Source: Macrostomum hystrix (Eukaryota > Animalia > Platyhelminthes). From it: a DNA stretch of 64,000 nt. The translations under genes were made by a program, and so were the position numbers. Location: positions 6,262,001 to 6,326,000 of the forward strand of contig CATNEN010000002.1 of the NCBI GenBank assembly GCA_950097015.1. Reading direction: 5' to 3'. Within the stretch, counting starts at the first letter, position 1, and each line of letters begins with the position of its first letter. This document shows, in pieces, positions 1 to 64,000 of this stretch. The notes beneath the pieces were generated by a model. It was not told the DNA's origin and did no database searches. It worked only from the letters and a program-made list of their open reading frames with translations.

Positions 1-1368
1 TTCCTCATGTGTATCCAGCTATTCCTCAGGTGTATCCCAACTTATTCCTCAGCTGTATCCAGCTATTCCTCAGGTGTATCCACTTATTCCTCAGGTGCAT
101 CCACTTATTCCTCAGGTGTATCCACCTATTCCTCAGGTGTATCCACCTATTCCTCAGGTGCATCCACTTATTCCTCAGGTGTATCCAGCTATTCCTCAGG
201 TGCATCCACTTATTCCTCAGGTGCATCCACTTATTCCTCAGGTGTATCCACTTATTCCTCAGGTGTATCCCAACTTATTCCTCAGGTGTATCCACCTATT
301 CCTCATGTGTACCCAGCTATTCCTCAGGTGTATCCCAACTTATTCCTCAGCTGTATCCAGCTATTCCTCAGGTGTATCCACTTATTCCTCAGCTGTATCC
401 AGCTATTCCTCATGTGTATCCACCTATTCCTCGGGTGTATCCACCTATTCCTCAGGTGTATCCACCGATTCCTCAGATGCATCCACTTATTCCTCAGGTG
501 TATCCACCTATTCCTCAGGTGCATCCACCGATTCCTCAGATGCATCCACTTATTCCTCAGGTGTATCCACCTATTCCTCAGGTGCATCCACCGATTCCTC
601 AGGTGTATCCAGCTATTCCTCAAGTGTATCCCAACTTATTCCTCAGGTGTATCCACTTATTCCTCAGGTGTATCCACCTATTCCTCAGGTGTATCCACTT
701 ATTCCTCAGGTGTATCCACCTATTCCTCAGGTGCATCCACCGATTCCTCAGGTGTATCCAGCTATTCCTCAAGTGTATCCCAACTTATTCCTCAGGTGTA
801 TCCACCTATTCCTCATGTGTATCCACTTATTCCTCGGGTGTATCCACCTATTCCTCGGGTGTATCCACTTATTCCTCAGCTGTATCCAGCTATTCCTCAG
901 GTGTATCCACTTATTCCTTAGGTGAATCCACCTATTCCTTAGGTGTATCCAGCTATTCCTCAGGTGTATCCAGCTATTCCTCAGGTGTATCCAGCTATTC
1001 CTCAGGTGTATCCCAACTTATTCCTCAGGTGTATCCACTTATTCCTCAGGTGTATCCAGCTATTCCTCAGGTGTATCCACCTATTCCTCGGGTGTATCCA
1101 CTTATTCCTCAGCTGTATCCAGCTATTCCTCAGGTGTATCCACTTATTCCTTAGGTGAATCCACCTATTCCTTAGGTGTATCCAGCTATTCCTCAGGTGT
1201 ATCCACCTATTCCTCAGGTGTATCCACCTATTCCTCAGGTGTATCCACTTATTCCTCAGGTGTATCCACCTATTCCTCATGTGTATCCACCTATTCCTCA
1301 GGTGTATCCACCTATTCCTCATGTGTATCCACTTATTCCTCATGTGTATCCACCTATTCCTCAGGTGT
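1..1368. repeat. 21-bp minisatellite (CACCTATTCCTCAGGTGTATC)n with periodic 22-bp variant
   Basis: About 65 units; variant ATCCCAACTT units shift the frame; the array begins before the window. Confidence 0.97.
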
Positions 1369-1714
1369 GCAAGGGTTACCTGGGGTGATGGCGGCATTAG
1401 TTTACTTTTTCGTTCGAAACATCTCAGCGTGAACTTCGATAATACATGTAAACCTGTAAAAATCATGCTTTGGCTAAGAAAAAGCAATCGAAAGCAATAT
1501 ACTCGAGCAACTGCTTAAAGTATAAAGCAACGATAAAATAACTGCTTTATATAACGCTTACAAAAGATCGTCACAGTGTGCGTGAGATAGTCGAGCCAAG
1601 GACAAGAATATGTAACACAAAATAACAAAAAGATGTCATAAATATCTGCTCACGAATATTCTCGAAATTTCGTGCACTTTATGTAAGTGACGATGCTGTC
1701 TCAAAATTAATCTG

Positions 1715-2712
1715 TCATTTATCCCACAGATAAAGACTTTCATTTATCTCAAAGGTACAGAACAGGTACAGACTTTCATTTATTCAACAGGTACAGACTT
1801 TCATGTATCCCACAGGTACAGACTTTTATTTATCCCACAGGTACAGACTTTCATTTATCTCAAAGGTACAGAACAGGTACAGACTTTCATTTATTCAACA
1901 GGTACAGACTTTCATGTATCCCACAGGTACAGACTTTCATTTATTCAACAGGTACAGACTTTCATGTATCCCACAGGTACAGACTTTTATTTATCCCACA
2001 GGTACAGACTTTCATTTATCCCACAGGTACACACTTTCTTTCATCCCACAGGTACAGACTTTCATTCATCCCACAGGTACAGACTTTCATTCATCCCACA
2101 GGTACAGAGTTTCATTCATCCCACAGGTACAGACTTTCGTTTATCCCACAGGTACACAATTTCATTCATCCCACAGGCACAGACTTTCAATCATCCCACA
2201 GGTACAGACTTTCATTCATCCCACAGGTACAGACTTTCATTTATCCCACAGGTACAGACTTTCATTCATCCCATAGGTACAGACTTTCATTTATCCCACA
2301 GGTACAGACTTTCATTCATCCCACAGGCACAGACTTTCATTTATCCCACATGTACAGACTTTCATTTATCCCACAGGTACAGGCTTTCATTTATCCCACA
2401 GGTACAGACCTTCATTTATCCCACAGGTACAGGCTTTCATTTATCCCACAGGTACAGACTTTTATTCATCCCACAGGTACAGACTTTCATTCATCCCACA
2501 GGTATAGACTTTCATTTATCCCACATGTACAGACTTTCATTCATCCCACAGGTACAGACTTTCATTTATCCCACATGTACAGACTTTCATTTATTCCACA
2601 GGTACAGACTTTCATTTATCCCACAGGTACAGACCTTCATTTATCCCACAGGTACAGGCTTTCATTCATCCCACAGGTACAGACTTTCATTTATCGCACA
2701 GGTACAGCCTTT
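1715..2712. repeat. 25-bp intergenic minisatellite (TTTCATTTATCCCACAGGTACAGAC)n, unit 1
   Basis: About 40 units directly visible; marks the start of each duplicated unit. Confidence 0.97.
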
Positions 2713-3692
2713 GATTTAAGAACACTAAACACGAAAGGATGCCATAAATTTCTGCTCACGAATATTTTTGACATTTCGTGCACTTTGTCGAGTCTTGAGT
2801 CCGTTATAGAAGTGACGATGTGGTCTCAAAATATCTGGCCCAGCAGCAGACCCTCAAAGCCCAGGTAAAAACGTCATTCGAGTCTTTAATAAGGCACCTC
2901 CAGAAATGCCACACTTGCGTCAGAAGCGGAAAATGCCTTGGCTTGCCCTGGAGAATTGAGCAGGATGGCTTTTGTGAGAACACCAGACCCCAGCCGGAGC
3001 ACAAGCTGGCAGAGTGCTCAGGACTGACGCTTGCCAGTTGGAAACGACAAGGGTGGCTGGGGTGCTTGGTGGCTGGGGTGCAGAGGTTGCTGTCACTGCG
3101 CATTGTCTACCTTCACTCCGTGTCATCTCACAATGCTCACCTACTTTCGGAGAAACAGCAAAGACTCATTGAGACAATGGCTATTTGAACTGTAGTGGGT
3201 TTCGAGTGAGAATAACTGCTATTGAGCACTGCTTAGGAGTTTGAGCAGTGTCAATAGAAGGGCCTGAGCCATTGTCTTTGCAGGCAGGCTCAGCTATGCG
3301 ACTCAGAAGATCGCCGCAGGCCCCGCTCTGAAAATGACAATCGGCACAACGGCAATGAGTCTCAGCCAACAACTCAAAGCCAGCAGTCACTGTCCAGCTC
3401 TCTCAAAATCTTGGCCTCATAAACTGTACTTTTGTTTCTTTCGGTTTGCATTTTCTGGTACGAAAGAAGGATACTTCGTCAGGTCTATTTTTGCTCGCAA
3501 TGACCGCTCTAGTGCCTGATTAAAGTGAAGGATTATTGCGAATGGCGTCATTTTCACCTGTTGCCAAGGAGACAGGATGCTGTGGCGCACAACTCAGCGC
3601 GAGCATTTAAAGAGAGCCTCGAGCGGTGCTGTGAGATTTCTCAAGCCAGCTGCTCAACTCTCCTCACTGACTGCTCCACAGCTCGAATCTGC
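2713..3692 (+). promoter_or_regulatory. Putative promoter/5' block of gene A (~1 kb, conserved in all four units) with a TATA-like TTTAAA at 3606-3611
   Basis: Near-identical at 16433-17441, 35676-36651 and 57251-58229; assigned from its position upstream of the ATG only. Confidence 0.35.
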
Positions 3693-6600
3693 ATGGCCAG
3701 GCCTCCGCTGCTGCTGCTGCTGCTTCTCATCCTGACTGCCGTCAGCTTTGGTAAGTATTGCACCTGTGCTCACTGCCCTCACATGCACCTGTGCTCACTG
3801 TCCTCACATGCACCTGTGCTCACTGTCCTCACATGCACCTGTGCTCACTGCCCTCACATGCACCTGTGCTCACTGCCCTCACATGCACCTGTGCTCACTG
3901 CCCTCACATGCACCTGTGCTCACTGTCCTCACATGCACCTGTGCTCACTGCCCTCACATGCACCTGTGCTCACTGTCCTCACATGCACCTGTGCTCACTG
4001 TCCTCACATGCACCTGTGCTCACTGCCCTCACATGCACCTGTGCTCACTGCCCTCACATGCACCTGTGCTCACTGCCCTCACATGCACCTGTGCTCACTG
4101 TCCTCACATGCACCTGTGCTCACTGTCCTCACATGCACCTGTGCTCACTGTCCTCACATGCACCTGTGCTCACTGTCCTCACATGCACCTGTGCTCACTG
4201 TCCTCACATGCACCTGTGCTCACTGTCCTCACATGCACCTGTGCTCACTGCCCTCACATGCACCTGTGCTCACTGCCCTCACATGCTCTGCTGATTGCAG
4301 ACAGCTTTCAGGCAATCAACTGTTTTATTCGGAGCGGGACATCAACAACAGACAATGGGACGACTCAATCCTGTGGGTCAGCCACTGGGTGCTACTCAGT
4401 CACAACCAATGGGGTAAGATTGAATTGCCTGCTGATTTGTTTTTTGTTTTCTGTTTTCCCTTGAAGTTACCTTTTCATAGCGCCCGCCATCAATGGCTCA
4501 TCATTCCAGCAAAGATTCGCGGGCTGCACCAGCAATGGCCAGTGCGGCAGTTCAGGGCCGGACTGCTACGTGTGCAGCACGGACTACTGCAACAGCGTGA
4601 CCCCCTCCTCCATCAGCTGCTTCTACCGCTCAGGATATTCCAGCAGCACCTACAATGGCACTGTGGTCGCCTGCCACTCCGGGGTCTCAGCCTGTAACTC
4701 CTACATGGGATCGGTGAGTTGAGCTGAAAGCTAAACTAAATTAGCTCTTGAAAAGGTGTGCGCGTTTCTGCAGTGCAGTTCACTTTTTTAAGAACTTTTC
4801 TTTAAATGTAACGTGTCGATGGCAATAGTTTAAATTCCCTTTTTTCTACATCTCAATATAAAGAATGTTTTTTTCATTGCGAGCAAAGTCTTTGTTTGTC
4901 AGCTGGTTTGACTGCTAATGCTGCTGTGCACTTCAAGCGGGAGTTGATTTTGAGCTGACAGTCAATGACTTGCTGAACTCGCTCCTCGGGACCTTACTGA
5001 AGGATTGATTGAACAGCTGGGAGCGGCTGGCGAAGCGGAGGTGGTGGGTGAGGAATGAGCCCAGCGCTCAAGGTGAAGAATGGGATGTGGGAATTTCGGT
5101 ATTTACAGCGCTTTTAAAATCAAGACTACAATCAGGACTGCAGTCTGAGTTTTATCTTTTTACAAGGTTAGTTGTCTGTGCCATTGGCAGAACTGGCATT
5201 AAAAATGGAACTTTCTTGACAGTAGATCGATCCGTGCCTTTGACATTGTAGGGATCATCTGGCAGCGTCAGCTATGCCGGCTGTGGCAACATCAGCACCA
5301 ATGACTTTGTTCAGCTGTTCACCTGCAACTCCAGCTTGTGCAACTCCCGAACACCGTCAGCCATCAGCTGCTATGTGGCATCAAGATCTCCTGGTTCCAC
5401 CAACAACGGATCTGCGGTGCCCTGTCCTACTGGAATAAAGACATGCCTTGTCTATGACATCAACGTCTTTTATTCGGTAATTCTCCCACCGGGGTGATTT
5501 AATTCTACAACATGGCTTCTAGCATTTAGAATAAGAAAAAAGTAAGCAAGACACCACATAAGCCTGGAAGTGGCAAGAAGAATGAGCATGGCAGAGGCAA
5601 GAAGATTGAGCATGGCAGAGGCAAGAAGAATGAGCATGGCAGAGGCAAGAAGATTGAGCATGGCAGAGGCAAGAAGAATGAGCATGGCAGAGGCAAGAAG
5701 AATGAGCATGGCAGAAGCAAGAGGAATGAGCATGGCAGAGGCAAGAAGAATGAGCATAGCAGAGGCAAGAAGAATGAGCATAGCAGAGGCAAGAAGAATG
5801 AGCATGGCAGAGGCAAGAAGAATGAGCATGGCAGAGGCAAGAAGAATGAGCATGGCAGAGGCAAGAAGAATGAGCATGGCAGAGGCAAGAAGAATGAGCA
5901 TGGCAGAGGCAAGAAGAATGAGCATGGCAGAGGCAAGAAGAATGAGCATGGCAGAGGCAAGAAGAATGAGCATGGCAGAGGCAAGAAGAATGAGCATGGC
6001 AGAGGCAAGAAGAATGAGCATGGCAGAGGCAAGAAGAATGAGCATGGCAGAGGCAAGAAGAATGAGCATGGCAGAGGCAAGAAGAATGAGCATGGCAGAG
6101 GCAAGAAGAATGAGCATGGCAGAGGCAAGAAGAATGAGCATGGCAGAGGCAAGAAGAATGAGCATGGCAGAGGCAAGAAGAATGAGCATGGCAGAGGCAA
6201 GAAGAATGAGCATGGCAGAGGCAAGAAGAATGAGCATGGCAGAGGCAAGAAGAATGAGCATGGAAGAGGCAAGAAGAATGAGCATGGCAGAGGCAAGAAG
6301 AATGAGCATGGAAGAGGCAAGAAGAATGAACATGGAAGAGGCAAGAAGAATGAACATGGAAGAGGCAAGAAGAATGAGCATGGCAGAGGCAAGAAGAATG
6401 AACATGGAAGAGGCAAGAAGAATGAGTATGGCAGAGGCAAGAAGAATGAGCATGGCAGAGGCAAGAAGAATGAGCATGGCAGAGGCAAGAAGAATGAGCA
6501 TGGCAGAGGCAAGAAGAATGAGCATGGCAGAGGCAAGAAGAATGAGCATGGCAGAGGCAAGAAGAATGAGCATGGCTTCGAGTTAAGAAATAAATTCTGC

Positions 6601-9600
6601 TTTGGGTAGCTATTCGGGTTCAACTGGGAATCATGAAAACCGAATGAAAAAGGAATGACACAGCACCTGAGATCAGTGGCAGAACTCGGTGTGACAGAGC
6701 TCAGATAAAAACAAAATGCAAAGCAAAAGAGTCGTCGATTGCCCCACCCTGTACTTCAGGGTGGCTCCATCTGGTATTCTGCTGGCTGCGGCTCCTGCAA
6801 CTCCACCGCAAATCCATCATGCGTGACCTGCAGCTCTGACCTGTGCAACTCAGCGACTCCTGCAGCCATCAGCTGCTATAGAAGATCACTATATAGTATG
6901 GATGCGATCAGCTATGGACAGCCCGAAACTTGTCAGCCAGGAATTAGCACCTGCTATTCGTTTGTTGCTACCTATAGTGTAAGTTCCTATTATGAATGAG
7001 CTTTTCTGCCTACAGATTCTACATATGAAAAGTCTGTATTAATACTACTCAATATTAGCTCATTTTCATTGTCAATACATTGACAATTTCAGGGTTCTTC
7101 GTACTACTACGGAGGTTGCGGAACCTGCAGCCCAGACACGATTCCGTCATGTCAGACATGCACCAGTAACTACTGCAACACCATGGATACAGGAACTCTT
7201 ACCTGCGCTACAAGAAGCAGCTATAACAAAAACCCTGTCTCCTGTGCCAGAGGAATAAACAGCTGCTACTCACTCACCAAACCCCTTGTGAGCTGCAGCT
7301 TTTACCTGTTGTGAATATCAGCCAGTGTGCTCCCACTGTGATCTGCTCTTGAACTCAGCCTCCAATATCGATCATTCCAGAGAGTGGTGCAGACGTACAG
7401 TTTCAGCAACCTCCTCAGTGGCTGCGGTGTCTGTACGGCGACAACAAGCGCCCTCTACGGCTGCACAATGTGCAACACCAGCAACTGCAACTCCGTGGCC
7501 CCAGTAACAACTGGCAGCCCAGCCAATCCGAGCGGAAACCCGACCAACTCGCCAAGCACAGGTACCGCAGCAGGTGGCTTCAGCTGCTACAATGGCTTCG
7601 GTGAGACTGGCGTCAGCAGCCCACAGACTGTCAGCTGTCCGTCATCGAGCACCTGCTTCGACTACATCATTAGCTACGGAGTGAAGAATGTGAGGCTGAA
7701 AACATTATTTGTTAGAAAAAACTGAAGCTTTGGGGGGCTATTAAACAATCAGTTTGAACTCACGAATGAATAACACGACCCACCAAACTAATATTAGTTT
7801 AACGAATCAGCTGTTTCAGTTGCTTTAATTGTACATTGAAATGAATTAAATAAGCCTGCTTAATCACATTCCCTGCATCCTCTCACCTGCAGTTCTTCTT
7901 CTCAGGCTGCTCAATCACATCAGCTCCACCCTCTCACCTGCAGTTCTACTTCTCAGGCTGCTCAATCACATCAGCTCCATCCTCTCACCTGCAGTTCTCC
8001 TTCTCAGCCTGCTCAATCACATCAGCTCCATCCTCTCACCTGCAGTTCTCCTTCTCAGGCTGCTCAATCACATCAGCTCCACCCTCTCACCTGCAGTTCT
8101 CCTTCTCAGGCTGCTCAATCACATCAGCTCCACCCTCTCACCTGCAGTTCTACTTCTCAGGCTGCTCAATCACATCAGCTCCATCCTCTCACCTGCAGTT
8201 CTCCTTCTCAGCCTGCTCAATCACATCAGCTCCATCCTCTCGCCTGCAGTTCTCCTTCTCAGCCTGCTCAATCACATCAGCTCCATCCTCTCACCTGCAG
8301 TTCTCCTTCTCAGCCTGCTCAATCACATCAGCTCCATCCTCTCACCTGCAGTTCTCCTTCTCAGCCTGCTCAATCACATCAGCTCCACCCTCTCACCTGC
8401 AGTTCTACTTCTCAGGCTGCTCAATCACATCAGCTCCATCCTCTCACCTGCAGTTCTCCTTCTCAGGCTGCTCAATCACATCAGCTCCATCCTCTCACCT
8501 GCAGTTCTACTTCTCAGGCTGCTCAATCACATCAGCTCCACCCTCTCACCTGCAGTTCTCCTTCTCAGCCTGCTCAATCACATCCGCTCCATCCTCTCAC
8601 CTGCAGTTCTACTTCTCAGGCTGCTCAATCACATCAGCTCCACCCTCTCACCTGCAGTTCTCCTTCTCAGCCTGCTCAATCACATCCGCTCCATCCTCTC
8701 ACCTGCAGTTCTACTTCTCAGCCTGCTCAATCACATCCGCTCCATCCTCTCACCTGCAGTTCTACTTCTCAGGCTGCTCAATCACATCAGCTCCATCCTC
8801 TCACCTGCAGTTCTCCTTCTCAGCCTGCTCAATCACATCAGCTCCATCCTCTCACCTGCAGTTCTCCTTCTCAGGCTGCTCAATCACATCAGCTCCACCC
8901 TCTCACCTGCAGTTCTACTTCTCAGGCTGCTCAATCACATCAGCTCCATCCTCTCACCTGCAGTTCTACTTCTCAGCCTGCTCAATCACATCAGCTCCAT
9001 CCTCTCACCTGCAGTTCTACTTCTCAGGCTGCTCAATCACATCAGCTCCATCCTCTCACCTGCAGTTCTACTTCTCAGGCTGCTCAATCACATCAGCTCC
9101 ACCCTCTCACCTGCAGTTCTCCTTCTCAGCCTGCTCAATCACATCAGCTCCACCCTCTCACCTGCAGTTCTACTTCTCAGGCTGCTCAATCACATCAGCT
9201 CCACCCTCTCACCTGCAGTTCTACTTCTCAGGCTGCTCAATCACATCAGCTCCACCCTCTCACCTGCAGTTCTACTTCTCAGGCTGCTCAATCACATCAG
9301 CTCCACCCTCTCACCTGCAGTTCTCCTTCTCAGCCTGCTCAATCACATCAGCTCCACCCTCTCACCTGCAGTTCTACTTCTCAGGCTGCTCAATCACATC
9401 AGCTCCATCCTCTCACCTGCAGTTCTACTTCTCAGCCTGCTCAATCACATTAGCTCCATCCTCTCACCTGCAGTTCTACTTCTCAGGCTGTGGCAGCTGT
9501 CCCTTCAGCAGCGGCACCGACTGTCGCACCTGCAGCTCGAGCTTGTGCAACTCACCTCGGAGAAAGTCCGGCACGAGATGCTACTTCAGCTTCGGCGACA

Positions 9601-9934
9601 GTGCGCAGAGCAAATCCGTGGTCGACTGTCCGTCATCCAGCAGCTGCTTCAGCTACACCTACAATTACGGACTGGCCAAGGTGAGTTCTTGTGCTCAGCC
9701 TCATTCTGCTGTGAGTTCACATGAGTTTGAGCATTGCTGGTGATCTGCGAACCCGCGCGTTTTCAGTTCTTCTTTGCCGGCTGCGGCAACTGCACTTTCG
9801 ACAGCGGCACGACGAACTGCCGCACCTGCTTCACCGACCTCTGCAACTCGGGCTCCGCACTGGGCTGCTCCGCTGCTGCTGCTGCTGCTGCCGCTGCTGT
9901 GGTCTTTGGACTGAACCTCATGAAGCTCTTCTGA
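3693..9934 (+). CDS. Gene A1: secreted/GPI-anchored protein with 7 Cys-rich three-finger (Ly6/uPAR- or DUF753-like) domains, ~565 aa, 9 exons
   Basis: Hand-spliced join(3693-3750,4301-4413,4510-4713,5252-5476,6760-6978,7093-7287,7381-7689,9474-9680,9767-9934). All introns are GT-AG; intron 1 is phase 1 and introns 2-8 are phase 0; 1698 nt with no stop. It begins with the signal peptide MARPPLLLLLLLILTAVSF. The repeated motif is C-[YF]-x(n)-C-x(5-6)-C-[YFL]...GC..C...C..C....CN, with many NxS/T sequons. The C-terminus CNSGSALGCSAAAAAAAAVVFGLNLMKLF resembles a GPI signal. The family assignment is from Cys-pattern recognition, not a database search. Confidence 0.85.
3760..4286. repeat. Intron-1 25-bp minisatellite (CACCTGTGCTCACTGYCCTCACATG)n; copies 17509-18356, 36719-37066, 58297-58572
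   Basis: About 21, 34, 14 and 11 units in A1-A4; fills almost the whole intron. Confidence 0.97.
5571..6576. repeat. Intron-4 24-bp purine-rich minisatellite (GCAAGAAGAATGAGCATGGCAGAG)n; copies 38350-38633, 60357-62253
   Basis: About 42, 12 and 79 units in A1, A3 and A4; A2 has only a partial unit (gaagaatgagcatgg, ~19706-19720). Confidence 0.97.
7855..9488 (+). repeat. Intron-7 51-bp minisatellite spanning the exon-8 splice acceptor; copies 20994-21812, 39666-39895, 63505-64000
   Basis: Unit CTCTCACCTGCAG|TTCTACTTCTCAGGCTGCTCAATCACATCAGCTCCATC. The distance from first to last acceptor is 1581 (31x51) in A1, 765 (15x51) in A2 and 204 (4x51) in A3. Confidence 0.97.
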
Positions 9935-10863
9935 AGCTTCATTTTCTGAGAAACTGTGAATTTCGAGCTCGTATCACGTGACTTTTTGCCTCAGTTTGAC
10001 TGCAAACTCGCTTCTGCTTTCGGTTCACTTCTGAGCCACTGACAGGTCGCACTTTCAGGATTGCTGTCTGCCAGGTGGGAGTGTCTGATGTCACACTTTT
10101 ATTTGAAACTGAATTATTCAAGGTTTCACGTTGCTGATTCGTTCCTCCTACAAATTATTTTAATCTTGCTTTTCACATCACATGAATATTCAATACGTTT
10201 TCAACCCAGTATTTATTGATCCAGTTGAACCCAGCTCAAATCACATGTATCAACGGCTCTGAACAATGTCCAACACGAATAATCAGAATTATGCTTATTA
10301 TGTTGAGGTGAGGTGAGGTGAATTTCCACTACCAAAATGTTGTTTTTCAACTTCTTAAAGTCGAAATACCGCCCAAAATACACTGAAGTTAAAGTTAATT
10401 CATATCTAATCCATGATTTAAAGATTCAAAGCCAGTTCCCAAAAAATTAATAGTTTTCTGTTTGAGTGTAGCGAGTGAATTACTCACGAAACAATTGGCT
10501 TTTTGTGCGTATAATTAGCAGAGACTGTGTCCCGGAAATATTTTTAGGTGTATTTTAGAGTATAATAAAATATTAGTTAAAATTTCACAACACACTACTC
10601 ATAACAGTTCATAGTAGGATACTCTGTCCGTAAAAACAATAGTACGTAGTGCAACACGAAACAAGTCAGTACCATTTAATCTGCCAACTACACAGTAACG
10701 AGTACAAAATGGACACATCACACATTAGTCACGTTAAAATTAATTTACTTACCATTCGAAAGAAACCTTGAAATTTAAACAGCCTACTGCCGAACTCGTT
10801 AAATGCTGAATACTTTGACAGGCGGTACCCTGAAAAATTCCTGAAAGTCTTCAATAAATCTGG

Positions 10864-11215
10864 GGCACTGAGGTACTCCACTGCTGCTGCTGCTGCTGCT
10901 ACTGTGGTCTTTGGGCTGAACCTCATGAAGCTGTTCTGAAGCTCCAATTTATGTTTAACTGTGAGCTCACTGGGTACGTGTCTTCTTGGCTGCTCACAGG
11001 TCTCACCTTCATGATTGCTCTCAACCCAGTTGCGTGTGTCTGACGTCACACTTGAAATTAAACAGAATCGTTTAAAATTTTTCGTTCCTTACTTTGATGT
11101 ACCAAGTAATTTTACATCGATAGAATATTATTGCTGCATCCAATCCAGTATTTATTTTTTTGCTGTTAAATCCTGTTCCTGTTCCAATGACATGAACGCA
11201 TCAAACAACTCTGAT
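10864..11215 (+). pseudogene. Orphan relic of a paralogous last exon plus 3' UTR (copies at ~23191-23545 and ~45924-46275)
   Basis: gcactgag..ctccactgctgctgct..actgtggtctttgggctgaacctcatgaagctgttctga encodes ...AAAAAATVVFGLNLMKLF*, matching the A exon 9 end. The downstream sequence aligns patchily with the A 3' flank (gtgtctga.gtcacactt, ccagtatttatt). Confidence 0.7.
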
Positions 11216-11407
11216 GCAGCGTAGCGAGTGTCTATGGCCATTATTTTAGCCTTGCGAATGGGGGTGGATGGGTGTTCTCTGGGTAGCTTGTGCCATAGAC
11301 TAAGATAATTGAGGTCAAAACTCAAGAAGAAGAAGTGGGCAAGAAAAAGAAGCGAGAAAGTGATCGCAGAAGAGCTGCAGAACACTTGAAGAGTTTGAAA
11401 GGAGATC

Positions 11408-11870
11408 ATGGCGCCTATTAACTGGTCTCATTTGCCTGTGGATTCCCTGGACGGAGTTACGAGTAGTGAATTACGAGTATCGTATCGTTACTTACGGAGC
11501 TGAGTAACAAGGCGCATCAGGACGATGCTGAACTTCAGGAATTCATCAACTTTTTGACCAACCAGAGTGGACGTTGGAGAGCTTTCTGACCTACCGGTCG
11601 ATGAAGTGACTCTTAATCTGGACGCCGCTGAGCTGGAATCCTTGCCCAAGACCACACTGGAGCAGATGAAGCACCAAGGTGAAGGCTTTGAGCCTTTTTT
11701 AAGGGAACAAACGTTCGAGGACTGTGCAACCATGGAGCCATGGAAGTTGAACGAATACTTGCGGTGCTCTACTATTTGGGCCTGAAGTAACAAATGGTGA
11801 ACCGTATTCGCCTGCTAGTCTGGCATGCATTCGGCCTGGTATCCAGAGGTTCCCTCATCTGAATGACAGC
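11408..11870 (+). mobile_element. Degenerate Crypton-like (DUF3504-type) 5' fragment (shorter copies ~23737-24090 and ~46470-46823)
   Basis: PKTTLEQMKH...FEPFLREQ...TMEPWKLNEYL followed, after frameshifts, by NGEPYSPASLACIRPGIQRF. This resembles the N-terminal half of Crypton/ZMYM-type YR proteins; recognised by eye only. Confidence 0.45.
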
Positions 11871-12043
11871 TGTTAAAGGTAATCAAAATGATCTATTACC
11901 ACGTGTGGCAGTGCATACTCGTAGTAGGATTTTTGACAGTGTCTATGGCCAAGAATGGTGGCAAAGGCTGAAAAAAATGGCCGCGTGGGCATGACATTAT
12001 TTACCAGTGTGTCATGCATACAATGTCCAATACAATACAATGT

Positions 12044-12275
12044 GTTGGTGAGCAGGGTGTGTCGGTGAGCAGGGTGTGTTGGTGAGCAGGGTGTGTCGGT
12101 GAGCAGGGTGTGTCGGTGAGCAGGGTGTTTCGGTGAGCAGGGTGTGTCGGTGAGCAGGGTGTGTCGGTGAGCAGGGTGTGTCGGTGAGCAGGGTGTGTCG
12201 GTGAGCAGGGTATGTCGGTGAGCAGGGTGTGTCGGTGAGCAGGGTGTGTCGGTGAGCAGGGTGTTCGGTGAGCAG
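12044..12275. repeat. 17-bp minisatellite (GGTGAGCAGGGTGTGTC)n; copy 47190-47312; absent from U2
   Basis: About 13 and 7 units. Confidence 0.95.
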
Positions 12276-12762
12276 ACAATCACCGAGCTGTCCCTGTACT
12301 CAGCAATGTCACTGTACTCAGCGGTTGAAGTTATTCACAATATATGCTAAAATAATTATCATTTGTTATTATTTGTCGCTATTGTAATTATTCTGATATT
12401 TACTGATATATTCAGGAAATTTTTTTATTTGCGCACGCACGAAAATCGGTTAGGCGATTTAGCTGACCGATCATTGCACGATTTTTGCACCCCTAATCTA
12501 CCCGCTACGGTCACTTGATTCACTGCCGGCGACTCTGAGGAGCTGTCTATGGCCCATAGTGGTAGAGAGTGGCGGACAGTTCGTACAGAGATTGGCACAG
12601 GGAAAACAGGCCAAGTGATTAGTTTCTGGCCTATTCTGTTTGCTTGTTTCCTGTTCTGTTTTACTCTTTTCATGGATGGCTGAGGCAATCGAACCCCAGA
12701 GAAGAGAGCTGCAGTTGTCTTGGACTGTAAAGCGAATCCGATTCCAGCCTTTCTTTGTTCTT

Positions 12763-12979
12763 ACAGTGACAGTGACAGTGACAGTGACAGTGACAGTAAC
12801 AGTGACAGTGACAGTGACAGTGACAGTGACAGTGACAGTGACAGTGACAGTGACAGTGACAGTGACAGTGACAGTGACAGTGACAGTGACAGTGACAGTG
12901 ACAGTGACAGTGACAGTGACAGTGACAGTGACAGTGACAGTCACAGTGACAGTGACAGTGAACAGTGACAGTGACAGTG
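12763..12979. repeat. (ACAGTG)n microsatellite, unit 1; copy 24597-24861 in unit 2
   Basis: About 36 and 44 hexamers with identical flanks. Confidence 0.98.
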
Positions 12980-13149
12980 AGGTCAGTGCAGATGAAGGAA
13001 AACAAATCAGCACGTAAAATGATTAACAAAGGTATGAGGGTTGTGACATAAATTCGCTGACACTGCAGATATCAAATAAACAAAACAAAGAACAGCTAAT
13101 TGACAAGATTGCACTTCTCAACATAGTCACCCCCAAGCTGCACACATTG

Positions 13150-15290
13150 CTGCAGTGCTGCAGTGGGGTGGTCCATGCCAAGGTGTCATCCTGGCTCACA
13201 GGTGCTACAGTGGGGTGGTCTATGCCAAGGTGTCACCCTGGCTCACAGGTGCTGCAGTGGGGTGGTCTATGCCAAGGTGTCATCCTGGCTCACAGGTGCT
13301 GCAGTGGGGTGGTCCATGCCAAGGTGTCATCCTGGCTCACAGGTGCTACAGTGGGGTGGTCTATGCCAAGGTGTCACCCTGGCTCACAGGTGCTGCAGTG
13401 GGGTGGTCTATGCCAAGGTGTCATCCTGGCTCACAGGTGCTGCAGTGGGGTGGTCCATGCCAAGGTGTCATCCTGGCTCACAGGTGCTACAGTGGGGTGG
13501 TCTATGCCAAGGTGTCACCCTGGCTCACAGGTGCTGCAGTGGGGTGGTCTATGCCAAGGTGTCATCCTGGCTCACAGGTGCTGCAGTGGGTAGTCCATGC
13601 CAAGGTGTCACCCTGGCTCACAGGTGCTACAGTGGGGTGGTTATGCCAAGGTTTCATCCTGGCTCACAGGTGCTGCAATGGGGTGGTCCATGCCAAGGTG
13701 TCATCCTGGCTCACAGGTGCTACAGTGGGGTGGTCCATGCCAAGGTGTCATCCTGGCTCACAGGTGCTACAGTGGGGTGGTCCATGCCAAGGTTTCATCC
13801 TGGCTCACAGGTGCTGCAGTGGGGTGGTCCATGCCAAGGTGTCACCCTGGCTCACAGGTGCTGCAGTGGGGTGGTCCATGCCAAGGTGTCATGCTGGCTC
13901 ACAGGTGCTGCAGTGGGGTGGTCCATGCCAAGGTGTCATCCTGGCTCACAGGTGCTGCAGTGGGGTGGTCCATGCCAAGGTGTCATCCTGGCTCACAGGT
14001 GCTGCAGTGGGGTGGTCTATGCCAAGGTGTCATCCTGGCTCACAGGTGCTGCAGTGGGTAGTCCATGCCAAGGTGTCACCCTGGCTCACAGGTGCTGCAG
14101 TGGGGTGGTCCATGACAAGGTTTCATCCTGGCTCACAGGTGCTGCAGTGGGGTGGTCCATGCCAAGGTGTCACCCTGGCTCACAGGTGCTGCAGTGGGGT
14201 GGTCCATGCCAAGGTGTCATGCTGGCTCACAGGTGCTGCAATGGGGTGGTCCATGCCAAGGTGTCATCCTGGCTCACAGGTGCTACAGTGGGGTGGTCCA
14301 TGCCAAGGTGTCATCCTGGCTCACAGGTGCTACAGTGGGGTGGTCCATGCCAAGGTTTCATCCTGGCTCACAGGTGCTGCAGTGGGGTGGTCCATGCCAA
14401 GGTGTCACCCTGGCTCACAGGTGCTGCAGTGGGGTGGTCCATGCCAAGGTGTCATGCTGGCTCACAGGTGCTGCAGTGGGGTGGTCCATGCCAAGGTGTC
14501 ATCCTGGCTCACAGGTGCTGCAGTGGGGTGGTCCATGCCAAGGTGTCATCCTGGCTCACAGGTGCTGCAGTGGGGTGGTCTATGCCAAGGTGTCATCCTG
14601 GCTCACAGGTGCTGCAGTGGGTAGTCCATGCCAAGGTGTCACCCTGGCTCACAGGTGCTGCAGTGGGGTGGTCCATGACAAGGTTTCATCCTGGCTCACA
14701 GGTGCTGCAGTGGGGTGGTCCATGCCAAGGTGTCATCCTGGCTCACAGGTGCTACAGTGGGGTGGTCCATGCCAAGGTGTCATGCTGGCTCACAGGTGCT
14801 ACAGTGGGGTGGTCCATGCCAAGGTTTCATCCTGGCTCACAGGTGCTGCAGTGGGGTGGTCCATGCCAAGGTGTCACCCTGGCTCACAGGTGCTGCAGTG
14901 GGGTGGTCCATGCCAAGGTGTCATGCTGGCTCACAGGTGCTGCAGTGGGGTGGTCCATGCCAAGGTTTCATCCTGGCTCACAGGTGCTGCAGTGGGGTGG
15001 TCCATGCCAAGGTGTCATCCTGGCTCACAGGTGCTACAGTGGGGTGGTCCATGCCAAGGTGTCATGCTGGCTCACAGGTGCTACAATGGGGTGGTCCATG
15101 CCAAGGTGTCATCCTGGCTCACAGGTGCTGCAGAGGGGTGGTCCATGCCAAGGTGTCATCCTGGCTCACAGGTGCTGCAGTGGGGTGGTCCATGCCAAGG
15201 TGTCATCCTGGCTCACAGGTGCTGCAGTGGGGTGGTCCATGCCAAGGTGTCATCCTGGCTCACAGGTGCTGCAGTGGGGTGGTCCATGCC
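13150..15290. repeat. 47-bp minisatellite (TGGGGTGGTCCATGCCAAGGTGTCATCCTGGCTCACAGGTGCTGCAG)n; copies 26606-27128, 53788-54922
   Basis: About 45, 11 and 24 units. Confidence 0.97.
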
Positions 15291-16135
15291 GAGGCAGTCA
15301 ATACTGTTCGCTTCAATTCAGCCCCATGTCCACGGCTGAAGAGGCTGAATTATATTCAATTTCGCTAAGCATTCGCCACAGAGTTTTTAGCTCAGTTGCC
15401 TTGACACTACTTTAAGCGGTGCAGCGTAAATATGCACGGAAAAAAATAATAAACCAATCTAAAAAGTGAGGTAAATAGAACATATTTCACTTAAGACATC
15501 CCTTTAAGTCCCTTAAAGTTGTCAGTTAGTTGGCAAAGTGTCTGAAACACTCGCTGAAGGCCAGTGCTGGTTGTTTATGTCATCAACAGGTGCTGTTTTA
15601 ATATTTTGAAATAAAAATGCAAAAAGCACGATGTTGGCCTTATTACGAGGATAAAAAGCGAAATCAAAGTTATAGGGGAATGAGAAAGCGAGGAAAAAAA
15701 CGATTACACAAAAATATACTTAATTTGCATTTTAGGTCGCGCCTACAGTACATACTCGAACTGCAACACTGGTCTGAGGATTCAGTTGCAGTCTCTCTGT
15801 GTCATCTCTATTTTAAAACTCGCAGGTGTTTCTGCTGCGTCTCTATTGTCTTGCACCATTAAGCCCTCAAGTGTGACATTCAAAAGTAGCTTTTCTATTT
15901 TTATCCTTGCCTTGCGTCTCTAAAATGCCTAAAAATCTAAAATTGAAAGTTATCAATGTTGGCCAAGTTTCCTTTGAACATTCGCTGCAAGGACCACTAT
16001 AGTAGTCAGTAGTCTACTTTAGTCCTTGATTCGCTATAAGCCAGTGCAGGTTGTTTAGCTTATCATTATTAGCGTTAATGTCTCTCTCTGAGCATACTCA
16101 CTGTGAGATTGTCAAGCCAAGGACCACAATATTAC

Positions 16136-16432
16136 ACAGGTACAGGTACAGACTTTCATTTATCCCACATGTACACACTTTCATTCATCCCACAGGTACA
16201 GACTTTCATTTATCCCACAGGTACAGACTTTCATTCATCCCACAGTTACAGACTTTCATTCACCCTACAGGTACAGACTTTCATTTATCCCACAGGTACA
16301 CACTTTCATTTCTCCCACAGGTACACACTTTCATTCATCCCACAGGTACACACTTTCATTTCTCCCACAGGTACACACTTTCATTTATCGCACAGGTACA
16401 GACTTTCATTTATCGCACAGGTACAGACTTTG
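16136..16432. repeat. 25-bp intergenic minisatellite, unit 2
   Basis: About 12 units. Confidence 0.95.
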
Positions 16433-17441
16433 ATTTAAGAATACCAAAACACAAAAGCATGTCATAAATATCTGCTCACGAATAGTTTTGGCATTTCGTG
16501 CACTTTGTCGAGTCTTGAGTCCGTTATAGAAGTGACGATGTGGTCTCAAAATATCTGGCCCAGCAGCAGACCCTCAAAGCCCAGGTAAAAACGTCATTCG
16601 AGTCTTTAATAAGGCACCTCCAGAAATGCCACACTTGCGTCAGAAGCGGAAAATGCCTTGGCTTGCCCTGGAGAATTGAGCAGGATGGCTTTTGTGAGAA
16701 CAACAGACCCCAGCCAGAGCACAAGCTGGCTGAGTGCTCAGGACTGACGCTTGCCAGTTGGAAACGACAAGGGTGGCTGGGGTGCTAGGTGGCTGGGGTG
16801 CAGAGGTTGCTGTCACTGCGCATTGTCTACCTTCACTCCGTGTCATCTCACAATGCTCACCTACTTTCGGAGATACAGTAAAGACTCATTGAGACAATGG
16901 CTATTTGAACTGTAGTGGGTTTCCAGTGAGAATAACTGCTATTGAGCACTGCTTAAGAGTTTGAGCAGTTACAATAGAAGGGCCTGAGCCATTGTCTTTG
17001 CAGGCAGGCTCAGCTATGGGACTCAGAAGATCGCCGCAGGCCCCGCTCTGAAAATGGCAATCGGCACAATGAGCACAATGGGCAGAATAGGCACAATGGC
17101 AATGAGTCTCAGCCATAAACTCAAAGCCAGCAGTCACTGTCCAGCTCTCTCAAAAATCTTGGCCTCATAAACAGTATTTTTGGTTTTTTCGGTTTGCATT
17201 TTCTGGTACGAAAGAAGGATACTTCGTCAGGTCTATTTTTGCTCGCAGTGACCGCTCTTGTGCCTGATTAAAGTGAAGGATTAGTGCGAATGGCGTCATT
17301 CTCACCTGGTTGCCAAGGAGACAGGATGCTGTTGCGCACAGCTCGGCGCGAGCATTTAAAGAGAGCCTCGAGCGGTGCTGCGAGATTTCTCAAGCCAGCT
17401 GCTCAACTCTCCTCACTGACTGCTCCACAGCTCGAATCTGC

Positions 17442-20400
17442 ATGGCCAGGCCTCCGCTGCTGCTGCTGCTGCTTCTCATCCTGACTGCCGTCAGCTTTGG
17501 TAAGTATTGCACCTGTGCTCACTGTCCTCACATGCACCTGTGCTCACTGTCCTCACATGCACCTGTGCTCACTGCCTCACATGCACCTGTGCTCACTGTC
17601 CTCACATGCACCTGTGCTCACTGCCCTCACATGCACCTGTGCTCACTGCCCTCACATGCACCTGTGCTCACTGTCCTCACATGCACCTGTGCTCACTGTC
17701 CTCACATGCACCTGTGCTCACTGTCCTCACATGCACCTGTGCTCACTGCCCTCACATGCACCTGTGCTCACTGCCCTCACATGCACCTGTGCTCACTGCC
17801 CTCACATGCACCTGTGCTCACTGCCCTCACATGCAACTATGCTCACTGCCCTCACATGCAACTATGCTCACTGCCCTCACATGCACCTGTGCTCACTGCC
17901 CTCACATGCACCTGTGCTCACTGCCCTCACATGCACCTGTGCTCACTGTCCTCACATGCACCTGTGCTCACTGTCCTCACATGCACCTGTGCTCACTGCC
18001 CTCACATGCACCTGTGCTCACTGCCCTCACATGCACCTGTGCTCACTGCCCTCACATGCAACTATGCTCACTGCCCTCACATGCAACTATGCTCACTGCC
18101 CTCACATGCACCTGTGCTCACTGCCCTCACATGCACCTGTGCTCACTGCCCTCACATGCACCTGTGCTCACTGCCCTCACATGCAACTGTGCTCACTGCC
18201 CTCACATGCACCTATGCTCACTGCCCTCACATGCTCTGCTGCACCTGTGCTCACTGCCCTCACATGCTCTGCTGCACCTGTGCTCACTGCCCTCACATGC
18301 TCTGCTGCACCTGTGCTCACTGCCCTCACATGCTCTGCTGCACCTGTGCTCACTGCCTCACACACACTCCTGATTGCAGACAGCTGTCAGGCCATCATCT
18401 GCTTCTCACGAAGCTGGACGTATTCAACAGACAACGGGACGGCTCTGGCCTGTGGGTCAGCCACTGCGTGCTACTCAGTTACATCCAATAGGGTGAGGCT
18501 GAAGGACCTTCTTGTTTGTTTTCTGCAATATCCTCTTTATTTATAACTTACGAATCGTATGTCGTGTTGGAACACATATAATATCTAATGTGTCCAGTGT
18601 GTACTTACTATAAGAACTTTATTTATTTATTATTAATTTATTAATTTTAAAGTCACTGAAATATTACTGGAAGTGGCTTGAGAGTTGCTAGCTGGTGTTT
18701 TAATTGGATGCGCAAACGAGACTGTAATTTGGCATACTGTGCATTCATTCCAGCAAAACTTTGCGGGCTGCACCAGCAATGGCCTGTGCGGCACGTATGC
18801 AGGCGAGGACTGCTACGTGTGCAGCACGGACTACTGCAACAGCATGACCCCCTCCTCCATCAGCTGCTTCCACCGCATAGGATCTTCCAGCAGCACCGAC
18901 AATGGAACTGTGGTCGCCTGCCACTCCGGGGTCTCAGCCTGTTACTCCTACATGGGATTCAATGGGATAGATGTGAGTTGAGCTGAGAAGCTAAACTAAA
19001 TTAGCTCTTGAAAAGGTGCGCGCGTTTCTGCAGTGAAATTCGCTTTTTTAAGAACTTTAAAAAAATAATTTCTTTAAATGTAACGTGTTGATGATAATGA
19101 TTTAAATTACCTTTTTTCTATTTCTCAATATGCAGAATGTTTGTTTTCATTGGGAGCAAAGTCTTTGTTTGTCAGCTGATTTGATTGCTAATGTTGCTGT
19201 GTACTTCAAGCGGGAGTTGATTTTGAGCTGACAGTCAATGACTTGCTGAACTCGCTCCTCGGGACCTTACTGAAGGATTGAACAACTGGGAGCGGCTGGC
19301 GAAGCGGAGGTGGTGGGTGAGGAATGAGCCCAGCGCTCAAGGTGAAGAATGGGATGTGGGAATTTCGACCTGTGCCTTTGATATTGTAGCCGCAATCAGG
19401 CAGCCTCAGCTATGCCGGCTGTGGCAACATCAGCACCAATGGCAATGTTCACCCGGTCACCTGCAACTCCAGCCTGTGCAACTCCCAAACACCGTCAGCC
19501 ATCAGCTGCTATGCGGCATCAAGATCTCCTGGTTCCACCAGCAACGGATCTGCGGTGCCCTGCCCTGCTGGATTCAAGACATGCCAGATCTATGAAATCA
19601 ACGCCTATACTTTGGTAATTCTCTCACCGGGGTGATTTAAATCTACAAAATCGCTTCTATTATTTAGAACAAGAAAATAAGTGAGCAAGACACCACATAA
19701 GACTGGAAGAATGAGCATGGCATCGAGTTAAGAAATAAATTCTGCTTTTGGTAACTAATCGGGTCCAACTGGGAATCAGGAAAACCGAATGAAAAAGCAG
19801 ACTAGCACCTGAGATCAGTGGCAGAACTCAGTGTGACAGAGCTCAGATAAAACCAGAATGCAAGCAAATGAGCCGTCGATTGCGCCACTCTGTACTTCAG
19901 GATAGACCCAGCTATTATCGTGCTGACTGCGGCTCCTGCAACTCCACCGCGAATCCATCATGCGTGACCTGCAGCTCTGACCTGTGCAACTTAGCGACTC
20001 CTTCAGCCATCAGCTGCTATAAAAGAGCACTAAGTAGTGGGAGTGCGACCAGCAATGGACAGCCCGAAGCTTGTCAGCATGGAATTAGCACCTGCTATTC
20101 GTTTGCTGCTTTCTATGCCTATCAATTTTTTGTTTATGTAAGTTCCGATTATGAATGAGCTTTTCTGCCTACACATTCCACATGTAGTGCAAAAACTACT
20201 GCATAATACTACTCAATATTAGCTCATTTTCATTGTGAATATATGGACGATTTCAGAGTTTGAACTACTATGGCGGCTGCGGCGCCTGCAGCCCAGACAC
20301 GATTCCGTCATGTCAGACATGCACCGGTGACTACTGCAACACCATGGATACAGGAACTCTCACCTGCGCTATTATTAGAAACGGCTATGGCAATATCCAT

Positions 20401-22258
20401 GTCTCCTGTCCCAGAGGAATAAACAGCTGCTACTCACTCACCAAACCCATTGTGAGAAGCAGCTTTTACCTGTGAATATCAGCCAGGGTGCTCCGCTCTG
20501 ACCTCTGCCTCAAACATCAATCATTCCAGGGATGGCTGACAACCTATTCCTACAACCCCCTCGGTGGCTGCGGTGTCTGCACGCCGACAACAAGCGCCCT
20601 CTACGGCTGCACAATGTGCAACACCAGCAACTGCAACTCTGTGGCCCCAGCAACAACTGGCAGCCCAGCCAATCCGAGCGGAAACCCGACCAACTCGCCA
20701 AGCACAGGTACCGCAGCAGGTGGCTTCAGCTGCTACAATGGCTTCGGTGAGACTGGCGTCAGCAGCCCACAGACTGTCAGCTGTCTGTCAACAAGCACCT
20801 GCTTCGACTACATCTTTAGCTACGGAGTGAAGAATGTGAGAACAGCTTCAGTTATAAGGAACTGGACCTTTAGAGGGCTATCAAACGATCATTTTGAACT
20901 TACGAATGAATAACACGACCCACCAAACTAATATTTGTTTAAAGAATCAGCTGTTTCAATTGGTTTAATTGTACATTAAAATTACTTAAATAAGCCTGCT
21001 CAATCACACCAGCTCCATCCTCTCACCTGCAGTTCTACTTCTCAGCCTGCTCAATCACATCAGCTCCATCCTCTCACCTGCAGTTCTCCTTCTCAGCCTG
21101 CTCAGTCACATCCGCTCCATCCTCTCACCTGCAGTTCTACTTCTCAGCCTGCTCAATCACATCAGCACCATCCACTCACCTGCAGTTCTACTTCTCAGCC
21201 TGCTCAATCACATCAGCTCCATCCTCTCACCTGCAGTTCTCCTTCTCAGCCTGCTCAATCACATCTGCTCCATCCTCTCACCTGCAGTTCTACTTCTCAG
21301 GCTGCTCAATCACATCAGCTCCATCCTCTCACCTGCAGTTCTACTTCTCAGCCTGCTCAATCACATCCGCTCCATCCTCTCACCTGCAGTTCTCCTTCTC
21401 AGCCTGCTCAATCACATCCGCTCCATCCTCTCACCTGCAGTTCTCCTTCTCAGCCTGCTCAATCACATCCGCTCCATCCTCTCACCTGCAGTTCTACTTC
21501 TCAGCCTGCTCAATCACATCAGCTCCATCCTCTCACCTGCAGTTCTCCTTCTCAGCCTGCTCAATCACATCCGCTCCATCCTCTCACCTGCAGTTCTCCT
21601 TCTCAGCCTGCTCAATCACATCCGCTCCATCCTCTCACCTGCAGTTCTACTTCTCAGCCTGCTCAATCACATCAGCTCCATCCTCTCACCTGCAGTTCTA
21701 CTTCTCAGGCTGCTCAATCACATCAGCTCCATCCTCTCACCTGCAGTTCTACTTCTCAGGCTGCTCAATCACATCAGCTCCATCCTCTCACCTGCAGTTC
21801 TACTTCTCAGGCTGTGGCAGCTGTCCCTTCAGCAGCGGCGCCGACTGCCGCACCTGCAGCTCGAGCTTGTGCAACTCACCTCGGAGAAAGTCCGGCACGA
21901 GATGCTACTTCAGCTTCGGTGACAGTGCGCAGAGCAAATCCGTGGTCGACTGTCCGTCATCCAGCAGCTGCTTCAGCTACACCTACAATTACGGACTGGC
22001 CAAGGTGAGTTCTTGTGCTCAGCCTCATTCTGCTGTGAGTTCACATGAGTTTGAGCATTGCTGGTGATCTGCGAACCCGCGCATTTTCAGCTAGTCTTTG
22101 CCGGCTGCGGCAACTGCACTTTCGACAGCGGCACGACGAACTGCCGCACCTGCTTCACCGACCTCTGCAACTCGGGCTCCGCACTGGGCTGCTCCGCTGC
22201 TGCTGCTGCTGCTGCCGCTGCTGTGGTCTTTGGACTGAACCTCATGAAGCTCTTCTGA
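17442..22258 (+). CDS. Gene A2: paralog of A1, ~575 aa, 9 exons
   Basis: join(17442-17499,18380-18492,18754-18972,19390-19614,19901-20137,20257-20451,20530-20835,21798-22004,22091-22258). Same exon phases as A1, open frame of 1728 nt, Cys skeleton conserved. Confidence 0.85.
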
Positions 22259-24916
22259 AGCTTCATTTTCTGAGAAACTGTGAATTACGAGCTCGTATCA
22301 CGTGACTTTTTGCCTCAGTTTGACTGCCAACTCGCTTCTGCTCACTTCGGTTCACTTCTGAGCCACTGACAGGTCGCACTTTCAGGATTGCTGTCTGCCA
22401 GTTGGGAGTGTCTGATGTCACACTTTTATTTGAAACTGAATTATTCAAGGTTTCACGTTGCTGATTCGTTCCTCCTACAAATTATTTTTTTCTTGCTTTT
22501 CACATCACATGAATATTCAATACGTTTTCAACCCAGTATTTATTGATCCAGTTGAATCCAGCTCAAATCACATGTATCAACGGCTCTGAACAATGTCCAA
22601 CACGAATAATCAGAATTAAGCTTTTTATGTTTAGGTGACGTGAGGTGAATTTCCACTACCAAAATCTTTTTTTTTCAACTTCTTAAAGTCGAAATACCGC
22701 CCAAAATACACTGAAGTCAAAGTTAATTCATATCTAATCCATGATTTAAAGATTCAAAGCCAGTTCCCAAAAATTTAATAGTTTTCTGTTTGAGTGTAGC
22801 GAGTGAATTACTCACGAAACAATTGGCTTTTTGTGCGTATAATTAGCAGAGATTGTGTCCCGGAAATATTTTTTAGGTGTATTTTAGAGTATAATAAAAT
22901 ATTAGTTAAAATTTCACAACACACTACTCATAACAGTTCATAGTAGGATACTCTGTCCGTAAAAACAATAGTACGTAGTGCAACAGGAAACAAGTCAGTA
23001 CCATTTAATCTGCCAACTACACAGTAACGAGTACAAAATGGACACATCACACATTAGTCACGTTAAAATTAATTTACTTACCATTCGAAAGAAACCTTGA
23101 AATTTAAACAGCCTACTGCCGAACTCGTTAAATGCTGAATACTTTGACAGGCGGTACCCTGAAAAATTCCTGACATTTTTCAATAAATCTGGGGCACTGA
23201 GGTACTCCACTGCTGCTGCTGCTGCTGCTACTGTGGTCTTTGGGCTGAACCTCATGAAGCTGTTCTGAAGCTCCAATTTATGTTTAACTGTGAGCTCACT
23301 GGGTACGTGTCTTCTTGGCTGCTCACAGGTCTCACCTTCATGATTGCTCTCAACCCAGTTGCGTGTGTCTGACGTCACACTTGAAATTAAACTGAATCGT
23401 TTAAAAATTTTCGTTCCTTACTTTGATGTACCAAGTAATTTTACATCGATAGAATATTATTGCTGCATCCAATCCAGTATTTATTTTTTTGCTGTTAAAT
23501 CCTGTTCCTGTTCCAATGACATGAACGCATCAAACAACTCTGATGCAGCGTAGCGAGTGTCTATGGCCATTATTTTAGCCTTGCGAATGGGGGTGGATGG
23601 GTGTTCTCTGGGTAGCTTGTGCCATAGACTAAGATAATTGAGGTCAAAACTCAAGAAGAAGAAGTGGGCAAGAAAAAGAAGCGAGAAAGTGATCGCAGAA
23701 GAGCTGCAGAACACTTGAAGAGTTTGAAAGGAGATCATGGCGCCTATTAACTGGTCTCATTTGCCTGTGGATTCCCTGGACGGAGTTACGAGTAGTGAAT
23801 TACTAGTATCGTATCGTTACTTACGGAGCTGAGTAACAAGGCGCATCAGGACGATGCTGAACTTCAGGAATTCATCAACTTTTTGACCAACCAGAGTGGA
23901 CGTTGGAGAGCTTTCTGACCTACCGGTCGATGAAGTGACTCTTAATCTGGACGCCGCTGAGCTGGAATCCTTGCCCAAGACCACACTGGAGCAGATGAAG
24001 CACCAAGGTGAAGGCTTTGAGCCTTTTTTAAGGGAACAAACGTTCGAGGACTGTGCAACCATGGAGTCATGGAAGTTGAACGAATACTTTGGCAGCACTA
24101 CATTAAAACAATTAAGTCCCTGGAATGCTCAGAGAATTTTTAAACTACAGTTTCGAAAAATAAAATGTTTTTCCTAAAGAGTCTGCTGTGCTATTTGAGT
24201 GGGACAATTGCGATCAATCTAAAATTCTCTCTAACTAAAATACACACTTTTGTTTCAGAACAGTTAATAACAATATAAGTTGAAAAATAGAACATATTAA
24301 CATAATTTGCAGATCTGCCAATATAACGACTCACATTTATTCAAGTTGATCGCAACACTGAGTTGACTCTGAGGAGCTGTCTATGGCCCATAGTGGTAGA
24401 GAGTGGCGGACAGTTCGTACAGAGATTGGCACAGGGAAAACAGGCCAAGTGATTCGTTTCTGGCCTATTTTGTTTGCTTGTTTCCTGTTCTGTTTTACTC
24501 TTTTCATGGATGGCTGAGGCAATCGAACCCCAGAGAAGAGAGCTGCAGTTGTCTTGGACTGTAAAGCGAATCCGATTCCAGCCTTTCTTTGTTCTTACAG
24601 TGACAGTGACAGTGACAGTGACAGTGACAGTGACAGTGACAGTGACAGTGACAGTGACAGTGACAGTGACAGTGACAGTGGCAGTGACAGTGACAGTGAC
24701 AGTGACAGTGACAGTGACAGTGACAGTGACAGTGACAGTGACAGTGACAGTGACAGTGACAGTGACAGTGACAGTGACAGTGACAGTGACAGTGACAGTG
24801 ACAGTGACAGTGACAGTGACAGTGACAGTGACAGTGACAGTGAACAGTGACAGTGACAGTGAGGTCAGTGCAGATGAAGGAAAACAAATCAGCACGTAAA
24901 ATGATTAACAAAGGTA

Positions 24917-25330
24917 TGAGGGTTGTGACATAAATTCGCTGACACTGCAGATATCAAAAAAACAAAACAAAGAACAGCTAATTGTCAAGATTGCACTTCT
25001 CAACATAGTCACCCCCAAGCTGCACACATTTGTGCCATCTCTCTGGCAGCTTGCTGATGCCCTGGGCGAAGAATTCGGTGGGGGTCCCTCGAACCCACTG
25101 GCTGATGGCCGAGCTGAGTGCAGAAAGGCTTCCATAGCGATGGCCACGAAGAGGCTCTTTCATTTTAGGGAACAACCAGTAGTCACTGGGGGCCAGGTCA
25201 GGAGAATGGTCAATCAATGGTGGCTGCGCAAAACTGCTCTAGCTGACTAAACCTAATAGCTCCGAAACCTGCGAGCTTCCTTAAAAATGAAACCCGATAT
25301 CCACATACTTTACCAGTCTCCATTGCATGG
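24917..25330 (-). mobile_element. mariner/Tc1 3' fragment (copies: 51580-~52000; truncated 13035-13148)
   Basis: SPDLAPSDY...GISKLPERWHKCVQLGGDYVEK is a mariner transposase C-terminus. The end TA|TGAGGGTTGTGACATAAATTCG looks like a terminal inverted repeat after a TA. Confidence 0.8.
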
Positions 25331-25352
25331 GTGTTCACTGTTCCCTTTGAGT

Positions 25353-25688
25353 TTATGTGAAACCCAGATACTTAGTGCTGAGCTCATCGGATCTATGGAT
25401 GAGAATAACATAGGACAGAGGGGCAGCCAATTGTCTCACCCCCGATAGAAATGCAATGCCCCTCTGTGGCGAACCCCTCTGAAACTGCAATTTGGCTCCA
25501 GAGTACATGCCCTTGTACATGCCCTTGTACATGCCCTTGTACATGACCATGATCATTTCGGGGGTCACACTAAGCCCATTAAGCCGTTCAAATAGTGTGG
25601 TGTGATCCACCATGTCAAAAGCACTTTTAAGATCGAAGAAGACCAGATAAAAGGGTTTCTTAAGCACTTTTTGCTGTCGATGTCGCAA
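25353..25688 (-). mobile_element. Degenerate LINE reverse-transcriptase fragment (copy 52012-52395)
   Basis: VFFDLKSAFDMVDH..LFERL motif; contains an internal 12-bp triplication (catgcccttgta). Confidence 0.6.
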
Positions 25689-25937
25689 ATATTATTTTAT
25701 TTAAGAAAGACCGCTTTTTCTAGCTCGTATTAATAGCTCCTAAATCAACATGACAGTTCGTGACGAGCTAATTCTCATTTAACAACAGCTGCTTACCACA
25801 AAAACAAAAGGAAATTAAATGCTCCCGAAAGAGCAATACTCGTAAATAGCCTGCAACGCACCTCTTCATACTCAAAGGCAACTGCCGAATTCTGAGCACA
25901 ATTTTCGTTCCAGCTGCTCAACTTTGTCTGCCTCTGT

Positions 25938-26606
25938 ATGGCCTGCTCTCCGTTGCTGCTGCTTCTCATCGTCGCTTCTGTCAGCTTAGGTATCATAGTT
26001 CACCTGTGCTCACTGTTCATATCCTCCTCACGAGTGTAGGTCAGTTCAATGCGACCGCAATGCTCATTTCAGACTGCAGCCAAGCCATCATCTGCTTCTC
26101 CCGCAATGGAACCTCCCTCATTGACAATGGGACGGCTGTGCCTTGTGTGCCTTGTGCCGATGAGGAAACTGCAGTGCTCTGTGTGCAATATTTGTAACCG
26201 CATGAGTTCTGTTGCAACGACAAAAGCTCCGTAGTAATCACTGAAGCTCTGTTGTAAGTTCAGACGCCAGGTAGCAATCGATTCAAAGCCATTTTTACTT
26301 AGGTTTGCCATAATAATACTTCGCTGCCATTTTCAGTTAAACTATGCGGGCTGTGCCAATAATAGCCAATGTCTGACAGCAGGTGCTCGTTGCTACCTGT
26401 GCGCCACTGACTACTGCAACTCCATGACGCCTCCATCCATCAGCTTTTAAAAAATATTTTTATGGTCTGAAGTAACCATGGTCAAGAATAGGATTCTTAG
26501 GCAGTCTTCCACGTGCGTATGGCATTTAGTGAACTGACAAAACGGCTACAATTCAAAACACAGGCTTCTGCTGGCTGCGGCCCGTGCAACGCTACGGCGA
26601 ATCCTT
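25938..26606 (+). pseudogene. Paralog B1: divergent, decayed/truncated relative of gene A
   Basis: Signal exon 25938-25989 (MACSPLLLLLIVASVSL, GT donor). The exon-2 homolog from 26073 (DCSQAIICFSRNGTSLIDNGTAVPC...) runs into a stop at 26197. The exon-3 homolog 26337-26450 (LNYAGCANNSQCLTAGARCYLCATDYCNSMTPPSISF*) ends in a stop. The exon-5-like start at 26564 (ASAGCGPCNATANP) fuses into the 47-bp array. Confidence 0.65.
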
Positions 26607-29029
26607 GGTCCATGCCAAGGTGTCACCCTGGCTCACAGGTGCTACAATGGGGTGGTCCACGCCAAGGTGTCATCCTGGCTCACAGGTGCTACAATGGGGT
26701 GGTCCATGCCAAGGTGTCACCCTGGCTCACAGGTGCTACAATGGGGTGGTCCATGCCAAGGTGTCATCCTGGCTCACAGGTGCTGCAGTGGGGTGGTCCA
26801 TGCCAGGGTGTCATCCTGGCTCACAGGTGCTGCAATGGGGTGGTCCATGCCAAGGTGTCATCCTGGCTCACAGGTGCTGCAATGGGGTGGTCCATGCCAA
26901 GGTGTCATCCTGGCTCACAGGTGCTGCAGTGGGGTGGTCCATGCCAGGGTGTCATCCTGGCTCACAGGTGCTGCAATGGGGTGGTCCATGCCAAGGTGTC
27001 ATCCTGGCTCACAGGTGCTACAATGGGGTGGTCCATGCCAAGGTGTCATCCTGGCTCACAGGTGCTGCAGTGGGGTGGTCCATGCCAGGGTGTCATCCTG
27101 GCTCACAGGTGCTACAGTGGGGTGGTCCAAGGCAGTCAATACTGTTCGCTTCAATTCAGCCCCATGTCCACGGCTAAAGAGGCTGAATTATATTCAATTT
27201 CGCTGGGCATTCGCCACAGAGTTTTTAGCTCAGTTGCCTTGACACTACTTTAAGCGGTGCAGCGTAAATATGCACGGAAAAGAAGTAAGAAATCAATCCA
27301 AAAAGTAAATAGTAGAGGTAAATAGAACATATTTCAGTAAAGAAATCCCTTTAAGTCCCTTAATCAAAAGAAGTCCCTTAAAGTTGTCAGTTAGTTGGCA
27401 AAGTGTCTGAAACACTCGCTGAAGGCCAGTGCTGGTTGTCATCAACAGGTGCTGGTTTAATATTTTGAAATAAAAATGCAGAAAGCACGATGTTGGCCTC
27501 ATTACGAGGATAAAAAACGAAATCAAAGTTATAGGAGAATGAGAAAGCGAGGAAAATAAAAAACGATTACACAATAATATACTTAATTTGCATTTTAGGT
27601 CGCGCCTACAGTGCATACTCGAACTGCAACACTGGTCTGAGGATTCAGTTGCAGTCTCTCTGTGTCATCTCTATTTTAAAACTCGCAGGTGTTTCTGCTG
27701 CGTCTCTATTGTCTTGCACCATTAAGCCCTCAATTGTGACATTCAAAAGTAGCTTTTCTATTTTTATCCTTGCCTTGCGTCTCTAAAATGCCTAAAAATC
27801 TAAAATTGAAAGTTATCAAAGTTGGCCAAGTTTCCTTTGAACATTCGCTGCAAGGACCACTATAGTAGTCAGTAGTCTACTTTAGTCCTTGATTCGCTAT
27901 AAGCCAGTGCAGGTTTTTTAGCTTATCATTATTAGCGTTAATGTCTCTCTCTGAGCATACTCACTGTGAGATTGTCAAGCCAAGGACCACTATATTACAA
28001 CCACTGGGTCATGATTCCATGAAGCACAGCAAGCTAGAAACGACAGGCTATTGAAACTTTCTGGAAAACAGTCGAGCCCTGCCAAGCCGATTGCAAGCCA
28101 CCATCCTCTTGCCGCGAACTTTTAACTGTAATTTATCCCACAGGTACACACTTTCAATTATCCCACAGGTACAGACTTTCAATTATCCCACAGGTACAGA
28201 CTTTCAATTATCCCACAGGTACACACTTTCATTTATCCCACAGGTACACACTTTCATTCATCCCACAGGTACACACTTTCATTTATCCCACAGGTACACA
28301 CTTTCATTCATCCCACAGGTACACACTTTCATTTATCCCACAGGTACAGACTTTCATTCAGCTCGCACCGGCGGGACACAGTGCCTGTGAGGTATGAGTC
28401 AGTCCAGGCCCACGGGCTTTGGTCTGCGATGCCTCACACCTGCAGCCGTTTTTTGAGCAGGCCTGGCAGGAAGGAGACCTGTACCTTCGGGTGCAGGAAT
28501 CCCTCCAACGCTGTCCCGTCAGCTGACCCATGGGTACACGTCCCGCGAGTGTTCAAGGCTGACCCTAGGGCAGCCGGACAGAATGGGCAACAGCGCTGGA
28601 TGACCCATCCAGGGCCTCCGGCCAAACTGGGTACCTCTAGCCCCGGCTGGAGGGAAAGGTGTCACCCTTTGACCTTAACAGGGTATGTGGCTTGTCCGCA
28701 ATTTTCGTGCACCTGTGCGTGATCAGGTACCTCTGGCTACGGCCCTGAGGGACAGGTGTCACCCTTTGACCTTAACAGGGTTTGCGGCCAGCCCGCAGGC
28801 CTCGGCGCCGGCTCAATGGCACCCTCCAATGTCCCAGTGTTGACCGTGCTGATGGACGCTTGGCCAGGGAGTAGTCTGGTCTCTTACGGTTCCTCCCGGT
28901 GGTCCTGGCATCCCACCCCGGGTTGTAACTTGTCTTTTTTGGCTGCCCCCGCTCAGTTTTGGGATCGCGGCTGAGCGGGTTATTCCTGCCTGTGTCTACA
29001 GGAAGCCCCTCTCTTCATTGCAGCTTTCA

Positions 29030-30577
29030 ATGGCTTCTAGCCCTTCAACTGCTCCGGCCGAGGACACCATGGTGCCTGAGGCCATACACGCTGCGGCGCC
29101 CGGGCTAGCTGGCCCCGCGACCGCCACAAATGCCGCGCTGCCCAACTCGCGCGATGACCGGGGCGCTAAGCGCTCCACCACCTCTGGAGCGGCAAAACGC
29201 CGTAGGCGCATGCTGGCCCACGGCACGTCGGCTCCATTGACCAAGGACCAGGCCCAGGCCAGAGGGGCCGAAGGGGCTCTGCCTAGGGCGGGGGCTGGGG
29301 CGGGGGGCCTTGTGCCTCCTGCCCAGGCTCCTGCACGGGGCGGAGCCCACGACGCCCCGAGGCCAGGGTCGCGGGCCAAGGAGGGCCCGGCGCCCATCCG
29401 GACGGCTGCCCGGCCCGAAGGAGAAGCGGAGGCGGAGGGCCCTGTGCCCACCGCCGACGCAGATCCCGAGGGTGGGGACGCCACCGGACAGGGCCCGGGA
29501 CCACAAGCTACCTACGCCGCCATCGCACGTAGGCAACCTGCCGTCATCATCACCGGCAGAGACGGGAAAAGGCTGAGCAGCGAACAGCTCAGCGACATTT
29601 GCCGCAACATAGATGCTATGTTGTGGCAACTTCAACTGAAGGGCGAGCCCCTGGCGGTCGGCGCAAGCGCTACCAGGGAATCGTGCTTCGTCGTCTGGCC
29701 CGGCGATGCGGAATCGGGGCGGCGGCTCCTCGAGTTGCTGCCCACGCAGAGCTGGGCGGCTGGCCTCGAGTTCCTACGGGAGAACGAGCCACCAAAGACC
29801 AAGCGACACCGTATCTTCGTCCCGGCGAAAAGTGTCGTCACCAGCGCTGAGGACCTCCGCAGGGGCCTCATCGCGATGAACCGGGAGCTGCCGACAGCGG
29901 GCCTGATCGTGCACCGCACGATCCTGCGCCCCGACGGCACCGGTTTCACCGCCATTCTGGGCCTGTCCGAGCAATGGACACGCCGCTACCCAGATGGCGC
30001 CAACATTTGCATTGGTCTGTGGAAGACCAAAATCTTCGCCTTCGAGGCGGATAAAACCCGAGGTCAGACCGGGCCCACCACCGTACCGGCCAATAAAGGG
30101 TCCTCGGACCCCAAGGCTGGGACTGGGGGCAGGGCCCAGTCGTCCCGCCAAAAAAGGCCAGAGCGTGCCATCGCTGGCGGCTCTGAGCGTCGCCCCGCGC
30201 GTGTCACAAAGCGCCGGGGCCTTCTCCAGCGGGCCTCCGAGGTGGTGCGAACCGCCAAGATGGCCCAGCTGCGCGCTGAGATGCGCGGTGGCCCACCGGG
30301 GCAGGCGCCGCAACCAAGGGCTACGGGGGAGGCCTCAGAGGTGCCCAGCTCCATCGAGCAGGGCCCTTCGAGCGCCCCTCCCACGGCCCAGGGAGCGGTG
30401 TCGGCTCCAGTTGAGGGCGACTCTGGGCCTGGGCTCGGGGCCGGGGGCGGGGACTGGGCGGCTGACGCCGTCGAGTTCCCGTCTCCGGCTCGGGGCCTGG
30501 GCACGGAGGAGCCCATGGCTACCGACATCGACCCGGAGGAGGAGGACCGCCTTCTGGCTGGGTCCCCCTCCAAGTAG
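29030..30577 (+). CDS. LINE ORF1 (gag-like, Pro/Ala/Gly-rich flanks, no CCHC knuckle seen)
   Basis: ORF 29018-30577 with first ATG at 29030; it ends 12 nt before ORF2. The central region (TYAAIARR...GLIVHRTILRPDG...ICIGLWK) is structured, possibly DUF4780-like (unverified). Confidence 0.75.
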   Translation: MASSPSTAPAEDTMVPEAIHAAAPGLAGPATATNAALPNSRDDRGAKRSTTSGAAKRRRRMLAHGTSAPLTKDQAQARGAEGALPRAGAGAGGLVPPAQAPARGGAHDAPRPGSRAKEGPAPIRTAARPEGEAEAEGPVPTADADPEGGDATGQGPGPQATYAAIARRQPAVIITGRDGKRLSSEQLSDICRNIDAMLWQLQLKGEPLAVGASATRESCFVVWPGDAESGRRLLELLPTQSWAAGLEFLRENEPPKTKRHRIFVPAKSVVTSAEDLRRGLIAMNRELPTAGLIVHRTILRPDGTGFTAILGLSEQWTRRYPDGANICIGLWKTKIFAFEADKTRGQTGPTTVPANKGSSDPKAGTGGRAQSSRQKRPERAIAGGSERRPARVTKRRGLLQRASEVVRTAKMAQLRAEMRGGPPGQAPQPRATGEASEVPSSIEQGPSSAPPTAQGAVSAPVEGDSGPGLGAGGGDWAADAVEFPSPARGLGTEEPMATDIDPEEEDRLLAGSPSK

Positions 30578-30589
30578 ACCTCTGCCTGC

Positions 30590-33500
30590 ATGATGATCCC
30601 CGGAATATCATGTCTGCAAGTTAACACCCAGCACTGCGTGGCAGCATCAGTCAATCTGATGCGCACGACAGAGCGCATGATGCCGGGCCTTGTACTTGTG
30701 CAGGAGCCCTGGCTATCAAAGAACAAGCCAAGCAACATTCCTGCTGGCTATGACTGCTTCTGCATGGCAGACTCTGTCCGCCCTAGATCACTGATCTATG
30801 CCGCAAAAGCCTTAAATGCGTGGATGAGACCCGATCTCTCTAACGGGGACATCTGCGTCATCCAATCTGCACACATTGTGCCTAACAAGTTGACCCTCGT
30901 GGCATCCGCCTACCTGGCAGGCGACGCCCCCGTGGTTAGCGATACCCTCGTCGCCCTCTGTGAATTCGCCAGGGCACGAAACTTCGAGCTGCTCCTCGCG
31001 GGAGATGTAAACTCGCATCACACCCACTGGGGTAGCTCAAAAATCAATGACCGCGGCGAAGAGCTCCTGGCCTTCGTCAGCGGCACGCCTCTAAACTTCT
31101 GCAATGTGGGCAACACGCCCACTTTCGACAATGGGCGGTGGGCTGAGGTGCTTGACGTCACCCTGGCCTCACCCGGCATCCTCCCAAGGGTGCTGGGGTG
31201 GGAGGTGTGGGAGACCGAAAGCTCGCTCTCGGACCACCGTTTCATCCGTTTCAACATCGGCACCCCCGATAAGAAGCAAAAGCCTATTTGGAGGCGTAAT
31301 GTCAGAAATACCGACTGGCCCGCGTTCAGCCAAAAGCTGCATGAGGGCCTTCGGGATTCTGACCCCTCCATGGCCATGGAAACCACGCAGGACCTGGATG
31401 GAGTGGCTGCCCTGCTGGGCGGCGCCATCACAGAGGCCTACGAAATGGCTTGCCCGCTCAAAGCCTACAAAGGCAAAAAATCGGCCCCCTGGTGGAACCC
31501 CGAGCTCGGAATCCTAAGACGCCGAGCTAAGGCTCTCCAGAGGAAGCTGAAAACCTCGCACGACCCTGATGACAAAGAGGCCTATACTCGCGCCATCCAT
31601 GAGTTTAAGGGCCGGGTCAGAAGGGCAAAAGCGGACAAGTGGCGACAATACTGCGAAGGGCTTGAGGGCTCGCGGCCCACGGCCCGCGTGGTAAAGGCGC
31701 TCACCAACGACCGCTTCTCCAAGCTCTCATCGATTAAAAAGCCGGACGGCTCGATCACTGAGCGCCCGGAGGAAACGCTCGAGCTTATGCTAGGGCATTT
31801 CTTCCCGAGTGTACCGGCGCACTTCGGCCCAGACGACCACTCGCGTGGAGGTCAGGGCCTGGCTCAGTCACTCGTTACGAATGACCGCATCGTTCGCGCG
31901 GCTAAGTCATTCAATCCTTTTAAAGCACCTGGGCCAGATGGTATATATCCGGCCTTTCTGCATGAAGCGGTTAAAAATGGCCGCTTCCTCCATCTCCTCT
32001 GCAGACTTCTACGGGCCTGCATCGTGCTGGGCTACGTACCAGCGCGGTGGCATGAAGCCCGGGTCGTCTTCATCCCGAAGCCCGCCAAAGGCGACTATCG
32101 CTCGGTCAAGTCTTATCGCCCGATAAGCTTGACTTCCACCTGCCTCAAGCTCATGGAAAGACTGGTGCTCTGGCGCCTTCTTACTGTAGAGCTAGGGCGG
32201 GCCCCGCTCTCACCAAACCAGCACGCCTTTCGGGCGGGCCGGTCCACGGAGAGCGCCCTCCACTGCATTGTGGAGACTCTCGAGAAGGCAGTGCTGGGCA
32301 GCGGTTTTGCCCTGGCTGTTTTCCTTGATATTGAGGGGGCCTTCGATAACGTTATTTTCGAAGCCTTTGAGAAGGCCCTGGTTTCCAGGGCCACTCACCC
32401 CCACCTCGTCCGTTGGGTCATGTACATGATCCGGAATCGCCACGTGGTGGCCCACCTCGAAGGCAGGGTGCTCTCGGCACCTGTCCTAAAAGGAGGGCCC
32501 CAAGGTGGCGTCCTCACCCCACTGCTGTGGAATCTCGTCATGGATGAGCTGCTAAAAAGCACTCGGCCTGACCCAGTCCTGAAGGTGGGATATGCCGACG
32601 ATGTGACCGCCATCTGCGCGGGCCCCTCGGCGGAAACCACCAGGGACCTCATTCAGGGCTTTATCAACAGGGCGGTGCGCTGGGCGGACCAATGCGGGCT
32701 CCGACTCTCTGAGTCCAAGACCGTTGCGGTTATGTTTACCAGCAGGCTGCGCTGGACCATTGAGCCACTGACTCTCTATGGCAAGAATATTGCCATGGAA
32801 AAGCAGGTCCGGTGCCTTGGTATCCTGCTAGACCATAGGCTTAACTGGACCCCGCACATTACCACAAAGGCCAAGAGGGCCCTGGCCATTCTGGCGCAAG
32901 TCAGGCGAGCCGTGGGCACCACCTGGGGGCTAACCCCCAAAAACCTTTGGTGGATTTACACGGCGATCATTAGACCGTCAGTCGCTTACGCTGGCCTCAT
33001 CTGGGCCAGTGCCATGAGCATCCAGAAAAACCTGGAGGCGCTTTATAGGGTGCAGGGCAGAGCCTGTCGCATGACGCTGGGCGCCCCACCCTCCACTCCC
33101 TTTGAAGGCATGAACGCTTTCCTCAACGCTACACCCATTGACATTTTTGTTAAGGGGGAAGCGGCAAAGTCCACCCGTCGTCTCCTTGATGCGGGTGTAT
33201 CCTTCCAGAATTCGCGAGCCTTCTCGAAGCGCTCCCTTCTGCCCCACTCTGACCTCTGCCTGAAAACTCTGGGCGAGTGCGGAGGGCTCACCATCCTTTC
33301 GGACGGGGCCCCGGCCACTTTACTCCGGAGCCACAGGTACAAAGTCAGCATCTTCCCTCGTAATGAGGTAAAGGACTGCTGGGATGACCCCGCAGTCCAC
33401 TGTTACACTGACGGCTCCCTGATGAACGGTAAATCGGGATTCGGGGTGTGCGTCGCCTCGGGTGGCGAGGTCCTCTGGACCCACTCCCAACACTGTGGCA

Positions 33501-34294
33501 AGAGCTCAAGCGTTTTCCAAAACGAAATGCTCGCCATCAGTTTCTGTGCGGCTGAGCTGCGCCAGAGGCAGCTGGCTGGTCGGAGGATCTTTTTTCACTC
33601 CGACAGTCAAGCAGCCCTCAAGGCCCTCAGTCGCTGCACCTCTCGCTCCAGAACCACCTTGGACTGCAACACCCAGTTAAACGGTTTGGCGCAGTCTAAC
33701 AAGGTGGAGCTGATGTGGATCCCTGGGCACGCCGGGCTCACAGGGAATGAGATGGCGGACGAGCTTGCAAAGGCTGGAGCAGCCAGCTCCCTGATGGGCC
33801 CGGGCCCGGAATCCCCGATCCCCGCCTCCGTTGTCAACTCCAGCATCAACCACTGGATGGAGACCCAGCACCGGAGGAGGTGGTCCAGCACCCTGAACTG
33901 TCGCCAGTCCAGGGCTGCGGTGCCAACCCCCTCTAGTAACCTGCGTAAGGCCTTACTCAGGCTAAACCGCAGAGACCTGAGAGCAGTCACCATGGCCCTT
34001 TCGGGACATGGCTGCTTCACCAGACACCGCTACCTCCAAGGCCACGTGCCTGAGGAAACGTGTCCTTTCTGCTGCTCCGGCCGTGAAAACGCCGAGCATT
34101 TCATTTGCCACTGCCCGGCCTTCACCCGGGCTAGGCTAAAACACCTCGGGCCGGCACCGACTCTTGCCGAAGCCTGCTCGCCCGAGAACATCCCTCAGCT
34201 CGCCCACTTCCTCCGGGATACCGGCCGAGCTGATTTCTTCCCAGCCTATGGCGAGGAAGATCGCGCGGCGGAACCGACCGACGGACCACCCTGA
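30590..34294 (+). CDS. LINE ORF2: AP endonuclease - reverse transcriptase - RNase H - C-terminal Cys/His knuckle (1234 aa)
   Basis: APE motifs QVNTQH, VQEPW, GDVNSHH, LDVTL, SDH. RT motifs [44 protein letters not shown]. RNase H motifs [34 protein letters not shown]-terminal CPFC...[10 protein letters not shown]. Confidence 0.95.
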
Positions 34295-36651
34295 GCGGCA
34301 CCGCCTCGCTGGAGGCCGTCTGGCTGCCAGGGGTTAGCGATATGGGCGGCAACAGCCGCCTCCTCGCTGCGTCCGTCATGGAGGCCCCCTGCCGCTAAGT
34401 CAAGTAAGTCAAAGACTTTCATTCATCCCACAGGTACAGACTTTCATTTATCCCACAGGTACAGACTTTCATTCATCCCACAGGTACAGACTTTCATTTA
34501 TCCCACAGGTACAGACTTTCATTTATCCCACAGGTACAGACTTTCATTTATCCCACAGGTACAGACTTTCATTTATCCCACAGGTACAGACTTTCATTCA
34601 TCCCACAGGTACAGACTTTCATTTATCCCACAGGTACAGACTTTCATTTATCCCACAACAGCTACAGACTTTCATTTATCCCACAGGTACAGACTTTCAT
34701 TTATCCCACAGGTACAGACTTTCATTTATCCCACAACAGCTACAGACTTTCATTTATTCCACAGGTACACACTTTCATTTATCCCACAGGTACAGACTTT
34801 TATTTATCCCACAGGTACAGACTTTCATTTATCCCACAGGTACAGACTTTCATTCATCCCACAGGTACAGACTTTCATTTATCCACAGGTACAGACTTTC
34901 ATTTATCCCACAGGTACACACTTTCATTTCTTCCACAGGTACACACTTTCATTCATCCCACAGGTACACACTTTCATTTCTTCCACAGGTACACACTTTC
35001 ATTTCTCCCACAGGTACACACTTTCATTTATCCCACAGGTACACACTTTCATTTCTTCCACAGGTACGCACTTTCATTCATCCCACAGGTACACACTTTC
35101 ATTTATCCCACAGGTACAGACTTTCATTCATCCCACAGGTACAGACTTTCATTTATCCCACAACAGCTACAGACTTTCATTTATTCCACAGGTACAGACT
35201 TTCATTTATCCCACAGGTACAGACTTTCATTTATCCCACAGGTACAGACTTTCATTTATTCCACAGGTACAGAGTTTCATTCATCCTACAGGTACAGACT
35301 TTCATTCATCCCACAGGTACAGACTTTCATTTATCCCACAGGTACAGACTTTCATTCATCCCACAGGTACAGACTTTCATTTATCCACAGGTACAGACTT
35401 TCATTTATCCCACAGGTACAGACTTTCATTCATCCCACAGGTACAGACTTTCATTTATCCCACAGGTACAGACTTTCATTTATCCCACAGGTACAGACTT
35501 TCATTTATCCAACAGGTACAGACTTTCATTTATCCCACAGGTACAGACTTTCATTTATCCCACAGGTACAGATTTTCATTTATCCCACAGGTACAGACTT
35601 TCATTTATCCCACAGGTACCGACTTTCATTCATCCCACAGGTACAGACTTTCATTTATCCCACATGTACAGCCTTTGATTTAGAACACAAAACACAAAAG
35701 CATGTCATAAATATCTGCTCACGAATATTTTTGGCATTTCGTGCACTTTGTCGAGTCTTGGGTCCGTTATAGAAGTGACGATGTGGTCTCAAAATATCTG
35801 GCCCAGCAAACCCTCAAAGCCCAGGTAAAAACGTCATTCGAGTCTTTAATAAGGCACCTCCAGAAATGCCACACTTGCGGCAGAAGCGGAAAATGCCTTG
35901 CCTTGCCCTGGAGAATTGAGCAGGATGGCTTTTGTGAGAACACGACCCCAGCCAGAGCACAAGCTGGCAGAGTGCTCAGGACTGACGCTTGCCAGTTGGA
36001 AACGACAAGGGTGGCTGGGGTGCTAGGTGGCTGGGGTGCAGAGGTTGCTGTCACTGCGCATTGTCTACCTTCACTCCGTGTCATCTCACAATGCTCACCT
36101 ACTTTCGGAGAAACAGCAAAGACTCATTGAGACAATGGCTATTTGAACTGTAGTGGGTTTCGACTGAGAATAACTGCTATTGAGCACTGCTTAGGAGTTT
36201 GAGCAGTCACAATAGAAGGGCCTGAGCCATTGTCTTTGCAGGCAGGCTCAGCTATGCGACTCAGAAGATCGCCGCAGGCCCCGCTCTGAAAATGACAATC
36301 GGCACAATGGCAATGAGTCTCAGCCAAAAACTCAAAGCCAGCAGTCACTGTCCAGCTCTCTCAAAATCTTGGCCTCATAAAATGTACTTTTGTTTCTTTC
36401 GGTTTGCATTTTCTGGTACGAAAGAATGATACTTCGTCAGGTCTATTTTTGCTCGCAATGACCGCTCTTGTGCCTGATTAAAGTGAAGGATTATTGCGAA
36501 TGGCGTCATTTTCACCTGGTTGCCAAGGAGACAGGATGCTGTGGCGCACAGCTCCTCGCGAGCATTTAAAGAGAGCCTCGAGCGGTGCTGTGAGATTTCT
36601 CAAGCCAGCTGCTCAACTATCCTCACTGACTGCTCCACAGCTCGAATCTGC

Positions 36652-39600
36652 ATGGCCAGGCCTCCGCTGCTGCTGCTGCTGCTTCTCATCCTGACTGCCG
36701 TCAGCTTTGGTAAGTATTGCACCTGTGCTCACTGCCCTCACATGCACCTGTGCTCACTGCCCTCACATGCACCTGTGCTCACTGCCCTCACATGCACCTG
36801 TGCTCACTGCCCTCACATGCACCTGTGCTCACTGCCCTCACATGCACCTGTGCTCACTGCCCTCACATGCACCTGTGCTCACTGTCCTCACATGCACCTG
36901 TGCTCACTGCCCTCACATGCACCTGTGCTCACTGCCCTCACATGCACCTGTGCTCACTGCCCTCACATGCACATGTGCTCACTGCCCTCACATGCACCTG
37001 TGCTCACTGTCCTCACATGCACCTGTGCTCACTGCCCTCACATGCACCTGTGCTCACTGCCCTCACACACACTGCTGATTGCAGACAACTGTCAGGCAAT
37101 CAACTGTTTTACCGGGAGCGGGACATCAACAACAGACAATGGGACGACTTTGGCATGTGGGTCAGCCACTGGGTGCTACTCAGTCACAACCAGTGGGGTA
37201 AGATTGAATTGTCTGCTGATTTGTTTTTTGTTTTCTGTTTTCCCTTGAAGTTACCTTTTCAAAGCGCCCGCCATCAATGACTCATCATTCCAGCTAAGAT
37301 CTGCGGGCTGCACCAGCAATGGCCAGTGCGGCATTCCAGGCCCGGACTGCTACGTGTGCAGCACGGACTTCTGCAACAGCGTGACCCCCTCCTCCATCAG
37401 CTGCTTCTACCGCTCAGGATCTTCCAGCAGCACCGACAATGGCACTGTGGTCGCCTGCCACTCCGGGGTCTCAGCCTGTTACTCCTACATGGGATCGGTG
37501 AGTTGAGCTGAGAAGCTAAACTAAATTAGCTCTTGAAAAGGTGCGCGCGTTTCTGCAGTGCAGTTCACTTTTTTAAGAACTTTTCTTTAAATGTAACGTG
37601 CCGATGGCAATAATTTAAATTCCCTTTTTTCTATGTCAATTTGAAGAATGTTTGTTTTCATTGGAAGCAAAGTCTTTGTTTGTCAGCTGATTTGATTGCT
37701 AATGCTGCTGTGTACTTCAAGCGGGTGTCGATTTTGAGCTGACAGTCAATGACTTGCTGAACTCGCTCCTCGGGACCTCACTGAAGGATTGATTGAACAG
37801 CTGGGAGCGGCTGGCGAAGCGGAGGTGGTGGGTGAGGAATGAGCCCAGCGCTCAAGGTGAAGAATGGGATGTGGGAATTTTGGTATTTACAGCGCTTTTA
37901 AAATCAAGACTACAATCAGGACTGCAGTCTTAGTTTTATCTTTTTACAAGGTTAGTTGTCTGTGCCATTGGCAGCACTGGCCTTCAAAATAGAACTTTCT
38001 TGACAGTAGATCGACCTGTGCCTTTTGTAGGTATCATCTGGCGGCGGCAGCTATGCCGGCTGTGGCAACATCAGCACCAATGGCAATTTTCAGCTGTTCA
38101 CCTGCAACTCCAGCCTGTGCAACTCCCGAACACCGTCAGCCATCAGCTGCTATGCGGCATCAAGATCTCCTGGTTCCACCGACAACGGATCTGCGGTGCC
38201 CTGTCCTACTGGAATAAAGACATGCCATGTCTATGACTACAACGCCATTTATTCGGTAATTCTCCCACCTGGGTGATTTAATTCTACAACATGGCTTCTA
38301 GCATTTAGAATAAGAAAAAAGTAAGCAAGACACCACATAAGCCTGGAAGTGGCAAGAAGAATGAGCATGGCAGAGGCAAGAAGAATGAGCATGGCAGAGG
38401 CAAGAAGAATGAGCATGGCAGAGGCAAGAAGAATGAGCATGGCAGAGGCAAGAAGAATGAGCATGGCAGAGGCAAGAAGAATGAGCATGGCAGAGGCAAG
38501 AAGAATGAGCATGGCAGAGGCAAGAAGAATGAGCATGGCAGAGGCAAGAAGAATGAGCATGGCAGAGGCAAGAAGAATGAGCATGGCAGAGGCAAGAAGA
38601 ATGAGAATGGCAGAGGCAAGAAGATTGAGCATGGGAAATGAGAAAAACCAAAATGCAAGCAAATGAGCCTTCGATTGCCCCACCCTGTACTTCAGTATAG
38701 CTCCAGCTGGTATGCTGGCTGCGGCTCCTGCAACTCCACCGAGAATCCAACATGCGTGACCTGCAGCTCTGACCTGTGCAACTCAGCGACTCCTTCAGCC
38801 ATCAGCTGCTATAAAAGAAGACTAATATTTGGGAGTGCGATCAGCAATGGACAGCCCGAACCTTGTCAGCCAGGAATTAGTACCTGCTATTCGTTTATTG
38901 CCTACTATATGGTAAGTTCCGATTTTGAATGAGCTTTTCTGCCTACACATTCCACATGTAGTGCAAAAACTACTGCATAATACTACTCAATATTAGCTCA
39001 TTTTCATTGTCAATATATGGACAATTTCAGGGTCAGAATAACTATGGCGGCTGCGGCGCCTGCAGCCCAGACACGATTCCGTCATGTCAGACATGCACCA
39101 GTGACTACTGCAACACCATGGATACAGGAACTCTCACCTGCGCTATAATTGGAAGCAATAACTATAACTCTGTCTCCTGTGCCACAGGAATAAACAGCTG
39201 CTACTCACTCACCAAGCCCATTGTGAGTAGAGCTTTTACCTGTGAATGTCAGCCAGTGTGCTCCGCTGTGATCTGCTCTGACATTTGCCTCTGCAAACAC
39301 CAATTATTCCAGAGACGGATACCTAATGGTTTTGTCGACAACCTCCTCGGTGGCTGCGGTGTCTGTACGGCGACAACAAGCGCCCTCTACGGCTGCACAA
39401 TGTGCAACACCAGCAACTGCAACTCCGGGGCCCCAGCAACAACTGGCAGCGCAGCCAATTCGAGCGGAAACCCAGCAGCAGGTGGCTTCAGCTGCTACAA
39501 TGGCTTCGGTGAGACTGGCGTCAGCAGCCCACAGACTGTCAGCTGTCCGTCATCGAGCACCTGCTTCGACTACATCATTAGCTACGGAGTGAAGAATGTG

Positions 39601-40341
39601 AGGCTGAAAAAATTTTTTGTTTAAAAAAATGAAGCTTTCGAGGGCTATTAAACGATCATTTTGAACTCACCTGCAGTTCTACTTCTCCGCCTGCTCAATC
39701 ACATCAGCTCCATCCTCTCACCTGCAGTTCTACTTCTCAGCCTGCTCAATCACATCAGCTCCATCCTCTCACCTGCAGTTCTACTTCTCAGCCTGCTCAA
39801 TCACATCAGCTCCATCCTCTCACCTGCAGTTCTACTTCTCAGCCTGCTCAATCACATCAGCTCCATCCTCTCACCTGCAGTTCTACTTCTCAGGCTGTGG
39901 CAGCTGTCCCTTCAGCAGCGGCAACAACTGTCGCACCTGCAGCTCGAGCTTGTGCAACTCACCTCGGAGAAAGTCCGGCACGAGATGCTACTTCAGCTTC
40001 GGTGACAGTGCGCAGAGCAAATCCGTGGTCGACTGTCCGTCATCCAGCAGCTGCTTCAGCTACACCTACAATTACGGACTGGCCAAGGTGAGTTCTTGTG
40101 CTCAGCCTCATTCTGCTGTGAGTTCACATGAGTTTGAGTATTGCTGGCGATCTGCGAACCCGCGCATTTTCAGTTCTTCTTTGCCGGCTGCGGCAACTGC
40201 ACTTTCGACAGCGGCACGACGAACTGCCGCACCTGCTTCACCGACCTCTGCAACTCGGGCTCCGCACTGGGCTGCTCCGCTGCTGCTGCTGCTGCTGCCG
40301 CTGCTGTGGTCTTTGGACTGAACTTCATGAAGCTCTTCTGA
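36652..40341 (+). CDS. Gene A3: paralog of A1, ~555 aa, 9 exons, shorter hinge
   Basis: join(36652-36709,37085-37197,37294-37497,38031-38255,38696-38911,39031-39222,39313-39597,39881-40087,40174-40341). Open frame of 1668 nt; the hinge lacks the TNSPSTGT segment. Confidence 0.85.
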
Positions 40342-41692
40342 AGCTTCATTTTCTGAGAAACTGTGAATTACGAGCTCGTATCACGTGACTTTTTGCCTCA
40401 GTTTGACTGCCCAACTCGCTTCTGCTTTCGGTTCACTTCTGAGCCACTGACAGGTCGCACTTTCAGGATTGCTGTCTGCCAGGTGGGAGTGTCTGATGAC
40501 ACAATTTTATTTGAAACTGAATTATTCAAGGTTTCACGTTGCTGATTCGTTCCTCCTACAAATTTTTTTTCTTGCTTTTCACATCACATGAATATTCAAT
40601 ACGTTTTCAACCCAGTATTTATTAATCCAGTTGAATCCAGCTCAAATCACATGTCGGCTCTGAACAATGTCCAACACGAATAATCAGAATTATGCTTTTT
40701 ATGTTAAGGTGACGTGAGGTGAATTTCCACTACCAAAATTTTGTTTTTCAACTTCTTAAAGTCGAAATACCGCCCAAAATACACTGAAGTCAAAGTTAAT
40801 TCATATCTAATCCATCATTTAAAGATTCAAAGCCAGTTCCCAAAAATTTAATAGTTTTCTGTTTGAGTGTAGCGAGTGAATTACTCACGAAACAATTGGC
40901 TTTTTGTGCGTATAATTAGCAGAGACTGTGTCCCGGAAATATTTTTAGGTGTATTTTAGAGTATAATAAAATATTAGTTAAAATTTCACTAAACACCACA
41001 CTCCCAGGCACGAAGGCAGACAGAGACAGCAGATGCGACACAGCAGAGAGCGAACGAGGGAAGGGCACCGTCTATGGCCCACATACGATATATTTGCAAA
41101 TAAATTATTTCAAAGGAAGTATTCAAAATGCACACAAAAAGGCAAAAGCAAGAAAGAAAAAAGGAAGCAAGGAAAAAGAAAAAAATTTCACACCACGCAG
41201 CGCGAAGAGACAAGGCTGGGCAGCACGGGGGTGCCGGCTGAAATACAACCCAGCTAAAAGCGGAGGGGTGGGTGCCTGGGGTGGGTGCCTGGGGTGGGTG
41301 TTTACACCCAATCAGCGAGCGCCGATTGGACACTAAACACCACACTCCCAGGCACGAAGGCAGACAGAGACAGCAGATGCGACACAGCAGAGAGCGAACG
41401 AGGGAAGGGCACCGTCTATGGCCCAAACCCAAAAAAAAAAGGAAGAGGAAGGGGGGAGGCACGCAACATAAAATGCAAAATAGGGTGACGCCGGTACGCA
41501 CTTAAAACAGAGCTAAAACATAAAACACAAAATGGTTGAAGGCGTAAAGAAGTTACAAGCGAGACCAGCGAGCGCAGCACAACAACTAAACGTGAAGCAA
41601 AAAAATACAGAAGACAGAAGCCGCCGGCACTTGGTCCACAGCGAGTACAAAAGAAAGAGGTCACAAAGAATGCTTGAGCGACAGATCAAGGG

Positions 41693-42730
41693 TCAAACGC
41701 ACGCTGATAGTTTTTGAGCAGCAGCCAGTTGCAGGTCGAGGCCCGACTCCAACCCAAGGTACGCCTCCACCGCCGAACTCCGCCAGTCTCCCAGCGCCTT
41801 GACGACGGGCAGCGGGATGCCTTCCCGAAAGGCTAGGGAGGCACCACCGCGACGGAGGCTGTGCGGTGAGAGCGATAGTCCTCCCAGGCCGGCGAGGTTG
41901 ACTGCGCGGCGAAACAGGCGGCAGAACCGGGTGGCGGTCATTGGCACGAGACCACCGCAATGGCGGAAGGCGAAGAGATGGGCTGAAGCAGGGACGGGCT
42001 GGTTGGCGTGCAGGTGGTGTCGCAGCGCTGCCACCGGACAGAGCGGGTGCTGCGCCTCGCGTCGAAGGCGTGGCAGGACCACGCGGTGCACTCGCTCACG
42101 GAACTGATTGGTCTTGGACTTGCGGACATGCAGGATTGCCAGGTCCGAGCCCAGCCGTAGGTCTTCAACGATGATGGCCTCTCCCGGTGGCGGCATTGGG
42201 GTCGGGCAGCACAGGTTTGCGCGGCGCAGCAGGCCCCAGAATCCGACCAGGACAGCCGCCCAGAAGGCTGCGTCCTCCGGAATATGCAGCTGCAGTACTC
42301 CCCGCATTTTGAGCAGGTGGTTTGGCTTGATTGGAGCCTTGCGCGCGGGTGGCCTGGCCAGCTTGCGTCGCACGCCGCGGAGGAGCAGGTCGATGCGAGG
42401 GTCGCTTGGGAGGCCGCGGCCAGTCTGCAGCTTGCAGTACAGGTCGGCGGCGTTAAGGTATGCGCCAATGCTGGCATGCGATGTGAGGCGGTCGGCCAGC
42501 ACGATGACGTAGTGCGCGACCTGCTGTGCTGACGGTCTGGTGCTGTCAATGCGCGTTCGCTTACAGAAGCGTTGCCAGGAGGCAATCTGGCAGCGGTAGG
42601 AGCGCGCTGTCGTGCCTGCGAAGGCCAGGCTGCAGAGCTCGTGGTAGCGGCGGCTGAGGTGCGAACCCGGGACCGTAGGCGAGCGATCTGCAAAGAAAGG
42701 AATTGGCGGGCGGCGGACGAAAGGGTGTGC
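41693..42730 (-). CDS. Ngaro ORF3: tyrosine recombinase (stop-to-stop frame; longer than the ORF-track call)
   Basis: Catalytic pattern FWGLLRRANL (R), KSKTNQ (K), HSLRRGG (H..R), GDWRS.AVEAY (W,Y). The frame stays open upstream of 42502 through HELCSLAFAGTTARSYRCQIASWQRFC (core-binding domain) to a TGA at 42733-42731. Confidence 0.88.
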   Translation of the reverse strand, partial: AHPFVRRPPIPFFADRSPTVPGSHLSRRYHELCSLAFAGTTARSYRCQIASWQRFCKRTRIDSTRPSAQQVAHYVIVLADRLTSHASIGAYLNAADLYCKLQTGRGLPSDPRIDLLLRGVRRKLARPPARKAPIKPNHLLKMRGVLQLHIPEDAAFWAAVLVGFWGLLRRANLCCPTPMPPPGEAIIVEDLRLGSDLAILHVRKSKTNQFRERVHRVVLPRLRREAQHPLCPVAALRHHLHANQPVPASAHLFAFRHCGGLVPMTATRFCRLFRRAVNLAGLGGLSLSPHSLRRGGASLAFREGIPLPVVKALGDWRSSAVEAYLGLESGLDLQLAAAQKLSACV

Positions 42731-44523
42731 TCATGAAGGTTGTCAGTTTCAATGTCCACTGTGCCGTAGAGCCGGAGCAGAAAATTTGCCAGCTCGCTGG
42801 TGTCATCTGCGCGACTGCCGCTGTCCGCAAAGATCTGGAACGTCCCAGGCACGTGGAAGGCTTGGATAACGAGATCGCGGTGAGCGGCGAGAAGCGCGAG
42901 CTGCTGCAGGGCTGTGTTGACAATCGGGTTCGGCGAGGAGCCCTTGTTGATGGCGCCGACAGCGGCCGTGCTGTCCGAGTAGATCACCAGGTTGCTTCCT
43001 GGTTGCAGCTTTTGTTGAAAGTGCAGAGCCGTGAACACGGGCGCGAGGCTCTCCTTAAAATTGATGTGCAGAGTTTCGAGCTCCGGACTATCGCGTTGCC
43101 AGTCGATGATGAGCCAGTTAGTGACGCCTGGGCCGCGGATGATGCCGCAGCCTCCCCAATTGGATGCGTCCGACTCGATTGCCCAGGCTGGCCCGGCGGT
43201 CCTCCAGATGCGGCAGCTGGGGGTCTTGGCCAGGCAGGCCACCCACCAGAGGATGGTCTCGCGGAGATCGTTGTGCATGCGCAGTTTGTGGCAGTGCTGC
43301 TTTAACTTATTGAGTTCCAGCAGGAGCGGCCTCAGGAAACACCTCCCGATATGGACGACCTGGCAAACCCAGTTGATGCGGCCACAGAGAGATTGGAGCT
43401 GGCGCTTGGTGATGCGCTTGTGCGAGAGTGCGGATTGCAGCTGCGCTTTCGTGACCTCGAGCTTGTCCTTTGGGAGCTCTAGCAGGCCGCTGTTGGTGTC
43501 AATCATGACGCCCAGGTACACCAGCCTAGTGCACGGCAGAGCTACTTTGCTCCAGTTGATGGAGAAGCCTAGACGCCGCAGCAGATGAAGTAGAGTGTCC
43601 AGAGCTTGCTGGCAGGCGATCTCAGTTTCTGCCGCCACGGCAAAGTCATCGAGGTAACTCCCGATATTGCTGAAGCCGCGTCGCTGCATCATGCGCTTGA
43701 TGGACTGGCTGAGGCGGTGGAAGACTTCCACTGAAGCTGCCGCGCCGAATGGCAGGCGCGTGTCGCACAGGTACGTCGGGCTCGGTTGATCGCTGAACTT
43801 CCACTGTAGACCAGTGTAGCGGAAGTCGTGGGGACTGATTCCGACACTGCGGTAAGCATTGGCCAAGTCGACCTTCGCCATGAACCAACCTGGCTGCAGC
43901 TTGGCAGTGAACTGGCTGACGGTCTCAAACTTGATCTGGTAGTCAGAGGAGAAACGGCTGTTCAGCGAGAGGTCCGGAGGTTGCGAGCAGTCGTGGATCA
44001 GCCGGATCTTGTTGTTTCCTTTCGGGATGGCACCAAGGGCGCTGATGACGTCCGGCTTGTTGCTAACTTTCACGTAACGGCCGTTGGCCACTTCTTCCCG
44101 CACCTGCTGCTCGACCAGTAGCCGATTACTGTCAGCGGAGAAGTAGTTCTGAGAGAAAGTGCTATTAGGCTGATTGTCAGGGGCGCTGGGGCAGGTGAGG
44201 CGGAAGCCGTTGCGGACACCGTTCAGCAGGAAGTCACGATCGGGATCGCCGAGCAGCTCGGCATCCCAGGCGGCGGTGATAAGGTCAGAAGAGAAGGCAA
44301 CGGACTCGATGGGCTTAGCTTGAGGCCGGCCAGGGGGGAGCGGGTGATCGACATTGTCAGAATCGGCCGGTGCAGCTGGGCCGTCGGTCAAGTCCCCCGG
44401 CCGGCCGCAATCTAGTTTTTTGACGTGCAGAGCTGGCGCGGGTGCGCCGCGTAGCAGGCAGAGCACGCGTGTCTGAACTTGCAGTCGCGTCTGTGGCAGC
44501 TGTTTCGGTTGAATTTGACGCAC
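41938..44523 (-). CDS. Ngaro ORF2: reverse transcriptase + RNase H
   Basis: Motifs IRLIHD, KVDLANAY, RLPFG, YLDDF, YLG; RNase H SDASNWG, HINFKE, SDSTAAV, HVPG..ADSGSR. It overlaps gag at its 5' end without an early ATG and overlaps the YR ORF at its 3' end. Confidence 0.9.
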   Translation of the reverse strand: MRQIQPKQLPQTRLQVQTRVLCLLRGAPAPALHVKKLDCGRPGDLTDGPAAPADSDNVDHPLPPGRPQAKPIESVAFSSDLITAAWDAELLGDPDRDFLLNGVRNGFRLTCPSAPDNQPNSTFSQNYFSADSNRLLVEQQVREEVANGRYVKVSNKPDVISALGAIPKGNNKIRLIHDCSQPPDLSLNSRFSSDYQIKFETVSQFTAKLQPGWFMAKVDLANAYRSVGISPHDFRYTGLQWKFSDQPSPTYLCDTRLPFGAAASVEVFHRLSQSIKRMMQRRGFSNIGSYLDDFAVAAETEIACQQALDTLLHLLRRLGFSINWSKVALPCTRLVYLGVMIDTNSGLLELPKDKLEVTKAQLQSALSHKRITKRQLQSLCGRINWVCQVVHIGRCFLRPLLLELNKLKQHCHKLRMHNDLRETILWWVACLAKTPSCRIWRTAGPAWAIESDASNWGGCGIIRGPGVTNWLIIDWQRDSPELETLHINFKESLAPVFTALHFQQKLQPGSNLVIYSDSTAAVGAINKGSSPNPIVNTALQQLALLAAHRDLVIQAFHVPGTFQIFADSGSRADDTSELANFLLRLYGTVDIETDNLHEHTLSSAARQFLSLQIARLRSRVRTSAAATTSSAAWPSQARQRAPTAARLPPGNASVSERALTAPDRQHSRSRTTSSCWPTASHRMPALAHTLTPPTCTASCRLAAASQATLASTCSSAACDASWPGHPRARLQSSQTTCSKCGEYCSCIFRRTQPSGRLSWSDSGACCAAQTCAARPQCRHRERPSSLKTYGWARTWQSCMSASPRPISSVSECTAWSCHAFDARRSTRSVRWQRCDTTCTPTSPSLLQPISSPSAIAVVSCQ

Positions 44524-45488
44524 AGCTCCCGACCTTCAGCGTCGGTTGGGCCGACCAAGCCGCTTGTCTGGTTTCTCATTTTGCTGAACTTGAAGCCAGG
44601 CCGCGAATAGGTCGAACTGCCAGCAGGATTGGGTTTAGGTGCCAGAATGTGCTTGGACAGCAGCTGCAACGACTCCCGCTCCCAGCTGCCGCTGGTCTGG
44701 TGCTGCAGGATCCTGAAGTCTTCGTCGTAGTCGTTGAGGGCGGCCTGGCTGAAGCCCTGATGCATGAACTCGCCGAACTGTACGCAGTACCGCACATAGG
44801 CTTTCAGCTCACTCAAATCCATGGTGCCGTTTCTCATTGTGACTAGGGCACCGTCGTCAAGCAGTCTCAGCAGGATGCGGCCGCTGCCTGCAACCCACTG
44901 ACCGGCCGTGATGTTCTCAGTTCGGGCTCTAGTCTTCGCTAATTGGGGCGCAGGCTCCTCGAAGTCACGATCGATGAAGTCTCTCACCAGCAGAGGCCTC
45001 GAGGTGGCAGCTGGCTTAGTGTAGCTGCCGGGGAGTTCCCAGTCTGGCACTGGCAGATGCTGCTCCGGCTCGTGGGCACTGAGGGTTTGGTTAAGCAGCA
45101 TCGGGCTAGTCGACTTACCACTCTGTCTGCGCTGGCCGTCCTTTCCAAGCTCGGCTTCAATCTCCGCTGTTTGGCGCTGAAGCGTTCTCAGGCGGAGCAG
45201 CTTCTCTTGTCTGGCGATCCTCTGGTCCAGGTCGTCGCCGCCTCCCAGATCACTCGCCTGGTCCGGGTTCGCCTCGCCGTCCTCTTCGCTGCAGGTGCTG
45301 CCGTCGTCCTCGACTTGGGCCGAAGCGGTTGACCTTTGCTGCACGCGGCGTGTGGTTCGGCTGACTAAACTGGATTGTTCCAGTCTGACTTGCAGTTCAC
45401 GCTTGCGACCGCTGCTAGGCAGGCCAAGTTGAATCAGGCGGTCTCTTAACTGGCGAGCCGTAAGCCGGTCAATTGGAAGCTCAGCCAT
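44412..45488 (-). CDS. Ngaro gag-like ORF1 with N-terminal SAP-like motif and C-terminal Cys/His finger
   Basis: ATG at 45488 (MAELPIDRLTARQLRDRLIQLGLPSSGRKRELQVRLE). C-terminal CVKFNRNSCHRRDCKFRHACSAC..AHPRQLC. Confidence 0.8.
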   Translation of the reverse strand: MAELPIDRLTARQLRDRLIQLGLPSSGRKRELQVRLEQSSLVSRTTRRVQQRSTASAQVEDDGSTCSEEDGEANPDQASDLGGGDDLDQRIARQEKLLRLRTLQRQTAEIEAELGKDGQRRQSGKSTSPMLLNQTLSAHEPEQHLPVPDWELPGSYTKPAATSRPLLVRDFIDRDFEEPAPQLAKTRARTENITAGQWVAGSGRILLRLLDDGALVTMRNGTMDLSELKAYVRYCVQFGEFMHQGFSQAALNDYDEDFRILQHQTSGSWERESLQLLSKHILAPKPNPAGSSTYSRPGFKFSKMRNQTSGLVGPTDAEGRELCVKFNRNSCHRRDCKFRHACSACYAAHPRQLCTSKN

Positions 45489-47819
45489 TGCAGTAGAAAA
45501 AATTTCACACCACGCAGCGCGAAGAGACAAGGCTGGGCAGCACGGGGGTGCCGGCTGAAATACAACCCAGCTAAAAGCGGAGGGGTGGGTGCCTGGGGTG
45601 GGTGCCTGGGGTGGGTGTTTACACCCAATCAGCGAGCGCCGATTGGACACAACACACTACTCATAACAGTTCATAGTAGGATACTCTGTGCGTAAAAACA
45701 ATAGTACGTAGTGCAACAGGAAACAAGTCATTACCATTTAATCTGCCAACTACACAGTAACGAGTACAAAATGGACACATCACACATTAGTCACGTTAAA
45801 ATTAATTTACTTACCATTCGAAAGAAACCTTGAAATTTAAACAGCCTACTGCCGAACTCGTTAAATGCTGAATACTTTGACAGGCGGTACCCTGAAAAAT
45901 TCCTGACATTTTTCAATAAATCTGGGGCACTGAGGTACTCCACTGCTGCTGCTGCTGCTGCTACTGTGGTCTTTGGGCTGAACCTCATGAAGCTGTTCTG
46001 AAGCTCCAATTTATGTTTAACTGTGAGCTCACTGGGTACGTGTCTTCTTGGCTGCTCACAGGTCTCACCTTCATGATTGCTCTCAACCCAGTTGCGTGTG
46101 TCTGACGTCACACTTGAAATTAAACTGAATAGTTTAAAATTTTTCGTTCCTTACTTTGATGTACCAAGTAATTTTACATCGATAGAATATTATTGCTGCA
46201 TCCAATCCAGTAATTATTTTTTTGCTGTTAAATCCTGTTCCTGTTCCAATGACATGAACGCATCAAACAACTCTGATGCAGCGTAGCGAGTGTCTATGGC
46301 CATTATTTTAGCCTTGCGAATGGGGGTGGATGGGTGTTCTCTGGGTAGCTTGTGCCATAGACTAAGATAATTGAGGTCAAAACTCAAGAAGAAGAAGTGG
46401 GCAAGAAAAAGAAGCGAGAAAGTGATCGCAGAAGAGCTGCAGAACACTTGAAGAGTTTGAAAGGAGATCATGGCGCCTATTAACTGGTCTTATTTGCCTG
46501 TGGATTCCCTGGACGGAGTTACGATTAGTGAATTACGAGTATCGTATCGTTACTTACGGAGCTGAGTAACAAGGCGCATCAGGACGATGCTGAACTTCAG
46601 GAATTCATCAACTTTTTGACCAACCAGAGTGGACCTTGGAGAGCTTTCTGACCTACCGGTCGATGAAGTGACTCTTAATCTGGACGCCGCTGAGCTGGAA
46701 TCCTTGCCCAAGACCACACTGGAGCAGATGAAGCACCAAGGTGAAGGCTTTAAGGCTTTTTTAAGGGAACAAACGTTCGAGGACTGTGCAACCATGGAGC
46801 CATGGAAGTTGAACGAATACTTTGGCAGCACTACATTAAAACAATTAAGTCCCTGGAATGCTCAGAGAATTTTTAAACTACATTTTCGAAAAATAAAATG
46901 TTTTTCCTAAAGAGTCTGCTGTGCTATTTGAGTGGGACAATTGCGATCAATTTAAAATTCTCTCTAACTAAAATACACACTTTTGTTTCAGAACAGTTAA
47001 TAACAATATAAGTTGGAAAATAGAACATATTAACATAATTTGCAGATCCGCCAATATAACGACTCACATTTATTCAAGTTGATCGCAACATAACCTGTGC
47101 AAAATCGAAGTATGCAATATTTGAGCATGCTTCGCTGGTGTTCGTGCCTGTGCGTGCGTCTGTCTGTGTGAGTACAGCTGAGTCTGTCTGTGAGCAGGGT
47201 GTTTCGGTGAGCAGGGTGTGTCGGTGAGCAGGGTGTGTCGGTGAGCAGGGTGTGTCGGTGAGCAGGGTGTGTCGGTGAGCAGGGTGTGTCGGTGAGCAGG
47301 GTGTGTCGGTGATCATGAAGTCCTGAGAGCAGATAATCACCGAGCTGTCCCTGTACTCAGCAATGTCACTGTACTCAGCGGTTGAAGTTATTCACAATAT
47401 ATGCTAAAATAATTATCATTTGTTATTATTTGTCGCTATTGTAATTATTCTGATATTTACTGATATATTCAGGAAATGTTTTTATTTGCGCACGCACGAA
47501 AATCGGTTAGGTGATTTAGCTGACCGATCATTGCACGATTTTTGCACCCCTAATCTACCCGCTACGGTCACTTGATTCACTGCCGGCGACTCTGAGGAGC
47601 TGTCTATGGCCCATAGTGGTAGAGAGTGGCGGACAGTTCGTACAGAGATTGGCACAGGGAAAACAGGCCAAGTGATTCGTTTCTGGCCTATTTTGTTTGC
47701 TTGTTTCCTGTTCTGTTTTACTCTTTTCATGGATGGCTGAGGCAATCGAACCCCAGAGAAGAGAGCTGCAGTTGTCTTGGACTGTAAAGCGAATCCGATT
47801 CCAGCCTTTCTTTGTTCTT

Positions 47820-50800
47820 ACAGTGACAGTGACAGTGGCAGTGACAGTGACAGTGACAGTAACAGTGACAGTGACAGTGACAGTGACAGTGACAGTGACA
47901 GTGACAGTGACAGTGACAGTGACAGTGACAGTGACAGTGACAGTGACAGTGACAGTGACAGTGACAGTGACAGTGACAGTGACAGTGACAGTGACAGTGA
48001 CAGTGACAGTGACAGTGACAGTGACAGTGACAGTGACAGTGACAGTGACAGTGACAGTGACAGTGACAGTGACAGTGACAGTGACAGTGACAGTGACAGA
48101 GACAGTGACAGTGACAGTGACAGTGACAGTTACAGTGACAGTGACAGTGACAGTGACAGTGAACAGTGACAGTGACAGTGACAGTGACAGTGACAGTGAC
48201 AGAGACAGTGAACAGTGACAGTGACAGTGACAGTGACAGTGACAGTTACAGTGACAGTGACAGTGACAGTGACAGTGAACAGTGACAGTGACAGTGACAG
48301 TGACAGTGACAGTGACAGAGACAGTGAACAGTGACAGTGACAGTGACAGTGACAGTGACAGTTACAGTGACAGTGACAGTGACAGTGACAGTGAACAGTG
48401 ACAGTGACAGTGACAGTGACAGTGACAGTGACAGTGACAGTGACAGAGACAGTGAACAGTGACAGTGACAGTGACAGTGACAGTGACAGTTACAGTGACA
48501 GTGACAGTGACAGTGACAGTGACAGTGACAGTGACAGTGACAGTGACAGTGACAGTGACAGTGACAGTGACAGTGAGAGAGACAGTGAACAGTGACAGTG
48601 ACAGTGACAGTGACAGTGACAGAGACAGTGACAGTGACAGTGACAGTGACAGTGACAGTGACAGTGACAGTGACAGTGAACAGTGACAGTGACAGTGACA
48701 GTGACAGTGACAGTGACAGTGACAGTGACAGTGACAGTGAACAGTGACAGAGACAGTGAACAGTGACAGTGAACAGTGACAGTGACAGTGACAGTGACAG
48801 AGACAGTGAACAGTGACAGTGACAGTGACAGTGACAGTGACAGTTACAGTGACAGTGACAGTGACAGTGACAGTGACAGTGACAGTGACAGTGACAGTGA
48901 CAGTGACAGTGACAGTGACAGAGACAGTGAACAGTGACAGTGACAGTGACAGTGACAGTGACAGTTACAGTGACAGTGACAGTGACAGTGACAGTGACAG
49001 TGACAGAGACAGTGAACAGTGACAGTGACAGTGACAGTGACAGTGACAGTTACAGTGACAGTGACAGTGACAGTGACAAAGACAGTGAACAGTGACAGAG
49101 ACAGTGAACAGTGACAGTGAACAGTGACAGTGACAGTGACAGTGACAGAGACAGTGAACAGTGACAGTGACAGTGACAGTGACAGTGACAGTTACAGTGA
49201 CAGTGACAGTGACAGTGACAGTGACAGTGACAGTGACAGTGACAGTGACAGTGACAGTGACAGTGACAGTGACAGTGACAGTGACAGTGACAGTGACAGT
49301 GACAGTGACAGTGACAGTGACAGTGACAGTGACAGAGACAGTGACAGTGACAGTGACAGTGACAGTTACAGTGACAGTGACAGTGACAGTGACAGTGAAC
49401 AGTGACAGTGACAGTGACAGTGACAGTGACAGTGACAGAGACAGTGAACAGTGACAGTGACAGTGACAGTGACAGTGACAGTTACAGTGACAGTGACAGT
49501 GACAGTGACAGTGAACAGTGACAGTGACAGTGACAGTGACAGTGACAGTGACAGAGACAGTGAACAGTGACAGTGACAGTGACAGTGACAGTGACAGTGA
49601 CAGTGACAGAGACAGTGACAGTGACAGTGACAGTGACAGTTACAGTGACAGTGACAGTGACAGTGACAGTGAACAGTGACAGTGACAGTGACAGTGACAG
49701 TGACAGTGACAGAGACAGTGAACAGTGACAGTGACAGTGACAGTGACAGTGACAGTTACAGTGACAGTGACAGTGACAGTGACAGTGAACAGTGACAGTG
49801 ACAGTGACAGTGACAGTGACAGTGACAGAGACAGTGAACAGTGACAGTGACAGTGACAGTGACAGTGACAGTTACAGTGACAGTGACAGTGACAGTGACA
49901 GTGAACAGTGACAGTGACAGTGACAGTGACAGTGACAGTGACAGTGACAGTGACAGAGACAGTGAAGAGTGACAGTGACAGTGACAGTGACAGTGACAGT
50001 TACAGTGACAGTGACAGTGACAGTGACAGTGAACAGTGACAGTGACAGTTACAGTGACAGTGACAGTGACAGTGACAGTGACAGTGACAGAGACAGTGAA
50101 CAGTGACAGTGACAGTGACAGTGACAGTGAACAGTGACAGTGACAGTGACAGTGACAGTGAACAGTGACAGAGACAGTGAACAGTGACAGTGAACAGTGA
50201 CAGTGACAGTGACAGTGACAGAGACAGTGAACAGTGACAGTGACAGTGACAGTGACAGTGACAGTGACAGAGACAGTGAACAGTGACAGTGACAGTGACA
50301 GTGACAGTGACAGTTACAGTGACAGTGACAGTGACAGTGACAGTGACAGTGACAGAGACAGTGAACAGTGACAGAGACAGTGAACAGTGACAGTGAACAG
50401 TGACAGTGACAGTGACAGTGACAGAGACAGTGAACAGTGACAGTGACAGTGACAGTGACAGTGACAGTTACAGTGACAGTGACAGTGACAGTGACAGTGA
50501 CAGTGACAGTGACAGTGACAGTGACAGTGACAGTGACAGTGACAGAGACAGTGACAGTGACAGTGACAGTGACAGTGACAGTTACAGTGACAGTGACAGT
50601 GACAGTGACAGTGACAGTGACAGTGACAGTGACAGTGACAGTGACAGAGACAGTGAACAGTGACAGTGACAGTGACAGTGACAGTGACAGTTACAGTGAC
50701 AGTGACAGTGACAGTGACAGTGAACAGTGACAGTGACAGTGACAGTGACAGTGACAGTGACAGAGACAGTGAACAGTGACAGTGACAGTTACAGTGACAG

Positions 50801-51524
50801 TGACAGTTACAGTGACAGTGACAGTGACAGTGACAGTGAACAGTGACAGTGACAGTGACAGTGACAGTGACAGTGACAGTGACAGTGACAGAGACAGTGA
50901 ACAGTGACAGTGACAGTGACAGTGACAGTGACAGTTACAGTGACAGTGACAGTGACAGTGACAGTGAACAGTGACAGTGACAGTGACAGTGACAGTGACA
51001 GTGACAGTGACAGTGACAGAGACAGTGAACAGTGACAGTGACAGTGACAGTGACAGTGACAGTTACAGTGACAGTGACAGTGACAGTGACAGTGACAGTG
51101 AACAGTGACAGTGACAGTGACAGTGACAGTGACAGTGAGAGAGACAGTGAACAGTGACAGTGACAGTGACAGTGACAGAGACAGTGACAGTGACAGTGAC
51201 AGTGACAGTGACAGTGACAGTGACAGTGACAGTGACAGTGACAGTGAACAGTGACAGTGACAGTGACAGTGACAGTGACAGTGACAGTGACAGTGACAGT
51301 GACAGTGACAGTGACAGTGACAGTGACAGTGACAGTGACAGTGACAGTGACAGAGACAGTGAACAGTGACAGTGACAGTGACAGTGACAGAGACAGTGAC
51401 AGTGACAGTGACAGTGACAGTGACAGTGACAGTGACAGTGACAGTGACAGTGACAGTGACAGTGACAGTGACAGTGACAGTGACAGTGACAGTGACAGTG
51501 ACAGTGACAGTGACACTGACAGTG
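47820..51524. repeat. (ACAGTG)n array expanded to ~3.7 kb with higher-order repeats, unit 3
   Basis: Same flanks as in U1 and U2; variant units ACAGAG, ACAGTT and AACAGTG recur periodically. Confidence 0.98.
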
Positions 51525-53119
51525 AGGTCAGTGCAGATGAAGGAAAACAAATCAGCACGTAAAATGATTAACAAAGGTATGAGGGTTGTGACATAAATTC
51601 GCTGACACTGCAGATATCAAATAAACAAAACAAAGAACAGCTAATTGTCAAGATTGCACTTCTCAACATAGTCACCCCCAAGCTGCACACATTTGTGCCA
51701 TCTCTCTGGCAGCTTGCTGATGCCCTGGGCGAAGAATTCGGTGGGGGTCCCTCGAACCCACTGGCTGATGGCCGAGCTGAGTGCAGAAAGGCTTCCATAG
51801 CGATGGCCACGAAGAGGCTCTTTCATTTTAGGGAACAACCAGTAGTCACTGGGGGCCAGGTCAGGAGAATGGTCAATGGTGGCTGCGCAAAACTGCTCTA
51901 GCTGACTAAACCTAATGGCTCCGAAACCTGCGAGCTTCCTTAAAAATGAAACCCGATATCCACACACTTTACTAGTCTCTATTGCATGGGTGTTCACTGT
52001 TCCCTTTGAGTTTATGTGAAACCCAGATACTTAGTGCTGAGCTCATCGGATCTATGGATGAGAATAACATAGGACAGAGGGGCAGCCAATTGTCTCACCC
52101 CCGATAGAAATGCAATGCCCCTCTGTGGCGAACCCCTCTGAAACTGCAATTTGGCTCCAGAGTACATGCCCTTGTACATGCCCTTGTACATGCCCTTGTA
52201 CATGACCCTGATCATTTCGGGGGTCACACCAAGCCCATTAAGCCGTTCAAATAGTGTGGTGTGATCCACCATGTCAAAAGCACTTTTAAGATCGAAGAAG
52301 ACCAGATAAAAGGGTTTCTTAAGCACTTTTTGCTGTGGATGAGGTGGCTGTGTGATCCCAGCAGTAGATATTGGAGAGTTCGGTACCCGATTCACATTGT
52401 CGTGTTATTTTGAGTAACTCTGAGAATCACTCAGCAGCTTCTGAAAGGAAACTCAGATATTTGAGACTCTAGGAGCATTGCGTGCAAGGCATAAGAATAA
52501 GAATTTTGCCGTGCAGGTGAGCCAAGTTTAACGCTAAAACTTCTCATACAAAAAATTCATTTGCTTTAGTCTCCACTTGAGCACTAACAAGATTGAATCG
52601 CATGAAATTTCTGACAGCTTGTCACCCTTAAAAAGTTCGAAAAGCTACAAAAGTACCCCTCTTTACAAAAGTAAATAAGCCGTCTTAGGAATCCAAAAAC
52701 TGTTTATTCAGCTGTTTTGTGAGCTCACACCCTCGACCTCTGTCTTCTCGAGTTCATCGGCTCTTCTGTCGAAGGTTCTTTCCACACTGGCGAAGTCTAA
52801 TTCTTAACCAAGTCACTCCCTCACTAGTATTGCACAATGTATCCTATGCGATTTTATGGTAAGGCACAAAGAGCATTGTGAAGCCCAGATGCATTCCGCA
52901 AATATTATTTTATTTAAGAAAGACCGCTTCTTCTAGCTCGTATTAATTGCTCCTAAATCAAAATGACAGTTCGTGACGAGCTAATTCAAAAGGAAATTAA
53001 ATGCTCCCGAAAGAGCAATACTCGTAAATAGCCTGCAACGCACCTCTTCATACTCAAAGGCAACTGCCGAATTCTGAGCACAATTTTCGTTCCAGCTGCT
53101 CAACTTTGTCTGCCTCTGT

Positions 53120-53788
53120 ATGGCCTGCTCTCCGTTGCTGCTGCTTCTCATCGTCGCTGCTGTCAGCTTAGGTATCATGGTTCACCTGTGCTCACTGCTC
53201 ATATCCTCCTCACGAGTGTAGGTCAGTTCAATGCGACCGGAATGCTCATTTCAGACTGCAGCCAAGCCATCATCTGCTTCTCCCGCAATGGAACCTCCCT
53301 CATTGACAATGGGACGGCTGTGCCTTGTGTGCCTTGTGCCGATGGGGAAACTGCAGTGCTCTGTGTGCAATATTTGTAACCGCATGAGTTCTGTTGCAAC
53401 GACAAAAGCTCCGTAGTAATCACTGAAGCTCTGCTGTAAGTTCAGACGCCAGGTAGCAATCGATTCAAAGCCATTTTTACTTAGGTTTGCCATAATAATA
53501 CTTCGCTGCCATTTTCAGTTTCACTATGCGGGCTGTACCAATAATAGCCAATGTCTGACAGCAGGTGCTCGTTGCTACCTGTGCGCCACTGACTACTGCA
53601 ACTCCATGACGCCTCCATCCATCAGCTTTTAAAAAATATTTTTATGGTCTGAAGTAACCATGGTCAAGAATAGGATTCTTAGGCAGTCTTCCACGTGCGT
53701 ATGGCATTTAGTGAACTGACAAAACGGCTACAATTCAAAACACAGGCTTCTGCTGACTGCGGCCCGTGCAACGCTACGGCGAATCCTT
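53120..53788 (+). pseudogene. Paralog B2: copy of B1 in unit 3
   Basis: Signal exon 53120-53171; exon-2 homolog from 53255 with stop at 53379; exon-3 homolog 53519-53632 with stop; exon-5-like start at 53746 (ASADCGPCNATANP) fused to the 47-bp array. Confidence 0.65.
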
Positions 53789-55900
53789 GGTCCATGCCAA
53801 GGTGTCACCCTGGCTCACAGGTGCTACAATGGGGTGGTCCATGCCAAGGTGTCATCCTGGCTCACAGGTGCTGCAATGGGGTGGTCCATGCCAAGGTGTC
53901 ATCCTGGCTCACAGGTGCTGCAATGGGGTGGTCCATGCCAAGGTGTCATCCTGGCTCACAGGTGCTGCAGTGGGTAGTCCATGCCAAGGTGTCATCCTGG
54001 CTCACAGGTGCTGCAGTGGGGTGGTCCATGCCAAGGTGTCATCCTGGCTCACAGGTGCTGCAATGGGGTGGTCCATGCCAAGGTGTCATCCAGGCTCACA
54101 GGTGCTGCAGTGGGGTAGTCCATGCCAAGGTGTCATCCTGGCTCACAGGTGCTGCAGTGGGGTAGTCCATGCCAAGGTGTCATCCTGGCTCACAGGTGCT
54201 GCAATGGGGTGGTCCATGCCAAGGTGTCATCCAGGCTCACAGGTGCTGCAGTGGGGTGGTCCATGCCAAGGTGTCATCCTGGCTCACAGGTGCTGCAGTG
54301 GGGTGGTCCATGCCAAGGTGTCATGCTGGCTCACAGGTGCTACAGTGGGGTGGTCCATGCCAAGGTGTCATGCTGGCTCACAGGTGCTGCAGTGGGTAGT
54401 CCATGCCAAGGTTTCATCCTGGCTCACAGGTGCTGCAGTGGGGTGGTCCATGCCAAGGTGTCATCCTGGCTCACAGGTGCTGCAGTGGGTAGTCCATGCC
54501 AAGGTGTCACCCTGGCTCACAGGTGCTGCAGTGGGGTAGTCCATGCCAAGGTGTCATCCTGGCTCACAGGTGCTGCAGTAGGGTAGTCCATGCCAAGGTG
54601 TCATGCTGGCTCACAGGTGCTGCAGTGGGGTAGTCCATGCCAAGGTGTCATCCTGGCTCACAGGTGCTGCAGTGGGTAGTCCATGCCAAGGTGTCACCCT
54701 GGCTCACAGGTGCTGCAGTGGGGTGGTCCATGCCAAGGTGTCATCCTGGCTCACAGGTGCTACAATGGGGTGGTCCATGCCAAGGTGTCATCCTGGCTCA
54801 CAGGTGCTGCAGAGGGGTGGTCCATGCCAAGGTGTCATCCTGGCTCACAGGTGCTGCAGTGGGGTGGTCCATGCCAAGGTGTCATCCTGGCTCACAGGTG
54901 CTACAGTGGGGTGGTCCATGCCGAGGCAGTCAATACTGTTCGCTTCAATTCAGCCCCATGTCCACGGCTGAAGAGGCTGAATTATATTCAATTTCGCTAA
55001 GCATTCGCCACAGAGTTTTTAGCTCAGTTGCCTTGACACTACTTTAAGCGGTGCAGCGTAAATATGCACGGAAAAAAATAATAAACCAATCTAAAAAGTG
55101 AGGTAAATAGAACATATTTCACTAAAGACATCCCTTTAAGTCCCTTAAAGTTGTCAGTTAGTTGGCAAAGTGTCTGAAACACTCGCTGAAGGCCAGTGCT
55201 GGTTGTTTATGTCATCAACAGGTGCTGTTTTAATATTTTGAAATAAAAATGCAAAAAGCACGATGTTGGCCTTATTACGAGGATAAAAAGCGAAATCAAA
55301 GTTATTGGAGAATGAGAAAGCGAGGAAAATAACGATTACACAAAAATATACTTAATTTGCATTTTAGGTCGCGCCTACAGTGCATACTCGAACTGCAACA
55401 CTGGTCTGAGGATTCAGTTGCAGTCTCTCTGTGTCATCTCTATTTTAAAACTCGCAGGTGTTTCTGCTGCGTCTCTATTGTCTTGCACCATTAAGCCCTC
55501 AAGTGTAAGACATTCAAAAGTAGCTTTTCTATTTTTATCCTTGCCTTGCGTCTCTAAAATGCCTAAAAATCTAAAATTGAAAGTTATCAAAGTTGGCCAA
55601 GTTTCCTTTGAACATTCGCTGCAAGGACCACTATAGTAGTCAGTAGTCTACTTTAGTCCTTGATTCGCTACAAGCCAGTGCAGGTTGTTTAGCTTATCAT
55701 TATTAGCGTTAATGTCTCTCTCTGAGCATACTCACTGTGAGATTGTCAAGCCAAGGACCACTATACTACAACCACTGGGTCATGATTCCATGAAGCACAG
55801 CAAGCTAGAAACGACATGCTATTGAAACTTTCTGGAAAACAGTCGAGCCCTGCCAAGCCGATTGCAAGCGACTATCCTCTTGCCGCGAACTTTTAACTGT

Positions 55901-57250
55901 AATTTATCCCACAGGTACAGACTTTCATTCATCCCACAGTTACAGACTTTCATTCATCCCACAGGTACAGACTTTCATTCATCCCACAGGTACAGACTTT
56001 CATTCATCCCACAGTTACAGACTTTCATTCATCCCACAGGTACAGACTTTCATTCATCCCACAGGTACAGACTTTCATTCATCCCACAGGTACAGACTTT
56101 CATTTATCTTACAGGTACAGACTTTCATTCATCCCACAGGTACAGACTTTCATTTATCCCACAGTTACAGACTTTCATTTATCTTACAGGTACAGACTTT
56201 CATTCATCCCACAGGTACAGACGTTCATTTATTCCACAGGTATAGACTTTCATTCATCCCACAGGTACAGACTTTCATTTATCCCACAGGTACAGACTTT
56301 CATTCATCCCACAGGTACAGACTTTCATTTATCCCACAGTTACAGACTTTCATTTATCTTACAGGTACAGACTTTCATTCATCCCACAGGTACAGACGTT
56401 CATTTATTCCACAGGTACAGACTTTCATTCATCCCACAGGCACAGACTTTCATTCATCCCACAGGTACAGACTTTCATTCATCCCACAGTTACAGACTTT
56501 CATTCATCCCACAGTTACAGACTTTCATTCATCCCACAGGTACAGACTTTCATTCATCCCACAGGTACAGACTTTCATTCATCCCACAGGTACAGACTTT
56601 CATTTATCCCACAGTTACAGACTTTCATTTATCTTACAGGTACAGACTTTCATTCATCCCACAGGTACAGACGTTCATTTATTCCACAGGTATAGACTTT
56701 CATTCATCCCACAGGTACAGACTTTCATTTATCTTACAGGTACAGACTTTCATTCATCCCACAGGTACAGACTTTCATTTATCCCACATGTACAGACTTT
56801 CATTTATCCCACAGGTACAGACTTTCATTTATCCCACAGGTACAGACTTTCATTTATTCCACATGTACAGACTTTCATTCATCCCACAGGTACAGACTTT
56901 CATTCATCCCACAGGTACAGACTTTCATTCATCCCACAGGTACAGACTTTCATTTATTCCACAGGTACAGACTTTCATTTATCCCACAGGTACAGACTTT
57001 CATTCATCCCACAGGTACAGACTTTCATTTATCCCACAGGTACAGACTTTCATTTAATCCACAGGTACAGACTTTCATTTATCCCACATGTACAGACTTT
57101 CATTTATCCCACAGGTACAGACTTTCATTCATCCCACAGGTACAGACTTTCATTTATCCCACAGGTACAGACTTTCATTTAATCCACAGGTACAGACTTT
57201 CATTTATCCCACATGTACAGACTTTCATTTATCCCACAGGTACAGCCTTT
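55901..57250. repeat. 25-bp intergenic minisatellite, unit 4
   Basis: About 54 units. Confidence 0.95.
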
Positions 57251-58229
57251 GATTTAAGAATACCAAAACACAAAAGCATGTCATAAATTTCTGCTCACGA
57301 ATATTTTTGGCATTTCGTGCACTTTGTCGAGTCTTGAGTCCGTTATAGAAGTGACGATGTGGTCTCAAAATATCTGGCCCAGCAGACCCTCAAAGCCCAG
57401 GTAAAAACGTCATTCGAGTCTTTAATAAGGCACCTCCAGAAATGCCACACTTGCGGCAGAAGCGGAAAATGCCTTTGCTTGCCCTGGAGAATTGAGCAGG
57501 ATGGCTTTTGTGAGAACACCAGACCCCAGCCAGAGCACAAGCTGGCAGAGTGCTCAGGACTGACGCTTGCCAGTTGGAAACGACAAGGGTGGCTGGGGTG
57601 CTAGGTGGCTGGGGTGCAGAGGTTGCTGTCACTGCGCATTGTCTACCTTCACTCCGTGTCATCTCACAATGCTCACCTACTTTCGGAGAAACAGCAAAGA
57701 CTCATTGAGACAATGGCTATTTGAACTGTAGTGGGTTTCGACTGAGAATAACTGCTATTGAGCACTGCTTAGGAGTTTGAGCAGTCACAATAGAAGGGCC
57801 TGAGCCATTGTCTTTGCCGGCAGGCTCAGCTATGCGACTCAGAAGATCGCCGCAGGCCCCGCTCTGAAAATGACAATCGGCACAACGGCAATGAGTCTCA
57901 GCCAAAAACTCAAAGCCAGCAGTCACTGTCCAGCTCTCTCAAAATCTTGGCCTCATAAACTGTACTTTTGTTTCTTTCGGTTTGCATTTTCTGGTACGAA
58001 AGAAGGATACTTCGTCAGGTCTATTTTTGCTCGCAATGACAGCTGTTGTACCTAATTAAAGTGAAGGATTATTGCGAATGGCGTCATTTTCACCTGGTTG
58101 CCAAGGAGACAGGATGCTGTGGCGCACAGCTCCGCGCGAGCATTTAAAGAGAGCCTCGAGCGGTGCTGTGAGATTTCTCAAGCCAGCTGCTCAACTCTCC
58201 TCACTGACTGCTCCACAGCTCGAATCTGC

Positions 58230-61200
58230 ATGGCCAGGCCTCCTCTGCTGCTGCTGCTGCTTCTCATCCTGACTGCCGTCAGCTTTGGTTAGTGCTGCAC
58301 CTGTGCTCACTGCCCTCACATGCACCTGTGCTCACTGCCCTCACATGCACCTGTGCTCACTGCCCTCACATGCACCTGTGCTCACTGCCCTCACATGCAC
58401 CTGTGCTCACTGTCCTCACATGCACCTGTGCTCACTGTCCTCACATGCACCTGTGCTCACTGTCCTCACATGCACCTGTGCTCACTGCCCTCACATGCAC
58501 CTGTGCTCACTGCCCTCACATGCACCTGTGCTCACTGTCCTCACATGCACCTGTGCTCACTGCCCTCACATGCTTTGATGATTGCAGACAGCTGTCAGGC
58601 AATCAACTGTTTTACTCGGAGCGGGACATCAACAACAGACAATGGGACGACTCTGGCATGTGGGTCAGCTACAGCGTGCTTCTCAAGCACATACAATGGG
58701 GTAAGTCTGAAGTTTCTCCTGATTTGTTTTCGACAAATTGTTTTGAAGTGGACCTTGAAGTGAAAGTATCTTTGAATTATTGCGAGTCTCATATTTAACG
58801 CAGAGGAAGTTAAAAAGAAGAAAAAACAATTTCATTGATGCATGGCTACCTAAGCCTCAGGGCAGCTGTCCTTGAGAATAGATATCTCTGAAATACTTTC
58901 CTTGGGCTTCCGTGGTATCCCACTTGTGTCACCAAGCAGTCTATTTTATCTTATGCAGTTTGAAACGCAAAACTAACAGTTTTTCTGAGATTTTTTTGCT
59001 ATTTAAAGGGGCAGTGCTATACCTGTTCCAACTGCACTTTGATAAAAAGTGGACCTCGTTTTCAACTTCTATTTGGCACCTGCTGTAAAATATTTTCTCA
59101 TAGAAATTCTCGGTCTCACATTTCACAATGTTTCACAAGCTCATGTTTTCCTGGTCCAAAAGAGGAAAGAGTGTCTCAACTCAGGCTTGCAGATTTCTTG
59201 CTCATATTTTTCGGCTGAAAAAATATCATTAAAATGATAATATAAGTAGTTATAATAGAAATAGCCAAATGAGCGCATGACTCATCATTCCAGCTAAGAT
59301 TTGCGGGCTGCACCAGCAATGGCCAGTGCGGCAGTTCAGGCCCGGACTGCTACGTGTGCAGCACGGACTACTGCAACAGCGTGACCCCCTCCTCCATCAG
59401 CTGCTTCTACCGCTCAGGATCTTCCAGCAGCACCGACAATGGAACTGTGGTCGCCTGCCACTCCGGGGTCTCAGCCTGTTACTTCTACATGGGATGGGTG
59501 AGTTGAGCTGAGAAGCTAAACTAAATTAGCTCTTGAAAAGGTGTGCGCGTTTCTGCAGTGCAGTTCACTTTTTGAACTTTTTAAAACTTTTATTTAAATG
59601 CAACGTGTCGATAATATTATTTTAAATTAACTTTTTTCTACATCTCAATATAAAGAATGTTTTTTTCATTGGGAGCAAAGTCCTTGTTTGTCAGCTGATT
59701 TAATTGCTAATGCTGCTGTGTACTTCAAGCGAGTGTCGATTTTGAGCTGACAGTCAATGACTTGCTGAACTCGCTCCTCGGGACCTTACTGAAGGATTAA
59801 TTGAACAGCTGGGAGCGGCTGGCGAAGCGGAGGTGGTGGGTGAGGAATGAGCCCAGCGCTCAAGGTGAAGAATGGGATGTGGGAATTTCGGTATTTACAG
59901 CGCTTTTGAAACCAAGACTACAATCAGGACTGCAGTCTTAGTTTTATCTTTTTACAAGGTTAGTTGTCTCTGCCATTGGCAGAACTGGCATTAAAAATAG
60001 AAATTTCTTGACAGTAGATCGACCCGTGCCTTTGACATTGTAGGGATCAACTGGCAGCTATGCCGGCTGTGGCAACATCATCACCTATGAGAAAGTTCAG
60101 CTGTTCACCTGCAACTCCAGCCTGTGCAACTCCCGAACACCGTCAGCCATCAGCTGCTATGTGGCATCAAGATCTCTTGGTTCCACCAACAACGGATCTG
60201 CAGTGCCCTGTCCTACTGGAATAAAGACATGCCATGTCTTCAGTGACACCTACCCCTTCTCTACGGTAATTCTCCCGCCGGGGTGATCTAAATCTACAAC
60301 ATGGCTTCTATCATTTAGAATAAGAAAAAAGTAAGCAAGACACCACATAAGCCTGGAAGAGGCAAGAAGAATGAGCATAGCAGAGGCAAGAAGAATGAGC
60401 ATGGCAGAGGCAAGAAGAATGAGCATGGCAGAGGCAAGAAGAGTGAGCATAGCAGAGGCAAGAAGAATGAGCATAGCAGGGACAAGAAGAATGAGCATGG
60501 CAGGGACAAGAAGAATGAGCATGGCAGAGGCAAGAAGAATGAGCATAGCAGAGGCAAGAAGAATGAGCATGGCAGAGGCAAGAAGAATGAGCATAGCAGA
60601 GGCAAGAAGAATGAGCATAGCAGAGGCAAGAAGAATGAGCATGGCAGAGGCAAGAAGAATGAGCATAGCAGAGGCAAGAAGAATGAGCATAGCAGGGACA
60701 AGAAGAATGAGCATGGCAGGGACAAGAAGAATGAGCATGGCAGAGGCAAGAAGAATGAGCATAGCAGAGGCAAGAAGAATGAGCATAGCAGAGGCAAGAA
60801 GAATGAGCATAGCAGAGGCAAGAAGAATGAGCATAGCAGAGGCAAGAAGAATGAGCATGGCAGAGGCAAGAAGAATGAGCATAGCAGAGGCAAGAAGAAT
60901 GAGCATAGCAGGGACAAGAAGAATGAGCATGGCAGGGACAAGAAGAATGAGCATGGCAGAGGCAAGAAGAATGAGCATAGCAGAGGCAAGAAGAATGAGC
61001 ATAGCAGAGGCAAGAAGAATGAGCATAGCAGAGGCAAGAAGAATGAGCATAGCAGAGGCAAGAAGAATGAGCATGGCAGAGGCAAGAAGAATGAGCATAG
61101 CAGAGGCAAGAAGAATGAGCATAGCAGAGGCAAGAAGAATGAGCATAGCAGAGGCAAGAAGAATGAGCATGGCAGAGGCAAGAAGAATGAGCATAGCAGA

Positions 61201-63373
61201 GGCAAGAAGAATGAGCATAGCAGAGGCAAGAAGAATGAGCATAGCAGAGGCAAGAAGAATGAGCATGGCAGGGACAAGAAGAATGAGCATAGCAGAGGCA
61301 AGAAGAATGAGCATGGCAGAGGCAAGAAGAATGAGCATAGCAGAGGCAAGAAGAATGAGCATAGCAGAGGCAAGAAGAATGAGCATGGCAGAGGCAAGAA
61401 GAATGAGCATAGCAGAGGCAAGAAGAATGAGCATAGCAGGGACAAGAAGAATGAGCATGGCAGGGACAAGAAGAATGAGCATGGCAGAGGCAAGAAGAAT
61501 GAGCATGGCAGGGACAAGAAGAATGAGCATGGCAGGGACAAGAAGAATGAGCATGGCAGGGACAAGAAGAATGAGCATAGCAGAGGCAAGAAGAATGAGC
61601 ATGGCAGAGGCAAGAAGAATGAGCATAGCAGAGGCAAGAAGAATGAGCATAGCAGAGGCAAGAAGAATGAGCATGGCAGGGACAAGAAGAATGAGCATGG
61701 CAGGGACAAGAAGAATGAGCATGGCAGAGGCAAGAAGAATGAGCATAGCAGAGGCAAGAAGAATGAGCATAGCAGAGGCAAGAAGAATGAGCATGGCAGG
61801 GACAAGAAGAATGAGCATGGCAGGGACAAGAAGAATGAGCATGGCAGAGGCAAGAAGAATGAGCATGGCAGGGACAAGAAGAATGAGCATGGAAGAGGCA
61901 AGAAGAATGAGCATGGCAGGGACAAGAAGAATGAGCATGGAAGAGGCAAGAAGAATGAGCATGGCAGAGGCAAGAAGAATGAGCATGGCAGAGGCAAGAA
62001 GAATGAGCATGGCAGAGGCAAGAAGAATGAGCATGGCAGAGGCAAGAAGAATGAGCATGGAAGAGGCAAGAAGAATGAGCATGGCAGAGGCAAGAAGAAT
62101 GAGCATGGCAGAGGCAAGAAGATTGAGCATGGCAGAGGCAAGAAGAATGAGCATGGCAGAGGCAAGAAGATTGAGCATGGCAGAGGCAAGAAGAATGAGC
62201 ATGGCAGAGGCAAGAAGAATGAGCATGGCAGAGGCAAGAAGAATGAGCATGGCTTCGAGTTAAGAAATAAATTCTGCTGTGGGTAACTAATCGGGTTCAA
62301 CTGGGAATCATGAAAACCGAATGAAAAAGGAATGGAACAGCACCTGAGATCAGTGGCAGAACTCGGTGTGACAGAGCTCAGATAAAACCAAAATGCAAAG
62401 CAAATGAGCCGTGGATTGCCCCACTCTTCTTCAGTTCGGCTCCGGCTACTATTCTGCTGGCTGCGGCTCCTGCAACTCCACCGCGAATCCAACATGCGTG
62501 ACCTGCAGCTCTGACCTGTGCAACTCAGCGACTCCTTCAGCCATCAGCTGCTATAGAAGAATACTAAATTTTTGGAGTGCGACCAACAATGGACAGACCG
62601 AAACTTGTCAGCATGGAATTAGCACCTGCTACTCGTTTGTTGCCTCCTATGGTGTAAGTTCCTATTATGAATGAGCTTTTCTGCCTACAGATTCTAAATA
62701 TGAAAAATCTGTATTAATACTACTCAATATTAGCTCATTTTCATTGTCAATACATTGACAATTTCAGGGTTGGTACAACTACTTCGGCGGTTGCGGCGCC
62801 TGCAGCCCAGACACGATTCCGTCATGTCAGACATGCACCGGTGACTACTGCAACACCATGGATACAGGAACTCTCACCTGCGCTACAAGTACAAACGGCA
62901 GCAGTATGAGCAATAACCCTGTCTCCTGTCTCAGGGGATTAAACAGCTGCTACTCACTCACCAAACCCATTGTGAGCTGCAGCTTTTACCTGTTGTCAAT
63001 ATCAGCCAGTGTGCTCCCACTGTGATCTGCTCTTGAACTCAGCCTCCAATATCGATCATTCCAGATAGTGGTGCAGGCGTACAGTTTCAGCAACCTCCTC
63101 GGTGGCTGCGGTGTCTGCACGCCGACAACAAGCGCCCTCTACGGCTGCACAATGTGCAACACCAGCAACTGCAACTCCAGGGCCCCAGCAACAACTGGCA
63201 GCGCAGCCAATCCGAGCGGAAACCCGACCAACTCGCCAAGCACAGGTACCGCAGCAGGTGGCTTCAGCTGCTACTACAGCTTCGGCCAGACTGACTTAAC
63301 CAGCACGCAGAACGTCAGCTGTCCGTCATCGAGCAGCTGCTTCGAGTACAGCTTCAGCTACGGAGTGAAGAAT
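58230..63373 (+). CDS. Gene A4: paralog of A1, exons 1-7 (exons 8-9 lie beyond the window end)
   Basis: join(58230-58287,58588-58700,59294-59497,60044-60265,62435-62653,62768-62971,63065-63373). Intron 1 donor is GTTAGT; frame is open; followed by the intron-7 51-bp array running off the window. Confidence 0.8.
58880..59230 (-). mobile_element. Possible degenerate LINE 3' fragment inside A4 intron 2
   Basis: A4-specific intron sequence. The minus strand reads RCQIEVENEVHFLSKC, like the C-terminal C..E.E.HF...C motif of LINE ORF2. Confidence 0.35.
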
Positions 63374-64000
63374 GTGAGCCAACGAGAGAATTTTTTTATC
63401 TATAGTATGGGGAGCTTTGAAAGGCCAAATCTGTTTATCAGTCGCACTAATTCAAACGACTAAAACGAACTGTACAACCCAATTTAACAATACTAATTAA
63501 AAACCTACAGTTCTACTGCCTAACCTGCTCAATCACATCAGCTCCATCCTCTCACCTGCAGTTCTACATCTCAGCCTGCTCAATCACATCAGCTCCATCC
63601 TCTCACCTGCAGTTCTACATCTCAGCCTGCTCAATCACATCAGCTCCATCCTCTCACCTGCAGTTCTACTTCTCAGGCTGCTCAATCACATCAGCTCCAC
63701 CCTCTCACCTGCAGTTCTACTTCTCAGCCTGCTCACTCACATCAGCTCCATCCTCTCACCTGCAGTTCTACTTCTCAGCCTGCTCAATCACATCAGCTCC
63801 ATCCTCTCACCTGCAGTTCTACTTCTCAGCCTGCTCAATCACATCAGCTCCATCCTCTCACCTGCAGTTCTACTTCTCAGCCTGCTCAATCACATCAGCT
63901 CCATCCTCTCACCTGCAGTTCTACTTCTCAGCCTGCTCAATCACATCAGCTCCATCCTCTCACCTGCAGTTCTACTTCTCAGCCTGCTCAATCACATCAG

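Follow-up and report, generated by a model that had tools for sequence, protein, structure and literature searches.

The question raised by this locus is why four neighbouring paralogous genes, A1, A2, A3 and A4, on the + strand of the window (the whole stretch of Macrostomum DNA analysed, 64,000 nt) should share one cysteine framework and yet differ in the loops set within it, and whether selection, exchange between copies or mutation made them so. A sequence-only reading had proposed four tandem paralogues with a nine-exon, seven-domain Cys framework, and this was borne out by GT-AG gene models with intact ORFs, position 3693 being the ATG of A1 and 63373 the end of exon 7 of A4 (Table 1). 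The peptides it quoted were all found in place, the strings at the E3/E4, E4/E5, E5/E6 and E6/E7 junctions and the first-loop strings of D4 and D5 being exact, and every length difference between copies was a multiple of three, in keeping with its claim that indels preserve the frame. The signal peptide occupies exon 1, and each of exons 2-9 runs half a domain out of step with the domains. From intron 2 onwards every intron is in phase 0, and each domain is cut by one of them where finger II has its tip. Exon boundaries are shared between A1 and the M. lignano homologue. Repeats are abundant in the surrounding region, which also contains two transposon insertions and truncated B-type copies, the first of which shows, after its D1 stop, an E5-like start remnant running into a 47-bp minisatellite.

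The transcripts that had been expected were found as spliced RNA contigs (four RNA-type runs), which lay on exons only and covered E5-E7 only. E5/E6 and E6/E7 were spliced at the predicted sites, donor 7689 was joined to the E8 start FYFSGCGSC, and replaced letters preserved the frame. The contigs carried other in-frame letters at finger II of D4, variants one codon shorter at finger II of D5, and a 77-nt joint that 'goes back' (7584>7508) and corresponds to a hinge-length variant.

Table 1. Genes, truncated relatives, variable fingers and other features of the array, in positions of the window
Feature	Location	Strand	Description
Gene A1	3693..9934	+	9 exons (3693-3750, 4301-4413, 4510-4713, 5252-5476, 6760-6978, 7093-7287, 7381-7689, 9474-9680, 9767-9934); 565 aa, intact ORF, all sites GT-AG; signal peptide, LU-like D1-D5, PTS hinge, D6-D7, hydrophobic GPI-type tail
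Gene A2	17442..22258	+	9 exons (17442-17499, 18380-18492, 18754-18972, 19390-19614, 19901-20137, 20257-20451, 20530-20835, 21798-22004, 22091-22258); 575 aa, intact ORF, GT-AG sites
Gene A3	36652..40341	+	9 exons (36652-36709, 37085-37197, 37294-37497, 38031-38255, 38696-38911, 39031-39222, 39313-39597, 39881-40087, 40174-40341); 555 aa, intact ORF, GT-AG sites
Gene A4, exons 1-7	58230..63373	+	58230-58287, 58588-58700, 59294-59497, 60044-60265, 62435-62653, 62768-62971, 63065-63373; at least 443 aa, intact; exons 8-9 past window end
Minisatellite, A4 intron 7	63503-64000		51-bp unit; crosses window edge
B-type truncated relative	25846..26600	+	signal-peptide-like exon and D1 halves, stop directly after D1
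Second B-type copy	~53030-53790		98% identical to the first
Finger II of D2, A1	4702..5275	+	variable codons 4702-4713 and 5252-5275, flanking intron 3; equivalents A2 18949..19413, A3 37486..38054, A4 59486..60061
Finger II of D3, A1	5453..6780	+	variable codons 5453-5476 and 6760-6780, flanking intron 4; pN 0.37; equivalents A2 19591..19921, A3 38232..38713, A4 60239..62455
Finger II of D4, A1	6961..7110	+	variable codons 6961-6978 and 7093-7110, flanking intron 5; equivalents A2 20102..20271, A3 38894..39045, A4 62636..62785
Finger II of D5, A1	7273..7416	+	variable codons mostly 7381-7416, after intron 6; equivalents A2 20437..20562, A3 39208..39348, A4 62957..63100
Finger I of D4, A1	6883..6924	+	variable, pN/pS 10.3
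Finger I of D5, A1	7213-7236	+	variable, pN/pS 1.9
Finger III of D2, A1	5291-5317	+	variable, pN/pS 6.6
Pro/Thr/Ser-rich hinge D5-D6, A1	7495..7578 (approximate)	+	length varies; A3 8 residues shorter
C-terminus of A1	9852..9934 (approximate)	+	NSGSALGCS, A9, VVFGLNLMKLF; candidate GPI attachment signal

In the A-gene proteins a signal peptide is followed by seven domains of eight cysteines each, except D2 with six; D5 and D6 are set apart by a Pro/Thr/Ser hinge, and the chain ends in a hydrophobic tail of GPI type. The domains follow the pattern C-x(15-18)-C-x6-C-x(~20)-GC-x2-C-x7-C-x2-C-x4-CN, and their eight invariant cysteines (six in D2) agree with the 8-10 conserved cysteines in LU spacing that mark the LU superfamily. 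The signal peptide is hydrophobic and 8-9 N-glycosylation sequons are present. The last 20 residues have a mean Kyte-Doolittle value of 1.79, with a run of small residues upstream and without a cytoplasmic tail, and the C-terminal end of the M. lignano homologue is similar to that of A1. Judged from the hydrophobicity of this tail, the array proteins are probably GPI-anchored, and we infer that they are located at the surface.

The three-finger fold attributed to these domains found support in an AlphaFold2 model of a homologous domain, P0024:162-240 of M. lignano, a protein with ~46% whole-protein identity to those of the window. The model (pLDDT 78.9) has five strands (8-16, 28-31, 39-45, 53-59 and 71-73), and all 50 of its 50 best Foldseek matches were three-finger proteins, with a TM by target of up to 0.81. 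In a VIA-align comparison with 48,161 chains the top 38 were all three-finger, Ly6/uPAR or TGF-beta-receptor ectodomains (Z at most 7.6), and against the domains of CD177, C4.4A, TEX101 and uPAR the model reached Z 5.5-6.5. When a profile of the family domain was compared with PDB sequences, short neurotoxins were matched over the full length of the profile at E = 0.016. A four-domain model had a pLDDT of only 34. Pfam searches with the exons and full-length homologues gave no match at E <= 0.1, and UPAR_LY6, Toxin_TOLIP and related models gave none above the gathering score; in a per-domain scan a Toxin_cobra-type model was matched most often, in 4 of 45 domains, with a sub-cut-off best E of 0.0029. 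The M. lignano homologues carry the automatic UniProt name TNFR cysteine-rich domain, which we rejected; no TNFR family was matched in Pfam and no TNFR structure was among the structural matches listed.

Variable residues had been expected to cluster at the finger tips, and in D2-D5 this was so: 76% of columns vary in finger II and 45% in finger I, against 26% in finger III and 17% in the core. Because the domain-splitting intron sits at the tip of finger II, the hypervariable patches fall at exon ends. The description of the variation as centred on splice junctions is thus right as to location, but a mechanistic link is not needed, the two-exon split being the usual Ly6/uPAR layout (PMC4839075). 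At the corresponding splice junctions of D1, D6 and D7 the sequence is conserved, and identity among copies is 98-100% over D6-D7 and the last exons. The pattern recurs in M. lignano, where P0024 and P0034 are paralogues with 84% identity that differ in the D3-D5 loops and have identical D6-D7. Most loop segments of the array align, showing dense point changes and small indels, and a few, such as loop II of A3 D5, are barely alignable. Of the proposed Tyr/Trp/Ser/Gly enrichment the aromatic part was upheld, Y+W amounting to 20.5% in loop II as against 5.5% in the non-Cys scaffold (p = 1e-10), but the four residues together were not significantly enriched (46% vs 39%, p = 0.056). An aromatic-rich finger II is also found in the invariant D6 and D7, and its source may be a preference of beta-hairpins for such residues and not a role in binding.

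Divergence of the loops was compared with that of the introns of the same gene pairs. In loop II of D2-D5, pN per site was 0.19-0.36, while alignable introns had diverged by 0.042-0.069, loop pN being 3.4-6.6 times the intron divergence within a gene pair (Fisher p 2e-8 to 5e-18). Between A1 and A4, the acceptor side of finger II of D2 shows 12 differences in 27 nt, as against 28 in 538 for the intron; at finger II of D4 there are 2 in the 114 nt of intron 5 and 11 in the 54 nt of the adjoining exon tips. A GY94 codon model, fitted to four paralogues under a single-tree assumption that recombination between copies violates, gave an omega of 2.1 for the D2-D5 loops, which were set beforehand by Cys positions (2dlnL = 11.7, LRT p = 6e-4), and of 0.51 for the scaffold. 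Loop dN/dS thus lay above background, as had been predicted, and significantly above 1, and for loops I and III of D2-D5 omega rose to 4.2-5.4 (LRT p = 3e-4). For loop II by itself omega was 1.45, and its excess over 1 was not significant (p = 0.18), since synonymous sites there had strongly diverged too, with a pS of 0.28 set against 0.085 in the scaffold overall, which is about intron level, and 0.03-0.07 in fingers I and III. Possible sources of this high pS are ambiguous alignment, multiple hits, loop lineages of old standing and a mutation process acting locally. Near-identity of the framework at silent sites, another claim of the sequence-only reading, was confined to some segments (pS = 0 in loop III of D4 and D5) and did not extend to the scaffold overall.

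Concerted evolution is the alternative that survives best, although we regard it as unlikely. Under this explanation the loops would be old lineages that merely look fast, conversion having homogenised introns and scaffold while selection for diversity spared the loops. It is favoured by synonymous sites of loop II that are as diverged as the non-synonymous ones, by the near-identity of D6-D7 and the last exons, by the mosaic intron relationships (A1 is like A3 in intron 2 and like A4 in introns 5-6) and by an RNA contig from another organism that reads YDSYFPFS, resembling the D3 loop FSDTYPFST of A4. However, conversion would need to spare patches of ~20-40 nt in no fewer than eight places, each of them ending exactly at a splice site, and the loops of the copies are still recognisably related through dense point changes. 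Selection for loop diversity would be needed all the same, and concerted evolution would therefore affect when the loops diverged but leave the finding itself the same in kind.

A local mutation process at exon ends, without selection for diversity, could act by slippage in low-complexity Ser/Gly/Tyr codons or by damage coupled to transcription, splicing or minisatellites. The rise of both synonymous and non-synonymous change in loop II would agree with such a process, as would insertions that resemble local duplications (e.g. the ATGGGAT repeat ending exon 3 of A2) and the large minisatellites in introns 1, 4 and 7. A hot spot should ignore the splice site, however, and divergence drops to 2-10% in the first intron bases; moreover, the top omega belongs to the mid-exon fingers I and III, which are distant from the junctions and low in pS, the junctions of D1, D6 and D7 are conserved and every indel is in frame, which leaves this process very improbable. 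Relaxed constraint on unimportant, drifting finger tips would suit loops that accept length changes and many residues, but drift cannot outrun the neutral rate, as loop pN does, nor carry omega significantly above 1, and with reading frames and aromatic composition maintained we give it only the slimmest of chances. Least credible of all are decaying duplicates or a gene-model artefact, for despite the transposons, repeats and truncated copies nearby, three full ORFs and one partial ORF are intact, splice sites are canonical throughout, RNA contigs are spliced and M. lignano shares the exon structure.

The explanation that we consider probable as a whole is that of a Macrostomum-lineage family of secreted, N-glycosylated surface proteins, the finger loops of which were diversified by selection for binding. 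A unit of ~14-21 kb would first have been duplicated in tandem, after which selection for differing binding specificities would have led to dense substitutions and small in-frame indels in the finger codons; meanwhile, purifying selection would have kept the Cys scaffold, introns would have drifted by just 4-7% and exchange between paralogues would have reshuffled gene halves. In the mature protein, the near-invariant D6-D7 would adjoin the membrane as a stalk, which the Pro/Thr/Ser hinge would divide from D1-D5. In D2-D5, the exposed beta-hairpin fingers would offer the ligand-contact surface, mainly through finger II, and finger I of D4 and D5 and finger III of D2 may be further contacts. 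The earlier claim of a diversifying recognition family is upheld in part, its predictions on transcripts, fold, clustering of the variation and loop omega having all come true; ligand binding through the fingers is what we infer. The setting could be mate or gamete interaction about as readily as recognition of microbes or non-self, and other roles, such as prey interaction, are possible.

The family is small, with 23 representatives in 1.84 billion proteins, found in Macrostomum and Meloidogyne only and none of them characterised, and in a profile search neither schistosome nor vertebrate proteins came up at E <= 0.001. No description of a seven-domain hypervariable flatworm family was found in the literature searched, in agreement with the view that it is uncharacterised. 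Multi-domain GPI-anchored Ly6/uPAR proteins include uPAR/PLAUR with three LU domains, C4.4A/LYPD3 with two and CD177 with two in human and four in mouse, and their genes have the signal peptide in its own exon, a domain over two exons and the GPI signal in the last (PMC4839075). The array shares the tandem three-finger domains and this layout, from the signal-peptide exon and two-exon domains to the putative anchor signal in the last exon, but has seven domains against a maximum of four among the human and mouse proteins listed there, and no introns between domains, hence the half-domain offset of its exons. LU domains typically carry a C-terminal CCxxxxCN and an N-terminal LxCxxC motif, D1 and D3 of uPAR having 7 and 8 Cys (PMC4839075). 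In contrast, the array proteins have C-x2-C-x4-CN at the C-terminus (the CC split, C-x4-CN kept) and a single Cys at the N-terminus (I-S-C-Y/F), match no Pfam model at threshold, have a PTS hinge after D5 and show fingers that are hypervariable between tandem paralogues.

In snake three-finger toxin genes (accelerated evolution, ASSET, RAVER), introns, which contain repeats, and signal peptide are conserved while loop-coding exon segments are radically different (PMC2474615, PMC2711939, PMC3847720). The array shares the conserved introns and signal peptide, the intronic repeats and the fold, with short neurotoxins ranking first among the matches of the domain in both sequence and structure, and the excess of loop II pN over intron divergence is like ASSET as defined in PMC2474615. 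ASSET proper swaps in unrelated segments, and most array loops would differ in this, looking point-substituted with small in-frame indels. The toxins are single-domain secreted venom proteins, in contrast to seven domains with a putative membrane anchor in the flatworm. The plethodontid modulating factor (PMF) and related reproductive three-finger proteins of salamanders form a hypervariable family with a conserved framework under sexual selection (PMC4029566, PMC8904931), and PMF appeared at low rank (Z 3.0) among the structural matches of the P0024 domain; unlike the array proteins, it is a small secreted pheromone with altered disulfide topology, and for the array proteins a reproductive role is no more than possible. 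Bouncer/SPACA4 are Ly6/uPAR fertilisation factors in species-specific gamete recognition (bioRxiv 10.1101/354688), and SmLy6/Sm29 are schistosome tegument Ly6-type proteins on the flatworm surface (PMC4492491). Both sets are Ly6-type surface proteins, as the array proteins would be. Bouncer/SPACA4 and SmLy6 have one LU domain and Sm29 has two.

Antibodies and VLRs are diversified somatically, by rearrangement, conversion or hypermutation. All variation seen here (four paralogues and a few RNA variants) is germline, between paralogues or between samples, with neither allelic nor somatic hypervariability among it, and the likeness to antibody hypervariable loops is an analogy only. A bolder reading, which we hold to be possible but doubtful, is that of a germline repertoire of seven-domain receptors, polymorphic in populations, in which the hypervariable fingers of four adjacent domains would form a combined surface for recognition of non-self, pathogens, mates or sperm, with variants arising by intron recombination. 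Recombination in the minisatellite-rich introns would then bring the two halves of each finger II into new combinations. If true, the Ly6 fold would here have given rise to a recognition-receptor system of a kind new among invertebrates.

The window is eukaryotic, repeat-rich DNA with a G+C content of about 49%, and a motif search of it located all the peptide motifs quoted in the sequence-only reading on the forward strand, at four places. Gene models came from a scan for phase-0 exons flanked by AG and GT, combined with alignment of the copies, and show four tandem paralogous genes, A1 to A4, with GT-AG splice sites throughout. The first intron, after the signal-peptide exon (MARPPLLLLLLLILTAVSF), is in phase 1, and all later ones are in phase 0. 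In each protein one Cys framework (C, 15-18 residues, C-x6-C, about 20 residues, GC-x2-C-x7-C-x2-C-x4-CN) is repeated seven times, as the seven domains (D1 to D7) of the earlier reading had it, with D2 lacking one Cys pair. Because internal exons run from the middle of one domain to the middle of the following one, the introns lie mid-domain and none lies between domains. D5 and D6 are set apart by a Pro/Thr/Ser-rich hinge, 8 residues shorter in A3. The C-terminus runs from small residues into nine Ala and VVFGLNLMKLF (mean hydropathy 1.79 over the final 20 residues), and each protein carries 8-9 N-glycosylation sequons, signals that fit a secreted, glycosylated, GPI-anchored protein. In A2-A4, D1 begins with a ninth, extra Cys (D-S/N-C-Q-A-I-x-C), replaced by Phe in A1 (TTT for TGT); unpaired, it could mediate dimerisation of these three of the four copies.

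Features of the A gene cluster and its surroundings (positions in the window)
Feature	Position	Strand	Remark
Gene A1	3693-9934	+	uninterrupted ORF, 565 aa
Gene A2	17442-22258	+	uninterrupted ORF, 575 aa
Gene A3	36652-40341	+	uninterrupted ORF, 555 aa
Gene A4	from 58230; exon 7 end 63373, then beyond window	+	open over available 443 residues
A1 exon 2, first part	4301-4320		Phe at extra Cys position
A2 exon 2	starts 18380		extra Cys
A3 exon 2	starts 37085		extra Cys
A4 exon 2	starts 58588		extra Cys
51-bp array	7856-9490		intron 7
51-bp array	20993-21814		intron 7
51-bp array	39666-39897		intron 7
51-bp array	63503-64000		intron 7
B copy	25846-26600		truncated relative
B copy	about 53030-53790		truncated relative
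100-nt copy	10865-10964		last-exon end, 3' flank start
100-nt copy	23194-23293		last-exon end, 3' flank start
100-nt copy	45927-46026		last-exon end, 3' flank start
Minisatellite	1-1368		
Minisatellite	1762-2718		
Minisatellite	3759-4286		
Minisatellite	5561-6576		
Minisatellite	13155-15294		
Minisatellite	47820-51525		
Retroelement	28853-34291	+	
Retroelement	41696-45656	-	

Minisatellites are unusually dense, the tabulated arrays being accompanied by others, with units of 21, 25, 25, 24 and 47 bp, alongside a 3.7-kb run of (ACAGTG)n. From one duplication unit to the next their relative positions stay the same and their copy numbers differ widely, the 24-bp array of intron 4 having 42, 0, 12 and 79 copies in A1, A2, A3 and A4. 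The 51-bp minisatellite of intron 7 is an amplified intron 7/exon 8 junction, reading FYFSGCSITSAPSSHLQ in frame, each unit with an AG acceptor. The two truncated B copies, 98% identical to each other, each contain a signal-peptide-like exon and both D1-like halves, a stop directly after ...TPPSISF and then an E5-like fragment entering the 47-bp minisatellite; these copies could be pseudogenes, or a short form secreted as a single domain. The 100-nt copies (84% identical) lie about 1 kb downstream of the complete A genes, or 5.6 kb for A3. Of the two intergenic retroelements (G+C about 61%), one is of the non-LTR type and keeps an intact ORF of 1238 aa for endonuclease, reverse transcriptase and RNase H; the other is DIRS-like and has a reverse transcriptase together with a tyrosine recombinase of the phage-integrase family.

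In a word search, public DNA-type runs from one organism contained 6650-7800; RNA-type runs from two further organisms, and wastewater metatranscriptomes, contained smaller shares of it. Contigs of four RNA-type runs, which as contigs are silent on expression level and tissue, were compared with 6600-7850. They sit on exons E5, E6 and E7, with depth zero or near zero in introns 5 and 6 and past 7689, and their joints 6975>7103 and 7288>7407 are the E5/E6 and E6/E7 junctions. Letters within each joint differ from A1, and the length is that of A1 or off by exactly three; loop II of D5 reads, in frame, GWLLSNID or GWLMSDVD in the RNA variants and RVVQTYSFS, GWLTTYSY, RRIPNGFVD and IVVQAYSFS in the window copies. 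In three of the four runs donor 7689 was joined to TTCTACTTCTCAGGCTGTGGCAGCTG, the start of E8 (FYFSGCGSC), and hence to none of the 51-bp units but the last, which confirms the donor and identifies that unit as the acceptor used. The family is therefore transcribed and spliced as modelled from E5 to the start of E8, while the boundaries of exons 1-4, outside the stretch covered by RNA, are based on splice consensus and on matching exon boundaries in Macrostomum lignano. One wastewater contig lies in intron 4 (6614-6706), and that run must therefore hold some unspliced RNA or DNA. Within the hinge, contigs of three RNA runs share a 77-nt joint that goes back over 7508-7584, and other copies or alleles therefore have a longer, internally duplicated hinge. 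Spliced family transcripts occur in the wastewater metatranscriptomes (runs X10, X12, X13 and X17), some contigs being at least 99% window-like, and a close relative of M. hystrix seems to be resident in or near those treatment systems.

Pfam gave nothing useful on single exons, because each carries two half domains, and no match at E <= 0.1 on ten full-length homologues; domain by domain, the only recurring match was a weak, sub-threshold one to Toxin_cobra-type in 4 of 45 domains (best E = 0.0029). A profile from an alignment of the 45 complete family domains was run against PDB sequences, the best matches being short-chain snake neurotoxins aligned over the whole domain (E = 0.016-0.06). 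AlphaFold2 on this alignment modelled a domain of the M. lignano homologue P0024 (P0024:162-240; pLDDT 78.9) as five strands forming two long hairpins and a short third one. The best 50 Foldseek matches in the PDB were all three-finger proteins, including Lynx1, erabutoxins, mambalgin, GPIHBP1, SLURP-2 and CD177, and in a separate full scan of 48,161 chains the first 38 rows held only three-finger, Ly6/uPAR and TGF-beta-receptor ectodomains (Z 7.6 to 3.9 over residues 6-79). The three-finger fold proposed earlier is thus well supported for the family domain by way of this homologue model; a four-domain model of D2-D5 of P0024 on a six-sequence alignment was unreliable (pLDDT 34). Membership in curated LU families was not supported at the sequence level: the C-terminal motif is C-x2-C-x4-CN in place of the CC-x4-CN of LU proteins, and their N-terminal LxCxxC is absent (PMC4839075).

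The four proteins are near-identical in signal peptide, D1, D6, D7 and tail, and differ sharply in patches. When the D2-D5 alignment columns were mapped onto the domain model, with loops set beforehand by Cys positions alone, 76% of columns varied in finger II, 45% in finger I, 26% in finger III and 17% in the core and elsewhere. The variable patches flank splice junctions because the intron sits at the turn of finger II, and the original observation of a tandem family with hypervariable loops at these junctions was confirmed. The suggested Tyr/Trp/Ser/Gly enrichment held for Y+W in finger II of D2-D5 (20.5% against 5.5% in the non-Cys scaffold; p = 1e-10), but the four-residue set as a whole was not significant. 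The invariant fingers of D6 and D7 are likewise aromatic-rich, so that aromatic composition alone is no sign of a binding surface.

Synonymous (pS) and non-synonymous (pN) differences per site as Nei-Gojobori proportions pooled over six gene pairs, with omega by GY94 maximum likelihood
Region	pS	pN	omega
Scaffold	0.085	0.042	0.51
Loop II, D2-D5	0.284	0.306	1.45
Loop I, D2-D5	0.066	0.190	
Loop III, D2-D5	0.029	0.095	
Loops I+III, D2-D5			4.2-5.4
All loops, D2-D5	0.137	0.215	2.1
Loops of D1, D6, D7	0.146	0.110	0.85

Diversification of the loops was borne out by likelihood-ratio tests against omega = 1, with p = 6e-4 for all D2-D5 loops (omega 2.1 against 0.51 in the scaffold) and p = 3e-4 for loops I+III; loop II of D2-D5 alone was not significant (p = 0.18). 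Synonymous sites are elevated within loop II, possibly through ambiguous codon homology after indels, multiple hits, older loop lineages or a local mutation bias.

Introns pair the copies in different ways. A1 groups with A3 in intron 2 (both 96 nt, 97% identical; 261 nt in A2 and 593 nt in A4) and with A4 in introns 5 and 6 (98-99%); A2 and A3 group together in intron 5. To judge from these alignments, the four copies have clearly exchanged sequence, and the main rival explanation is therefore gene conversion, which would even out scaffold and introns while selection keeps the loops distinct. The mosaic intron pairings favour it; it likewise needs selection for diversity, and on only four sequences it is inseparable from diversifying selection acting on the loops themselves.

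For an intron baseline we used BLAST-aligned, repeat-masked introns and pairwise whole-intron alignments; a fixed-window MAFFT comparison of introns with exon tips was discarded, being inflated by misaligned indels and by neighbouring exons inside short introns. Paralogous introns differ by 4.2-6.9%, and pN exceeds this 3.4-4.4 times in all D2-D5 loops and 4.6-6.6 times in loop II (Fisher p 2e-8 to 5e-18). In intron 5, A1 and A4 have 2 mismatches over 114 positions, against 4 and 7 in the 27 nt of exon on its two sides; for A2 and A3 the count in this intron is 3 of 119. The junction alignments place conserved intron ends beside densely substituted exon ends, with insertions of 3-18 nt just inside the exon that are in frame, as had been noted of the indels. 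A mutational hot spot at exon ends is disfavoured: it would be expected to run past the splice site, where the divergence in fact drops, and it gives no account of the high omega and low pS of the mid-exon fingers I and III. Drift under relaxed constraint is excluded by loop pN above intron divergence, with a sharp change at the splice boundary.

A family profile made from 17 internal exons and run against 1.84 billion representative proteins matched only 23 at E <= 0.001, and no schistosome or vertebrate relatives were among them. Matches with a source organism name were all from M. lignano or Meloidogyne root-knot nematodes, under source names that are "hypothetical" or automatic (e.g. "TNFR-Cys domain-containing"). 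The Meloidogyne proteins (P0006, P0008, P0010, P0012, P0013, P0015-P0018 and P0020) are multi-domain, with up to 8 matched stretches, and are the only relatives outside Macrostomum at this threshold, an odd, patchy spread over two unrelated phyla. A protein atlas feature search gave leads only below 0.9 (a nematode cluster, the nearest at 0.88, DUF753, cobra cytotoxin and TGF-beta receptor II). The best profile match, P0024 (600 aa), shares the seven-domain layout, with an identity of about 46% to A1-A3; a homologue search from it returned two M. lignano proteins only. The gene of its paralogue P0034 has exon boundaries at matching mid-domain positions, and the M. lignano relatives lie about 420 kb apart on one contig, not in tandem. 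P0024 and P0034 are 84% identical, with differences in the D3-D5 loops and identical D6-D7; as judged from the aligned proteins, the pair shows the same loop-variation pattern independently.

The gene layout, with a signal peptide in exon 1, a two-exon mature domain and a putative anchor signal in the last exon, agrees with that of Ly6/uPAR genes, for whose mammalian members one to four LU domains are listed (PMC4839075). The evolutionary pattern, in which introns and signal peptide are conserved, loop-encoding exon segments are radically different and the introns contain repeats, agrees with what has been described as ASSET and RAVER in snake three-finger toxin genes (PMC2474615, PMC2711939, PMC3847720), and the salamander pheromone PMF, likewise hypervariable, is similar in this respect (PMC4029566). 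Among Ly6-type proteins, Bouncer has a part in species-specific fertilisation (bioRxiv 10.1101/354688) and SmLy6 occurs on the flatworm surface (PMC4492491). A 2026 survey of invertebrate LU proteins gives 61 in flatworms (PMC13719153), and if based on domain annotation, as we assume, would miss this family; Pfam is blind to it at its thresholds, so that Pfam-type surveys would probably do likewise. Our literature searches found no description of a chain of seven LU domains and, under Macrostomum three-finger, Ly6, GPI, positive selection and Mlig gene numbers, no paper on the family, in agreement with its having been called apparently uncharacterised.

Three-finger proteins are the classic scaffold of fast-evolving binders, among them snake toxins, salamander pheromones and fertilisation factors, and the known ones have one domain, or at most four per chain in human and mouse. 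We rate the present family as a multi-domain, probably membrane-tethered form of this scaffold. The structural and evolutionary parts of the initial interpretation are supported; that the proteins recognise a ligand is a reasonable proposal, and "antibody-like" holds only as an analogy, that of variable loops on a fixed frame. Here a free-living flatworm has seven three-finger domains on a probable lipid anchor, the fingers being diversified in four. The pattern of conserved introns and variable exon tips offers a clean new case of tandem paralogues diversifying while exchanging sequence. Since Macrostomum serves as a laboratory model in work on sexual conflict, regeneration and transgenesis, in situ hybridisation, RNAi and binding assays are feasible; the M. 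lignano orthologue is BOX15_Mlig014447g1. Receptors for mate and non-self recognition are poorly known in the flatworm phylum, and the family is a concrete candidate for such a role.

Follow-up and report, generated by a model that had tools for sequence, protein, structure and literature searches.

Genes encoding Ly6/uPAR (LU) domains carry a phase 1 intron after the signal peptide and an intron at the tip of loop 2 of the domain (PMC6600238), and in vertebrate genes with several LU domains this generic two-exon set is retained for every added domain (PMC6600238). In PLAUR, exons 2-3, 4-5 and 6-7 encode domains D1-D3 (PMC2724484), and exon-skipped isoforms of the human gene have been described as del3, del5, del6, del4+5 and del5+6 (PMC2724484).

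Here we analyzed a 64-kb window of the flatworm Macrostomum hystrix genome and identified four tandem copies of a nine-exon gene, all on one strand. As read from the sequence, each gene encodes seven Cys-rich domains preceded by a putative signal peptide and followed by a putative GPI-type tail; a comparable order, with three-finger domains in tandem, is found in PLAUR/uPAR, LYPD3/C4.4A, CD177 and TEX101. Moreover, the phase 1 signal-peptide intron, the loop-2-tip intron in each domain (PMC6600238) and the clustering of the genes are shared with vertebrate multi-LU genes. In contrast, the inter-domain introns of vertebrate multi-LU genes, which are mostly of phase 1 (PMC6600238, PMC2724484), are absent from the flatworm genes, and the flatworm loop-2 intron is of phase 0. 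Hence, the vertebrate-type multi-LU architecture, consisting of a two-exon set per domain with flanking introns of the same phase, was not found at this locus.

In copy 1, which like all window features described here lies on the + strand, exon 1 (3693-3750, 58 nt) begins with the ATG at 3693, encodes the Leu-rich N-terminus that constitutes the putative signal peptide, has the same sequence in copies 2 and 3, and ends at a gtaagt donor followed by a phase 1 intron. Exon 2 (4301-4413, 113 nt), entered in phase 1 and left in phase 0, encodes the N-half of D1. Exons 3 to 8 are all bounded by phase 0 introns and each carries the C-half of a domain joined to the N-half of its successor: exon 3 (4510-4713, 204 nt) D1 to D2, exon 4 (5252-5476, 225 nt) D2 to D3, exon 5 (6760-6978, 219 nt) D3 to D4, exon 6 (7093-7287, 195 nt) D4 to D5, exon 7 (7381-7689, 309 nt) D5 to D6 with a Pro/Ser/Thr linker in between, and exon 8 (9474-9680, 207 nt) D6 to D7. 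Exon 9 (9767-9934, 168 nt including the stop) encodes the C-half of D7 and closes with small residues, a hydrophobic tail and the stop codon, a putative GPI-type signal. With N-halves in exons 2-8 and C-halves in exons 3-9 (n = 7 each), the domain count is seven, and in exons 3-8 the motif order is ..GC(G)xC..CxxC..CN, followed without interruption by ..(I/L)(S/T)C[YF]..C..C[YF]S... All splice sites of copy 1 are GT-AG. The start of exon 3 was placed at 4510, where the ttccag acceptor is kept in all four copies and agrees with the junction of the Macrostomum lignano ortholog; an alternative acceptor, catag at 4481, looks stronger but is out of frame and was rejected. Introns 1, 4 and 7 contain long minisatellites, and in the intron 7 minisatellite of copy 1 (7855-9473) every 51-nt unit contains a copy of the acceptor plus the 17 nt with which exon 8 begins.

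The same nine exons are present in copy 2 (17442-22258; exons 3-8 of 219, 225, 237, 195, 306 and 207 nt) and copy 3 (36652-40341; 204, 225, 216, 192, 285 and 207 nt), exon 6 of copy 3 being the shortest internal exon. Copy 4 (58230-63373) has exons 1-7 inside the window (exons 3-7 of 204, 222, 219, 204 and 309 nt) and exons 8 and 9 just past its end (L006:21-227 and 314-481). The window also contains a fragment of a B-type family (26071-26620), comprising an exon 2-like piece, an exon 3-like piece with a terminal stop and an exon 5-like start that continues into a minisatellite, which is likely a pseudogene. A second B-type fragment of the same kind lies at 53263-53630.

The original prediction held that every internal exon combines the C-half of domain n with the N-half of domain n+1, and this was seen in all four copies, as was the claim that internal exons measure 192-309 nt and are all multiples of three. 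Intron 1 is of phase 1 in all four copies, and the internal introns, said to share phase 0 and a mid-domain position, do so for introns 2-8 in every copy, while the proposed lack of inter-domain introns extends from the four copies to the paralogs and the M. lignano genes. The contrast drawn with vertebrate PLAUR, in which each LU domain has its own exon pair, is likewise correct (PMC2724484, PMC6600238). The intron in the middle of the domain corresponds to the canonical LU loop-2 intron and is already known; what is new is the absence of introns between domains. Because the loop-2 intron was kept and inter-domain introns are absent, each internal exon opens with the rear half of a domain and closes with the front half of the following one. 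The common phase of introns 2-8 reflects shared descent of duplicated units, not seven separate events; were the seven introns independent, the chance of one shared phase would be about 0.004.

The half-offset arrangement is a fixed, inherited gene layout. It was found in the seven-domain M. lignano ortholog P0034, in the two-domain P0005 and four-domain P0003, and in a three-domain paralog (L005) elsewhere in the genome from which the window derives. The four tandem copies all have nine exons and seven domains, and so do the M. lignano orthologs and two additional A-type paralogs. The domain number, which had been proposed for a paralog survey, varies among distant paralogs (2, 3, 4 or 7) but is fixed in recent copies. 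In genes of the ankyrin, LRR and spectrin type, exon boundaries also fall inside the structural repeat and the array grows through duplication. In contrast to these, the flatworm domain is disulfide-rich and globular, carries one conserved ancestral intron, and is offset from the exons exactly and uniformly.

In an exon-by-exon Pfam scan, no window exon gave a significant match to UPAR_LY6, Toxin_TOLIP, QVR or UPAR_LY6_2, nor did the stop-free reading of exon 6, intron and exon 7 of copy 3 yield anything significant, and spliced M. lignano relatives had no match to the Pfam LU models. P0014, a profile match (E 1.7e-6) for which no genomic record was found, fits UPAR_LY6 with an E-value of 3.5e-5 and 24.6 bits against a cut-off of 24.8, and thereby links the family to canonical LU proteins indirectly. 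A PDB sequence search with the exon profile returned sub-threshold mambalgin matches only, with the two halves in permuted order, and no matches came from a word-indexed protein search in which a long stop-free frame was scored over exon 8. P0028 is an integrase fragment from a chimeric cluster and has no bearing on the family. The flatworm domain has eight cysteines and an invariant CN end (alignment A1), in line with the conserved LU framework of 8-10 Cys that terminates in C-x(4-5)-C-N. Compared to vertebrate LU domains, CxxC replaces CC and the N-terminal CxxC is missing; UPAR_LY6 misses the domain. Exon 4 of copy 1 lacks Cys5 and Cys6 in its C-half (D2), and their joint absence from exon 4 is consistent with a disulfide pair. 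Another alignment, A3, combining the seven-domain ortholog with the window exons, was set aside because in the MAFFT output every exon fragment ended up on a single repeat.

An AlphaFold model was obtained for P0009, a two-domain M. lignano paralog whose alignment includes the window exons (mean pLDDT 69), and Foldseek placed uPAR first (E 3.4e-4), followed by three-finger toxins (TM up to 0.83), with further matches to Prod1, PSCA, GPIHBP1 and CD59. The three-finger beta fold is thus predicted for an M. lignano relative, not for the protein that splicing of the window genes would give; a fold of domain 5 from the window itself, read through the stop-free intron of copy 3, was dropped, owing to the six extra cysteines that the 30 intron-encoded residues bring. 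In VIA-align, whole toxins covered residues 22-82 and 87-151 of the P0009 model, fitting both domains with Z 7-8 (up to 8.2) and rmsd of 1.3-2.4 Å. Since whole toxins span N-half plus C-half of this model, the folding unit would be N-half plus C-half. The homologous intron positions fall within 0-2 residues of the loop-2 hairpin tips (residues 54-55 and 119-120), and the gene structure, with a phase 1 intron after the signal peptide and a single intron per domain at the loop-2 tip, is that of LU genes. We considered whether the register could be wrong, such that the exon-encoded unit is the true repeat of a non-LU Cys-rich domain, for example TNFR-Cys, and exons and domains coincide. The absence of a Pfam LU match and the automatic UniProt label of the M. 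lignano proteins, "TNFR-Cys domain-containing protein", would agree with this. However, whole three-finger toxins fit the N-half plus C-half units of the model, an exon register leaves orphan halves at both ends of the gene (exon 2 has an N-half only, exon 9 a C-half only), and M. lignano P0001 and P0024 match no Pfam family of any kind, TNFR included, at E <= 1. Given the lack of a TNFR match in these two proteins and model fold matches that were all LU-type, we rejected the TNFR-Cys label, and a coincidence of exons and domains has a negligible probability in our view. Membership in the LU family is proposed on the medium-confidence predicted fold of a paralog, the cysteine pattern and the gene structure.

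Taken together, we consider it probable that these genes are tandem paralogs of a divergent Ly6/uPAR-type family that are spliced constitutively, have grown by intragenic domain duplication and were diversified by germline duplication. From the N-terminus, the product would consist of a signal peptide and five membrane-distal LU-like domains, which a Pro/Ser/Thr stalk separates from two membrane-proximal ones and a GPI-type tail. Every domain would retain the typical LU intron, in this family in phase 0, at the loop-2 tip. The array may have grown by intragenic tandem duplication of a segment consisting of N-half, intron and C-half with breakpoints in coding sequence, so that a fused C-half plus N-half exon would arise automatically; vertebrates appear instead to have duplicated a two-exon set with introns on both flanks. 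The closest C-halves are those of exons 8 and 9 (67%) and the closest N-halves those of exons 7 and 8 (45%), indicating that D6 and D7 are sister domains, shifted by one exon.

This shift, the clearest recent duplication, fits a domain unit and argues against a second scenario, in which domain number is set by germline turnover of exon units through unequal crossing-over in the repeat-rich loop-2 introns and not by duplication of whole domains. Similarity among exons 3-6 does not separate the two kinds of unit. Turnover of exon units would agree with the identical layout of members with two, three, four and seven domains, with the long minisatellites in introns 1, 4 and 7, and with one B-type paralog that lacks exactly exon 4, its exon 3 joining exon 5 over an intron of ~630 nt with phase 0 kept. 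However, this B-type copy looks degenerate, having lost cysteines, and the recent tandem copies show no change in exon number, and we regard such turnover as a tentative possibility that is less probable than growth by domain duplication. Since the internal exons are symmetrical (0-0), rare germline loss or gain of an exon would be tolerated, and such tolerated events would fit both the relatives with two, three, four and seven domains and the paralog without exon 4.

The four copies differ from each other mainly at the exon ends, which form loop 2, and in loop 1, including in-frame indels at the ends, while exons 8 and 9 are almost invariant and the scaffold and the two proximal domains are close to identical. 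Variable alignment columns amounted to 71% at exon edges and 51% in loop 1, compared to 22% in the core (Fisher p = 6e-16 and 1e-6). Loop 2 is thus the most variable part among the copies, in line with the predicted hypervariability of a loop made from two exon ends. The dN/dS ratio was about 1 (0.8-1.55 at exon edges), and dS at exon edges was 4-6 times the core value; since edge dS is raised too, the pattern may owe as much to gene conversion of the core, or to uncertain alignment near indels, as to selection acting on the loops. We infer that the loops are ligand-facing parts that are weakly constrained or diversifying. A comparable situation is known from snake three-finger toxins, which share the predicted fold and the loop-2 intron and whose paralogs diverge chiefly in the loops; in toxin exons, loop segments are known to change at an accelerated rate. 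However, snake toxins are single-domain, secreted proteins without a GPI tail, unlike the flatworm proteins, and nothing suggests that the latter are toxins.

A variable loop encoded by two exon ends could also be exploited somatically, by exon skipping, exon repetition or splicing between neighbouring copies, which would generate numerous isoforms with chimeric domains and newly combined halves of loop 2. The symmetrical 0-0 internal exons that start with a C-half and end with an N-half, the variability of loop 2, the four tandem copies on one strand, the array of in-frame acceptors in intron 7 and the existence of in-frame exon-skipped isoforms of human PLAUR (PMC2724484) are all compatible with this. 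That loss or gain of an internal exon yields in-frame chimeric domains, as originally predicted, does follow logically, but it was overstated as a distinctive property, since internal exons of PLAUR and of the flatworm gene alike are all in-frame cassettes; in the del5+6 isoform of PLAUR, the exon for the N-half of D2 is spliced directly to that for the C-half of D3 (PMC2724484), which gives the kind of chimeric domain that had been proposed. A single-exon skip leaves a half domain in PLAUR and whole domains in the flatworm gene; the PLAUR isoforms have been observed, whereas such isoforms of the flatworm gene are hypothetical. Against somatic use, the number of exons is the same in every A-type copy and in the orthologs of M. 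lignano, the splice sites are of the usual GT-AG kind, and database proteins are full-length or truncated forms only, with no exon-skipped form. Two-domain members share the layout yet have one internal exon, so that skipping would bring no combinatorial gain. Moreover, every copy comes with a separate signal-peptide exon, a conserved region upstream of it and AATAAA poly(A) signals ~630 nt past the stop, sequence evidence that the tandem copies are probably independent transcription units. We therefore find somatic use of the layout very unlikely, and there is no indication of splicing that exploits it. Equally doubtful, and to us a shade more improbable, is the extended proposal that 0-0 exons, repeat-filled loop-2 introns and a head-to-tail array form a diversification device producing cell-specific chimeric three-finger receptors. 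Such a device would act through regulated exon skipping or inter-copy splicing and would provide an LU-based flatworm counterpart to Dscam-type diversity. Splicing-based diversity would be important if real. Judged from the gene models and the annotated M. lignano proteins, splicing is most likely constitutive, and the diversity of the family would derive from germline gene duplication and loop divergence, not from splicing.

Outside flatworms, multi-domain proteins of Meloidogyne, the root-knot nematodes (P0006, P0007, P0012 and others), contain the same GCGxC..CxxC..CN / C..C..CY repeat, and these relatives have half-offset exons without inter-domain introns as in the flatworm, the layout being present in P0006 of Meloidogyne graminicola. 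The Meloidogyne introns are of phase 1 and lie 2-3 residues ahead of the GCG motif, compared to 3-12 in the flatworm, and the proteins are Lys/Asn-rich, unlike those of the flatworm.

In conclusion, the locus probably represents a divergent LU/three-finger family with up to seven domains per protein that was overlooked by the curated Pfam models scanned. Its multi-domain genes appear to have been built along another route than those of the vertebrate uPAR type, with the ancestral loop-2 intron retained and the domain junctions left as duplication scars within exons, and they illustrate neatly that the exon-domain register of a repeat array is set by where the domain's sole intron lies. This should be useful for the annotation of flatworm and nematode genes and for tracing the evolution of the LU domain. 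With this layout, exons could be lost or gained without structural damage, and the spread of domain numbers in the family may have arisen in this way.

The model of copy 1, built by reading 4001-10300 with its translated stop-free stretches and a list of in-frame AG/GT sites, consists of nine exons on the + strand: e1 (3693-3750, 58 nt), e2 (4301-4413, 113 nt), e3 (4510-4713, 204 nt), e4 (5252-5476, 225 nt), e5 (6760-6978, 219 nt), e6 (7093-7287, 195 nt), e7 (7381-7689, 309 nt), e8 (9474-9680, 207 nt) and e9 (9767-9934, 168 nt, stop included). Intron 1 is in phase 1 and introns 2-8 are in phase 0. The same nine exons recur on the same strand in copy 2 (17442-22258), copy 3 (36652-40341) and copy 4 (from 58230 past the window end), where internal exons measure 192-309 nt, every one divisible by three. 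Since each internal exon joins the back half of one domain (C-half; GC, C, CxxC, CN) straight to the front half of the next (N-half; C, C, C[YF]S), there is no intron between domains. The models of the four copies bear out the original prediction of exons offset by half a domain, with phase 0 internal introns and lengths of 192-309 nt; the domains number seven, however, and not eight, and the start of exon 3 was corrected to 4510, where a 'ttccag' acceptor is kept in all copies and agrees with the junction in the Macrostomum lignano ortholog. The AG at 4480 looks stronger than this acceptor, yet is out of frame. In copies 1 and 3 (4479-4510; 37263-37294), such an out-of-frame AG follows a strong polypyrimidine tract 29 nt upstream of the exon 3 acceptor, and splicing there would bring in a premature stop. 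The window is eukaryotic, as its GT-AG introns, its minisatellites and a LINE element show, and the protein matches to M. lignano agree with a Macrostomum flatworm, not human, origin.

Neither the window exons, nor the open frame that reads across intron 6 of copy 3, nor the spliced proteins of M. lignano had a Pfam match. Of 1.84 billion representatives searched with a profile built from 21 exon units, 23 matched; those whose source was looked up belong to Meloidogyne or are M. lignano proteins of 2, 4 and 7 domains. One match, P0014, is a canonical multi-LU (Ly6/uPAR) protein (UPAR_LY6, E 3.5e-5); another, the RCC1-repeat protein P0021, was rejected as a false positive. The window gene was analysed exon by exon and whole-protein work was done on database proteins of relatives; the fold was tested on the two-domain M. 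lignano protein P0009, modelled by AlphaFold with window exons as alignment rows (mean pLDDT 69). Foldseek with this model retrieved LU-type folds only: uPAR (E 3.4e-4), then short three-finger toxins (TM up to 0.83), and further Prod1, PSCA, GPIHBP1, CD59 and TGF-beta-family receptor ectodomains. In VIA-align, whole toxins covered model residues 22-82 and 87-151 (Z up to 8.2, rmsd 1.3-2.4 Å), which argues that the modelled folding unit is N-half plus C-half and that the exons are truly half a domain out of register. The family is a divergent LU family. In the C-half of exon 4 (5252-5347, matching exon 4 of copies 2-4), Cys5 and Cys6 are jointly absent in all copies, as would fit a three-finger core that has lost one of its disulfides.

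According to Leth et al. (PMC6600238), an LU gene has an exon for the signal peptide plus a two-exon set that usually lies between phase 1 introns and is divided by an intron at the loop-2 tip; vertebrate multi-LU genes retain the two-exon set for every added domain. When the introns mapped in M. lignano P0005 were transferred by alignment to the homologous sites of the P0009 model, they fell at or within 1-2 residues of both loop-2 hairpin tips (residues 54-55 and 119-120); the mid-domain intron is therefore the ancestral LU intron. New in the flatworm genes are the phase 0 position and the absence of inter-domain introns, whereas each domain of vertebrate multi-LU genes has its own two-exon set.

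This gene-structure layout is neatly conserved. The seven-domain M. lignano ortholog P0034, to which the window exons are about 25-66% identical, has nine exons (internal 237/243/201/213/375/216 nt, phase 0), and M. lignano P0005 (2 domains) and P0003 (4 domains), as well as the M. hystrix locus L005 on contig C1 (3 domains), are laid out in the same way. Meloidogyne graminicola P0006, with seven matched repeats, has the same offset, and its introns are in phase 1. Across root-knot nematode records (L009, JABEBT010000140.1; P0006, P0007, P0011, P0012), the divergent LU-like repeat of the flatworm genes recurs with half-offset exons and phase 1 introns. With 23 matches in an exhaustive search and looked-up sources in Macrostomum and Meloidogyne, the distribution looks strikingly patchy.

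The original prediction also held that skipping, duplicating or swapping exons, and splicing between copies, would generate combinatorial domain diversity. Its in-frame logic is sound, as dropping or repeating any internal exon leaves whole domains. The principle is not unique to the Macrostomum layout, since in-frame deletion of every internal exon is described for human PLAUR, where del5+6 joins two different half-domains (PMC2724484). Exon number is constant in all recent copies and orthologs, database proteins comprise full-length or truncated products only, and every copy has its own signal-peptide exon, a conserved upstream region and AATAAA signals about 630 nt past the stop. Nothing in the genes or database proteins shows that splicing uses the layout, and the combinatorial reading of the half-offset exons is speculative. 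The 51-nt unit of the intron 7 minisatellite (7855-9473; also 20994-21797 and 39677-39880) spans the 3' splice site of the intron plus 17 nt at the start of exon 8, so that any unit might serve as an in-frame phase 0 acceptor; this repeat is open in all three frames, and openness alone is uninformative.

Elsewhere on contig C2, an A-type copy at 6.57 Mb has a frame break in exon 6, and three copies lie at 8.21-8.23 Mb, one deletion-truncated, one with an enlarged exon 7 linker and one of the B-type, in which exon 3 leads directly to exon 5. The Pro/Ser/Thr linker of exon 7 is expanded in tandem and in frame (L003:4400-5272, L002:8056-8520; paralogs at 8.21-8.22 Mb), and in one of these paralogs a deletion makes the linker run into the exon 9 tail, which is then read in a different frame. 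The B-type copies in the window (26071-26620 and 53263-53630) are broken, with a stop after an e3-like piece before running into minisatellite; the fuller one at 8.228 Mb (L004:66-2488) lacks exactly exon 4 and several cysteines. Long minisatellites occupy introns 1 and 4 and the inter-copy spacer (3751-4300, 5560-6575, 13100-15400), with lengths varying greatly among copies (intron 4: 1283, 286, 440 and 2169 nt). A GC-rich, apparently intact non-LTR retrotransposon lies between copies 2 and 3 (28381-34294), with ORF1 at 29018-30577 and ORF2 at 30590-34294 (1234 aa), the latter, judged by its sequence, resembling a LINE endonuclease/reverse-transcriptase ORF, and a further GC-rich block lies at 42-46 kb.

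When the four copies are aligned, 71% of columns vary at exon ends (loop 2), 51% in loop 1 and 22% in the remainder (Fisher p = 6e-16 and 1e-6). In-frame indels adjoin donor sites, and exons 8 and 9 hardly differ between copies. The core has a dN/dS of 0.7-0.9, against 0.8-1.55 at the exon edges and 0.9-2.1 in loop 1; dS too is several-fold higher at exon edges, and intron flanks are more diverged than the exon core. This pattern is no proof of positive selection and would fit weakly or diversifyingly constrained loops combined with scaffold homogenisation.

In copy 1, C-halves are most alike in e8 and e9 (67%) and N-halves in e7 and e8 (45%), pointing to domains 6 and 7 as sisters that are displaced by one exon; the similarity matrix does not decide the duplication mode for exons 3-6. 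Exactly such one-exon-shifted sisters are predicted if the array arose by a tandem duplication whose unit was 'N-half, intron, C-half' and whose breakpoints fell in coding sequence, and these breakpoints alone would create the fused C-half and N-half exon of the family.
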